Shown piece by piece: positions 1 to 35,143 of a DNA stretch of 35,143 bases (within the stretch, counting starts at the first letter, position 1; the number at the start of each line of letters is the position of its first letter). The position numbers and the translations under genes are program-made. This DNA comes from an uncultured Eubacteriales bacterium (GTDB lineage: Bacteria > Bacillota > Clostridia > Oscillospirales > CAG-272), in NCBI GenBank assembly GCA_900555785.1, contig USMO01000002.1, forward strand, positions 1 to 35,143, read 5' to 3'. The notes beneath the pieces are model-generated. The model saw nothing but the letters and a program-made list of their open reading frames with translations, ran no database searches and was not told where the DNA came from.

Positions 1-340
1 TGTCAAAGCTGCCGCCGGTCTCCCGGGAAAGCGTGATTGCCTGCCCGATGAGCGCAGCCGTCCGCGCGTCCGCATCGGCAATGCCGTCTGCCGACCGGTT
101 CAGCCGGGAGATGTCGCTGTCCGCAACCGTCAGCGACCACAGCCCGTCCAGTTCCGCAACCGTTGACCGAACCAGCGCAAAGCCCGCCTGCGCTGCCTGC
201 TCGGTCCCATACAGCGTGACCGAAACCGGCGTTCCCATGCCGTAAAACAGGTCGGTCCGCTTCTCATTCTTTCTGCAGGAGGGCAGGCAAAACAGCACCA
301 GAATCAGCGCCAGAATGCAACACGTCATGCGTTTTTCCAT
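1..340 (-). CDS. apbE: FAD:protein FMN transferase (ApbE family) lipoprotein, N-terminal part only; the gene runs off the window start
   Basis: Hand translation of the minus strand from the ATG at 340 gives MEKRMTCCILALILVLFCLPSCRKNE...GMGTPVSVTLYG...LSRETGGSFD. It has a lipobox (LPSC) and ApbE-like GMGT and GGxFD motifs. It is absent from the ORF track because no stop lies inside the window. Confidence 0.7.
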   Translation of the reverse strand, partial: MEKRMTCCILALILVLFCLPSCRKNEKRTDLFYGMGTPVSVTLYGTEQAAQAGFALVRSTVAELDGLWSLTVADSDISRLNRSADGIADADARTAALIGQAITLSRETGGSFD

Positions 341-909
341 CTTTGCATCCCCCTTTCCAATCGCGGCGCCAGCAGGTTGAGCAGCACGCCGGTCAGGCTC
401 CCGCAAATAACCGCCGCCGGAAGCAGGACCGGCAGAAAGCGGGTTGCCAGGTTGGTCATCTCCAACCCCTGAGACGGGCGCGCGACCAGGACGGCTGCGG
501 CAAACAGCTGCCCCAGGTTATGGGCGGCAGCGCAGAATACCGACACACCGACATAGCTGCACCGGCGCAAAATCCGCCGCGAAAGGAGCAGGGCGAGAAA
601 CGCCATGCACGCGCCGCAGAACGAGAAGAAGAGCGAGGTCCAGGACCCGAACAGCACGCCGGTGATGCCGACGCGCAGCAAGGAAACGGCGAGTGCGTCA
701 AGCGGGGAGAGCAGGGAAAACGCGAGCACGGTGACGATATTCGCAAAGCCCGGCTTGAACCCGAGAAAATGGGTCAGGGGACCGAACGGAATCAGGTGCT
801 CCAGGTAGGAGAGCATCAGCGCCGCCGACAGAAGCGCCGCGTCAATTGCCACGCGATGCGCGGAGGCGTGCTTCCGTCTATCCGATGATGGCATCGGCAT
901 CGCCGTCAC
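325..909 (-). CDS. Gx transporter family membrane protein (heptaprenyl diphosphate synthase component I-like, PF07456-type)
   Basis: 194-aa polytopic hydrophobic ORF. It sits in the common ApbE / Gx transporter / NusG-domain-II arrangement and overlaps both neighbours as in an operon. Confidence 0.7.
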   Translation of the reverse strand: MTAMPMPSSDRRKHASAHRVAIDAALLSAALMLSYLEHLIPFGPLTHFLGFKPGFANIVTVLAFSLLSPLDALAVSLLRVGITGVLFGSWTSLFFSFCGACMAFLALLLSRRILRRCSYVGVSVFCAAAHNLGQLFAAAVLVARPSQGLEMTNLATRFLPVLLPAAVICGSLTGVLLNLLAPRLERGMQRWKNA

Positions 910-1267
910 CTCCTTCCCGATCGGTAACGGTCAGCCGGACAGATGCCGGCGCGCAGATGACGGTCTCGCCAAGCCCGGAGATCCAGCCGGTGCGCTGGCA
1001 GTATTTGTCGGGGCAGTTTGCCTCCGAAACGCAGGCACGACCGTCCAGAATCCGGACAGTCAGCGTGATGTCTCCGGATGTCACGGGGATGTCGCAGTTG
1101 ACGGACAGCGGGTAAACGCTCTCCCCGTCCGGCGTGCGGATGACCAGCCAGTTTCCGGTGGTGGGTTCCGTTTCAGGGAGCAGGCTACGCAGAACCGGCA
1201 GCGTGGCGAGAAGTAGGACCGCAAGGATTACCAGGGCATCAGCAACAGAAAAACGTGTGCGAAACAA
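878..1267 (-). CDS. NusG domain II-containing protein (DUF1312-like), N-terminal membrane anchor
   Basis: 129-aa ORF with a TTG start preceded by GGAGGTG. It has an N-terminal TM helix followed by a beta-rich domain (CPDKYC...GWI motif). Confidence 0.65.
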   Translation of the reverse strand: MFRTRFSVADALVILAVLLLATLPVLRSLLPETEPTTGNWLVIRTPDGESVYPLSVNCDIPVTSGDITLTVRILDGRACVSEANCPDKYCQRTGWISGLGETVICAPASVRLTVTDREGGDGDADAIIG

Positions 1268-1299
1268 AATCCCACCTCCCCAAAGCGTTGTACGAGAAT

Positions 1300-1328
1300 A
1301 TTATACCAATAAAGCGGGGGATTTGCAA
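1300..1328 (-). promoter_or_regulatory. sigma-A type promoter for the NusG-II/Gx/apbE operon
   Basis: Minus strand reads TTGCAA, 17 nt, TATAAT (with TGG directly upstream), about 30 nt before the TTG start at 1267. Confidence 0.6.
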
Positions 1329-1379
1329 GGGCAAACGGAAAGATTTTTCGGTGTAGACAAAATTTTTTCGGAAAAGGGC

Positions 1380-1407
1380 TTGACATTTCAGAAAAAAAGA
1401 GTATAAT
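1380..1407 (+). promoter_or_regulatory. sigma-A type promoter for tRNA-Leu
   Basis: TTGACA (1380-1385), 16-nt spacer, TATAAT (1402-1407), about 28 nt before the tRNA 5' end. Confidence 0.7.
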
Positions 1408-1434
1408 ATATATGTTGCGCATGAGCGCAGCCAT

Positions 1435-1519
1435 GCGGGAGTGGCGGAACTGGCAGACGCGCACGTTTGAGGGGCGTGTGGTTCACACCATACGGGTTCA
1501 AGTCCCGTTTCCCGCACCA
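1435..1519 (+). tRNA. tRNA-Leu (anticodon GAG), class II with long variable arm, encoded CCA
   Basis: Hand-folded cloverleaf: acceptor GCGGGAG/TTCCCGC, anticodon stem CACGT/GCGTG with loop TTGAGGG, T arm ACGGG-TTCAAGT-CCCGT, 3' ACCA. Confidence 0.9.
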
Positions 1520-1558
1520 TAATGCACCAACAAAAAAGATATTTGGTGCGAAAAGCAC

Positions 1559-1595
1559 GAAAAAGCCCCGTTTTACGAGGCTTTTTCGCGTTTTT
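1559..1595 (+). terminator. rho-independent terminator after tRNA-Leu
   Basis: GAAAAAGCC / GGCTTTTTC 9-bp stem followed by GCGTTTTT. Confidence 0.6.
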
Positions 1596-1662
1596 AGGGA
1601 ACTTTGGCTTGTGTCAACAAAAATCACAAACCGTAGATATCTCAACATTGTTTTTCGGGTCT

Positions 1663-1678
1663 AACGGGACTTGAACCC
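1663..1678 (-). other. tRNA T-arm-like fragment in inverted orientation
   Basis: The minus strand GGGTTCAAGTCCCGTT is identical over 16 nt to the T arm of the tRNA-Leu 150 bp upstream. The flanks do not fold into a cloverleaf. Confidence 0.5.
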
Positions 1679-1744
1679 AAACGGTCAAGTTTTTTGAGGA
1701 CGAAGCCCTATCTGTTGAAAACCCCAACTTTTATAATAGAACCA

Positions 1745-1790
1745 AAAAGAGCGACTATCGCACCTCATCGGGGGTGGTAGCCGCTCTTTT
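1745..1790. terminator. bidirectional hairpin terminator
   Basis: AAAAAGAGCG...CGCTCTTTTT outer stem with inner CACC/GGTG pairing. An A-run lies on one side and a T-run on the other. Confidence 0.55.
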
Positions 1791-1867
1791 TACAAAATTC
1801 GAACCGTCCGGATTCTCGCCGCCGGGGCAAGCGTTCCCAATTTCCAAACCGCCCAAGGCATCCCAAA

Positions 1868-2101
1868 AACTTTCCTCAGCCGGGGTTTGTTCCGCGCCCG
1901 TCAAACGCACCGCGTCTCGCCACGCAGCATGGAAGAATCAGAAGCACTGTATACAAACCCCGGCTGAGGAAAGTTCGGGGAGGAAGAGGGAGGTTTGGAG
2001 GGAGAGGCGTCGCGAAGCGATGGTAGCGGCTTGCCGCGTTGTGGACCTCCTCCGAAAGGGGTCTCCCTCTCCCTCCAAGGTCTTCCCCCTTCTCACTCCC
2101 C
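1868..2101. other. two adjacent long hairpins (possible structured RNA or structured 3' UTR of the HAD gene)
   Basis: Perfect 23-bp inverted repeat at 1868-1890 / 1953-1975 (AACTTTCCTCAGCCGGGGTTTGT). Next to it is an imperfect purine-rich arm at 1977-2007 pairing with a pyrimidine-rich arm at 2066-2101. Confidence 0.35.
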
Positions 2102-2917
2102 GAACATCTCCAAATCCACTTCATCGAGGGAGGGGAAGACGAGGTCGGGGCGGTCGGCGGGGGAGGCGGCGTTTACATCGGCGGCAGTGGTCTCGCCGCT
2201 GAGCACCAGAACCGCAGTAACCCCGTGGCGCTTGCCGAGCGCAATGTCAGTGTAGAGCCGATCCCCGAAAATGACCATCTGCGACTTGTCGAAACCGGTC
2301 GCTTCGCAGATCATGTCAACCGTCTCGCGATAGGGCTTGCCGAAATAAACAGGCACCTTGCTGGTCGATGCCGTGACAAACGCGGCAATTGCACCGCTGT
2401 CCGGAATGAAGCCCGTTTCGGTTGGGCAGTTGAAATCCGGATGCGTGGAAAGATACTCCGCACCGCCGCGAATGAAGCGGCAGGCGTTGTCCAGCTTCGC
2501 ATAGGTCAGCGTCGTGTCAAAACTCGTGACCACAATGTCAGCAGATGCTTCATCCCCGGTCAGCAGCGGAATGCCAGCCGCGCGGAAACTGTTCTCCAGA
2601 TCCGGCGTGCCAACCAGATAGACCTGCTTGCCGGCGCGGTGACGAAGGAGAAACTCAATCGTCACATCGCCGGAGGTCATGATCTCCTCGCGCGTCGGCT
2701 CAAAGCCGAGACGGGTCAGCTTTTCCAGATAGAAAGCAGGGGAGTGCGAGGCATTGTTGGTGAAAAACAGAATCCGCTTGCCGTGCGCGCGGAGATTTTT
2801 GATGAACCGGATGGCAAAGGGGAATACCCGGGAGCCGAGGTAAACGGTGCCGTCCATATCGAAAATGAACAGCTGCTTCTGCTGAAGGACCGAGCGGTCC
2901 GGATGGTTATCTTGCAT
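2093..2917 (-). CDS. HAD-IIA family hydrolase (NagD/p-nitrophenyl-phosphatase-like sugar phosphatase)
   Basis: 274-aa ORF with FIFDMDGTVY (DxDGT nucleophile motif), FFTNNAS and a C-terminal GDRLYTDI motif. AAGGAG lies upstream. Confidence 0.8.
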   Translation of the reverse strand: MQDNHPDRSVLQQKQLFIFDMDGTVYLGSRVFPFAIRFIKNLRAHGKRILFFTNNASHSPAFYLEKLTRLGFEPTREEIMTSGDVTIEFLLRHRAGKQVYLVGTPDLENSFRAAGIPLLTGDEASADIVVTSFDTTLTYAKLDNACRFIRGGAEYLSTHPDFNCPTETGFIPDSGAIAAFVTASTSKVPVYFGKPYRETVDMICEATGFDKSQMVIFGDRLYTDIALGKRHGVTAVLVLSGETTAADVNAASPADRPDLVFPSLDEVDLEMFGE

Positions 2918-2956
2918 GGGAGACTCCTTTTTTGATCAGACTTCCGAACATCTATA

Positions 2957-2985
2957 ATCGTACCATATTTTGCGCGCAATGTCAA
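2957..2985 (-). promoter_or_regulatory. candidate promoter of the HAD gene
   Basis: Minus strand TTGACA, 17 nt, TACGAT. Confidence 0.45.
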
Positions 2986-3086
2986 GAAGCGCCGGAAAAA
3001 TTGAAGATGTGACGATATTTTCTGCACGATTGCGCAGAAGCGATGCACAAAGCGGGGGCAAACGTCGACAAAATGGCAAAAAAATC

Positions 3087-3115
3087 TTGACTTCCGGACG
3101 AAAATGTGATACAAT
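3087..3115 (+). promoter_or_regulatory. candidate promoter of the lipid kinase/acyltransferase operon
   Basis: TTGACT, 17 nt, TACAAT, 57 nt before the ATG at 3173. Confidence 0.55.
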
Positions 3116-3172
3116 AAATCGGTATGCTCCGGTCTGGGACCGGTATCATGAAATAAAGGAAGGACTTCCAAT

Positions 3173-4066
3173 ATGGTTCACATTCTCTACAATCCGCTTT
3201 CCGGAAGCGGCAAGGGCTTTGACCGCGTGCAGGCGCTGCGCGAGCAGCTTCGCGACAAGGAGTTGAATTTCTGCGACATCCGCGAGGTCAAGGATTACGC
3301 AACGTTCTTCGCCGGCATCGGTGCCGAGGACACCCTGGTCATCGCGGGCGGCGACGGCACCCTGAATAAGTTCGTCAATTTCACCGCAGAGCTGACCTAT
3401 CCCGCCAACCTCTTTTACTACGCAATGGGCAGCGGAAATGACTTCCGCCAGGACGTTGCCCCCGGCGAGGAAGGGCTGATTCCGCTGGGCGAATACATAA
3501 AGGACCTGCCGACCGTGACGGTCAACGGCAAGACCTACCGGTTCCTCAACGGCATCGGCTACGGAATCGACGGCTACTGCTGCGAGGTCGGCGACCGACT
3601 GGCAAAGAAGTCGGATAAGCCGATCAACTACGCAGGCATCGCCATTAAGGGGCTGCTGTTCCACTATAAACCCACCAAGGCAACCGTGACCGTGGATGGG
3701 AAGACCGCGACCTATGAGAAGGTCTGGCTGGCACCGACGATGAACGGGCGCTACTACGGCGGCGGGATGGACATTGCCCCGGCGCAGGACCGCCTGAACA
3801 AGGCGCGGACCGTTTCAACCGTGGTGCTGCACGGCTCCGGAAAACTCAAGACCCTGATTGTCTTCCCGTCCATCTTCAAGGGCGAGCATATCAAGCACAC
3901 CGAAATGGTGGCAGTGATGGAAGGGCATGAAATGACGGTGAAATTCGACCGCCCGGTCGCACTCCAGATCGACGGCGAGCTGGTGCTGAACGTGACCGAA
4001 TACACGGTGCGCAGCGCAGAGGCATCTGCCGGAAAACCGGAAGAAGCAGTGAGCGCGGAGGCGTAA
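3173..4066 (+). CDS. diacylglycerol kinase catalytic-domain family lipid kinase (YegS/BmrU-like)
   Basis: 297-aa ORF with an N-terminal NPxSGxG motif (YNPLSGSGKG) and a GGDGT motif (IAGGDGTLNKFVN). Confidence 0.8.
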   Translation: MVHILYNPLSGSGKGFDRVQALREQLRDKELNFCDIREVKDYATFFAGIGAEDTLVIAGGDGTLNKFVNFTAELTYPANLFYYAMGSGNDFRQDVAPGEEGLIPLGEYIKDLPTVTVNGKTYRFLNGIGYGIDGYCCEVGDRLAKKSDKPINYAGIAIKGLLFHYKPTKATVTVDGKTATYEKVWLAPTMNGRYYGGGMDIAPAQDRLNKARTVSTVVLHGSGKLKTLIVFPSIFKGEHIKHTEMVAVMEGHEMTVKFDRPVALQIDGELVLNVTEYTVRSAEASAGKPEEAVSAEA

Positions 4067-4067
4067 G

Positions 4068-4868
4068 ATGCTGAATCTGATCTTTTTTGTGCTGTCTGCC
4101 GGCGTCAGCGTGGGGCTGGTGGTTGGCATCCCGTCGCTTTCGGCGTGGTGGCTGTTCGGCATGATTCCGCTTGGATACATCCTTGCAACGGCGCTCTATT
4201 TCGCGCTTCTGTTCGCAACCGTCCCGTTCCTGCCCAAAGGGGGAGACGACGAGAAATCCAGCCGCTTCTGCCGGTTCATCATCTGGCTGTCGAGCGACTG
4301 GCTGATGGTCGCGCTGCGCATCCGGACCAAACTGACCGGGCTGAAGCTGCCGGAGGAGCCGTTCGTTCTGGTCAGCAATCACCGCTCTGATTTTGACCCG
4401 ATGGTGGTCCTGCAGAAGACCGGAAAGCGCAACCTGATCTATATCTCCAAGGAGTCGAATTTCAAATTTCCGCTGGTCGGTCCGTATCTGCACGGCGCGG
4501 GCTACTACGCCATCGACCGCGAGAACGGTATGCGTGCCCTGCGGACGCTGAAAAAGGTGACCGAGCGCATGAAGGCAGAGGGGCTGGATGTCGGCATCTA
4601 CCCTGAAGGAACGCGGAGCAAGACCGGCGAGCTGCTGGAATTCAAGACCGGCGCATTCTATCTTGCCAAAAAGGCAGATGCCCCGGTGGTGGTCATGACA
4701 ACCGAGGGGACTGAGGTGATTGCGCGCAACTTCCCGTGGAGAGGCGCGAAGGTACACCTGAACGTGGTGGAAATTATCAGCCGCGAGGAGGTGGCAAAGC
4801 TCTCGATGGAGGAGCTTGCCGCGCACGTCCGGAACACCATTGCGGAGCATCTCGGCAAGAATGTATGA
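4068..4868 (+). CDS. lysophospholipid (1-acyl-sn-glycerol-3-phosphate) acyltransferase, PlsC family, with N-terminal TM helices
   Basis: 266-aa ORF with the HxxxxD motif NHRSDFD and the YPEGTRS motif. It starts 1 nt after the upstream stop. Confidence 0.8.
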   Translation: MLNLIFFVLSAGVSVGLVVGIPSLSAWWLFGMIPLGYILATALYFALLFATVPFLPKGGDDEKSSRFCRFIIWLSSDWLMVALRIRTKLTGLKLPEEPFVLVSNHRSDFDPMVVLQKTGKRNLIYISKESNFKFPLVGPYLHGAGYYAIDRENGMRALRTLKKVTERMKAEGLDVGIYPEGTRSKTGELLEFKTGAFYLAKKADAPVVVMTTEGTEVIARNFPWRGAKVHLNVVEIISREEVAKLSMEELAAHVRNTIAEHLGKNV

Positions 4869-4874
4869 ATCGAA

Positions 4875-4938
4875 GAATAGCGGAATCCACAAATTCGTAG
4901 AACGGATTTTGTTGATTCCGCTATTTCTTTGCTTTTTT
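4875..4938 (+). terminator. rho-independent terminator
   Basis: GAATAGCGGAATC / GATTCCGCTATTT stem followed by CTTTGCTTTTTT. Confidence 0.6.
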
Positions 4939-4949
4939 GTGAAAATGGC

Positions 4950-4978
4950 TTGCGCCGAGCGCCAATCTGTGCTATAAT
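4950..4978 (+). promoter_or_regulatory. promoter of the lipoprotein gene
   Basis: TTGCGC, 17 nt, TATAAT with the extended TGc motif. Confidence 0.55.
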
Positions 4979-5015
4979 GATGTTGCAAATTTGTTCTACA
5001 GCAAAGGAGATCACC

Positions 5016-5591
5016 ATGAAACAGAACCGAACCGTCAGACTGATTGGCAGATGCGGCGCGCTGGCGCTGGCAACCATCCTTTCCTGCGGCGCTTTTGCTG
5101 CCTGCAGCAAGGACAAAGACCCCGACCCGGATGCCGGAAAGGCGACCGGAACCATTGCACCGACCGAAGAGGTGACAACCGCCGATCCCCATCAAAAAAC
5201 CTTTACCAGCGCGGGCATGACCATCACCCTGTCGGATGATTTTCAGAAGAGCACGGTCCCGGGCTATACCGTCGGATTTGAATCCGATGATGCCGTACTG
5301 CTGGCACTCGTTGAAAATGACGATGCGTTGAAGGGCTATACGTTGGATCAGTATGCAAACAAAGTCATTTCCAACAATGCAAGCCTGAAGGGGAAGACCG
5401 TGAAGCATGACGGGGGGCTGACGTATTTTGAGTTTGAAAGCACTGCTGACGGCGTTACCTATAGCTATCTGGCAGTGGTCTACCAGAACGGCAGCGACTA
5501 CTGGCTGTTCCAGTTTGCCTCGCAAAAGAAGGATTACAACAGCATGCGCGCGAATTTCATGAAATACGCAAAGACCGTCCGCTTCAACTGA
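5016..5591 (+). CDS. hypothetical lipoprotein
   Basis: I chose the internal ATG at 5016 of the tracked ORF 4929..5591 because AAAGGAG lies 6 nt upstream. It has a signal peptide with lipobox FAAC. Confidence 0.65.
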   Translation: MKQNRTVRLIGRCGALALATILSCGAFAACSKDKDPDPDAGKATGTIAPTEEVTTADPHQKTFTSAGMTITLSDDFQKSTVPGYTVGFESDDAVLLALVENDDALKGYTLDQYANKVISNNASLKGKTVKHDGGLTYFEFESTADGVTYSYLAVVYQNGSDYWLFQFASQKKDYNSMRANFMKYAKTVRFN

Positions 5592-5651
5592 CCGGAAGGG
5601 AAGACCGTCTCCGCTTTTGCAAGTTTCCAGCAAAAATCCTGCAAAAAGGAG

Positions 5652-5680
5652 TTGACAAACGCCGGAAAGTATGCTATAAT
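5652..5680 (+). promoter_or_regulatory. consensus sigma-A promoter
   Basis: TTGACA, 17 nt, TGcTATAAT. Confidence 0.7.
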
Positions 5681-5703
5681 AATACGGAGTGAAGAAACGA
5701 CAC

Positions 5704-5736
5704 ACAGAGAGCCGGGGTAAACCTCCGGCTCTCTGT
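5704..5736 (+). promoter_or_regulatory. perfect 12-bp hairpin in the 5' UTR
   Basis: ACAGAGAGCCGG, 9-nt loop, CCGGCTCTCTGT. It lies between the predicted transcription start and the SD, with no T-run after it. Confidence 0.4.
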
Positions 5737-5763
5737 ATGCGGAATGAAAAAGGAGAGACTGAA

Positions 5764-7173
5764 ATGAAAACCGATATCCTGATTGTCGGTGCCGGTCCTG
5801 CGGGGATTTTTACCGCAATTGAAATGCTCCGGCACGGATGCAAGCAGAAGATCGTGATTGTGGAGAAGGGGAAAGCGGTGGAGGACCGCTCCTGCCCGAA
5901 GGCGAAAACCGGACATTGCATGAACTGCAAGCCCTATTGCCATATTACAACCGGATTTTCCGGCGCGGGCGCGTTCTCGGACGGCAAGCTGTCGCTGTCC
6001 TGCGACGTTGGCGGTGATCTGCCGCAGCTGCTGGGCGTGGACCGCGTGCAGACGGTCATCGACTATACCGACAAGATCTACCTGGATTTCGGCGCAGATT
6101 CGCACGTTGAGGGAGCGGAAATCACCGATGAAGTCAAAGAGATCCGCAAGCGCGCCATCCGTGCGGGGCTGCGGCTGGTCGACTGCCCGATTCGCCATCT
6201 TGGAACCGAGAAGGCGCACCGGCTCTATTGGGACATCGAAAATGATCTGCGCGACCACGGGGTGGAACTGTACTTCGGCTATGAGTGCAACAATCTGATT
6301 CTGGACGGCGACAAATGCCTGGGCGTGACCGTCAACCATGGCGGCGTGACCGAGGAAATTTACGCAAAGCATACCGTCATTGCAACCGGACGCCGCGGCG
6401 CGGACTGGCTGGAGCGGCTCTGCGGCGAGCATAACATCGCGCATCTGCCCGGAACGGTCGACATCGGCGTGCGCGTTGAGGTCCGCAACGAGGTCATGGA
6501 GTGGGTCAACCGCGTGCTGTACGAATCGAAGCTGATCGGTTATCCGGCACCCTTCAAGAACAAGGTGCGCACCTTCTGCCAGAACCCGGGCGGTTTTGTC
6601 AGCCAGGAGAACTACGACAACGACCTTGCCGTGGTCAACGGGCACAGCTTTAAGGAGAAAAAATCGGACAACACCAACGTTGCAATTCTCTGCTCGCATA
6701 ACTTCTCGGTGCCCTTCAACCAGCCGATTGAATACGCGCAGAAGGTCGGAGAACTGACCAACATGCTGGGTGCCGGACACATCCTGGTCCAGCGGTTCGG
6801 CGACATTCTCGACGGAAAGCGGACCTGGGAAAAGGAACTGGCGCAGTCGAACGTCCGTCCCACGCTGCAGGACGCCGTGGCGGGGGACATCACCGCAGCT
6901 ATGCCGTATCGCGCCATGACGAACATTATCAACTTCATCCAGGCGGTCGATCAGGTCGTGCCGGGCTTTGCGGCGCATGAGACGCTGCTCTATTCGCCGG
7001 AGCTGAAGTTCTACAGCAACCGGGTCAAGATGGACGAGCGGCTGAATACGAACATTCGCGGGCTGCATTGCCTGGGTGACTCCAGCGGATGGACCAGAGG
7101 ATTGATGATGGCATCGGCAATGGGCGTGTTCATGGGCAGAATCCTCGCGGAGGAAGAAGCGGAGTCGGTCTGA
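5764..7173 (+). CDS. NAD(P)/FAD-dependent oxidoreductase (COG2509-like uncharacterised FAD-dependent dehydrogenase)
   Basis: I chose the ATG at 5764 (AAAGGAGAG upstream) inside the tracked ORF 5689..7173. The N-terminal dinucleotide fold reads DILIVGAGPAGIFTA. Confidence 0.75.
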   Translation: MKTDILIVGAGPAGIFTAIEMLRHGCKQKIVIVEKGKAVEDRSCPKAKTGHCMNCKPYCHITTGFSGAGAFSDGKLSLSCDVGGDLPQLLGVDRVQTVIDYTDKIYLDFGADSHVEGAEITDEVKEIRKRAIRAGLRLVDCPIRHLGTEKAHRLYWDIENDLRDHGVELYFGYECNNLILDGDKCLGVTVNHGGVTEEIYAKHTVIATGRRGADWLERLCGEHNIAHLPGTVDIGVRVEVRNEVMEWVNRVLYESKLIGYPAPFKNKVRTFCQNPGGFVSQENYDNDLAVVNGHSFKEKKSDNTNVAILCSHNFSVPFNQPIEYAQKVGELTNMLGAGHILVQRFGDILDGKRTWEKELAQSNVRPTLQDAVAGDITAAMPYRAMTNIINFIQAVDQVVPGFAAHETLLYSPELKFYSNRVKMDERLNTNIRGLHCLGDSSGWTRGLMMASAMGVFMGRILAEEEAESV

Positions 7174-7224
7174 CCGCGAACGGGCAAAAAATGATCCGGC
7201 AGCGTAAAAGCGGCGCAAAACAGC

Positions 7225-7257
7225 GCAAGAAATCAGCTGCCGGAGCAAGAAATCAGC
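7225..7257 (+). repeat. 13-nt direct repeat GCAAGAAATCAGC x2, 20 nt apart
   Basis: Exact copies at 7225-7237 and 7245-7257, 50-85 nt upstream of the tRNA-Ser promoter. Confidence 0.5.
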
Positions 7258-7308
7258 CAACGGGGCAAAAATATTTTCCGGACTGCAGGACTTTTTTCGC
7301 AAAAGGTC

Positions 7309-7337
7309 TTGCAATCCGGAGAAAAATGTGGTATACT
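7309..7337 (+). promoter_or_regulatory. strong promoter preceding the tRNA-Ser 5'-half pseudo-copy
   Basis: TTGCAA, 17 nt, TGgTATACT. Confidence 0.6.
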
Positions 7338-7368
7338 ATTCCTGTTCGGACAACGTCCGGCAAAATAC

Positions 7369-7411
7369 GGAGAGATATCGAAGTGGTTATAACGGCCCTG
7401 ACTCGAAATCA
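7369..7411 (+). pseudogene. tRNA-Ser 5'-half pseudo-copy (acceptor 5' strand through anticodon loop; no variable or T arm)
   Basis: 39 of 43 nt match positions 1-43 of the intact tRNA-Ser at 7571. Similarity stops right after the anticodon loop. The shared flank ATAC precedes both copies. Confidence 0.7.
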
Positions 7412-7570
7412 TGTACGCATTTGAGTAGTTGTGCCACCGAAAGCCGCCGAAAAGCCTTGATTTTGTTGGATTTTCGCGTGGTTGATGATTTTTCTGACCG
7501 GCTTATCTAACGGGATTTCTAAAAAATTGAATAATGATTGTTTCCCTCGTTTTTGAGGGCGAACATATAC

Positions 7571-7659
7571 GGAGAGGTATCGAAGTGGTCATAACGGGGC
7601 TGACTCGAAATCAGTTTGCGCGAAAGCGCACAAGGGTTCGAATCCCTTCCTCTCCGCCA
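7571..7659 (+). tRNA. tRNA-Ser (anticodon CGA), class II, encoded CCA
   Basis: Acceptor GGAGAGG/CCTCTCC, anticodon loop CTCGAAA, variable arm TGCGC-GAAA-GCGCA, T arm AAGGG-TTCGAAT-CCCTT, GCCA end. Confidence 0.9.
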
Positions 7660-7681
7660 AAAAACGCGGTTAAGCCGCAGC

Positions 7682-7717
7682 AAAAGCCGCAAGGATTTCC
7701 TTGCGGCTTTTGTTTTT
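7682..7717 (+). terminator. rho-independent terminator after tRNA-Ser
   Basis: AAAAGCCGCAAGG / CCTTGCGGCTTTT stem followed by GTTTTT. Confidence 0.75.
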
Positions 7718-7739
7718 GAAAACATGGAAGGAGGCACCT

Positions 7740-8222
7740 ATGAGCTATTTAAATTATGAGTTTTTTGACGAGTTTAAAGCACTTGACAATTTATGCAGAG
7801 ATATCTACGGCGGATCTGTGGACAACAAGCTCGGTGTCACCTTGTATCTTGAGGATATGGACAAAAAAGCCCATCGAGGGTCGATCAATGTTTCCGGATG
7901 GGCATCTGATTACATTCGTTTAAAATCGGCGAGAAACATTCGAAATGAATTGGCACATTCCCGCAATTCAATGACCGTTGATATCTGCTCGCAAGAGGAT
8001 ATTGATTTTGTTCGTTCTTTCAGAGCAAAAATATTAAATCAGACAGACCCGCTTGCTATGCTGAGAAAGCAATCAGCTCAGCCTCGTTTCTCAACAACGC
8101 CGCACCTCAAACGGCAACCTCAACCGATATATACCCCTCCGGCAAAAAAACCTGTCGGATGCTTTGGTATTGTAGCAGCGTTTTTGATTGTTGTTGCCTG
8201 TATTATTGCTTTTTTATTATAG
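7740..8222 (+). CDS. hypothetical tail-anchored protein with a HEPN-like Rx4H motif (DUF4145-like?)
   Basis: ATG at 7740 with GGAGG upstream. It has an ARNIRNELAHS motif, a Pro-rich linker and a C-terminal TM helix (CFGIVAAFLIVVACIIAFLL). Confidence 0.55.
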   Translation: MSYLNYEFFDEFKALDNLCRDIYGGSVDNKLGVTLYLEDMDKKAHRGSINVSGWASDYIRLKSARNIRNELAHSRNSMTVDICSQEDIDFVRSFRAKILNQTDPLAMLRKQSAQPRFSTTPHLKRQPQPIYTPPAKKPVGCFGIVAAFLIVVACIIAFLL

Positions 8223-8246
8223 TTTGCCGTCAGCCCAATACCGATA

Positions 8247-8420
8247 CAAAGAGCAAAGGAAGAGCCTCAAGCACATCTTGAGACCATTCCTTTGCTCTTT
8301 ATTGCTTTGATGCCCGCCTGTAACCCGCAAGTAGTTTTTTCATCTGCACTGTCGCTGTTTTCCGCACGACATCCGGAGCGGCGAGGTACCCGATCAGACT
8401 TTGTTTGCTGATGAGTATGA
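8247..8420. repeat. copy A of a ~170-bp duplicated module (hairpin + 14-codon mini-ORF on the minus strand + -10-like box)
   Basis: 100 of 106 nt match copy B over the core by hand alignment, with weaker similarity for about 60 nt more. Hairpin at 8248-8300. Minus-strand mini-ORF at 8343..8299 reads MKKLLAGYRRASKQ. Confidence 0.7.
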
Positions 8421-9024
8421 TCTCGCCACCGAAAAGCAGTTTTCTTATGAGGGACTGTCGGTTGAAGCAGCGGTAAAGCACCTTGCAAAGTTTGCATCGG
8501 ATATTTGGCAGATTCATCCCTTCGGCGAGGGAAATACCCGTGCCACCGCCGTGTTTATGATTAAATATATGAAAACCTTTGGCTTCCGTGTCGATAACGA
8601 TGCGTTCCGTGAAAACTCCTGGTATTTCCGCAATGCACTGGTCCGGGCAAACTATAATAATTTGCAAAAAGGCATTCATTCTACAACAAAATTTTTGGAA
8701 TTGTTTTTCTCAAATTTCCTGCTCGGCACAAACCACGAACTCAAAAACCGCTATATGCACATTGATTTTGCGGATGAAAGCACTCTCCAAAGTATCAATC
8801 CCAAAGTCTCAAAGTATCAATTTGATACTTTAGACTGTACTTTAGAAGAACTTGCGGTTTTAGAATTGGTCGCAAAGGACCCGGCGATAAAACAGCAAGA
8901 GATTGCAGAACAAACCGGAAAATCCATTGCAACGATCAAGAGAATTATGAAATCGTTGCAAGATAAAAACTATATCCGCCGTGAAAGCGGCAAGAGATAC
9001 GGCAAGTGGAAAGTGTTGGTTTAG
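8401..9024 (+). pseudogene. Fic/DOC family protein, probably 5'-truncated, with a C-terminal winged-helix domain
   Basis: Fic motif HPFGEGNTRAT lies only about 40 codons into the ORF. The only possible start is a TTG without an SD, and an in-frame stop lies 69 nt upstream. The C-terminus (ELAVLELV...IAEQTGKSIATIKRIMKSLQ) is HTH-like. Confidence 0.55.
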
Positions 9025-9058
9025 GCAAGATTTGTTTATTGTTCTTTTCTTGCAAAAA

Positions 9059-10255
9059 CTATTTGCTTGGAATCGCATTAATAGCTGCAGCCAACTCTCT
9101 CTGTGGATTCTTAATATGGCCTCGCTTTTCAAATACTGATTGTAAAACATCTGTGCATGCCTCATTATCCATTGTTGTAATGATATCAAGCCACAGGCGT
9201 GCTCGGGATGTTCCAACATAGTATATTAAAGAGTTTTCCTTCTCGAAAATCTCTGACGTCACATCTATGAGGATTACAGCATCAGCTTCAAGCCCCTTAA
9301 ACTTTCGGCAGGTCGAAAATCTATATTTATTTCTATATACGCCGTTTGAAACAAAAGAGCCCAATATGCTGGTGCTTTCGGTTTTGCAAGTTAGGACAAT
9401 GATATCTTTAACACCTTGTCCTTTCAATGTGTCGATGATAAGGTCAAGTCTTTCTCGAGCCTTTTCAGCAGAATCGCAAAAATGGAGTTTTGCAGGCACA
9501 CCTTTGATGCAATCGTTTATTAGTTTAGGTTTGCGTTCCGTAACAGGCGCCAATGATGTTGTTGCGATATTCTCCGTATTTCTGCAATTTCTGTACAGTG
9601 TCAATTTGCAATCAGCATCGCTTATGTATTGCGGGATTTTTCGTGACTGTACCAATTGCAGTTTGTCATAAAAAATATAGAAACTTGCATTATCTGGTTT
9701 AATATCGATTATTATACTCTTCAGTACATCAATAATTCCGGTTTCTTCTACAGCGTCTATACCAAAATCCTGCCCCTCGTCAATTACTATATGCATATAA
9801 GGGAAGTTATCAAATACATACATATCTTCCAACACAGATTTCAGTTTCTCGTAATTAGGGGTAATTGTGTTGCAAAGTTTGCACGCCAATCCAGAGATGG
9901 TGTAGTAATCAATATTTTCGTGAGCATAGTTTTCAGAAAGATAACTCTTGAGCTGCGCATTGTAACATAGAAACAGCACCTTTTCTCCGGCAATAGCGTG
10001 ACGTTGTGCTTTTTCAACGGCAATCATAGTTTTGCCGGTCCCCGCAGCCCCGTTAATAACTGCTGTTTTTTGTTCAGAGAGAAAGTTTAGTATTCCGGAT
10101 TGTTCCTCCAGCATTCGATGAAATACTATTTTTTTGAGGTCTGATTCAAAGGTTACTGATGGGAAGACATTAAACTGCGGGCACAGTATTTCTCGCAAAA
10201 TTCGATTAACTTCCTGATCTGTCAAATTAGTTTGTTTTCCATTAGGCAACTCCAC
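9059..10255 (-). CDS. SF1 helicase-like P-loop ATPase (UvrD/NERD-associated/DUF2075-like), possibly N-terminally truncated
   Basis: Walker A GAAGTGKT, Walker B VIDEGQD, and C-terminal GLEADAVILI and YVGTSRAR motifs. It begins at a GTG without an SD, and an in-frame stop lies 17 codons upstream. Confidence 0.6.
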   Translation of the reverse strand: MELPNGKQTNLTDQEVNRILREILCPQFNVFPSVTFESDLKKIVFHRMLEEQSGILNFLSEQKTAVINGAAGTGKTMIAVEKAQRHAIAGEKVLFLCYNAQLKSYLSENYAHENIDYYTISGLACKLCNTITPNYEKLKSVLEDMYVFDNFPYMHIVIDEGQDFGIDAVEETGIIDVLKSIIIDIKPDNASFYIFYDKLQLVQSRKIPQYISDADCKLTLYRNCRNTENIATTSLAPVTERKPKLINDCIKGVPAKLHFCDSAEKARERLDLIIDTLKGQGVKDIIVLTCKTESTSILGSFVSNGVYRNKYRFSTCRKFKGLEADAVILIDVTSEIFEKENSLIYYVGTSRARLWLDIITTMDNEACTDVLQSVFEKRGHIKNPQRELAAAINAIPSK

Positions 10256-10437
10256 GGAAAGGATTCTCTCAAGATATGGCCGTGGATTATCCCGAGGCTT
10301 ATGCCTTTACCTATTATTTGATAGAAAAATATGGGTTTAATAACGTCCTAAACTGTTGCATTAACTATAATTTTGACGGCATTTTCGGCTCAGATTATTC
10401 TGTTATAATGGACGAGTTTATGAAAAGTATCGCATAA
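10246..10437 (+). pseudogene. C-terminal gene fragment (reading ...DYPEAYAFTYYLIEKYGFNNVL...)
   Basis: The open frame of 63 codons has no plausible start or SD and abuts the helicase gene head-on. Any family assignment is a guess. Confidence 0.3.
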
Positions 10438-10482
10438 TCGAGGTTATAAGGCAGAATATTCGATTTACGTTACTAACGCTCC

Positions 10483-10521
10483 GCCAAATAATCAGCCGGA
10501 TTCCGGTTTTCCGGGTTCGGC
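10483..10521. other. hairpin AATCAGCCG...CGGCTGATT with inner CCGG-tttt-CCGG
   Basis: 9-bp outer stem plus 4-bp inner stem, with no flanking T-run. Confidence 0.4.
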
Positions 10522-10530
10522 TGATTCATA

Positions 10531-10619
10531 TCATGTCACCGGAGGTAGAGCGTCGTAACGCTCGGGGATCGTAAGGCGTAAGCCTTGCAGGCCGCATACC
10601 GGATTAGGTGTCGAGTGCG
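10531..10619 (+). promoter_or_regulatory. structured leader (candidate riboswitch or attenuator aptamer) upstream of the GNAT gene
   Basis: Two local hairpins: GAGCG-TCGTAA-CGCTC, and GTAAGGC-GTAA-GCCTTGC with a GNRA loop. CCGG/CCGG closing pairs are present. GAGCG can alternatively pair with the CGCTC at the base of the terminator. Confidence 0.4.
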
Positions 10620-10660
10620 CTCGGTTATTACTTCGTAATAACCGGGTATTTTTTATTTTT
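10620..10660 (+). terminator. intrinsic terminator inside the GNAT 5' leader
   Basis: CTCGGTTATTAC-TTCG-GTAATAACCGGG followed by TATTTTTTATTTTTTT, ending 3 nt before the GGAGG SD. Confidence 0.8.
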
Positions 10661-10672
10661 TTGGAGGTACAT

Positions 10673-11224
10673 ATGAACAACACAAAAGTAACCCTTGCCC
10701 CGCTGGAAGCGGGCGACCGTGAGCAGTTCATCCTTGATAATCAGGCATCTTTCAAGTATGGCGCAGTGGAAGAGTTCGGGCTGCGGGACGATCATTTTGA
10801 GGAGGATGGAGAGATCATCTCCCGCGCAACCATTGAGCAAAGTATTGATGCACCCGACAGCGAAGCATACCGGATTCTGTATGAAGGCAGAAAGGTTGGC
10901 GGTGTGGTGCTGAAAATCGACAAAGAGACACATCACAACGAGCTGGAGCTTCTTTTCGTTTCGCCGAAGGAACACAGCAAAGGTATCGGCTATGGCGCTT
11001 GGCTTGCCGTGGAAGCTCTGCACCCCGAAACCGAGGTCTGGGAGACCTGCACGCCATATTTTGAAAAGCGCAATATCCATTTTTATATCAACAAATGCGG
11101 TTTTCACGCCGTTGAGTTTTTCTCCGCCATGCACCCGGATCCGAATCCGCCGGAGAAAGACGAACCATCATTCCCCGGCGAGGGGCCGGATGAAATGTTC
11201 CGCTTTGAAAAAGTTATGAAGTGA
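10673..11224 (+). CDS. GNAT family N-acetyltransferase
   Basis: ATG at 10673 with GGAGG upstream. The acetyl-CoA loop-like motif reads LFVSPKEHSKGIGYGAW. 183 aa. Confidence 0.75.
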   Translation: MNNTKVTLAPLEAGDREQFILDNQASFKYGAVEEFGLRDDHFEEDGEIISRATIEQSIDAPDSEAYRILYEGRKVGGVVLKIDKETHHNELELLFVSPKEHSKGIGYGAWLAVEALHPETEVWETCTPYFEKRNIHFYINKCGFHAVEFFSAMHPDPNPPEKDEPSFPGEGPDEMFRFEKVMK

Positions 11225-11230
11225 GTTACT

Positions 11231-11284
11231 GAAAAGTGGTTTGTATTATGCTTGTAACGCAAACCACTTTTCGACTTTTTATTT
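11231..11284 (+). terminator. rho-independent terminator of the GNAT gene
   Basis: GAAAAGTGGTTTG / CAAACCACTTTTC perfect 13-bp stem followed by GACTTTTTATTT. Confidence 0.75.
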
Positions 11285-11296
11285 GGAGACACAACC

Positions 11297-11468
11297 TAAA
11301 AGAGCAAAGGAAGAGCCTCGAGCACATTTTGAGACCATTCCTTTGCTTTTTATTGCTTTGATGCCCGCCTGTACCCCGCAAGCAGTTTTTTCATCTGTAC
11401 TGTCGTAACTTTCCTCACACCATCCGGCGCGGTGAGGTAGTTTCCGATTTGTCATGATTTCATTATAC
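11297..11468. repeat. copy B of the duplicated module
   Basis: Hairpin at 11298-11351. The minus-strand mini-ORF at 11394..11350 encodes the identical MKKLLAGYRRASKQ. Minus-strand TGGTATAAT at 11462-11470. Confidence 0.7.
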
Positions 11469-11502
11469 CACAACTCCTCCCGTTTTTCAACCGTTTCCGC
11501 GC

Positions 11503-11541
11503 AAAACAAAAGCAACCGCACCTCTTTTGACGTGCGGTTGC
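11503..11541 (-). terminator. rho-independent terminator of the hypothetical/ArsR/XRE operon
   Basis: Minus strand GCAACCGCAC-10 nt-GTGCGGTTGC followed by TTTTGTTTT. Confidence 0.8.
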
Positions 11542-11568
11542 GTGTTCCGGCGGCGATGCCGGTCGGAC

Positions 11569-11772
11569 TTACCGCATCATTTCGTCTATGGAAATACCGA
11601 TCAGGTCGGAAATTGCGGGGAGCAGAAAAATATCAGGATAGCAAATTTCCCGCTCCCATTTCGACACCGCTTGGGTGCTGACCCCGAGGCGCTTTCCGAA
11701 CTCGCCCTGTGTAAGCCTGTGTTTTTTGCGGTAGTTCAGGATATATTCGCCGATTCGGATTTTGTTCTTCAT
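11569..11772 (-). CDS. XRE family helix-turn-helix transcriptional regulator
   Basis: 67 aa with the typical HTH_3 pattern LTQGEFGKRLGVSTQAVSKWE. Confidence 0.85.
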   Translation of the reverse strand: MKNKIRIGEYILNYRKKHRLTQGEFGKRLGVSTQAVSKWEREICYPDIFLLPAISDLIGISIDEMMR

Positions 11773-12341
11773 TTGACCCGTTTATAGGTTTCGTGATGAC
11801 GTGTCATCATACCGAATGCAATCATTTCCCGCCGGATGGTGCAGTAATCCTCGTGATAGCGCAAAATGATTTCGTTTACCTCTTTTTCCGGATACGTGCG
11901 GTCCGGGTCGAACTGTTTTAAGATTTCGGACAGCACAATCTCGCGCTTTTTCTGCTGCGTTGGAATCTGCATCAGTCTGCCGTGCCGGAAGAAATTCGAC
12001 AGGACCGCTTTTCTGTACTTCTCTTCGGTGTCAACGGGCCCTTCGTCCTTTATCAGTTCAAGCAGCGGCTTGTCGAACAGGTCGCGATTCAGGGAATAGA
12101 TGATATAGAATTGGGAGCGGGAGCAATTGACCATGCCCGCCGATTCCATTTTTTTGAGATGGTAGCAGATGGTGGCTTGGGTGCGGGATAGCTCGCAGGC
12201 GATTTTTTCCACATAGGAATCTTCTTTTAAAAGGAGATTCAGAATTTCCAGCCGCGTTTCGTCTGCCAGCAGCTTTAACAGCTCGAGCTTTTCTTTCACA
12301 TCCTCACTTCCTTTCGCCTCTCTCTTTGTCGTCAAAAGCAA
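11769..12341 (-). CDS. ArsR-type wHTH regulator fused to a DUF2087-like C-terminal domain
   Basis: LKLLADETRLEILNLL...ICYHLKKMESAGMV, then a DUF2087-like tail (EKEVNEIILRYHEDYCTIRREMIAFG). A GTG at 12299 with GGAAG upstream is a more likely start than 12341. Confidence 0.75.
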   Translation of the reverse strand: MLLTTKREAKGSEDVKEKLELLKLLADETRLEILNLLLKEDSYVEKIACELSRTQATICYHLKKMESAGMVNCSRSQFYIIYSLNRDLFDKPLLELIKDEGPVDTEEKYRKAVLSNFFRHGRLMQIPTQQKKREIVLSEILKQFDPDRTYPEKEVNEIILRYHEDYCTIRREMIAFGMMTRHHETYKRVK

Positions 12342-12810
12342 AGACGAACAACCCGTTTTGCACGCGGTAATCCCGCCACATCTTCAAAATGCCGTCCAAG
12401 ACGTCCTTTTTGATTTTTGCTTTGAAAATTTTTTGCGGGTCGCCGTCCTTTTTGGCTTGCTCCAGGTCGGTTTGGTAGAGATCATAAAAGTTTGCCCGCA
12501 TAAATACTTCGGGGTAAAGCGAAACCGCCATGAGCTCTTTTCGGTCATCGGGCAACGCTTGATAATAATCCGCTATCTCGGGAAATTGCCCCGCCAGATT
12601 CTGAAATCTCGCAATCATCAGTTCGGCTGCCCGGTCGGTTCCGGAAATCAGCCCCGCAGCGATTGCCACATGATAAATGCCAGCCTTTAGTTGCAGGGCG
12701 CCCCGCTCGGTTGGGCGGTTTTTCTCTACCGATGCCGCCTCCGCTCTGCAGGCGTCGTACTGTTCTTTTGTAACCGTCAGGAACCCGTTCAATATATCCT
12801 GTTTGTTCAT
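12304..12810 (-). CDS. hypothetical protein, first gene of the operon
   Basis: 168-aa ORF with AAAGGTGGA SD. I recognise no family. Confidence 0.5.
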   Translation of the reverse strand: MNKQDILNGFLTVTKEQYDACRAEAASVEKNRPTERGALQLKAGIYHVAIAAGLISGTDRAAELMIARFQNLAGQFPEIADYYQALPDDRKELMAVSLYPEVFMRANFYDLYQTDLEQAKKDGDPQKIFKAKIKKDVLDGILKMWRDYRVQNGLFVFAFDDKERGERK

Positions 12811-12850
12811 TTCAATTTTCCACCTTTCTTTTGTTGCCGGCTATACTGAT

Positions 12851-12879
12851 ATTATACACGTCTAATCACTTGTTGTCAA
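12851..12879 (-). promoter_or_regulatory. consensus promoter of the hypothetical/ArsR/XRE operon
   Basis: Minus strand TTGACA, 17 nt, TATAAT. Confidence 0.7.
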
Positions 12880-12901
12880 GACTGTTTCGACAAATTTCGA
12901 A

Positions 12902-13132
12902 TCAATTGAACCAATGGTTGAAAAGGGGGACTTTCCGATGCCAAGGAGGGCGGCTATGTGCTGGGACAAAGCGTTCGGGATGATCGGTCATCTCCTGCCG
13001 CAGGGCTTCCATATCACACATCCGCAAGGAATACCGATGCGTTTTGTTGCCGTTGTCCTCGTAGCAGATATAGCCGTTTCTCAGCATATACAGGAATTTT
13101 CGCTTGGATATATGCAGGTAAAATGTGATGGC
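12902..13132 (-). pseudogene. possible HTH_17/excisionase-like remnant
   Basis: The open frame AITFYLHISKRKFLYMLRNGYICYEDNGNKTHRYSL... resembles the helix-turn-helix/wing of Xis/AlpA-type proteins. It lacks an N-terminus and an SD, and starts directly after the TAG of the upstream gene. Confidence 0.25.
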
Positions 13133-14662
13133 CTATATATCCGTTTGTCGCATCCGAATCGTCAAATTACCGCTCCGGGGTCGGATGACCGTGGAGTTTT
13201 CCGTTCTTTCAATATGTCCCTGCAGAACCGGGACGGAATAGGAAAAGCCTTCATGGCAAAAACGCAGTTCCGTTTCGTCGACCGAAAGAAGCTGGTTTCC
13301 GGTTCCGAATTCCAGCAAAAGATCCGAGGCACCCCTTGCGGAAAATCCGTTTTCGTCCATTGTCAGAAACCAGGTTGCACCATCATCGTTTGTAACGGTT
13401 ACGGTCAGTGTATCGGCGGTTTCGTTTTGAGACAGGGCGATTTCCGATACTTTTCCCGCAAAGCTCCATGCGCAGTTTTGTTCCGGCGTGATGCAGCGAC
13501 GGCGATCGACTACGGGCAGATTGTCGTAGGTTGCGCTCCATTCGGTGCAGGGCGCTTCAAGGTAACGTTCCCGATAGCGATCGTCAAAAACAAACAGATC
13601 GCGGAAAAACAGCCTGCCGTCCCGCAGGAACAGATTCCCGCGCCAGAACCGACTGCTGAACCAAACCGACCGGATGCCGTTTCCCGACCAATCGGTCAGC
13701 GCGGAAAGCGCTGCCGGCGGGGTATCCCTGTAAGTTTCGCGGAAACGTCTGCCGGTTTCTCCCAAGGTTTCAATGGTCAGTTTGCCTTCGGATTCCCATT
13801 TTTTCGCCAGCTCCAACTGGAGACGGTAGCCGTCTGCAATTCCCTCCCAGCCGAAGCTGTTTTCCTGCCCCGTTGTGGCATGACTGCCGGAAAGAGACGG
13901 GTTTTCGTAGTATTCGCGGAAGTACCACTCCATGACATCCCGGCTCTTTCCGCTGTCCCAAAACGGTTCCATTGTATAGCATCCGTTCAGGCGCGGGTGA
14001 TTCTCGCTGTTTTTGTTTTCGTCATAGCCGTAAATCGGGTCAATCCCGAGCATCCGGAAAACCGGTGTTCCGATACGGGTCTGCGCACTTTGCGAAGGGC
14101 AAAGCGCATTGTTTTTGGAGGGATAGTATCCGCCGCTGTAGTATCCGCCCCAGAGCGTGTAGGCATCCACTGCCAGTTGCTCGCGGCAGATGCAGAATGC
14201 GTCCATGCGGTATTTTTCGCTCATGTATTGCATGGAGTAGGCGTCCAACAGCCATGACCCCGCAACGGTCGGATTATAACCGAAGGTTTCCCGGAACAGG
14301 CGAAAGGCTTCGTCAATCAGCAGACGGCGTTCCGCTTGGGTGTAGGCTTCCAGGAACCCGGGGTTGACGTACCAATCCCAGTCATAGCCCGGTCTGCCGC
14401 GCCATTGGATTCCGACGCTTTCCGTCAGCGGACGGACGATTTCGAACCACAACCCAAGTTCCGTGTCCCCGTCCATCCCTTCCCGGACAGCCGTTACCAG
14501 ATCTTCGCGCAGGAGGGCGTCGTATTGGAACAGAAACGTATGCTTGATGCCGGCTTTGCGGTCGGCAGCGATTTCTTCTTTGACCGGAAGAAGCAGGTCT
14601 TTCGGTCGGCGCGGCTCACAGCCGCGGATAAAGTTGACAAAATTCAGTACTGAACGGCTCAT
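13133..14662 (-). CDS. uncharacterised protein, probably carbohydrate-active (family not recognised)
   Basis: I chose the ATG at 14662 (GGAGGA 7 nt upstream) within the tracked ORF 13133..14725. It is an aromatic-rich cytoplasmic protein co-oriented with GH78 and overlapping it. Confidence 0.45.
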   Translation of the reverse strand: MSRSVLNFVNFIRGCEPRRPKDLLLPVKEEIAADRKAGIKHTFLFQYDALLREDLVTAVREGMDGDTELGLWFEIVRPLTESVGIQWRGRPGYDWDWYVNPGFLEAYTQAERRLLIDEAFRLFRETFGYNPTVAGSWLLDAYSMQYMSEKYRMDAFCICREQLAVDAYTLWGGYYSGGYYPSKNNALCPSQSAQTRIGTPVFRMLGIDPIYGYDENKNSENHPRLNGCYTMEPFWDSGKSRDVMEWYFREYYENPSLSGSHATTGQENSFGWEGIADGYRLQLELAKKWESEGKLTIETLGETGRRFRETYRDTPPAALSALTDWSGNGIRSVWFSSRFWRGNLFLRDGRLFFRDLFVFDDRYRERYLEAPCTEWSATYDNLPVVDRRRCITPEQNCAWSFAGKVSEIALSQNETADTLTVTVTNDDGATWFLTMDENGFSARGASDLLLEFGTGNQLLSVDETELRFCHEGFSYSVPVLQGHIERTENSTVIRPRSGNLTIRMRQTDI

Positions 14663-16895
14663 AAACAGTCCTCCGGTTTTGTTTTGCGTTGATTTGTTCG
14701 TGAATTTCGCAGACCGTGCGGTCACATCGGATCTCGCACAAAACGTCTGCGGGGTGTGTAACGGTCAGCTGAATGCGGTTTTCGGTCCGTTGCCATGCAA
14801 CCGCGACGGTTCCGCCCGGAAGCGCATAGGATGCCTCGGCAGAATCCAGTTCCCGTACAAAGGACGGATGCACCTGTATCCGATGGCAGTTGACGATTTC
14901 CAATCCGGCAAGGGATCGGATGAACCACCGTACGACATCGCCGAGAAAGTGATGGTTGTGCGAACCGCATTCCCGCCCGTCCTCCGGCTGGAAGGATTCG
15001 ACCATAGCGGTTTCTCCGCGGTCGAGCAGATTCCGGTAAGAAGGAAAGGCTTTTCCGGTGACCATGCGATAGGCGGTTTCGCTCTCTCCGAAGTCGGACA
15101 GCACATGGAACAGCGTGTGCATACCGAGAAATCCGCAGTCGAAATTGCCGTTGTTTTCCCGGATGCGTGTCATCAGAAGTCCGAATGCTTTATCCCGTTC
15201 TTCCGGCAGAAAGATACCGTAATAAAGTCCCATCGCCTGCGCGGTCTGCGTTCCGTTTGCGAGCATTCCGGAGTTTTTGTCAAGAAGCACCCTGCGGATG
15301 CTTGCAAGCATTTCATCCCGCAGGGACGCCGCATCGGCAGCGTCCTTTGTCCGTCCGATCGCGGAAAGCATTTCAGCCGCTTTGTTTGCCATATCCATAA
15401 CCATGATGCTGTCCGTTAGGGCAAGCGGCGTGTCATATCGGCTTGACTTTTTGCCGACCGGTACCCAGTCGCCCAATCCGACGGAAACCGTACCGTCCTC
15501 ATTCCGCCGTGTGCGGATATAAGCGAAATAACGGAGCATGGCATCGGCGGTGACGGTGATTGCGCGGGTGTCGCCCCGCAAACGCCAAACGGTGTAGGGG
15601 AGGTTGACCAATACGCTGTCCCATGCGGGACCGTTTCCCCACGCAAAGCCCCAGCCGCCGGTCGGAACGATGCCGGGAAGCGCGCCGTCCTCCCGCTGTG
15701 CCGCTACGATGCATCGAAGCCATTCGAGATAGCTTTCGGTTGTATCGAACAGCAGGGACATCTGCGGCGCCGACATAGAGGCGTCACCGGTCCAGCCGTT
15801 TTTCTCCCGGTGCGGGCAGTCGGTCGGGAAGTAGTAAAAGTTGGAACGGTCGGAGTTGACGATCATGTCGAAAATGCGGTTGACCGTTTCGTCCGAACAG
15901 GAGAAATGCCCCGTGCGTCGCAAGTCGCTTGACAGCACCGGGTACGAAAGCAGACCGGCGGTTGCCTGGTCGGGACGGACACCGAGAACGAAGGCATAGC
16001 GGTAGCCAAACCATGCAAAGGATGGCTCGTAGGTCTCATCACCGCCCCGGGCATGATATTCCACGCGGGAAAAATCGGTGAAATAGAAGGGATATTTTTC
16101 TACGGGCTGATTATAGAGGTTGGACTGATCGAATTTTCCGTCTTTCAGTCGCTCACAGAATTTGATTACAACGGTTTGTCCCGGCTCTGCGTCCGTCAGG
16201 TGCAATTGACAGATGCCGGCGGTGTTCCTGCCGAAATCATAGAGGTAACCGCCGTCGCAGGGAGTGACGGATACGGGAGAGAGCGTTTCATAACGGCGGA
16301 TCGGTTCCGCATGACATTCGCAGAGTTCACCGCGCGGTGTATCGGCAGGCAATGCAGGCACCCAGCCGGTTGTGTCAAAGCCCGGAAGATTCCAGCCGGG
16401 GAGTTCCAGCCGCGCATCGTAAATTTCGCCCAGCCGGTATTCGTCAAACAGGATGGGGGAGGGATGGGTCAAAAAACGACTGTCCGCATAAAAGGACAGG
16501 CTTTTGCCGTTTCCGCCTGCCTGAAATTCAAGCGCCAGCTTCGGTGCAGACCGCCACGGAGCTTTGTCAAAATCCCAGACCGCACCGCCGAAATCGTTTT
16601 GAAATCCGTTTCCGAGCAGGATGCCGAGCACATTTTCTCCTTGCCGCAGATAGGGGGTGAGGTCATAGGCATCGAAGTACATCCGGTCATCCGGATTGCT
16701 GATATAGGGCGCGAAACAGCCTTTGGTTATTTCCTGCCCGTTTATCCATAAGCGGTAGAAACCAAGCCCACAGATTTTTAGATCTGCAGATTTTGGTCTG
16801 AAACCCAAATCAAACGCCCGCCGCAGATACGGAGCGGCAACATGATGCGTAAAATCACAATATTCCTGTGTGGCACAGATAAAGCGCTTTTCCAT
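14616..16895 (-). CDS. alpha-L-rhamnosidase, glycoside hydrolase family 78
   Basis: I chose the ATG at 16895 (AAGGAGAG upstream). It has the GH78 N-terminal pattern (LKICGLGFYRLWINGQEI...YDLTPYLRQGENVLGILLGNGF) and CPHREKNGWTGDA. Confidence 0.85.
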   Translation of the reverse strand: MEKRFICATQEYCDFTHHVAAPYLRRAFDLGFRPKSADLKICGLGFYRLWINGQEITKGCFAPYISNPDDRMYFDAYDLTPYLRQGENVLGILLGNGFQNDFGGAVWDFDKAPWRSAPKLALEFQAGGNGKSLSFYADSRFLTHPSPILFDEYRLGEIYDARLELPGWNLPGFDTTGWVPALPADTPRGELCECHAEPIRRYETLSPVSVTPCDGGYLYDFGRNTAGICQLHLTDAEPGQTVVIKFCERLKDGKFDQSNLYNQPVEKYPFYFTDFSRVEYHARGGDETYEPSFAWFGYRYAFVLGVRPDQATAGLLSYPVLSSDLRRTGHFSCSDETVNRIFDMIVNSDRSNFYYFPTDCPHREKNGWTGDASMSAPQMSLLFDTTESYLEWLRCIVAAQREDGALPGIVPTGGWGFAWGNGPAWDSVLVNLPYTVWRLRGDTRAITVTADAMLRYFAYIRTRRNEDGTVSVGLGDWVPVGKKSSRYDTPLALTDSIMVMDMANKAAEMLSAIGRTKDAADAASLRDEMLASIRRVLLDKNSGMLANGTQTAQAMGLYYGIFLPEERDKAFGLLMTRIRENNGNFDCGFLGMHTLFHVLSDFGESETAYRMVTGKAFPSYRNLLDRGETAMVESFQPEDGRECGSHNHHFLGDVVRWFIRSLAGLEIVNCHRIQVHPSFVRELDSAEASYALPGGTVAVAWQRTENRIQLTVTHPADVLCEIRCDRTVCEIHEQINAKQNRRTVYEPFSTEFCQLYPRL

Positions 16896-16931
16896 TTCGG
16901 CTCTCCTTTTTGAAATCGGATTATTACCTTT

Positions 16932-16969
16932 ATTATACAACTTTTTGACAGTATCTGCTTTATCATTTG
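16932..16969 (-). promoter_or_regulatory. box-dependent promoter P1 (GH78 operon)
   Basis: Minus strand CAAATGATAAAG (16969..16958), 20 nt, TATAAT (16937..16932). The -35 is poor (AAGCAG). Confidence 0.6.
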
Positions 16970-17042
16970 AGAAGATATTATTTACCGTTTATCGCAGGTG
17001 TGCTCTTTATGACAGATCAACAACTGTGAAACAATCAATTTG

Positions 17043-17080
17043 CAAATGATAAAGACAAAACAGCTTTTTTGTACTACAAT
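17043..17080 (+). promoter_or_regulatory. box-dependent promoter P2 (oxidoreductase-like gene 17114)
   Basis: CAAATGATAAAG (17043-17054), 20 nt, TACAAT (17075-17080). Confidence 0.6.
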
Positions 17081-17113
17081 AAAAAAGGGCAAACCCCGAT
17101 AGGGAGGTATATC

Positions 17114-17959
17114 ATGAAGAAAATCGGTTTTATTGACTATTACCTGAGCGAATGGCACGCGAACAACTATCCGGCATGGATCAAGGAGATCAATCCGGAG
17201 TTTGAGATCGCTTATGCATGGGCAGAAGTGGATGTTTCCCCGGTGGACGGTGTAACAACCGATGAATGGTGCGAGAAATTCGGCGTAGAGAAGTGTGCAT
17301 CCATTGAGGAGGTCTGCGAAAAGGCAGACTATCTGATGGTGCTCTCGCCGGACAATCCGGAGCGGCATTTGGATTACGCAAAACGGGTATTCCCCTGCGG
17401 AAAGCCCTGCTACATGGATAAAACCTTTGCGCCGGACGCAGAGACTGCAAGAGCCATCTTTGCGCTTGCAAAGCAATACGGTGTAAAGCTGTTCTCTTCT
17501 TCCGCGTTGCGCTTTGCGGATGAGTTGATCGACTGGCAGGAGCCGCTCCGCTCGGTGACCGTAAGCGGTTCCGGCAGACGGGACATTTACATGATTCACT
17601 TTGTGGAGATTGCCGTGCGGTTGATGGGCGCGGATGTGGAATCGGTTATGGCACTGTCGGGAAGCAAGAATACGGTGCTTGCCATGAAGTACCGGGACGG
17701 ACGGATTGCAAACCTGTGTATGTATGACACCAAGCACGCGCCGGGATTTGCCATCTCTCCCGAGAGCACGGATCCCGAAAAGCGGCTGAACTATGTCAAT
17801 ATCGGCGGCGATTTCTTCAAGCGTCTGATCGCATCCATTCTTGCGATGTTTGACGGCGCGGATGTTCCTGTGAAACCGGAGGAAACCGTAACGGTTATCG
17901 GTGTGATGCAGGCGGCAAGAACCGCAGCGGAGCACCCATGGGTGGAAGTCAGACTATAA
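17114..17959 (+). CDS. Gfo/Idh/MocA-like oxidoreductase (divergent, no canonical GxGxxG)
   Basis: ATG at 17114 with GGGAGG upstream. GKPCYMDKTFA matches the family's GKhVlcEKP segment. Confidence 0.55.
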   Translation: MKKIGFIDYYLSEWHANNYPAWIKEINPEFEIAYAWAEVDVSPVDGVTTDEWCEKFGVEKCASIEEVCEKADYLMVLSPDNPERHLDYAKRVFPCGKPCYMDKTFAPDAETARAIFALAKQYGVKLFSSSALRFADELIDWQEPLRSVTVSGSGRRDIYMIHFVEIAVRLMGADVESVMALSGSKNTVLAMKYRDGRIANLCMYDTKHAPGFAISPESTDPEKRLNYVNIGGDFFKRLIASILAMFDGADVPVKPEETVTVIGVMQAARTAAEHPWVEVRL

Positions 17960-17961
17960 AG

Positions 17962-18000
17962 AAAAAAGCGAAAGAGGCAAAATGCTTCTTTCGCTTTTTT
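17962..18000. terminator. bidirectional terminator between convergent genes
   Basis: AAAAAAGCGAAAGA...TCTTTCGCTTTTTT. Confidence 0.75.
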
Positions 18001-18017
18001 GCGGAATGTCGCTATCG

Positions 18018-20264
18018 TTAGCTTTCCGCTCCGTAGAAAAGCGATTTTCCGGAGACCAATTTCGCCGTTTGCCCGTCCGGCAGAATCAGTTCACCGTCAA
18101 TGCCGTCCGGCAGGTCGATTTCATAGCGCACCTGCCCTTCTTCAAAATGCCACGAGACGGAAATCTTTCCGGCGGGAGAGATAACGGAGCCTGCGGCAAA
18201 ACCGAGCCGCCGGTCAGGGCGCGGGGTGATGCGGACGCGGCGGTAGGCAGGCTCCGCGGGGTTGATTCCGAGCGCCGCGCCAAAGACCCAGTCGAACACA
18301 CAGCCGTAGGAATAGTGATTGAAGGAATTCTTTTCGTCGTCCCAGAAACTGCCGTCCTCGCGGATGCCGTCCCAGTGTTCCCAGATTGTGGTTGCGCCGC
18401 GGTTGACCGAGAACAGCCACGACGGATATTTTTCCTGCAAAAACAGGTTGTAGGCTTCCTTCAGATGTCCCGTTTCGGTCAGAACATGGAGCAGATACGG
18501 CGTGCCGACGAAACCGGTTGCCATACAACCGCCGTTCTGCCGGATCATCTCAAGCAGGGTATCCGTCAGCTTTTCCTTTTCCGCGCTGCCTTCATACAGC
18601 CCGAAGTGCAGAATCAGCACGATTGCCGTCTGCGTCTGTCCGATGACACGGCGGTTGGAAGACAGCCCGTCGAATTTCGGATAGAGGACAGGCAGCCCAT
18701 CCTTCATAAAGAGCTTGCGGAACGCCGCGCGGATATTGCCGTGCAGGGTACGGTACGCCTGCATATCCATGCCGAGCACCTCTCCCGCGCTGACCAGAAT
18801 CTGCGTGACATATGCGAAATAGGCGCTTGCGATCAGGTCGGTCTGCGTAGCGCCCTGACGGACGGCGGGGGACAGATCGGCATCTGCCGCCAGCCAGTCT
18901 CCGTAGTGATCGCCGCCGAGCCACAGATATTCCTCGGGTCCCTGCGCATGGATGAAATCTACCCATTTCTGCATCATGGGGAAGTGGCGGGCAAGCAGAT
19001 CTTTGTCGCCGTAAGCGCGGTAAAGCTCCCAGGGGCAGATGACCGTTGCATCGCCCCATGCGGCGGAAATTTTGGTTCCTCTGCCGGGCACTTTCGGCAC
19101 AACGCCGTAAATGCCGCCGTCCGCGTTCTGCTCCGACATCACATCGTTCAGCCATTTCGTAAAGAACCGTTTGACATCATAATTGATAGCCGCCGTGCGG
19201 ATAAAGACCTGCGCGTCGCCCAGCCAGCCGAGCCGTTCGTCGCGCTGCGGGCAGTCGGTCGGAATGTCGATGAAGTTGCTCCGCTGTCCCCAGAGCGTGT
19301 TCTGATACAGGCGGTTGACCTTCTCGTTTCCGCAGAGGAAGAAACCGGTCTCCTTCATGTCGGAGCAGATCGCCACGGAGACAAAGTTTTCGGGGCGGAT
19401 CTCCTCTCCGGCGGGGAATTCCTCGATCCGGATGTAGCGGTAACCCTGAAAGGTGAAATGCGGCTTGAGGACGCGCGACGTGCCGTCCAGCACATAGGTG
19501 TTGCGGCATTCGGCAAGCTCCAGATTTTTGGTGTAGAAGTTGCCATCGCGGTCGAGCGTTTCGGCGTGGGAAAGCGTTACGCGGTCGCCGGGAGCTCCGG
19601 TGACGGTGATTTCCGCGTATCCGGCAAGGTTTTGCCCGAAGTCAATCACGGTCTCGCCCTTCGGCGTGCGGATCAGCGCCTTGGCGTGAACCCGCGCAAG
19701 TTCGCGCACGGGAACGCCCTCGTCGGGAATCAGCCGGGCGGCGGGAGCGGCGTCGGGAACGGCATTGCCGAGAGATTCTTCTTTAGCCGTAAAGTCATCG
19801 GTTTCTCCGTGGTAGAATTCCGCGGAACGAATCGCATTCCGGTATACTCCCCAGCATTCGTCGGTGACGAGCCCCGTGACCGTGCCGTCCGCCTCCGTGA
19901 CCGAAAGTTCCGCCGCAAGCGAGATGTGGTCGGCAAAGATATGGTTGGTGTTGCCGCGCCCGAGGAAACCGACCGCCCAGCCGTTGGCGCACTGGATTTC
20001 CAGTCGGTTTTCTCCCGGAACGGCGAGGGGGAGCAGATTGTAGGTCTGCACCTGCAGGCGGTTTTGGTATCCGGTAAAGCCGGGGGCGAACAGCGCATCG
20101 CTGACGGGCGTGCCGTTGAGCGTGACGCGGTAAATGCCGACGCAGGTGACGGCAAGGGAAAGCCCGGTTTCGCTTCCGGTCAGCCGGAATGTGCGGGCAA
20201 AGACGGGGCAGGGGCTGATACCGATCTCCTGCGGGGATCGGATCCATTTTGCGCATGAAAGCAT
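18018..20264 (-). CDS. alpha-L-rhamnosidase, glycoside hydrolase family 78 (second copy)
   Basis: 748 aa with AKWIRSP...FRLTG...GIYRVTLNG, CPQRDERLGWLGDAQVF and a six-hairpin-type C-terminal region. Confidence 0.85.
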   Translation of the reverse strand: MLSCAKWIRSPQEIGISPCPVFARTFRLTGSETGLSLAVTCVGIYRVTLNGTPVSDALFAPGFTGYQNRLQVQTYNLLPLAVPGENRLEIQCANGWAVGFLGRGNTNHIFADHISLAAELSVTEADGTVTGLVTDECWGVYRNAIRSAEFYHGETDDFTAKEESLGNAVPDAAPAARLIPDEGVPVRELARVHAKALIRTPKGETVIDFGQNLAGYAEITVTGAPGDRVTLSHAETLDRDGNFYTKNLELAECRNTYVLDGTSRVLKPHFTFQGYRYIRIEEFPAGEEIRPENFVSVAICSDMKETGFFLCGNEKVNRLYQNTLWGQRSNFIDIPTDCPQRDERLGWLGDAQVFIRTAAINYDVKRFFTKWLNDVMSEQNADGGIYGVVPKVPGRGTKISAAWGDATVICPWELYRAYGDKDLLARHFPMMQKWVDFIHAQGPEEYLWLGGDHYGDWLAADADLSPAVRQGATQTDLIASAYFAYVTQILVSAGEVLGMDMQAYRTLHGNIRAAFRKLFMKDGLPVLYPKFDGLSSNRRVIGQTQTAIVLILHFGLYEGSAEKEKLTDTLLEMIRQNGGCMATGFVGTPYLLHVLTETGHLKEAYNLFLQEKYPSWLFSVNRGATTIWEHWDGIREDGSFWDDEKNSFNHYSYGCVFDWVFGAALGINPAEPAYRRVRITPRPDRRLGFAAGSVISPAGKISVSWHFEEGQVRYEIDLPDGIDGELILPDGQTAKLVSGKSLFYGAES

Positions 20265-20301
20265 TTGATTTTCTCCTTATTTTGAATGAGAATTGTTCTT
20301 A

Positions 20302-21162
20302 TTATTTGTTTTCTTTCCTTGAATCGCGGGGACTGATGCCGAAACGAAGCCGATATGCCTTTCCGAAGGAATAGACCGAGGAATAGTTCAGCATTTCCGC
20401 AATCTCGGTTACCTTCAGGTTTTTGTTGCGGAGCAGATAGCGCGCGGTGTTCAGCTTCTTGTCGCAATAGTAGCGCCGCAGGGTGATTGACGTGTTGGCG
20501 CGGAACAGCGTGGAGAGATAATTGTAGCTGTAGCCGAAATATCGGGCAACCTCTTCCAGACTTCGGATGGAATAGATGTGCGTGTCAATGTAATTCATGA
20601 TTTTGCGGCAGAGAATTTCGGAGGGAATCAGCTGCCCGGACGGCTTGTCCGGTTTCTTCTCCCGGAAGTCACGGAGCAGATACAGCAGCAACTGTGAAAA
20701 GATACTGCACAGCAGGGCTTCGGAATCGGGCTGTGGGGAATCCACTTCCGGAATGGCATTTGCAACCAGTTGCCCGATCCGGTCGTCCCGAAAGACGCGG
20801 TTTTCCGGCAGGTAGTTGGCGGCAATCAGTTCTTCCAATGCCTGTATCGTGTCGGGTGCGACCGAATTGAACGCGAAAAAGTCGAATTTCAGCGGGGTAT
20901 CCGTATCCGAGACGATTTTGTGAATATCGGCAGGGAAAGAAAGATAAATATCCCCGGTGGAGATGTGGGACGCGATATTGTTTGTGTATACGGTTCCGGA
21001 ACCGCCGATTGCGATGGTCAACTCAAACAGATTGGGGTGAACGTGTGACGGGATGACCGCACCCGGGGTACAGTATGCTCTCCCGATCTGATGAAGCTGA
21101 AAGGAATCATACAGCGGTTGGTTAAAAAGCCACTCTTTGCAAAAATGGTAATCGAACAGCAT
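20302..21162 (-). CDS. AraC family transcriptional regulator (N-terminal cupin, C-terminal double HTH)
   Basis: 286 aa with C-terminal HTH_18-like LEEVARYFGYSYNYLSTLFR...VTEIAEMLNYSSVYSFGKAYRLRFGISP. Confidence 0.85.
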   Translation of the reverse strand: MLFDYHFCKEWLFNQPLYDSFQLHQIGRAYCTPGAVIPSHVHPNLFELTIAIGGSGTVYTNNIASHISTGDIYLSFPADIHKIVSDTDTPLKFDFFAFNSVAPDTIQALEELIAANYLPENRVFRDDRIGQLVANAIPEVDSPQPDSEALLCSIFSQLLLYLLRDFREKKPDKPSGQLIPSEILCRKIMNYIDTHIYSIRSLEEVARYFGYSYNYLSTLFRANTSITLRRYYCDKKLNTARYLLRNKNLKVTEIAEMLNYSSVYSFGKAYRLRFGISPRDSRKENK

Positions 21163-21187
21163 ATTGGCTCACCTCCTCCTCCTTTTT

Positions 21188-21216
21188 ATTATACCGAAAA
21201 AAGGAGGCTTTGTCAA
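21188..21216 (-). promoter_or_regulatory. consensus promoter of the AraC-GH78 operon
   Basis: Minus strand TTGACA, 17 nt, TATAAT. Confidence 0.7.
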
Positions 21217-21274
21217 CGGTTTGTTTGATAATGTCAAATAAAAAGGCAGAAAATGGAACAAAACGGGCGAAATT

Positions 21275-21338
21275 GTAAGAAATGATATCTTTTTGCGTAA
21301 GAAAAGGCATTTACATTGGAATTGATGTGTTGTATAAT
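21275..21338 (+). promoter_or_regulatory. tandem GTAAGAAA half-sites plus the promoter of the secreted-protein operon
   Basis: GTAAGAAA at 21275-21282 and 21297-21304 (22-bp spacing), immediately upstream of TTTACA (21310), 17 nt, TATAAT (21333). Confidence 0.5.
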
Positions 21339-21531
21339 GAATGCAGAAGTGAAGCGTGTATTTTCTACTTTTTGCACAAAATTTTCATGCAGATCCAAAA
21401 AGAAGAAAAAAGCTTTCACGGATGCACAAAAACCACACAAAAAAGAAAGGAGGTTTCTGTGGCAGAAGCAATGCCTCATGGTAACCCGTAATCTTCTCGA
21501 ATTCTAATTTTAAGGAGGCTTTTTTACAACA

Positions 21532-23010
21532 ATGAAAAAAAGAACCAAACGTCTCATTGCGGTTTGTCTGTTCGTATTTCAGGTTGCACTCGTGTTTGGC
21601 GGCATCTCTGCTTTTGCAGGGCTGAACACCTATGAGGACCTCAGAAGTTACAGCATCTACCGCGTTGACCCTTCCAAGATGACAGCAGACGGTGTTGTCG
21701 GTGCTGACGAACCGTGGGAGAAGGTTCCGTTCAGTGAACCCGTTCGGGTCTACTGGCAGAATCTTGTACCGGATGAAACGCCGGCGAAATTCAAGGCACT
21801 TTGGGGAAGCGACGCTTCCGGTGCGTACCTGTATTTCTGGGCGGAACTGAACGATCCGGACGGTACGTACAACAACGGCGACATTTTCCAGTTCCTGGTT
21901 GACGAAACAGGAACGAGCACCAGCCCCTGCCAGGCAGGCGGCAGTGCAACAGGCCCTTGCCGCAGAACCACGATTCTTTCGCTCCGCGAGGAAACAAAGA
22001 CGGTCGGCAACTGGTTCGAATACACCGTGAAGCGGACCAATGACGGCAAGGACGTAACGGTTGAAGCAAAGTACACCTTCTCGGATGCGAAGTACGCAAC
22101 GGCGAATGCCGAAATCGGTCTGGACTTCCTGACCCAGCGGACAAACAGCGAAGGAAAGTGCATCACCCAGTGGGCTTGGTGCAACAATGATGCCCAGAGC
22201 AAGCCGAACATTGCGGGGCGCGCTACGCTGAAGAAAATCAACGCGGTTGACCTCGGCACGGTTGTGGATGAGGATGACGATGCGGTGTTCTACAATGCGG
22301 GTCTTGCGGTTGCAAGCTGCAAGAAGGACGCAGACGGAAACGTGACGCTTCCGGCAGAGGCTTCGGGCGCGGCTGTTTGCGCATGGAAGAACCGCTCGGA
22401 CAACAAGCTGTATGCGGCGGGCAGTACTTACAAGGTTTCGAAGGCAAACGAGAAATTCGATGCGGTAACACCGAATGTTGCGCTCCTGGAGGGGGCGAGA
22501 GTTCGTTTTGCAACAACCGGCGCGCTGAAATTCGAAGGCACGATCGAAGAGTTCGATGATGTTAAGGACTATGTGAAGAAGGTTGGCATTCTGTTTGTCA
22601 AGACCGCGGATCTGACCGAGGAGATCGCAGGCGCAGGCGCAACGCCCGCTTCGCTGACTGCTGCGGGGATTTCCTTCCAAAAAGCGGAGGCGGATGCCGC
22701 AGCGAGCTTTGAGGGGGTTCTGGAGAACCTGACCGACAAGAATGAGATGTGGTCTGCTCTGCCGTATGTTACGGTGGAACTGGCAGACGGCACAACGACC
22801 GAATTTGCAGGTACTTATACGGAAGAGAACAATTCGAGATCGGTTGCAAAAGTTGCGCAGGCGGCTTACGAGGATCGTTCTCAGCTCAAAAATACCGGCT
22901 ATAAGAACAAAGTGGGCAGTGAATTCGGCGTGACGGGCTTTGAAGTGCTTTCTTTCAGCCCTTATAACAAGACCGAGCTTGCAATTCTCAAAAAAATCCT
23001 TGGAGAATAA
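21532..23010 (+). CDS. secreted protein with an N-terminal CBM9/DOMON-like carbohydrate-binding domain (paralog 1)
   Basis: Signal peptide (..GGISAFA). The pattern ADGVVGADEPWEKVPF...KALWGSDASGAYLYFWAELND resembles CBM9. Confidence 0.55.
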   Translation: MKKRTKRLIAVCLFVFQVALVFGGISAFAGLNTYEDLRSYSIYRVDPSKMTADGVVGADEPWEKVPFSEPVRVYWQNLVPDETPAKFKALWGSDASGAYLYFWAELNDPDGTYNNGDIFQFLVDETGTSTSPCQAGGSATGPCRRTTILSLREETKTVGNWFEYTVKRTNDGKDVTVEAKYTFSDAKYATANAEIGLDFLTQRTNSEGKCITQWAWCNNDAQSKPNIAGRATLKKINAVDLGTVVDEDDDAVFYNAGLAVASCKKDADGNVTLPAEASGAAVCAWKNRSDNKLYAAGSTYKVSKANEKFDAVTPNVALLEGARVRFATTGALKFEGTIEEFDDVKDYVKKVGILFVKTADLTEEIAGAGATPASLTAAGISFQKAEADAAASFEGVLENLTDKNEMWSALPYVTVELADGTTTEFAGTYTEENNSRSVAKVAQAAYEDRSQLKNTGYKNKVGSEFGVTGFEVLSFSPYNKTELAILKKILGE

Positions 23011-23028
23011 AACACGGAGGATATTGCT

Positions 23029-24480
23029 ATGAAAAACATTCGCAAAATTGTTGCCGCCGCGCTCGTAACATTTCAGGTTATTCTGACTGCGGCAGTCGGA
23101 TTTATCCCCGCAAGCGCAGAGGCGGGAACACAAGGGAACGCCTATTCCTATCAAGTGTACAAGGCAGATGCGCCGATTACGGTAGACGGCGCGGTAACGG
23201 AAGGCGAGGCATGGGACAATCTCCCGTGGTCGGAAAATTTCAGTTGGCGTTGGTGTCAGAACAATTGGCATCTGAAGTCGGACTACATTGCTTCTTTTAA
23301 GTCGATGTGGTACAAGAATGCCGACGGAGAAGCATTCCTGTATTTCCTGTTTAACATCAACGACGAGGACGGTTATACGAACGGTGACAAATACGATTTC
23401 GGTATTGACGAAACCGGTATGGCTACGGGTGGACCGGCAACTGCTGCAGATGCAACGATGCGTCGTTCGGGCGGAACTTCTCTTGCAGAAGGAACGCTGA
23501 GCAAGAACACAAGCAAGGGTGACTATTATATGAAGCACGCCGTAAAGCGTGTTGACGCGGAACACCGTGTGACCTTGGAGATTGAATATAAGTTCTATGC
23601 TCCGGAAAACGCTGCGGACGGAAAGACGGTTGGCTTTGAAATCAACATTGAATGGCTGACAGACGGACAGTCGAATGCAATTTGGAGCGGCAACAGAGCC
23701 ACCAGCTGGGGAAGTTGGAACGAGGCGAAAAATTACGGCGCATTGAAGCTTCACGATGCGGCTGCAACCACAAGACGGGCTGCCAATATCTATAACGGCA
23801 ATGAAGTCGTTGTGTCTGCCGACATTACCGAGAACGGCAAATTTACCCTTCCGACAACCTTTGCGGCTTCTTCTAATCAGCTCGTCGGTTGGAAAGACGC
23901 GGAGGGCAAGCTCTACAAGCCCGGTAAGGAACTCACCGGACTCACCGCGAGCGCAACCTTTACGGCTGTGACCGTTGATTTCAAAACGCTTGACGGTGCG
24001 GCTGTCCGTTTTGCCGATCCTACGGGACTGCGTTTCTACTCGCAGGCTTCCAAAGCTGATTTTGACACGCTCGGCGCGGCTCTGACCGCAACGGGGACGC
24101 TGCTTCTTCCCACCGATATGCTCGGCGAGGGCGCGCTGACGCTGGAGGCGCTTGCCGATAAGAAAGAGAGCAAGGATTACCTGAACATCCCGAACAGCGG
24201 CTGGCTGAATGCAGAAACGGCAGAAGCCGACGGTTACTATCAGTTCAGCGGCGCAATCGTGAACATCAAGACTGAAAACTACGATCGCAACTTCTCCGCT
24301 GTCGGTTATTTCACCGTGACCTATGAGAACGGCGAAACCGCAAACTTCTACGGCGGCTATAAGGCGGCGAACGCAACCAGCGTTAAGACGGTTGTAACCA
24401 AAGCGCTGGAGGAACTTGCCGCAAATCCCGGTAAGTATACCGATGCTGAAAAAGCCATTCTCGAATCCTACACGAAATAA
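23029..24480 (+). CDS. secreted protein with a CBM9/DOMON-like domain (paralog 2)
   Basis: Signal peptide (..IPASAEA). VDGAVTEGEAWDNLPW...KSMWYKNADGEAFLYFLFNIND has the same architecture as the upstream gene. Confidence 0.55.
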   Translation: MKNIRKIVAAALVTFQVILTAAVGFIPASAEAGTQGNAYSYQVYKADAPITVDGAVTEGEAWDNLPWSENFSWRWCQNNWHLKSDYIASFKSMWYKNADGEAFLYFLFNINDEDGYTNGDKYDFGIDETGMATGGPATAADATMRRSGGTSLAEGTLSKNTSKGDYYMKHAVKRVDAEHRVTLEIEYKFYAPENAADGKTVGFEINIEWLTDGQSNAIWSGNRATSWGSWNEAKNYGALKLHDAAATTRRAANIYNGNEVVVSADITENGKFTLPTTFAASSNQLVGWKDAEGKLYKPGKELTGLTASATFTAVTVDFKTLDGAAVRFADPTGLRFYSQASKADFDTLGAALTATGTLLLPTDMLGEGALTLEALADKKESKDYLNIPNSGWLNAETAEADGYYQFSGAIVNIKTENYDRNFSAVGYFTVTYENGETANFYGGYKAANATSVKTVVTKALEELAANPGKYTDAEKAILESYTK

Positions 24481-24495
24481 AAGGAGAAACACACA

Positions 24496-24657
24496 ATGAA
24501 AAAGAAGTATTCAATTCCGTTTGCGGAAGCCATTCATTGCGATTTCTGCGATATTCTGACTTCTTCCGACACCGCTACTGAAACCGCTACCAATGCAGTG
24601 GGCCAGAAGGGCGGCAGTAACGGCGACTGCTACGGCGATGATTGCTTTCCAAAATAA
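24496..24657 (+). CDS. 53-aa Cys-rich small protein (not in the supplied ORF track)
   Basis: AAGGAGAA lies 8 nt upstream of the ATG. The product is MKKKYSIPFAEAIHCDFCDILTSSDTATETATNAVGQKGGSNGDCYGDDCFPK. It has CxxC and CxxxxC pairs and no signal peptide. Confidence 0.5.
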   Translation: MKKKYSIPFAEAIHCDFCDILTSSDTATETATNAVGQKGGSNGDCYGDDCFPK

Positions 24658-24687
24658 AATGTCTGACAGATAACGGAGGATTTACCA

Positions 24688-24897
24688 ATGAAAAAACTGA
24701 CAGCAGCTATTCTTGCCTTGCTGATCTGCGTTTTTGCGTTTGCTTCGTGCGGTTCGGATAGCAACAAGCCGTCCGATACGACGCCGAACACGACCGATGT
24801 AGGAACCAAGCAGCAGGATGAGACACCGACAAAGGCAAATTCCGGAAACGAAACCTCTGCGCCTGAATCGACGCGTGAGTGGTCCGACCGCTATTGA
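24688..24897 (+). CDS. small low-complexity lipoprotein
   Basis: 69 aa with lipobox FASC, a Thr/Pro/Ser/Asp-rich tail and a GGAGGA SD. Confidence 0.55.
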   Translation: MKKLTAAILALLICVFAFASCGSDSNKPSDTTPNTTDVGTKQQDETPTKANSGNETSAPESTREWSDRY

Positions 24898-24911
24898 GCT
24901 ATTGATCTTTG

Positions 24912-24950
24912 GTTACAGACGGCGCATCGCGCCGTCTGTAACTTGTAAGT
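24912..24950 (+). terminator. strong hairpin (partial terminator or processing site inside the gene cluster)
   Basis: GTTACAGACGGCGC-atc-GCGCCGTCTGTAAC perfect 14-bp stem, then TTGTAAGTT. Confidence 0.5.
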
Positions 24951-24971
24951 TCGTTACAGAAAGGAACCAAT

Positions 24972-26429
24972 ATGAAAAGATTTATCAGCCTTACCCTTGC
25001 TCTTCTGATGGTGCTCGGCGCGATGGCGCTGACCGCCTGCAAGAAAGACTCCGGGAAGAACCCGTCCGGTACAACAAACAGCACGGCTCAGACCGAAGAC
25101 CCGAACGTCAACGCGGACGAGCACTTCGATGTCCCGAAGCAGGAAATCGGACGCGTGATGACCGCCCTGACCTACAACAGCACCATTCCCGAATTCGGCA
25201 AAGAAGAGGACGAATCGGGTGACTCCGTCAACTATGCGCTGGTTCAGCGGGACAACATTGTCAAAGAGCACCTCGGCATCGAGATGAAGGTTACCTCCAT
25301 TGAAGGACAGTTCGGTTCGATGACCTCCTTCATCGAAACCGTTACCAACACGGTGTTCGGAAATGTGGAGGCATATGACATTGTCGGTGCATACTGTCTG
25401 ATTCCCGTGTCCCTTATGGTCACTGGAATCACCGAAGATCTGAATACCGTTGAGAATGTGGATTTCTCCAAAACATGGTGGTCGGATTTTATTCATGACG
25501 CGGTTACCCTGAACAATAAAACCTACTTCATGTCGGGTGAACTTTCCGCAAACCTGCTGTACAACATGCAGGTCATGCTGTTCAACACCAGTCTGCTCGA
25601 AAACTACAGCGACCTGACCAAAAACGATCTGTACAGCCTGGTTGACAATAACGAGTGGACCATTGATCGCTTCTTTGAGATCGCGTCCGCTCTGTCGCTT
25701 CCGTCCGATACCGTTGACGCGGTGTCCAAGATCTACGCAGTCGGAATGTCTGACCAGAACCAGCTGGACAGCTTCTATATTGCATCCGGACTGCATCTGT
25801 TCGAGATTCAGGACGGTTCTCTTGCAGTTTCGCAGGATACCACTTCCAATAAAGTTCTGAGTCTGTTGGAAAAGGTGAAGAATGCGGCATACGACTCGCA
25901 GATTTTCAACATCAACGGCGGAACGACAGGCTTCAAAACCAACAAGGAAGTCTTTACGATTGCCGCTGTCAAATACGTTAAGACCGATTTTAACGAAATG
26001 AGGGATATCGGGCTTCTCCCGTTCCCGAAATATTCGGAGGATGATTCCTACCATACCCTGCTGGGCAATGACCATGCGGAATATTTCATCACGACCAATG
26101 TAAAGAACAAAGCGGAATCGGGTGCATTCCTGGAAACGCTTGCCTACGCCGGAAGCATTCAGATCACTCCCGATGTTTACTACCGGATCATGAAAAAGCA
26201 GTACAGCAAGGATCCTGATTCTTCGAGAATGTTCGATATTATCCGCGCCGGAACCACCACCGAGTTCGGAATCCTGAGCTATAACCTCTTTGAAGGAGGC
26301 AATGCGCCCGCTTCCATGTTCCGTAATGCGGTTCTGCTGAAGAGAGACTGGGTCTCCTATTACAAGGAATCGTTTGAATCTCCGATGGCAAAGGTCGCGG
26401 ATCAGCTGAACGCATTCTTTGAGGATTGA
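24972..26429 (+). CDS. extracellular solute-binding-protein-like lipoprotein (ABC SBP family 1-like) without cognate permease or ATPase nearby
   Basis: 485 aa with lipobox LTAC. Size and composition are typical of large sugar SBPs. Confidence 0.6.
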   Translation: MKRFISLTLALLMVLGAMALTACKKDSGKNPSGTTNSTAQTEDPNVNADEHFDVPKQEIGRVMTALTYNSTIPEFGKEEDESGDSVNYALVQRDNIVKEHLGIEMKVTSIEGQFGSMTSFIETVTNTVFGNVEAYDIVGAYCLIPVSLMVTGITEDLNTVENVDFSKTWWSDFIHDAVTLNNKTYFMSGELSANLLYNMQVMLFNTSLLENYSDLTKNDLYSLVDNNEWTIDRFFEIASALSLPSDTVDAVSKIYAVGMSDQNQLDSFYIASGLHLFEIQDGSLAVSQDTTSNKVLSLLEKVKNAAYDSQIFNINGGTTGFKTNKEVFTIAAVKYVKTDFNEMRDIGLLPFPKYSEDDSYHTLLGNDHAEYFITTNVKNKAESGAFLETLAYAGSIQITPDVYYRIMKKQYSKDPDSSRMFDIIRAGTTTEFGILSYNLFEGGNAPASMFRNAVLLKRDWVSYYKESFESPMAKVADQLNAFFED

Positions 26430-26439
26430 GGTGCGCCGG

Positions 26440-28245
26440 ATGAAACAACGCAAGCCCAATCGCTGGGTTTTGATTCCGACGCTGCTTCTCCTGCTTGCTG
26501 TTTGTCTGGGGCTGTTTTCCTGTCAGAACACAGAGCAGCCCCCGACCCCCGGGTCGGACGGAAGCGCCGGCGGAAGTACCGCTGTTTCGGAGACCGAGAC
26601 CGAAACTGCGGACGGCGGTAATACCGTCAGAAATGTGACGCTTGCAACGGGCACGAAAGCCGCTTTTACCGTTGTCCGTCCCGATGGCTGTTCTTCTGCT
26701 CTCGAATCAACCGTTGCCTCGTTGGTTGATACCCTCCACCGTGCAACGGGGGCGTGGTTTGTATCCACAACCGATTCCGATTTCAGCGAAACGCCTGTTG
26801 AAAGCTCGATGGAGATTATCATTGGCAACTGCTACCGTGCCGATACCGTGCGGGTGTTGAAGAGTCTCAAATATAAGGATTATGAAATCTGTCTGACGGA
26901 AAACAACATTGTGGTTGCGGCATACACCGATGAAGCCGCTATCAGTGGCGCACAACGTTTGGCACAGATGATCGAAAGCAACACCGTAAAGGACGATCGT
27001 AGCGCGGTTCTGACGTGGAAAAAGGACTACACCTATCGGGCGTTGATCTATAAGCTCAAGGATATCACGCTGAACAACGTTTCCGTGCAGAATTTCCGCA
27101 TCGTTTATCCTGCCAAGGATTCGGTTGCACAAAGCGTGGCAGAGAATATCCAAACGGTAATCGGTGAAGTCTGCGGAGCCGTTCCGGAGGTCGTTCCGGA
27201 TTCCGAGCCAAAGGCAGAGCATGAGATTCTGGTTGGAAATACCGCCCGCAGTACAGAGGAAACCGCTTCGGCAAATCTGCAGCAGGGGCAGTATCTGATG
27301 CTGGCAAAAGGCGGAAACATCTATTTTATCGGTTCGTCCGCAACGCTGACAACCACCCTTGTAACGGAATTCAAAGCGTATCTGGATGCGAAAAAAGGAG
27401 TACTGGACGATATGAATGAACGGAAATCTCTGAATGTTCCCGGTGAGTTTGCCGCAAATGCCGGGGATGTGCGGATTATGGAATACAATGTTCTGGTGGA
27501 ATTCGCAGGTTGGGGTTCGGGTGGAAAAATTCCTGCCGATGTGAATCTGCGCAAGGGGATCATCGCTTCGCTGATCAACGGCTATTCGCCCGATGTGCTC
27601 TGCCTGTGCGAGTTTTTCGACACATGGAGTCAGGAACTGCCGCCGCTGTTGGATTCCAAGTACAAATTCGTAAGCCTGACCCGCCCGGACGGACTGTCCA
27701 ACCGGACTTCGCTGGTCTATAACTCCGAAACGCTGACCCTGATTGAGGGTGGATACGAGGATATCAGCATTCATCCGACAACAGACGCGCCTTGGAACGA
27801 TGATGTGAACCATCGCGTCATTATGTGGGGCGTTTTTGAAGTGAAGGCAACCGGAAAGCGCTTTATGACGCTCGGAACGCATTATACCTCCACGGCAAGC
27901 GCGACTTCCGAACTTACGGCACAGGAGCATCTGGAAGCACAGAAGGTGATGCAGGCAGAAATGACGCTCAAGCGGCTGGATACGCTGAAAAAGACCTACA
28001 ATGTGCCCGCAATTATTCTCGGCGATCTGAATACCGCAAAAGGCTCGGATTGCTACACCACGATCAAGCGTTGGACCGGTTACGGTGACGTGGCGGATTC
28101 CTTCCCGAACGATTATCTTGCCGATCATATTTTCTACGATCCGAACGGATTTTCGCTGAAAAACGCAATTCTGGAGAAAGGGAAAAAAGCGGATACCGCC
28201 TCCGACCATTGGCCGATGATTGCGGACTTTTCCTTTTTGAAGTGA
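26440..28245 (+). CDS. lipoprotein with a C-terminal endonuclease/exonuclease/phosphatase (EEP) domain
   Basis: I chose the ATG at 26440. Lipobox LFSC. EEP motifs: RIMEYNVL, LCLCEF, ILGDLNT, SDHWPMIADF. The N-terminal half has two similar ~120-aa repeats ending in E(I/H)(I/L)(I/V)GN. Confidence 0.7.
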   Translation: MKQRKPNRWVLIPTLLLLLAVCLGLFSCQNTEQPPTPGSDGSAGGSTAVSETETETADGGNTVRNVTLATGTKAAFTVVRPDGCSSALESTVASLVDTLHRATGAWFVSTTDSDFSETPVESSMEIIIGNCYRADTVRVLKSLKYKDYEICLTENNIVVAAYTDEAAISGAQRLAQMIESNTVKDDRSAVLTWKKDYTYRALIYKLKDITLNNVSVQNFRIVYPAKDSVAQSVAENIQTVIGEVCGAVPEVVPDSEPKAEHEILVGNTARSTEETASANLQQGQYLMLAKGGNIYFIGSSATLTTTLVTEFKAYLDAKKGVLDDMNERKSLNVPGEFAANAGDVRIMEYNVLVEFAGWGSGGKIPADVNLRKGIIASLINGYSPDVLCLCEFFDTWSQELPPLLDSKYKFVSLTRPDGLSNRTSLVYNSETLTLIEGGYEDISIHPTTDAPWNDDVNHRVIMWGVFEVKATGKRFMTLGTHYTSTASATSELTAQEHLEAQKVMQAEMTLKRLDTLKKTYNVPAIILGDLNTAKGSDCYTTIKRWTGYGDVADSFPNDYLADHIFYDPNGFSLKNAILEKGKKADTASDHWPMIADFSFLK

Positions 28246-28249
28246 TCCG

Positions 28250-29182
28250 ATGCTGACAAAAGAACAACTCGAAAAAAATCTTGAAGTCCCGCAGGGGCGG
28301 GTCGATGTGATTCTGGACACCGATACCTTCAACGAGGCGGATGATCAGTTTGCACTGGCGTACCTGCTCCTGTCCGGGGAAAAGCTGAACACGGTCGGCA
28401 TCTGCGCCGCGCCGTTCTTCAATGCAAACAGCACCTCTCCCGCCGACGGCATGGAGAAAAGCTACGGTGAGATCCTGCATATTCTCGGGCTGATGCACCG
28501 CGAAGAGCTGATCCCGAACGTATATCGGGGCGCCTGTGGCTATCTGCCGGACGAAAAAACGCCGGTTGTGACCGACGCGTCGGAGTTCATGGTGCGGGAA
28601 GCACGGAAGCATTCGCCCGAAAACCCGCTTTACATCGTTTCCATTGCGGCGGCAACCAATGCGGCGTCTGCCATTCTGACAGATCCGGTTGCAATGACGG
28701 AAAATGTTGTCCACATCTGGCTGGGCGGTCATGCGCTCCATTGGGTGGACACCAAGGAGTTCAACATGAAGCAGGATGTTGCGGCAGCTCGGGTTTTGTT
28801 CGGTTGCGGTGCACCGCTGGTACAGCTGCCGTGTAACGGTGTTGCAAGCGGCTTTACCACGACCGAGCCGGAACTGCGACATTACCTGAAGGGGAAAAAT
28901 CCGCTCTGTGACTATCTGCTTGCGAAGGCAACGGAGGGAATGGACCGTCGTTTCCGGGACATCGCGTGGGACCGTGCCATTTGGGATGTGACCGCCGTGG
29001 GGTGGTTGCTCAACGAAAACAACCGCATGATGCTCTCCTATCTGCGTCCGGCGCTGATTCCGCAATATGACGGAACCTATTCGGAGCAGCCCACGCGGCA
29101 TCCCATGCGCTATGTGTATTTTGTCTGCCGTTACGGACTGATGACCGATCTGTTCCGAAAACTGAGCGGAGCAAATCAATGA
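28250..29182 (+). CDS. nucleoside hydrolase (inosine-uridine preferring, IUNH fold), cytoplasmic
   Basis: 310 aa with the N-terminal Asp cluster ILDTDTFNEADDQFALAY. Confidence 0.75.
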   Translation: MLTKEQLEKNLEVPQGRVDVILDTDTFNEADDQFALAYLLLSGEKLNTVGICAAPFFNANSTSPADGMEKSYGEILHILGLMHREELIPNVYRGACGYLPDEKTPVVTDASEFMVREARKHSPENPLYIVSIAAATNAASAILTDPVAMTENVVHIWLGGHALHWVDTKEFNMKQDVAAARVLFGCGAPLVQLPCNGVASGFTTTEPELRHYLKGKNPLCDYLLAKATEGMDRRFRDIAWDRAIWDVTAVGWLLNENNRMMLSYLRPALIPQYDGTYSEQPTRHPMRYVYFVCRYGLMTDLFRKLSGANQ

Positions 29183-29215
29183 AGCGAAGCGACTGTAAAG
29201 CCCTTCAGAACGCTG

Positions 29216-29254
29216 ACAAAGCCTATCTCGGACAGAGATAGGCTTTGTTTTTTT
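29216..29254 (+). terminator. rho-independent terminator at the end of the gene cluster
   Basis: ACAAAGCCTATCTC / GAGATAGGCTTTGT stem followed by TTTTTT. Confidence 0.8.
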
Positions 29255-29368
29255 GATACAATCAGATGAAGATTCCCCATTGTACAGCCGATTTTTTTCG
29301 TTCAACCTCAGGCATTTCGCCAATAGGTGACGTGCTTGGAAGAAGGCTGAAAAGTTCCTTTTTGCTTA

Positions 29369-30244
29369 TCACCTGTCGGTGTGAGGGGACTTCTCATATT
29401 CGGACGGATTGACACCGAAATAGTTTTTGTAGCTCCGCGAAAAGCTGTGAATGGAGGAATAACCCAACTGCTCGCTGACCTGCGTTACGGTCAGCCCCTG
29501 CCCCAGAAGCCGGTTGGCCTCCTTCATCCGGCAGGAAAGGTAGAACTCATTCAAATGCTTGCCAGTGATGCGGAAGAAGCGCTTGGACAGATAGCTGTAA
29601 TTATAATTGAAGATGTCCTCCAAATCGCGCAGGCGGGTCAGCGCGGCAATGTTGCGCGTGATGTACGTCTCCACCCGGTAGACCAGCACCGCATCGTCGG
29701 TGATTTTCGGGAAATAGCAGTCGTGCCGGTTGTCGGTTCCCGAGCGGATGTAATCAATCAGCATCTCCGCCATCAGGTATCCCGCCATCTCCAGCCGGAA
29801 CGGGCTGTCGCTCTGCAGCTCGGAAAACAGCCGGACAATCAGCGGGCTTTGATCCTGCATGGCAATGCATCTGGCGTTTTCCGCTCGGAACAGGCGTCCC
29901 AGCTCGTCAAACAGATAGGAAAAGGACGGGTTTCCGGGGTTGCGCTCAAAGCCGAGGAACACGAACCGGAGCGGGTCGACGCTGTCGGACATAATGGCGT
30001 GGTTCTCGCCCGGAAAGGACAGCACGCAGTCGTTCTTCTTCACGTGGTTTTGCACGCCGCCCGTCTGAACCGTGCCCGTTCCGGACAGCACATAGGTCAG
30101 CTCATAGCAGCACTGGCTGTGCACCGCAACCGCGGAATCCGCATTGCACCACAGCTCTCCGTACTGATAAAGCGCGAACCCTGCACACCGCAGCCGCTCC
30201 ACGCTGACATTGTCAAAATGGTACTGATACGGAATGTTATCCAT
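29369..30244 (-). CDS. AraC family transcriptional regulator (cupin + HTH)
   Basis: 291 aa with C-terminal VTQVSEQLGYSSIHSFSRSYKNYFGVNP. Confidence 0.85.
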   Translation of the reverse strand: MDNIPYQYHFDNVSVERLRCAGFALYQYGELWCNADSAVAVHSQCCYELTYVLSGTGTVQTGGVQNHVKKNDCVLSFPGENHAIMSDSVDPLRFVFLGFERNPGNPSFSYLFDELGRLFRAENARCIAMQDQSPLIVRLFSELQSDSPFRLEMAGYLMAEMLIDYIRSGTDNRHDCYFPKITDDAVLVYRVETYITRNIAALTRLRDLEDIFNYNYSYLSKRFFRITGKHLNEFYLSCRMKEANRLLGQGLTVTQVSEQLGYSSIHSFSRSYKNYFGVNPSEYEKSPHTDR

Positions 30245-30287
30245 ATTCCTACCTCCCGGAATTTTTCGACAGAGGCGGGGGAGGCTC

Positions 30288-31133
30288 TTACAGCTTCTCC
30301 CGAATGAACCCGACTGCGCCGCGGATGTCCTCCAGCGGATGGTCGCCGGCCTCGCGCTCCAGCGTCAGATAGCCGTCAAAGCCCGCGCGCTTCAACGCTG
30401 CAAGATAGCGGTCCCACGGTACATCGCCCTCGCCGATCGGCAGCTCCGTAAAGGATTTGCAGGCGTTCAGCGCCTCCACACCGCCAATCGCAAAACTGTG
30501 GTAGATCTCCTCGGGCGTCATATCGTCGTTGAGCTTTCTTCCGTCCTTGAGGTGCGTGTGAACAATGTATTTGCCCAGCAGGTCTACCGCCTCTGCGGGG
30601 TCCTGCCCGGTCACCATCACAAAGTTTGCCGGGTCAAGGTTGACGCCAACGCCGCCCTTTGTTCCTTCCAGAAAATGCAGCAGCGTTCTGGCCGGCTCCG
30701 GCCCGGTTTCAATCGCCAGCGTAACGCCGCGCGACTGCGCATACAGGCCGCATTCGGTCAGCGCGCGCTGCATCACGCCAAAGCGCGGATTGCTGTCGTC
30801 CGATGGGATCACGCCGATGTGCGTGGTCACCACTGCCGCGCCGAGATCTACCGCGAGATCCACAATCGCCTTGGTCTTTTCAATCCGCAGGGCGTTGTCC
30901 GCCTCGCGCTCAAAGCCGTAGCCGCCCATGTCGCCGCACAGCGCGGAAATCTCCATTCCGTTTTCCTTCAGAAACGCGCAGAACTCCGTCCGTGCGTCCG
31001 CGTCCAGCACATCCGGGCAGAACGCGCCGGTGGTGGCATAAATCTGCACACCGGTCAGCCCCAGCGATTTCGCGGTCAGAACCGCTTCCCGCACCGGCTG
31101 CTTGAGACAGTCTGTAATCACTCCGAGTTTCAT
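30288..31133 (-). CDS. sugar phosphate isomerase/epimerase (xylose isomerase-like TIM barrel, AP_endonuc_2 fold)
   Basis: I chose the ATG at 31133 (AAAGGAGGA upstream). It shows VTLAIETGPE, VGVNLDPANF and HTHLKDG patterns. Confidence 0.8.
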   Translation of the reverse strand: MKLGVITDCLKQPVREAVLTAKSLGLTGVQIYATTGAFCPDVLDADARTEFCAFLKENGMEISALCGDMGGYGFEREADNALRIEKTKAIVDLAVDLGAAVVTTHIGVIPSDDSNPRFGVMQRALTECGLYAQSRGVTLAIETGPEPARTLLHFLEGTKGGVGVNLDPANFVMVTGQDPAEAVDLLGKYIVHTHLKDGRKLNDDMTPEEIYHSFAIGGVEALNACKSFTELPIGEGDVPWDRYLAALKRAGFDGYLTLEREAGDHPLEDIRGAVGFIREKL

Positions 31134-31180
31134 AACTTGTCCTCCTTTGCCCTGCCTTCCGCAGGGATTTCTCATATTCT

Positions 31181-31218
31181 ATTATACAATAAAACCCCGC
31201 CGGTTTCTTTATCATTTG
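31181..31218 (-). promoter_or_regulatory. box-dependent promoter P3 (isomerase-AraC operon)
   Basis: Minus strand CAAATGATAAAG (31218..31207), 20 nt, TATAAT (31186..31181). Confidence 0.6.
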
Positions 31219-31293
31219 TAAAACAAGTATTTAACAATTTATGTAGACTGAAAATTCGGCAAAAAAATCCATAAATGTTAAACAAGCGGATTG

Positions 31294-31331
31294 CAACAGA
31301 TAAAGACAAAACCGGAATTTGATGCTATAAT
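31294..31331 (+). promoter_or_regulatory. box-dependent promoter P4 (oxidoreductase 31380)
   Basis: CAACAGATAAAG (31294-31305, 10/12 match to the box), 20 nt, TGcTATAAT (31326-31331). Confidence 0.6.
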
Positions 31332-31379
31332 GCAGATAGCGGAAGAATCCGCAAAGTCTTTGAAAATGGGGATGATTCT

Positions 31380-32441
31380 ATGAAAAAACATTGCATTGCG
31401 GTCATCGGTTGCGGAAGAATCGCGCAGAACGCGCACCTTCCGGCATTTACAAAAATGGATAACGTCCGGGTGAAGTACGCCTGCGACCTGATTGCGGAGA
31501 AGGCAGAAAAAGCGGTTCGCGATTTCGGTTGCGAGCAGGCGATTACCGACTACAATATTGCGCTGAAAGATCCGGAAGTGGAAGCGGTCTGGGTGCTGAC
31601 CCCGAACTATGCGCACTACACCGTTACCATGGATGCGCTCCGCGCCGGCAAGCACGTTCTGTGCGAAAAGCCGATTACCGTCAGCTATCCGCTTTCCTGC
31701 GAAATGGCGGCAGAGGCCAAGAAGCAGGGCAAGCTGCTGAACATCGGTGTCTGCAACCGGTATCAGAAGTCGGTTGAGATGATCGAGGCGCTGAACGCTT
31801 CGGGTAAACTCGGCAATCTCTATCATGTTTACTGCTCGTTCCGCAACTATCGCAGCATTCCGGGACTGGGCGGCGCTTTTACAACCAAGGAACAGTCCGG
31901 CGGCGGCGTGCTGATCGACTGGGGTATTCACTTCCTTGACCTGATCCTGTACGTGCTGGGCGGCGCAAAACTCAAGACCGTTACCTGCGACACCTACAAC
32001 GAAATGGCAAAGAACATGAAGGATTATGTTTACAAGTCGATGTGGGCAGAGGATACCAAGGATCTGAACGGTACCAACGACGTGGACGATATGGTCACGG
32101 GCTACATCCGCACCGACAAGGCAAGCATTTCCTTCAACGGCGCATGGGCGCAGAACATCGGCGAGGACGAGATGTTCGTCGATTTCATGGGCGATAAGGG
32201 CGGTGTCCGTCTCCACTACGGAAAAGACTTTGAGTGGTGGACGGTTGAGGACGGCACGCTGATGAAGAAGCAGCCGCTCTACAAGATTCCGGATATGTAC
32301 CAGAAGGAAGACGAGGCGTTCATCTCCGCCATCGAAACCAGCGAGCACACCAAAACGCATATCGATAACATTCTGGAAAGCGCCAAGCTCCTGCAGGCAC
32401 TTTACGATTCGGCTGAGCAGAAGAAGGAGCTGACCTTCTGA
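31380..32441 (+). CDS. Gfo/Idh/MocA family oxidoreductase
   Basis: 353 aa with CIAVIGCGRIAQNAHLPAF and GKHVLCEKP. Confidence 0.85.
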   Translation: MKKHCIAVIGCGRIAQNAHLPAFTKMDNVRVKYACDLIAEKAEKAVRDFGCEQAITDYNIALKDPEVEAVWVLTPNYAHYTVTMDALRAGKHVLCEKPITVSYPLSCEMAAEAKKQGKLLNIGVCNRYQKSVEMIEALNASGKLGNLYHVYCSFRNYRSIPGLGGAFTTKEQSGGGVLIDWGIHFLDLILYVLGGAKLKTVTCDTYNEMAKNMKDYVYKSMWAEDTKDLNGTNDVDDMVTGYIRTDKASISFNGAWAQNIGEDEMFVDFMGDKGGVRLHYGKDFEWWTVEDGTLMKKQPLYKIPDMYQKEDEAFISAIETSEHTKTHIDNILESAKLLQALYDSAEQKKELTF

Positions 32442-32486
32442 AAAAATGAAGGTTGACCGGTTCGATTAGAAAGGTCAAAAGAGAAC

Positions 32487-32609
32487 GCCCCGTGTGTCGT
32501 TCCGTAAAATTATAAGGCAATACCGCGCAATTCCGATGGCACAATCACGAATTGCGCGGTGTTGCCTTCAGTAAGTGAAATTTTACGGAATGGCATACGG
32601 GGCTTTTTT
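32487..32609 (+). terminator. 117-nt near-perfect extended hairpin plus U-tract (elaborate terminator or 3'-UTR RNA element)
   Basis: Outer GCCCCGT/ACGGGGC, 6 bp with three G-T pairs, 12-bp TTCCGTAAAATT/AATTTTACGGAA, then a 20-bp inner helix with one T-G pair, then TTTTTT. Confidence 0.65.
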
Positions 32610-32686
32610 CTGCAGAGAACCCGGTATAAAGAAATTTGTTTATATTGATATGAACGGTTGCGCTTGATACTGATGTGACGAAACAA

Positions 32687-32695
32687 TGCTATATA
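32687..32695 (+). promoter_or_regulatory. extended -10 promoter (TGcTATATA)
   Basis: TG at 32687-32688 and TATATA at 32690-32695. There is no good -35. Confidence 0.4.
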
Positions 32696-32701
32696 CCCTG
32701 T

Positions 32702-33031
32702 ATCCGTTTGCCTGCCTCAACCGCACCAACACCCTCGGCGCGGTGCATCATACCGACCGGAGGGAACCTGGATCGGTCCTGCACTCTGGCGCACGACCGG
32801 AAACCGTTGGTGCTACGAATACGAACCGGAAGAGGAAGGAATTTTGCACCGCCCGATGCCGATCTTGGAGAAAGACCGAAACGGAACAGAGCGTCAGGAA
32901 TCCCGGTTTTCGGAATTGGAACCTTCTGTCCAACAACATGCTGAAGTGGTTGAGAGAGAATCCCTGATATAGCTTTGGCAACAGATGTGGCTGTGAAATT
33001 CCCAAACGGATTTTCACAGCCACTGTTTTTG
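32702..33031 (+). ncRNA. candidate orphan structured RNA, ~330 nt, class unknown
   Basis: It is bounded by the extended -10 promoter and a strong + strand terminator (GTGGCTGTGAAA/TTTCACAGCCAC + TGTTTTT at 32987-33031). Stacked long-range helices pair 32716-32722 with 32948-32954 and 32723-32730 with 32806-32813. No ORF has an SD. Confidence 0.35.
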
Positions 33032-33084
33032 TATCCTATGATTTTGCCCCTTTACCACTTCCCGTAACATGAAGCGGGGGTTTT

Positions 33085-34062
33085 TTATTTTGCCGCTTGC
33101 TGTTTCGATTCCGCCAGGTGCTTGCTATATTCCAAAAGAAGCGCGTCCAGCGTTTCGCGGTAGAATGCGTTCGGCTGCTGCTTGACGACATAGCTGTGCG
33201 GGCCCATCGTGCTTGGCGTGAGGCGGTTACAACCGCTTTCGGGGTCGATAGAGGCGGTACCGCAGGCGCACCGGAAACCGACCCGCTCCGGGTCCCCGAT
33301 GCAGGCAAGATAGGTGAGCAGCGGGTCCCAGGAGGGGCGGCCATCTGCCGCGCCGTAATCGGAAAGCACGGTGCGCAGGGTGTCGTCCCATGTGCATTGG
33401 TTCAGGACCGTGCCGCTGAGAATATCCACCGCGACCTCAAACCCAAGAAAGGTGATCGGGACCGGGCATTTTTCCACCACAGTATGGATGGCGTGCCGTG
33501 CCTTTTCGGTTTTGGAAAAGTTAAATTCGGGAACGGTTTCCGAATCCCATTTCCCGCCCATCATCCAGAGCCTGCCCACGCGGCTTGCAACGAGCGCTTC
33601 GCCCGAGAGCGGGGAGAGGTCGTCCGGCCCGGACAAAAGGAGCGCCGCCAGCACCTGCGAGAATCCGACCTCAATCAGGTCGACCGGAACCTCAGCCCCG
33701 GCAAGCAGCCTGCGGTACATCCGCACGCTTTCCTCCGCTTCGCGGTTCTCTTTTTCCCGGTCCCGACCGGCGGCAAGCCTCGGTTGGTAAGCCGCAGGAC
33801 CGCCGTAATCAAACGCGCTGTGGTCCAGCGCAACGGGAACGCCCGCCAGCTGTTCCTCCTCAAGGAATGCCTTCATGGACGAGACCGAGCAAGCCATTGC
33901 CGAATCAATCGAGACACCGAGCAGACGGATCAAGCCTTTCCATTGCGCCCAGGCGAGGACGCGGACGGCAACCGCATCGTCGCAGTCGGTGTGCCAGTCG
34001 GTGCCGAAAATAACCGCCCGCGGACGGGTGCTTGCAGGGGTGGAAACATGTTGTGTTTGCAT
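33085..34062 (-). CDS. nucleoside hydrolase-like (IUNH-fold) protein, divergent
   Basis: 325 aa with the N-terminal Asp cluster FGTDWHTDCDDAVAVRVL. Confidence 0.55.
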   Translation of the reverse strand: MQTQHVSTPASTRPRAVIFGTDWHTDCDDAVAVRVLAWAQWKGLIRLLGVSIDSAMACSVSSMKAFLEEEQLAGVPVALDHSAFDYGGPAAYQPRLAAGRDREKENREAEESVRMYRRLLAGAEVPVDLIEVGFSQVLAALLLSGPDDLSPLSGEALVASRVGRLWMMGGKWDSETVPEFNFSKTEKARHAIHTVVEKCPVPITFLGFEVAVDILSGTVLNQCTWDDTLRTVLSDYGAADGRPSWDPLLTYLACIGDPERVGFRCACGTASIDPESGCNRLTPSTMGPHSYVVKQQPNAFYRETLDALLLEYSKHLAESKQQAAK

Positions 34063-34123
34063 ATTGGTTTTCCTTCTCTTTTCCTGATTTTTGGGTGCGT
34101 TCTGATTTCAAGATTTTCTGCCC

Positions 34124-34945
34124 TTATGAGGGAAGATAGGTTTCGTAATCCATCGGGTACCAGGTTTCGGATTGGGTTTGGGGATCGAAGCAGTAGACAC
34201 CCATTGGAGAGCCGCACCAGAGTTTACCGTTCCACTCGACGATGGAATCCAGCGCCCAGATGGTGTCCAGCATTTGCGAGTCGGTCAGCTTAGTCAGGGA
34301 GAGATCTGCCGACAGGTGCAGCAATTCGCCGGTTGTTACGATGTACCAGCCGCTCCCGTTCTCCGCAGGGCAGATTGCGCGCGGCAGCCCTTTTGTGCCC
34401 GCAATCTTTTCCCAGGACCAGGTCAGGTCGGAGCGATTCAGATACAGCCAATAAATGCTCCCAAGGTCGTAGCTTGGCGTGCCGAAAACAATCCCGCCGC
34501 TGCAGTCGGTCAGCAAAATGCCGCTTACACGGTCGATCGCAACCATCCCGCAGCAAGCCTCGTCAACGACCAGGCGCGATTCTCCGGCTTCGGGAAGATT
34601 GCTGAAGTAGGGGTAATAGCGGACCCAGCCGTCAAATTCGCCGATGTTGACGCCGAGGAAATAGCCGCAGTCAAACTGCACCAGCGTTGTCGCGGGCTTG
34701 GGCGGCGCATTGCGGATGACCAGCTTTCCGTTCTCCACGCTGACCGAACAGCGGTAATCCTCGTATGGGTTGTCGACGGAAGACCAGACCCGGAACAGCT
34801 CTTCGGCATCAAATTCCGCTGCCTCCAGATGGGTCAGGTTGGGGTAATCGCGGGAGGAAACGGGAACGGACTGAATGGCGCGGCAGGAGGTCAGGGTCGG
34901 CAGCAGGAGCAGCAGGGAAAGCAGGAACAGACAGGCTCGTTTCAT
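34124..34945 (-). CDS. hypothetical lipoprotein
   Basis: 273 aa with lipobox LTSC and a GGAAAGGAAAG SD. Confidence 0.6.
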   Translation of the reverse strand: MKRACLFLLSLLLLLPTLTSCRAIQSVPVSSRDYPNLTHLEAAEFDAEELFRVWSSVDNPYEDYRCSVSVENGKLVIRNAPPKPATTLVQFDCGYFLGVNIGEFDGWVRYYPYFSNLPEAGESRLVVDEACCGMVAIDRVSGILLTDCSGGIVFGTPSYDLGSIYWLYLNRSDLTWSWEKIAGTKGLPRAICPAENGSGWYIVTTGELLHLSADLSLTKLTDSQMLDTIWALDSIVEWNGKLWCGSPMGVYCFDPQTQSETWYPMDYETYLPS

Positions 34946-34993
34946 GGCGTTTCTTTCCTTTCCGATTTATTTTCGAACAGCTTTTCTATTCCT

Positions 34994-35022
34994 ATTATAC
35001 AGGAACTGCCGCCATTTGTCAA
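34994..35022 (-). promoter_or_regulatory. consensus promoter of the lipoprotein/IUNH-like operon
   Basis: Minus strand TTGACA, 17 nt, TATAAT. Confidence 0.7.
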
Positions 35023-35048
35023 TTCTTTTTTTGCTGCTGGATTAAAGT

Positions 35049-35091
35049 TCTTGAAGATTTTTCAGAAACTTCTTTCAAGAAGTTTCTGAAA
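35049..35091. promoter_or_regulatory. palindromic element upstream of the promoter (operator candidate)
   Basis: TCAGAAACTTC-tttcaa-GAAGTTTCTGA (11 bp, extendable to 13), overlapping the alternative TTCTTGAA/TTCAAGAA pairing. No T-run lies on either side. Confidence 0.4.
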
Positions 35092-35143
35092 CAGAGTTTG
35101 AGACAGTATCTCAAGGTCTTGATACCTCCAGCAGCCCGCAGGG

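Follow-up and report, generated by a model that had tools for sequence, protein, structure and literature searches.

A conserved two-part element at rhamnosidase and oxidoreductase promoters of an uncultured Eubacteriales bacterium as a candidate operator of an AraC/XylS-family regulator

Genes at the locus

The window is the whole stretch of DNA that was analyzed, 35,143 nucleotides from an uncultured Eubacteriales bacterium (GCA_900555785.1, USMO01000002.1:1-35143). Two divergent intergenic regions are described here, one between GH78a and ox281 and one between TIM281 and MocA353. Loci from other lineages of uncultured Clostridia are given L-numbers.

GH78a (14616-16895, minus strand) encodes an alpha-L-rhamnosidase. 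It contains the Pfam domain Bac_rhamnosid6H (E value, 3.6e-76) together with N-terminal, concanavalin-like, and C-terminal domains. A 509-amino-acid open reading frame (ORF; 13133-14662, minus strand) probably comes second in the operon of GH78a, because the two genes share 47 nt at the 3' end of GH78a and the ORF has a ribosome-binding site, GGAGG. This ORF has no Pfam match, and its codon-position GC is typical of the genes in the window.

On the other side of the first region, ox281 (17114-17959, plus strand) encodes a 281-amino-acid oxidoreductase-like protein with a weak match to the Gfo/Idh/MocA N-terminal domain (26.3 bits; cut-off, 24). By synteny it is a conserved operon partner of MocA353 in other lineages, and it lies directly 3' of MocA353 in L007, L015, and L027. 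The preliminary description misread the gene map around 17982-24492. The 758-amino-acid plus-strand ORF after ox281 is a shadow ORF, and the real gene at that place is a second GH78 (GH78b) on the minus strand. GH78b belongs to an operon headed by AraC1 (20302-21162), a second cupin-type AraC protein.

TIM281 (30288-31133, minus strand) is the first gene of the TIM281-AraC2 operon. It encodes a xylose-isomerase-like TIM-barrel protein (Pfam AP_endonuc_2; E value, 2.4e-33), which by sequence matches 3tva, Art22, and tagatose epimerases in the PDB. MocA353 (31380-32441, plus strand) encodes a Gfo/Idh/MocA oxidoreductase. Its nearest solved relatives are DgpA1 (9m3d; E value, 1.2e-42) and DgpA (7xr9; 9.1e-42), matched over residues 5 to 284 as members of the same family, not as orthologues.

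AraC2 (29369-30244, minus strand) is separated by 43 nt from TIM281, which precedes it on that strand. By its Pfam domains it belongs to the AraC/XylS family and to the cupin-type AraC subgroup. The N-terminal cupin matches Cupin_2 (31.9 bits; cut-off, 27.2) and AraC_binding (31.4 bits; cut-off, 21.1), and the C-terminal double helix-turn-helix (HTH) matches HTH_18 (60.4 bits; cut-off, 33.6) and HTH_AraC (40.8 bits; cut-off, 26.6). Among PDB entries, AraC2 is best matched by MarA, GadX, and Rns, in their DNA-binding domains. Scores against the NCBIfam equivalogs (AraC, RhaS, RhaR, MelR, MarA, and others) were all far below the cut-offs (AraC, 40.2 against 208). Judged by these scores, AraC2 is an uncharacterized member of the family.

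The sole Rfam match in the window is a tRNA. Visual inspection shows hairpins in the leaders of MocA353 and TIM281. No consensus structure emerged when RNAalifold was applied to a MAFFT alignment, and a conserved leader RNA was rejected.

A two-part element at four promoters

The preliminary description reported a 12-bp box in four promoters, and the copies lie where it placed them. The exact box CAAATGATAAAG occurs three times in the window, at 16958-16969 (minus strand), 17043-17054 (plus strand), and 31207-31218 (minus strand). The fourth copy, CAACAGATAAAG at 31294-31305 (plus strand), matches it at 10 of 12 positions. No exact copy occurred in 100 dinucleotide-preserving shuffles. The 22-nt match described for the two plus-strand sites (TTGCAAnnGATAAAGACAAAAC) and the center-to-center distances of 85 and 87 bp within the pairs are also correct.

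The box is the promoter-proximal half of a direct repeat, the distal half of which had gone unnoticed. A distal half-site, G(G/T)(T/G)AAA, lies exactly 22 bp upstream of the GATAAA core at all four sites. The half-sites are roughly 13 bp each, have the form aaaWtG(T/A)TAAA, and are spaced by about two helical turns. Written out in full, the element reads GWTAAA-N16-G(A/G/T)TAAAG-N20-TATAAT. Searches of the window with GATAAAG-N20-TANAAT and with GNNAAA-N16-GATAAA each matched the four sites and nothing else.

Across species it is a shorter core, aaatG(A/G/T)TAAAGA, that is conserved, and not the 12-mer. Judged by the sites from other lineages, the 12-mer is a lineage-specific extension of this core. 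The boxes had also been described as inverted pairs. Each region does hold two opposed boxes; the putative functional unit is the 22-bp-spaced direct repeat at each promoter, and the pair is simply two promoters back to back. A palindromic operator was rejected in view of the direct repeat at each promoter, the varying distance within pairs (85 to 87 bp in several loci, 97 bp in L007), and the many orthologous sites that are single.

An operator-only position weight matrix (PWM) was trained on nine sites, all from other species. It ranked the four sites highest in the window. The next candidate (21228-21265; 15.1 bits) scored below the shuffle maximum of 19.1 bits and lies in the wrong register for the TTTACA-17-TATAAT promoter at 21310-21338. 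It was rejected as a fifth site.

The predicted GH78a operon operator and promoter occupy 16932-16986 on the minus strand. The distal half-site is GGTAAA (16981-16986), the box is at 16958-16969, and the -10 hexamer is TATAAT (16932-16937). The PWM score is 24.2 bits. GH78 orthologues in L007 and L011 have the same element in their promoters.

The predicted ox281 operator and promoter occupy 17026-17080 on the plus strand. The distal half-site is GTGAAA (17026-17031), the box is at 17043-17054, and the -10 hexamer is TACAAT (17075-17080). The PWM score is 33.5 bits. This promoter is probably a copy of the MocA353 promoter, kept when the operon split, because the two operators are about 81% identical over 36 nt, spacer included, and MocA353 and ox281 form a single operon in L007, L015, and L027.

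The predicted TIM281-AraC2 operator and promoter occupy 31181-31235 on the minus strand. The distal half-site is GTTAAA (31230-31235), the box is at 31207-31218, and the -10 hexamer is TATAAT (31181-31186). The PWM score is 30.7 bits. The same element precedes TIM281 orthologues in L003, L009, L011 to L014, L016 to L018, and L023; in L009 the proximal half-site is degenerate (ATCAAAG).

The predicted MocA353 operator and promoter occupy 31277-31331 on the plus strand. The distal half-site is GTTAAA (31277-31282), the proximal copy is at 31294-31305, and an extended -10 (TGcTATAAT) ends at 31331. The PWM score is 39.2 bits. The element is also found upstream of MocA353 orthologues in L007, L009, L015, L019, L021, L023, L025, and L029.

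Promoter geometry

The box ends exactly 20 nt before the -10 hexamer at each site (TATAAT, TACAAT, TATAAT, and TATAAT), as had been reported. The -35 is poor, with AAGACA (4/6) at best and otherwise AAGAAA or AAGCAG, and it is overlapped by the box at all four promoters, so that the class II geometry proposed earlier is borne out. Numbering takes the predicted -10 hexamer as -12 to -7. If that hexamer is real, the operator spans about -65 to -31, and the proximal half-site ends at -33 and overlaps by 3 bp a -35 placed at 17-bp spacing.

Together the window and the loci of at least seven other lineages hold 25 unique sites. The G(N)TAAA cores are exactly 22 bp apart, with N16 between them and N20 to the -10, in every one. 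The -35 equivalents match at 1 to 4 of 6 positions and are weak in 25/25; the -10 is TATAAT in nearly all. Between 12700 and 32600, perfect TTGACA-17-TATAAT promoters precede AraC1 and one other gene, which indicates that canonical -35 elements are in use in the window. Such a weak -35 beside a good -10 suggests a need for an activator. MocA353-type promoters combine an extended -10 (TGnTATAAT) with a 4/6 -35 (AAGACA) and may therefore have some basal activity, which is compatible with repression too.

Conservation in other lineages

The element lies in the same register before orthologues of GH78, MocA353, ox281, and TIM281 in at least seven other lineages. A relaxed fixed-geometry pattern gave 20 matches in 223.5 kb (0.03 expected), and all 20 are upstream of TIM281, MocA353, GH78, or ox281 orthologues. 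A strict pattern run over 241 million metagenome records gave five matches, four of them in front of TIM281 or MocA353 orthologues. The element was predicted to stay in register before MocA353 orthologues whose genomic contexts are unrelated (L019, L021/22, L025/26, and L029), and it does. Each of these loci has one site at 28 to 48 bits, and the next best scores 14 or less.

The preliminary description had predicted a four-promoter regulon. The GH78, MocA353, ox281, TIM281, and AraC2 families are clustered behind the same motif in L007, L023/24, L015, and L011, in agreement with it. Counting against the model, no recognizable motif was found in L008, where a relative of AraC2 (52% identity) lies beside a GH78-TIM281 fusion, and in L015 the promoter of AraC2 itself lacks a site. 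L027/L028, where an AraC protein (42% identity) is divergent from MocA353-ox281, contain only the variant ATGCTAAAT in a different geometry and were not counted.

Candidate regulator and mode of action

AraC2 had been named as the probable, autoregulated regulator, and its distribution points the same way. AraC2 orthologues (43 to 96% identity) are always cotranscribed with, or divergent from, a motif-driven operon. The gene order is TIM281-AraC2 in L003 and L011, TIM281-NH310-AraC2 in L012 to L014 and L016 to L018, GH78-AraC2 in L007, and TIM281-GH78-AraC2 in L023/24. In L015, AraC2 and MocA353-ox281 are divergent. L003 to L006 have no motif-bearing unit other than the TIM281-AraC2 operon in 20 kb. 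MocA353 homologues are far more common than AraC2 orthologues (5,888 proteins at an E value of 1e-60 or less, against 14), which counts against AraC2. So does the fact that no AraC2 orthologue could be assigned to the genomes of the site-bearing MocA353 loci L019, L021, L025, and L029.

We infer, with a probability of roughly 0.78, that the four sites are operators of sigma-A promoters that depend on an AraC/XylS-family activator, most probably AraC2. The best reading is a class II activator site of the AraC/XylS type with positive autoregulation. An AraC2 dimer would bind along a single face of the helix, each subunit occupying a half-site. With an effector bound in its cupin domain, probably a rhamnoside or a rhamnoside breakdown product, AraC2 would contact RNA polymerase and make up for the missing -35. 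The predicted regulon in the window is GH78a with the 509-amino-acid protein, ox281, TIM281 with AraC2, and MocA353. AraC2 would thus be encoded within its own target operon and activate its own expression.

The same site could instead be a repressor operator, at which AraC2 or another regulator on -65 to -31 blocks RNA polymerase until an inducer releases it. The site covers the -35 region, so a bound protein could occlude polymerase, and MocA353-type promoters might fire unaided. We consider this unlikely. The -35 is weak at all of the unique sites, and the distance to the -10 does not vary by a single base pair even among distant lineages, which fits a protein that must touch polymerase and is needless for simple occlusion. 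Cupin-type AraC/XylS proteins with direct-repeat sites abutting the -35 (AraC, XylS, RhaS/RhaR, and MelR) are activators, which also counts against a repressor.

It is still less probable that the box is bound by AraC1, which is encoded between the two intergenic regions, or by an unlinked factor. AraC1 is likewise of the cupin type and stands first in an operon that contains a GH78 gene, and the colocalization of AraC2 with the motif is correlative. AraC1 is nevertheless an unlikely regulator because the other motif-bearing loci, 20-odd in number, contain no orthologue of it; tblastn with AraC1 on these loci found AraC2 orthologues only, at 28 to 30% identity. AraC1 has its own consensus promoter, and there is no box upstream of AraC1 or GH78b.

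Duplicated promoter cassettes could resemble one another by shared ancestry alone and carry no regulatory information. The ox281 and MocA353 operators are similar through their spacers, and spacers are similar among close lineages. In distant lineages (L003, L011 to L015, L025, and L029) the spacers are unrelated, yet the half-sites, the 22-bp spacing, and the -10 are retained. The motif also accompanies genes that are not homologous but are functionally linked, and ancestry alone is a very improbable explanation. That GATAAAG is the -35 of an alternative sigma factor is hardly credible: it is a conserved hexamer or heptamer at a fixed distance from a -10-like element, but the 20 to 21 nt between its end and the -10 exceed the gap of a -35/-10 pair. 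The -10 is moreover the canonical sigma-A TATAAT, and 22 bp upstream the element occurs a second time.

Implications

AraC2 would most likely act through this two-part site to turn on a few genes for the degradation of plant glycosides in uncultured gut Clostridia. Metagenomes are the only source of these organisms, and the analysis supplies them with a defined operator sequence, a regulator candidate, and a predicted regulon. A GH78 rhamnosidase, a DgpA-like oxidoreductase with its conserved 281-amino-acid partner, and a TIM-barrel protein are connected through the motif. The many MocA353 homologues have generic names such as "Gfo/Idh/MocA family oxidoreductase." The motif could be used to pull regulon members from gut metagenomes, and the AraC2/operator pair, expressed heterologously, could report the inducing dietary glycoside.

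A more tentative and rather doubtful suggestion is that AraC2 controls a previously unrecognized pathway by which rhamnosylated plant glycosides, for example flavonoid rutinosides or neohesperidosides, are degraded in the cytoplasm of uncultured gut Clostridia. Rhamnose would be released by GH78. The other sugar would then be taken off by the widely conserved MocA353-ox281 pair and the TIM-barrel protein through DgpA-like oxidation-elimination, not hydrolysis, and AraC2 would sense the glycoside or an intermediate. If so, the GH78-TIM281 fusion in L008 and the strict coregulation mark a new enzyme module. As a weaker addition, the divergent-operator spacings of 85 to 87 and 97 bp, about one helical turn apart, may reflect cooperative same-face binding of two AraC2 dimers.

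Comparison with known systems

AraC of Escherichia coli has a cupin and a double HTH. At araBAD its half-sites I1 and I2 repeat directly at a distance of about two helical turns, the proximal one overlapping a weak -35. The operators in the window are likewise direct repeats, here at 22 bp with a 3-bp overlap. The half-sites have unrelated sequences, a distal looping site like O2 was not found in the window, and AraC2 scores 40 bits against an AraC equivalog cut-off of 208. The host also differs, being a Gram-positive organism of the Clostridium type, and so does the regulon, which is not one for arabinose catabolism.

XylS acts at Pm of the TOL plasmid on two direct repeats 21 bp apart, the proximal one overlapping the -35 by a couple of base pairs. 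Its action depends on an effector, a benzoate, and its half-site is TGCA-N6-GGNTA. The operators in the window share the two direct repeats and the proximal overlap with the -35, and dependence on an effector is proposed here too. The half-site sequence and the probable effector class differ, and the likeness of the proteins is at the level of shared Pfam domains.

RhaS and RhaR of E. coli are rhamnose-linked AraC-family activators. Their sites reach to about -32 and overlap the -35, their own operon is positively autoregulated, and the promoters are divergent. Their half-sites are inverted repeats of 17 bp. The system in the window also has an AraC-family regulator in its own putative target operon, divergent promoters, and overlap with the -35; unlike theirs, its operator is a direct repeat. 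AraC2 had no match to the RhaS or RhaR models at an E value of 1e-5 or less. The matches to these models are those of AraC1, all below the cut-offs. Unlike a rhamnose regulon, this one has no rhamnose catabolic genes and contains a rhamnosidase with DgpA-like and TIM-barrel enzymes.

Searches of the literature for DgpA with AraC and for DgpA with rhamnosidase found no regulator or operator described for dgp clusters. DgpA and DgpA1 (PDB 7xr9 and 9m3d) are glycoside 3-oxidoreductases of gut bacteria, and dgpA is encoded with dgpB/C (PMC8563793, PMC11239390). TIM281 has no detectable match to DgpB or DgpC in the PDB sequence comparison. As in dgp clusters, MocA353 is encoded with a xylose-isomerase-like TIM-barrel protein. 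As far as the literature searched goes, the operator is new for these genes; it appears to be an ordinary AraC-type bacterial switch, and the mechanism itself is a textbook AraC-type arrangement.

The probable operator and its promoters

The 12-nt box CAAATGATAAAG is the promoter-proximal half of a direct-repeat element. Sequence matching placed exact copies at 16958-16969 (minus strand) and 17043-17054 (plus strand), between genes for a GH78 alpha-L-rhamnosidase (GH78a, 14616-16895, minus) and a 281-aa protein with a weak Gfo/Idh/MocA N-terminal match (ox281, 17114-17959, plus). A third exact copy lies at 31207-31218 (minus), between genes for a xylose-isomerase-like TIM barrel (TIM281, 30288-31133, minus) and a Gfo/Idh/MocA oxidoreductase (MocA353, 31380-32441, plus). 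The same region contains the variant CAACAGATAAAG, with 10 of 12 positions, at 31294-31305 (plus). No exact copy appeared in 100 dinucleotide-preserving shuffles, against three in the window. Read toward the gene it faces, each copy is followed after 20 nt by a -10 hexamer (TATAAT, TACAAT, TATAAT, and TATAAT). GATAAAG-N20-TANAAT occurs four times in the 35 kb, only at these sites. The fixed 20-nt spacing claimed in the preliminary description thus holds at all four sites and is unique to them in the window. The 22-nt stretch it reported as common to the two plus-strand sites was correct.

Gapless stacking of the four sites revealed a distal half-site, G(G/T)(T/G)AAA, whose first base precedes the box by 17 nt in every case. 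It is exactly 22 bp from the GATAAA core of the box, so the element is a direct repeat with its copies about two helical turns apart. A window scan found GNNAAA-N16-GATAAA at the same four places only. If the predicted -10 hexamer is numbered -12 to -7, the operator reaches from about -65 to -31, with -33 as the end of the proximal half-site. The sequences found where a -35 would lie are AAGACA, AAGAAA, and AAGCAG.

The boxes had been described as inverted pairs, 85 and 87 bp apart. The orientation and the remeasured distances are right, but the pair is not an operator unit. Each intergenic region contains two promoters back to back, and every promoter has a direct repeat of its own; the spacing varies, and many orthologous sites are single. 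Proximal boxes are 85 bp apart (centre to centre) in the GH78a/ox281 region and in L009 and L024, two of the loci compared from other lineages of uncultured Clostridia. The distance is 86 bp in L023, 87 bp in the TIM281/MocA353 region, and 97 bp in L007. Sites are unpaired in L003, L011 to L015, L019, L021, L025, and L029. The gap between 85-87 and 97 bp is about one helical turn and could hint at same-face binding, with too few independent cases.

Gene content of the window

The earlier gene map between 17982 and 24492 was a misreading that took one shadow ORF, and probably a second, for genes. Our corrections rest on codon-position GC and Pfam. The plus-strand ORF at 17982-20258 (758 aa) has no Pfam match and was rejected. 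The real gene is antisense to it and encodes a second GH78 alpha-L-rhamnosidase of 748 aa (GH78b, 18018-20264, minus; Bac_rhamnosid6H, 1.2e-107). GH78b lies directly downstream of AraC1 (AraC family by Pfam, 20302-21162), also on the minus strand, and the two look like a separate regulator-enzyme unit. The AraC1 promoter is a perfect TTGACA-17-TATAAT (21188-21216, minus) with no box.

A divergent promoter, TTTACA-17-TATAAT (21310-21338, plus), also lacks the box. It faces a plus-strand operon that runs from 21532 to 29182 and ends at a strong terminator (29215-29249). The operon encodes a CBM9-like protein, uncharacterised proteins, an Exo_endo_phos protein, and a nucleoside-hydrolase-like protein (NH310, 28250-29182; Pfam). 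The minus-strand ORF at 21385-24492 (1,035 aa) has no Pfam match and atypical codon-position GC. It is probably the shadow of the plus-strand ORFs at 21532-23010 (weak CBM9 match) and 23029-24480, both of which are likelier to be real genes.

A 509-aa ORF (13133-14662, minus) overlaps the 3' end of GH78a by 47 nt. On the corrected map, ox281 is monocistronic, and TIM281 and AraC2 (AraC family by Pfam, 29369-30244, minus), separated by 43 nt, make up a two-gene operon. Rfam matched the window just once, at a tRNA gene (7571-7656, plus; RF00005, 54 bits).

Conservation in other lineages

The AraC2 orthologue family comprises 14 clusters with 52 to 100% identity, all from metagenome-assembled genomes (MAGs) of uncultured Clostridia or Eubacteriales. 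We compared the contigs of these orthologues and seven species-representative genomes by tblastn synteny. The same gene families cluster with AraC2 in every lineage compared. The order is TIM281-AraC2 in L003 to L006 and L011 and TIM281-NH310-AraC2 in L012 to L014. MocA353-ox281 is divergent from GH78-AraC2 in L007 and from AraC2 in L015. TIM281-GH78-AraC2 is divergent from MocA353 in L023/24. In L008, a GH78-TIM281 fusion is divergent from an AraC2 relative with 52% identity; one 1,029-aa protein (6822-9911, minus) joins GH78 domains to a TIM281-like AP_endonuc_2 domain. The fusion argues for functional coupling of GH78 and TIM281.

NH310 is likely a pathway member that escaped box control in the window. 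It lies in the box-driven operon, between TIM281 and AraC2, in three lineages (L012, 9033-9962; L013, 995-1924; L014, 9032-9961), and in the window it is outside that operon, as the last gene of an unrelated-looking operon convergent with AraC2. The MocA353-ox281 pair is also kept in more distant lineages, among GH78, GH31, and other glycosidases. The ox281 operator (17026-17061) and the MocA353 operator (31277-31312) are about 81% identical, spacer included. This identity, with the second place of ox281 in the MocA353 operon of other lineages, suggests that the ox281 promoter in the window is a duplicate of the MocA353 promoter, made when the operon split.

GWTAAA-N16-G(A/G/T)TAAAG-N20-TATAAT occurs in the same register upstream of the first gene of the AraC2-linked units, except in L008 and at AraC2 of L015. 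The predicted four-promoter regulon is thus supported, with the same gene families behind the same element elsewhere. In L007, the distal half is a full box: AAAATGATAAAG, 10 nt, and then CAAAAGATAAAG. An anchored alignment of 15 promoters gave the consensus AAatGtTAAA.Aa, variable, AAatG.TAAAGAaAa, variable, TtgTATAAT. More distant lineages keep the half-sites and both spacings, with unrelated spacer sequences.

A position weight matrix that covered the operator but not the -10, built from nine sites in other species, ranked the four window sites first (39.2, 33.5, 30.7, and 24.2 bits). Among the other window sites the best reached 15.1 bits, and the maximum over 50 shuffles was 19.1. If the element is the operator of a trans-acting factor, MocA353 orthologues away from AraC2 should keep it. 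They do: orthologues in unrelated contexts (L019, 98% identity; L021/22, 87%; L025/26, 85%; L029, 71%) each have a single site of 28 to 48 bits that keeps the register with a -10; no other site in these loci exceeds 14 bits. Across 223.5 kb of DNA obtained without pattern selection, a relaxed fixed-geometry pattern matched 20 times, and every match is upstream of a regulon orthologue; local shuffles predict 0.03 matches. A strict pattern with 22 specified bases matched five times in 241 million metagenome records. In four cases a TIM281 or MocA353 orthologue follows directly; the remaining match, on a marine TARA contig with no adjoining regulon orthologue, is probably chance.

There are exceptions. 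The intergenic region next to the L008 fusion contains no recognisable box-type motif, and the promoter of AraC2 itself in L015 has none. The TIM281-AraC2 promoter of L009 (9010-9064) has the proximal half-site ATCAAAG in place of GATAAAG, with the rest kept; its AraC2 is 95% identical to that of the window. Such a change may be a down-mutation that arose naturally and weakens autoregulation. L027/28 (AraC identity 42%) have a variant ATGCTAAAT element with different geometry. In L027, two inverted copies of AAATGCTAAAT (6654-6691, plus; 6846-6883, minus) lie between an AraC gene and the divergent MocA353-ox281. They resemble the distal half-site (GCTAAA for GTTAAA), are out of register with a -10, and may represent a diverged operator.

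The TIM281 and MocA353 leaders each contain a short GC-rich hairpin (31139-31166, minus; 31339-31356, plus), downstream of the -10 and ahead of the ribosome-binding site, for example, CCCTGC-GGAAG-GCAGGG and GCGGA-AGAA-TCCGC. Hairpins also occur in L007, L021, L023, and L025, and the stem sequences vary from one species to the next. A MAFFT alignment of the leaders yielded no consensus structure in RNAalifold. The hairpins may be stem-loops of a generic kind that stabilise 5' ends.

Predicted function of the regulon

The closest solved relatives of MocA353 are DgpA1 (1.2e-42) and DgpA (9.1e-42). These gut-bacterial Gfo/Idh/MocA enzymes act on C- and O-glycosides by oxidising C3, after which cleavage is non-hydrolytic (PMC8563793, PMC11239390). 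TIM281 has no sequence match to DgpB/DgpC, and the regulon contains no rhamnose catabolic genes. A plausible role, judged from the encoded families, is cytoplasmic processing of rhamnosylated glycosides. GH78 would remove rhamnose from the glycosides in the cytoplasm, and the oxidoreductase and TIM-barrel enzymes would then remove or modify a further sugar.

Probable regulator and comparison with known systems

AraC1 was rejected as an unlikely regulator; it has its own consensus promoter, no box, and no orthologue in any other locus compared by tblastn. AraC2 had been proposed as the controller. Its orthologues always lie within or beside a motif-driven operon in the loci compared, and in L003 to L006 the TIM281-AraC2 operon is the sole motif-bearing unit within 20 kb; control by AraC2 itself is the predicted step. 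MocA353 homologues far outnumber AraC2 orthologues, so most of them must have some other control or answer to remoter relatives of AraC2.

AraC2 has a cupin and a double HTH (Pfam). It reaches the cut-off of no named NCBIfam equivalog and is therefore an uncharacterised family member. Of the proposed class II geometry, with the box over a poor -35, the weak -35 and fixed phasing stand, and the activator is read by analogy. Together, the poor -35, the almost perfect -10, and a phasing that the lineages keep to the base pair mark a class II AraC/XylS activator site, a step that leans on established knowledge of AraC I1-I2, XylS-Pm, RhaS/RhaR, and MelR. We infer binding, activation, start sites, and the effector.

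The literature searched, which was not a full survey, yielded no described regulator or operator of dgp-type or GH78 clusters. The operator is a well-supported addition to AraC/XylS-type sites, with ordinary regulatory logic. Its value is the regulon that it defines in uncultured gut Clostridia. AraC2 belongs to none of the named regulator equivalogs, and the operator has a half-site sequence of its own. The operator is of the same working type as AraC I1-I2 and XylS-Pm. With RhaS/RhaR it has in common the rhamnose connection and positive autoregulation, the latter putative here.

Follow-up and report, generated by a model that had tools for sequence, protein, structure and literature searches.

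A conserved operon of surface proteins in uncultured gut Clostridia as putative extracellular front end of a carbohydrate-utilisation system

In the genome of an uncultured bacterium, a human-gut Clostridia species close to UMGS1014, seven genes (g1–g7) next to an AraC-type regulator encode, among others, secreted proteins, an SBP-fold lipoprotein and a phosphoesterase, raising the question which function an SBP may fulfil that has no transporter at its side. The best reading of the window (the whole stretch of 35,143 nucleotides analyzed), held with a probability of roughly 0.5, is that g1–g7 form one AraC-activated operon bracketed by a strong promoter (21310–21338) and a strong terminator (29215–29249), and that this operon represents the outer, extracellular part of a system for carbohydrate utilisation, capturing and dephosphorylating a rhamnose-bearing glycan for import via a translocator encoded elsewhere (Table 1).

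Table 1. Features of the operon and its surroundings in the window
Feature	Position	Strand	Description
GH78 alpha-L-rhamnosidase	18018..20264	-	748 aa; Pfam Bac_rhamnosid6H (1.2e-107) and three more GH78 domains
AraC/XylS-family regulator	20302..21162	-	divergent from g1; cupin ligand-binding domain; HTH_18 8.5e-16, AraC_binding 3.2e-8
Promoter-like site, AraC-GH78 transcript	21188..21216	-	TTGACA-17-TATAAT, 12/12; kept in five-locus alignment
Two direct repeats YGTAAGAAAWGRYAT	21274..21310	+	15 bp each, 22 bp start to start; candidate AraC operator
Promoter-like site, g1–g7 operon	21310..21338	+	TTTACA-17-TATAAT, 11/12; both hexamers kept in five loci
g1	21532..23010	+	492 aa; SPase I signal, secreted; CBM9-fold at ~48-238
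g2	23029..24480	+	483 aa; secreted; g1 paralogue of like architecture
g3	24496..24657	+	53-aa peptide without signal sequence; good Shine-Dalgarno sequence
g4	24688..24897	+	69-aa lipoprotein with lipobox; 12 orthologue sequences
g4/g5 intercistronic RNA hairpin	24911..24943	+	15-bp stem, 3-nt loop, no U-tract; dG -33.7, z -5.45
g5	24972..26429	+	485-aa SBP-fold lipoprotein (CUT1/MalE-UgpB type); AF2 pLDDT 88.3
g6	26440..28245	+	601-aa lipoprotein; two GH20b-like alpha/beta domains at ~62-335; EEP phosphoesterase at ~340-601
g7	28250..29182	+	310-aa cytoplasmic IUNH-fold hydrolase; 4 nt after g6; IU_nuc_hydro 1.3e-16, 61.6 bits vs 34.2
Intrinsic terminator-like hairpin	29215..29256	+	15 bp, with T-run; operon end; top terminator-like site in scan

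All seven ORFs are present on the plus strand at the coordinates given by a first-pass annotation of this DNA, and its description of co-oriented, tightly spaced genes holds, the distances amounting to 4–30 nt except for 74 nt between g4 and g5. The GH78 gene follows AraC at a distance of 37 nt downstream, both being on the minus strand. Both YGTAAGAAAWGRYAT repeats fall within the best-conserved block of the intergenic alignment of five loci; they are the two matches in the window (0.03 expected) and are confined to the orthologous site in type-A loci. The last base of the second repeat is at the same time the first base of the -35 hexamer of the operon promoter (21310). The AraC-family regulator may bind at this candidate operator.

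The strong hairpin between g4 and g5, together with the variable presence of g7 and the GH78 gene, could indicate genes that are merely adjacent, with the hairpin dividing two unrelated transcripts. This is extremely improbable and largely refuted by conservation, since core order and content are kept across 33%-92% identity; furthermore, no promoter-like site was found ahead of g5 in the promoter scan, and the hairpin lacks a U-tract and is itself retained within the cluster, showing compensatory changes (L001 and L007–L010; locus L003 has a different GC-rich hairpin at the equivalent position). The hairpin proposed by the first-pass annotation thus exists, albeit with boundaries shifted from 24912–24950 to those in Table 1, while the suspected splitting of the cluster does not apply. 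It probably sets unequal mRNA levels for g1–g4 versus g5–g7 without separating the transcripts.

Inspection of gene neighbourhoods, suggested earlier as a check, demonstrates co-conservation of these genes as one unit in many uncultured representatives of the gut Clostridia. The core comprises the AraC regulator, one or two CBM9-fold proteins (g1-like genes occur in each cluster), the g3 peptide, the g4 lipoprotein, the SBP-fold lipoprotein and the lipoprotein with GH20b-like and EEP domains. It is kept in loci L001, L003, L007–L012, L014, L015, L019 and L020 of MAGs (33-92% SBP identity), with a divergent AraC gene beside the cluster in L001, L003, L007–L010, L012, L015 and L019. Some genomes harbour two or three paralogous clusters (two each in HGM12690 and a Hadza MAG). 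Extracellular genes diverge much faster than their cytoplasmic neighbours (57-66% vs 83-94% identity), and the g2-g3 segment is exchanged between near-identical strains. In particular, g2 is highly strain-variable, the window and L007 sharing 67% identity as compared to 92-99% for the flanking genes.

The prediction of two paralogous, secreted CBM9-like proteins of about 490 aa is confirmed: g1 and g2 share 30% identity (E 7e-39), and their family profile matches the CBM9 modules 1i82 (1.7e-11) and 7nwn (7.9e-11). The window g1 scores marginally below the Pfam CBM9_1 cut-off (9e-5; 22.9 vs 23.4 bits), and the fold of its C-terminal half, beside the N-terminal CBM9-fold domain, has no assignment. 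Sugar binding is not assured for either protein, since the window g1 does not keep the canonical CBM9-2 Trp clamp, of which g2 has only half. Signal peptides and lipoboxes of the products were identified by reading the sequences themselves; g1 and g2 are secreted and carry no recognisable anchor. A membrane tether is proposed for g4, which consists of a disordered Thr/Pro/Glu-rich linker and a C-terminus, (D/E)W(S/T)xxY-COOH, conserved in 12 orthologues and possibly serving as docking motif. The g3 family (41-55 aa; MKKxYxxP-x(10-12)-DI(L/I)T(S/T)S ... G(D/E)xYxxDxF) is represented once in each cluster of 10 non-redundant loci, with no copies outside the clusters across ~460 kb and no match in Pfam or NCBIfam; the former designation as Cys-rich has to be abandoned, the Cys of g3 not being conserved among homologues.

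In case of g5, the window protein has no Pfam match, SBP families included; homologues carry PF13416 and share the invariant lipobox Cys. Foldseek assigns its AF2 model to the ordinary two-lobed CUT1 SBPs (7c14, 2z8d, 7vfq and 4mfi; 2e-13 to 6e-12), the top match being a dinucleotide-binding SBP. The earlier observation of an SBP without neighbouring transporter can be extended to the family, even at 21-30% identity: (i) a scan of most window ORFs of at least 150 aa revealed neither permease nor ATPase, (ii) no permease EAA-loop motif is present in the window or any locus scanned, and (iii) no ABC permease (BPD_transp), ATPase or other transporter is encoded within 8-10 kb of any g5-family member. 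The latter covers relatives of 21-92% identity in >15 independent contexts, including tandem arrays of three or four copies adjoining GHL10/dockerin proteins.

Such a family without adjacent permeases, together with the missing Pfam SBP match of the window protein and the fast extracellular divergence and g2-g3 exchange expected for exposed surface proteins, is consistent with g5 having lost its transport role and working with the CBM9 proteins, g4 and g6 in a stand-alone surface complex for glycan binding and processing or adhesion, comparable on the Gram-positive side to Sus-like surface glycan-binding proteins, any import being unrelated to g5. This is unlikely, however, since the g5 fold is that of an ordinary CUT1 SBP, orphan SBPs with distant translocator are well known (e.g., MppA with Opp, PMC3173086), and the cytoplasmic catabolic enzymes of the same operons still need an importer. 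Enzymes without signal peptide are indeed encoded within operons of this family; the substrate must therefore be imported, and g5 most likely pairs with a distant translocator. Since no transporter is found within 8-10 kb, the import step rests wholly on this unseen partner. Pairing with a distant transporter for a simple sugar, considered earlier as an argument against a polymer-processing system, is thus probably correct as to the distant translocator but not as to the substrate, which is evidently no simple sugar.

The predicted architecture of g6, two N-terminal repeats followed by an EEP domain, was likewise recovered (PF03372, 2.7e-8; AF2 pLDDT 84), and its ATG start agrees with the N-termini of homologues. 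All catalytic residues (N350, E391, H481, D529, N531, D562 and S588-D589-H590) are invariant in the homologue comparison and, judged by them, the EEP domain is catalytically intact. The N-terminal alpha/beta domains show weak mutual similarity (E 0.015) and are weakly GH20b-like; this module yields 828 matches among 50%-identity cluster representatives (E <= 1e-3), and its partners in 10 sampled proteins are EEP (5/10), Metallophos (1) and GH16 (1). The closest solved relatives of the EEP domain are those of BT3783 (3mpr/4c1r; sequence 2.2e-5, structure 1.8e-16), at an identity of ~20%. The nearest structures also include nocturnin and 3g6s, and the neighbours at similar E-values include the nucleotide/nucleic-acid enzymes nocturnin, CNOT6L, TDP2 and PDE12.

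Since the EEP fold is common to nucleases and nucleotide phosphodiesterases, g6 could also be a surface nuclease or phosphodiesterase, with g5 binding (di)nucleotides or nucleosides, as its top Foldseek match may indicate, and the IUNH-fold g7 splitting imported nucleosides. Such nucleic-acid or nucleotide scavenging is improbable. The weak match of g6 to the ExeM/NucH nuclease model reaches 27 bits at a cut-off of 300, no purine/pyrimidine salvage genes are seen in the clusters, and the CBM9-fold proteins and the regulator, with weak, near-full-length matches to AraC and RhaS models, suit sugars better. Moreover, g7 is far from characterised nucleoside hydrolases (PDB relatives at 5e-4 or weaker; 24 bits against the RihA equivalog cut-off of 433). 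It is limited to the type-A clusters, i.e., the closest relatives, and missing from L003, L010–L012, L014, L015, L019 and L020; cytoplasmic short EEPs, GH78 or GH63-like enzymes occupy its slot in other cluster types. Hence, g7 is peripheral to the conserved core, intracellular N-riboside cleavage is not a conserved step as formerly suggested, and the nucleic-acid and NAD/ADP-ribose substrates then envisaged find no support in the gene context.

The surroundings of the clusters point to carbohydrate rather than nucleic acid, the recurrent cluster neighbours all being carbohydrate-active (GH78, esterases, GH20, GH63-like). The notion that the cluster has no glycoside hydrolase is thereby weakened: the GH78 gene lies behind AraC also in L001 and L007–L009, adjoins the cluster in L014 and is located within the operon in L019. 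Its product has no N-terminal signal peptide and is predicted to be a cytoplasmic accessory enzyme. Variant clusters are furthermore associated with esterases (CE2-like inside L015, SGNH/GxDLY in L014 and L020, AXE1 after g6 in L011), a GH20 (L020) and a GH63-like enzyme in or beside them.

Firmicutes commonly possess wall polymers rich in rhamnose and decorated via phosphodiesters. The CBM9 proteins might accordingly bind the cell's own secondary wall polymer, which could retain the anchorless g1 and g2, while the surface phosphoesterase g6 would free phosphodiester-linked polymers and g5 recover the fragments. Remodelling or recycling of this kind has little probability, since control by a cupin-type AraC protein and cytoplasmic GH78, esterases and GH20 appear catabolic or nutritional, the presence of two or three paralogous clusters in one genome suggests several external substrates, and the clusters have no linked genes for wall biosynthesis.

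As extracellular front end of carbohydrate utilisation, the operon would function as follows. A complex glycan or glycoside may be bound at the cell surface by g1 and g2, for which the CBM9 fold is evident, and g4 may hold both at the membrane via its C-terminal motif. With its intact fold and residues, g6 would remove or cleave a phosphate ester of the substrate, the product of which g5 may bind and deliver to an ABC translocator whose genes lie at another genomic site; delivery is suggested by the cytoplasmic enzymes of the same operons. Inside the cell, GH78 would finish the product, to which the sequence-divergent g7 may also contribute in type-A clusters, whereas this slot is taken in other cluster types by esterases, GH63-like enzymes or short EEPs of the cytoplasm. 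The substrate may be a rhamnose-bearing, phosphate-substituted and probably acetylated glycan, e.g., microbial cell-wall or capsular/exopolysaccharides or yeast-type phosphoglycans. Surface capture and phosphoester cleavage, as originally proposed, are hence a reasonable core function, considering the extracellular or lipid-anchored products, the EEP domain, the co-conservation and the SBP without transporter.

In agreement with the first-pass annotation, this gene combination was not found described in the literature searched. Extracellular ExeM/NucH nucleases together with RihA/B/C salvage share an EEP fold outside and an IUNH fold inside the cell, but scores are far below these family cut-offs, conservation of the cluster does not extend to the IUNH gene, and the context is carbohydrate. 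The Sus system of Bacteroidetes (SusD/E/F and SusG) is alike in outline, combining lipid-anchored binders and a surface enzyme under sugar-responsive co-regulation; in contrast, the window proteins have no Sus homology, the host is monoderm without TonB-dependent transporter, and the enzyme is a phosphoesterase instead of a glycosidase. With E. coli MppA, an orphan SBP using the OppBCDF translocator encoded elsewhere (PMC3173086), g5 shares a gene location away from any permease and a function that would depend on a shared translocator; the g5 family differs in being orphan as a whole, tandem arrays included, in its CUT1 type and in its position within a multi-protein surface operon.

An EEP-fold enzyme in a glycan-utilisation locus is shared with the yeast-mannan PULs of B. 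thetaiotaomicron, whose mannosyl-6-phosphatase BT3783 (PDB 3MPR/4C1R) has phosphorylated mannan glycans as substrates (Cuskin et al. 2015, PMC4978465). Only ~20% identical to BT3783, g6 differs in being a lipoprotein of a Gram-positive bacterium and in having two additional GH20b-like domains, and the window cluster has neither mannanases/mannosidases nor a SusC/SusD pair, its linked hydrolase being GH78. With gpPULs (Sheridan et al. 2016, PMC5320581) the cluster shares the AraC sugar-type regulator, the CUT1-type SBP lipoprotein, CBM-bearing extracellular proteins, linked glycoside hydrolases and carbohydrate esterases, and gut Firmicutes hosts. It differs from these in having no nearby permease/ATPase and no endo-acting polysaccharide-degrading enzyme encoded in the operon, the sole extracellular enzyme of which is the EEP phosphoesterase, and its conserved small peptide and tether-like lipoprotein are not known from gpPULs. 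The operon thus appears to be a variant of already known loci for carbohydrate utilisation.

With a probability of about 0.5, the locus around g1–g7 is activated by AraC and forms the extracellular front end of a system for carbohydrate utilisation. All seven plus-strand reading frames named in the first-pass annotation are present, spaced by 4–30 nt with the exception of g4 and g5 (74 nt), and each of g3, g4 and g5 is preceded by a Shine-Dalgarno sequence. Long antisense reading frames, such as the one opposite g1 and g2, were taken as composition artefacts, since the plus-strand genes have homologues and domains.

Features of the operon and of its surroundings in the window
Feature	Position (nt)	Strand	Remarks
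Low-GC stretch	7571–12810		GC 0.38–0.49 (about 0.55 elsewhere); starts after tRNA-Ser(cga)
tRNA-Ser(cga)	7571–7659		
Direct repeat of 141 nt	8248–8388, 11299–11439		89% identity; flanks part of the low-GC stretch
Second GH78 rhamnosidase	14616–16940		774 aa, no signal peptide
Gfo/Idh/MocA-like ORF, weak	17069–17959		
GH78 alpha-L-rhamnosidase	18018–20264	−	37 nt behind the AraC gene
AraC-family gene	20302–21162	−	upstream of g1; own promoter-like site 12/12
Two 15-bp direct repeats	21274–21288, 21296–21310		YGTAAGAAAWGRYAT; 22 bp apart; candidate AraC operator
Promoter-like site ahead of g1	21310–21338	+	near-consensus TTTACA-17-TATAAT
Antisense ORF	21385–24492	−	1035 aa; looks hydrophobic; opposite g1 and g2
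Element in g1 leader	about 21440–21500		GGAAAGGAGGTT (conserved, Shine-Dalgarno-like), then short hairpin (GGCA...TGCC)
g1	21532–23010	+	secreted CBM9-fold protein
g2	23029–24480	+	secreted CBM9-fold protein
g3	24496–24657	+	peptide of 53 aa
g4	24688–24897	+	lipoprotein of 69 aa
g4–g5 hairpin	24911–24943		z −5.45; no U-tract
g5	24972–26429	+	SBP-fold lipoprotein
g6	26440–28245	+	two GH20b-like domains and EEP domain; ATG start (MKQRK) agrees with homologue N-termini
g7	28250–29182	+	IUNH-fold hydrolase
Terminator-like hairpin after g7	29215–29249	+	15 bp and T-run; region's best such site
Second AraC gene	29369–30244	−	
Xylose-isomerase-like TIM barrel	30288–31175	−	
Gfo/Idh/MocA oxidoreductase	31380–32441	+	
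Second, weaker IUNH-like protein	33085–34062	−	
Predicted lipoprotein	34124–34945	−	273 aa; no Pfam match

The AraC-family gene is divergent from the cluster and retained with it in related loci. Its product exceeds the Pfam cut-offs for HTH_18, HTH_AraC and AraC_binding, i.e., it comprises a C-terminal double helix-turn-helix and an N-terminal cupin ligand domain. The two direct repeats lie in a highly conserved block of the AraC–g1 intergenic region, and the second repeat overlaps the −35 hexamer of the g1 promoter by one base, the hexamer's first. No other copy of the pattern occurs in the window (0.03 expected), and among the compared loci only the orthologous site of type-A clusters carries it. 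This placement is the arrangement expected of an AraC/XylS-type activator, and we infer from it a candidate operator. The conserved element within the 5' leader of g1 (~190 nt), whose hairpin shows compensatory changes in three related loci (L008, L009, L001), may represent a decoy ribosome-binding site or a leader element. Since the Rfam search of the whole window yielded at gathering threshold a single tRNA (two were predicted by ARAGORN) and no match in the g1 leader, no riboswitch accounts for its length.

The hairpin between g4 and g5, initially regarded as a possible break dividing the cluster into unrelated transcripts, is preserved with compensatory changes in five further loci, and locus L003 has a different GC-rich hairpin at the same position. 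A role as terminator was rejected because of the missing U-tract and the conservation inside the operon; the hairpin is instead read as an intra-operon stability or attenuation element and not as a boundary.

There are few homologues of g5 and g6, and they belong to metagenome-assembled genomes (MAGs) of uncultured human-gut and animal-gut Clostridia (UMGS1014, HGM12690, HGM12711, a Hadza MAG and roe-deer colon MAGs); a metagenome scan added six loci, all from human gut and none with a new architecture. Human-gut assemblies commonly contain the source organism, which is uncultured: at 90% identity, the g5 cluster comprises 307 and the g6 cluster 383 member sequences. From 92% down to 33% SBP identity (tblastn, ORF maps and called genes; the genome scan for clusters used the narrower alignment A2), a core is co-conserved in other gut Clostridia, as the gene-neighbourhood check proposed in the first-pass annotation has shown: (i) the divergent AraC gene, (ii) one or two CBM9 proteins, (iii) a g3-like peptide, (iv) a g4-like lipoprotein, (v) an SBP-like lipoprotein, and (vi) a (GH20b-like)x2-EEP lipoprotein. 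Type-A clusters (the window, L001 and L007–L009) additionally contain g7 and have GH78 behind AraC; type-B clusters (L003, L011, L012, L014 and L015) lack g7 and encode a double-CBM9 protein of 604 aa together with a short EEP protein that has no signal peptide. Two genomes contain two paralogous clusters each. Further genes at individual loci encode GH78, a cytoplasmic EEP protein and a GH63/MGH1-like enzyme, co-oriented right after the g6 orthologue (L019), a second EEP protein, an SGNH esterase and GH20 (L020), a CE2-like esterase within the cluster (L015), an SGNH esterase and GH78 adjoining it (L014), and an AXE1 esterase after g6 (L011); no endo-acting enzyme was seen among the cluster-linked genes. 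Thus, the claim that the cluster lacks a glycoside hydrolase holds for g1–g7, but not for its surroundings, with a GH78 exo-rhamnosidase directly behind AraC and within the operon in L019. Retention of the core across loci marks the genes as a conserved unit with a consistently carbohydrate-active variable periphery; that they are merely adjacent is an almost negligible prospect, even with g7 confined to type A.

The components differ markedly in their rates of change. Between species, the cytoplasmic GH78, AraC and g7 proteins are 83–94% identical, in contrast to 57–66% for g1, g5 and g6. Compared with L007 (UMGS1014), GH78, AraC, g1, g5, g6 and g7 of the window are 92–99% and g4 is 88% identical, whereas g2 and g3 (window 23029–24657, L007 8083–9711) reach only 67% and 64%; L007 and L008 share 98% identity in g3, and the window and L009 share 82% in g2. 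These contrasts indicate fast evolution of the extracellular proteins and an exchange of the g2–g3 segment, as would be expected of components exposed at the surface; the segment looks like an allelic replacement between related species.

g1 and g2 encode paralogous proteins (30% identity, E 7e-39) that carry SPase-I-type signal peptides and no sortase or S-layer anchor, as claimed at the outset; their sequences contain neither a lipobox nor LPXTG or SLH elements. Their CBM9-like nature is confirmed by the family profile A4 (12 members), which matches the CBM9 modules 1i82 (1.7e-11) and 7nwn (7.9e-11) over the whole module. Pfam CBM9_1 matches five of the 12 members (best 2.9e-11), g1 of the window scoring slightly below the cut-off (22.9 versus 23.4 bits). 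In the alignments, the two tryptophans clamping the reducing-end sugar in Thermotoga maritima CBM9-2 are both missing from g1, while g2 keeps only the second and the type-B g1-like proteins only the first. Since the clamp is not fully kept, the ligand specificity of CBM9-2 is not transferable; the fold is CBM9 and carbohydrate binding is predicted. No relatives of the C-terminal halves of g1 and g2 were detected, and nearly all results of a g1 homologue search were 95–100% identical variants. The linker may resemble a Listeria-Bacteroides repeat; Pfam detected no such repeat in the linker of the g1/g2 family.

For g5, no Pfam family matched the window protein (PF13416 is present in distant homologues) and PDB searches with the single sequence and with a profile gave nothing significant, necessitating structure prediction. 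The AF2 model (pLDDT 88.3) matches MalE, UgpB and GL-BP-type SBPs by Foldseek (2e-13 to 6e-12, probability 1.00, TM 0.53–0.58, 12–15% identity). Accordingly, the early designation as SBP-like lipoprotein stands: the model predicts a two-lobed CUT1/family 1 SBP fold, with an N-terminal lipoprotein anchor at the invariant lipobox Cys23. The reported lack of an ABC transporter likewise applies to the window, where the scanned ORFs (covering most that are 150 aa or longer) include no BPD_transp permease or ABC ATPase, and to at least 15 related contexts, with none among the called genes within 8–10 kb of g5 relatives. The same is true of the called genes near relatives at 21–32% identity (L005, L016, L017, L018, L022 and L023), and the permease EAA loop, sought by a regular expression whose pattern was checked only against the MalF/MalG loops, is absent from 463 kb of loci and the window. 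Tandem arrays of g5-family genes occur in L017 (4668–11204; three or four SBP-like lipoproteins of ~500 aa each) and in L022 (8001–12719; three genes adjoining GHL10 proteins with dockerins), again with no permease nearby. Since none of the g5-family contexts covered contains a permease, the orphan state is a trait of the family and not peculiar to the window locus. An SBP family without adjacent permeases, arranged in tandem beside carbohydrate-active enzymes, bears on the automated inference of transporters from SBP genes. Orphan SBPs are known. The literature searched described neither the gene combination, in line with the initial impression that it was undescribed, nor an entire SBP family of carbohydrate type that is orphan and linked to CBM9 proteins, an EEP lipoprotein and a tether-like lipoprotein.

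The presence of cytoplasmic catabolic enzymes in the same operons implies that import must still happen, and a shared translocator encoded elsewhere, i.e., a distant partner, is the simplest answer to the orphan state of g5. A non-transport role of the SBP fold is the main alternative. A surface binding complex independent of transport would suit the family-wide orphan state, leaves the cytoplasmic enzymes unserved and is judged unlikely.

The EEP domain proposed for the g6 lipoprotein exceeds the PF03372 cut-off (34.3 versus 24.5 bits), and its full catalytic set (N350, E391, H481, D529, N531, D562 and S588-D589-H590) is invariant in 16 homologues. Its nearest solved relative is BT3783 of Bacteroides thetaiotaomicron (3mpr, 4c1r; sequence 2.2e-5; structure, using an AF2 model with pLDDT 84.4, 1.8e-16 at about 20% identity), a phosphatase whose substrates are phosphorylated glycans of yeast mannan (PMC4978465). 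Nocturnin, BVU_0621, CNOT6L, TDP2 and PDE12 follow closely, with nearly equal scores for nocturnin, CNOT6L and TDP2. The likeness to a BT3783-type sugar-phosphate phosphatase is a resemblance only, and phosphomonoesterase activity on phosphorylated glycans is putative. Two other assignments were rejected. As an ExeM/NucH extracellular endonuclease, g6 scores 27.3 bits against a cut-off of 300 (NF033681, 150 residues matched); as for a phospholipase C or sphingomyelinase, the 50 best Foldseek matches include no structure of either kind.

The two N-terminal repeats claimed for g6 correspond to alpha/beta domains with weak mutual similarity (E 0.015) and weak GH20b-likeness (7 of 16 homologues match, best 2.3e-4). 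An exhaustive phmmer search with residues 62–335 against 1.84 billion 50%-identity cluster representatives returned 828 matches at E <= 1e-3 and 191 at E <= 1e-10, most being proteins of 555–620 aa with the module at the N-terminus. Of ten sampled proteins, five end in an EEP domain and one in a calcineurin-like metallophosphoesterase, and the C-terminal part of another contains GH16. Thus, the (GH20b-like)x2 module is an uncharacterised carrier of interchangeable phosphoesterase or glycosidase domains, which speaks for a phosphoester as substrate within a glycan context.

The product of g7 has the proposed IUNH fold (Pfam IU_nuc_hydro, 61.6 bits, cut-off 34.2), but equivalog-level kinship to RihA/RihB/RihC/IunH does not hold, the RihA model scoring 24 bits against a cut-off of 433. 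The canonical N-terminal motif of IUNH nucleoside hydrolases is DXDXXXDD; in g7 it reads DTDTFNEADD, with a two-residue insertion. With a best PDB match of 5e-4, g7 is by its sequence remote from the characterised nucleoside hydrolases. Scavenging of nucleic acids or nucleotides, to which an EEP protein and an IUNH-fold hydrolase in one cluster might point, is improbable in view of this remoteness and of the glycan phosphatase as nearest solved relative of g6.

The g3 peptide has no signal sequence and its orthologues, which belong to no Pfam or NCBIfam family, share MKKxYxxP-x(10-12)-DI(L/I)T(S/T)S and a C-terminal G(D/E)xYxxDxF. Its description as Cys-rich was dropped, as the cysteines are not conserved and the L001 orthologue has none. 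In the g4 lipoprotein, a low-complexity linker leads to a C-terminal end, (D/E)W(S/T)xxY-COOH, kept in every cluster. It is conceivable, if doubtful, that the g5 family left ABC transport and, in uncultured gut Clostridia, now provides the glycan-binding part of a modular surface complex that is tethered to the membrane, assembled via this g4 terminus and with g3 as a further subunit or a signal. Besides the CBM9-fold proteins, such a complex would contain an enzyme borne by the GH20b-like double module, either a phosphoesterase or another activity. It might specialise in polysaccharides of microbial walls or capsules that are rich in rhamnose and decorated with phosphate, and would, if real, be the Gram-positive equivalent of the 'utilisome' known from Bacteroidetes.

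In the front end of a carbohydrate-utilisation system preferred here, the CBM9-fold proteins would bind, possibly held by the g4 tether and with the BT3783-like surface phosphoesterase alongside. The g5 SBP would feed the distant translocator, and the cytoplasmic GH78 (together with the IUNH-fold enzyme in type A) would complete breakdown. The recurrence of rhamnosidase, esterase, GH20 and phosphoesterase genes suggests a rhamnose-bearing, acetylated, phosphate-substituted glycan, an identity that we infer from these genes. Turnover of the cell's own wall polymers is judged quite unlikely. The operon suggests that glycans containing rhamnose and substituted with phosphate may serve as food, and its SBP, EEP enzyme and CBM9 proteins are concrete reagents for finding the substrate.

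Several other gene sets were observed. The vicinity just upstream of the first GH78 gene (14616–17959) is rich in rhamnoside-related genes, with a second GH78 and a weak Gfo/Idh/MocA-like ORF. Downstream of the operon lies a second sugar-type gene set (29369–34062) of AraC, TIM-barrel, Gfo/Idh/MocA and IUNH-like genes, the last adjoined by a gene for a predicted lipoprotein. Pairs of TIM-barrel and Gfo/Idh/MocA proteins, typical of oxidative (3-keto) glycoside cleavage pathways, recur by related clusters in L003, L016 and L020. The contig of the type-B cluster in L012 carries a third, different AraC-linked set (9966–16505) encoding, besides AraC, an SBP-like protein with 25% identity to g5 as well as a protein of 330 aa, a lipoprotein of 444 aa and a secreted protein of 563 aa that share a repetitive GGIVG-type region; the three scanned (all of these but the 330-aa protein) gave no Pfam match. 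The low-GC stretch, which may be an inserted element, encodes a DUF6548 protein, a Fic/winged-helix protein, a helicase-like protein, a GNAT protein and an ArsR/DUF2087 protein.

[quoted passage not shown] 2016, PMC5320581). The present locus would work similarly, and the divergent AraC gene supplies the regulator. The enzyme component is only loosely represented, with no glycoside hydrolase in g1–g7 and GH78 behind AraC, and the SBP alone falls short of a transport system. The operon is thus a conserved surface-protein set outside the standard Gram-positive carbohydrate-utilisation layout, and its sole likeness to the mannan PULs of Bacteroides is the embedded BT3783-like EEP enzyme.
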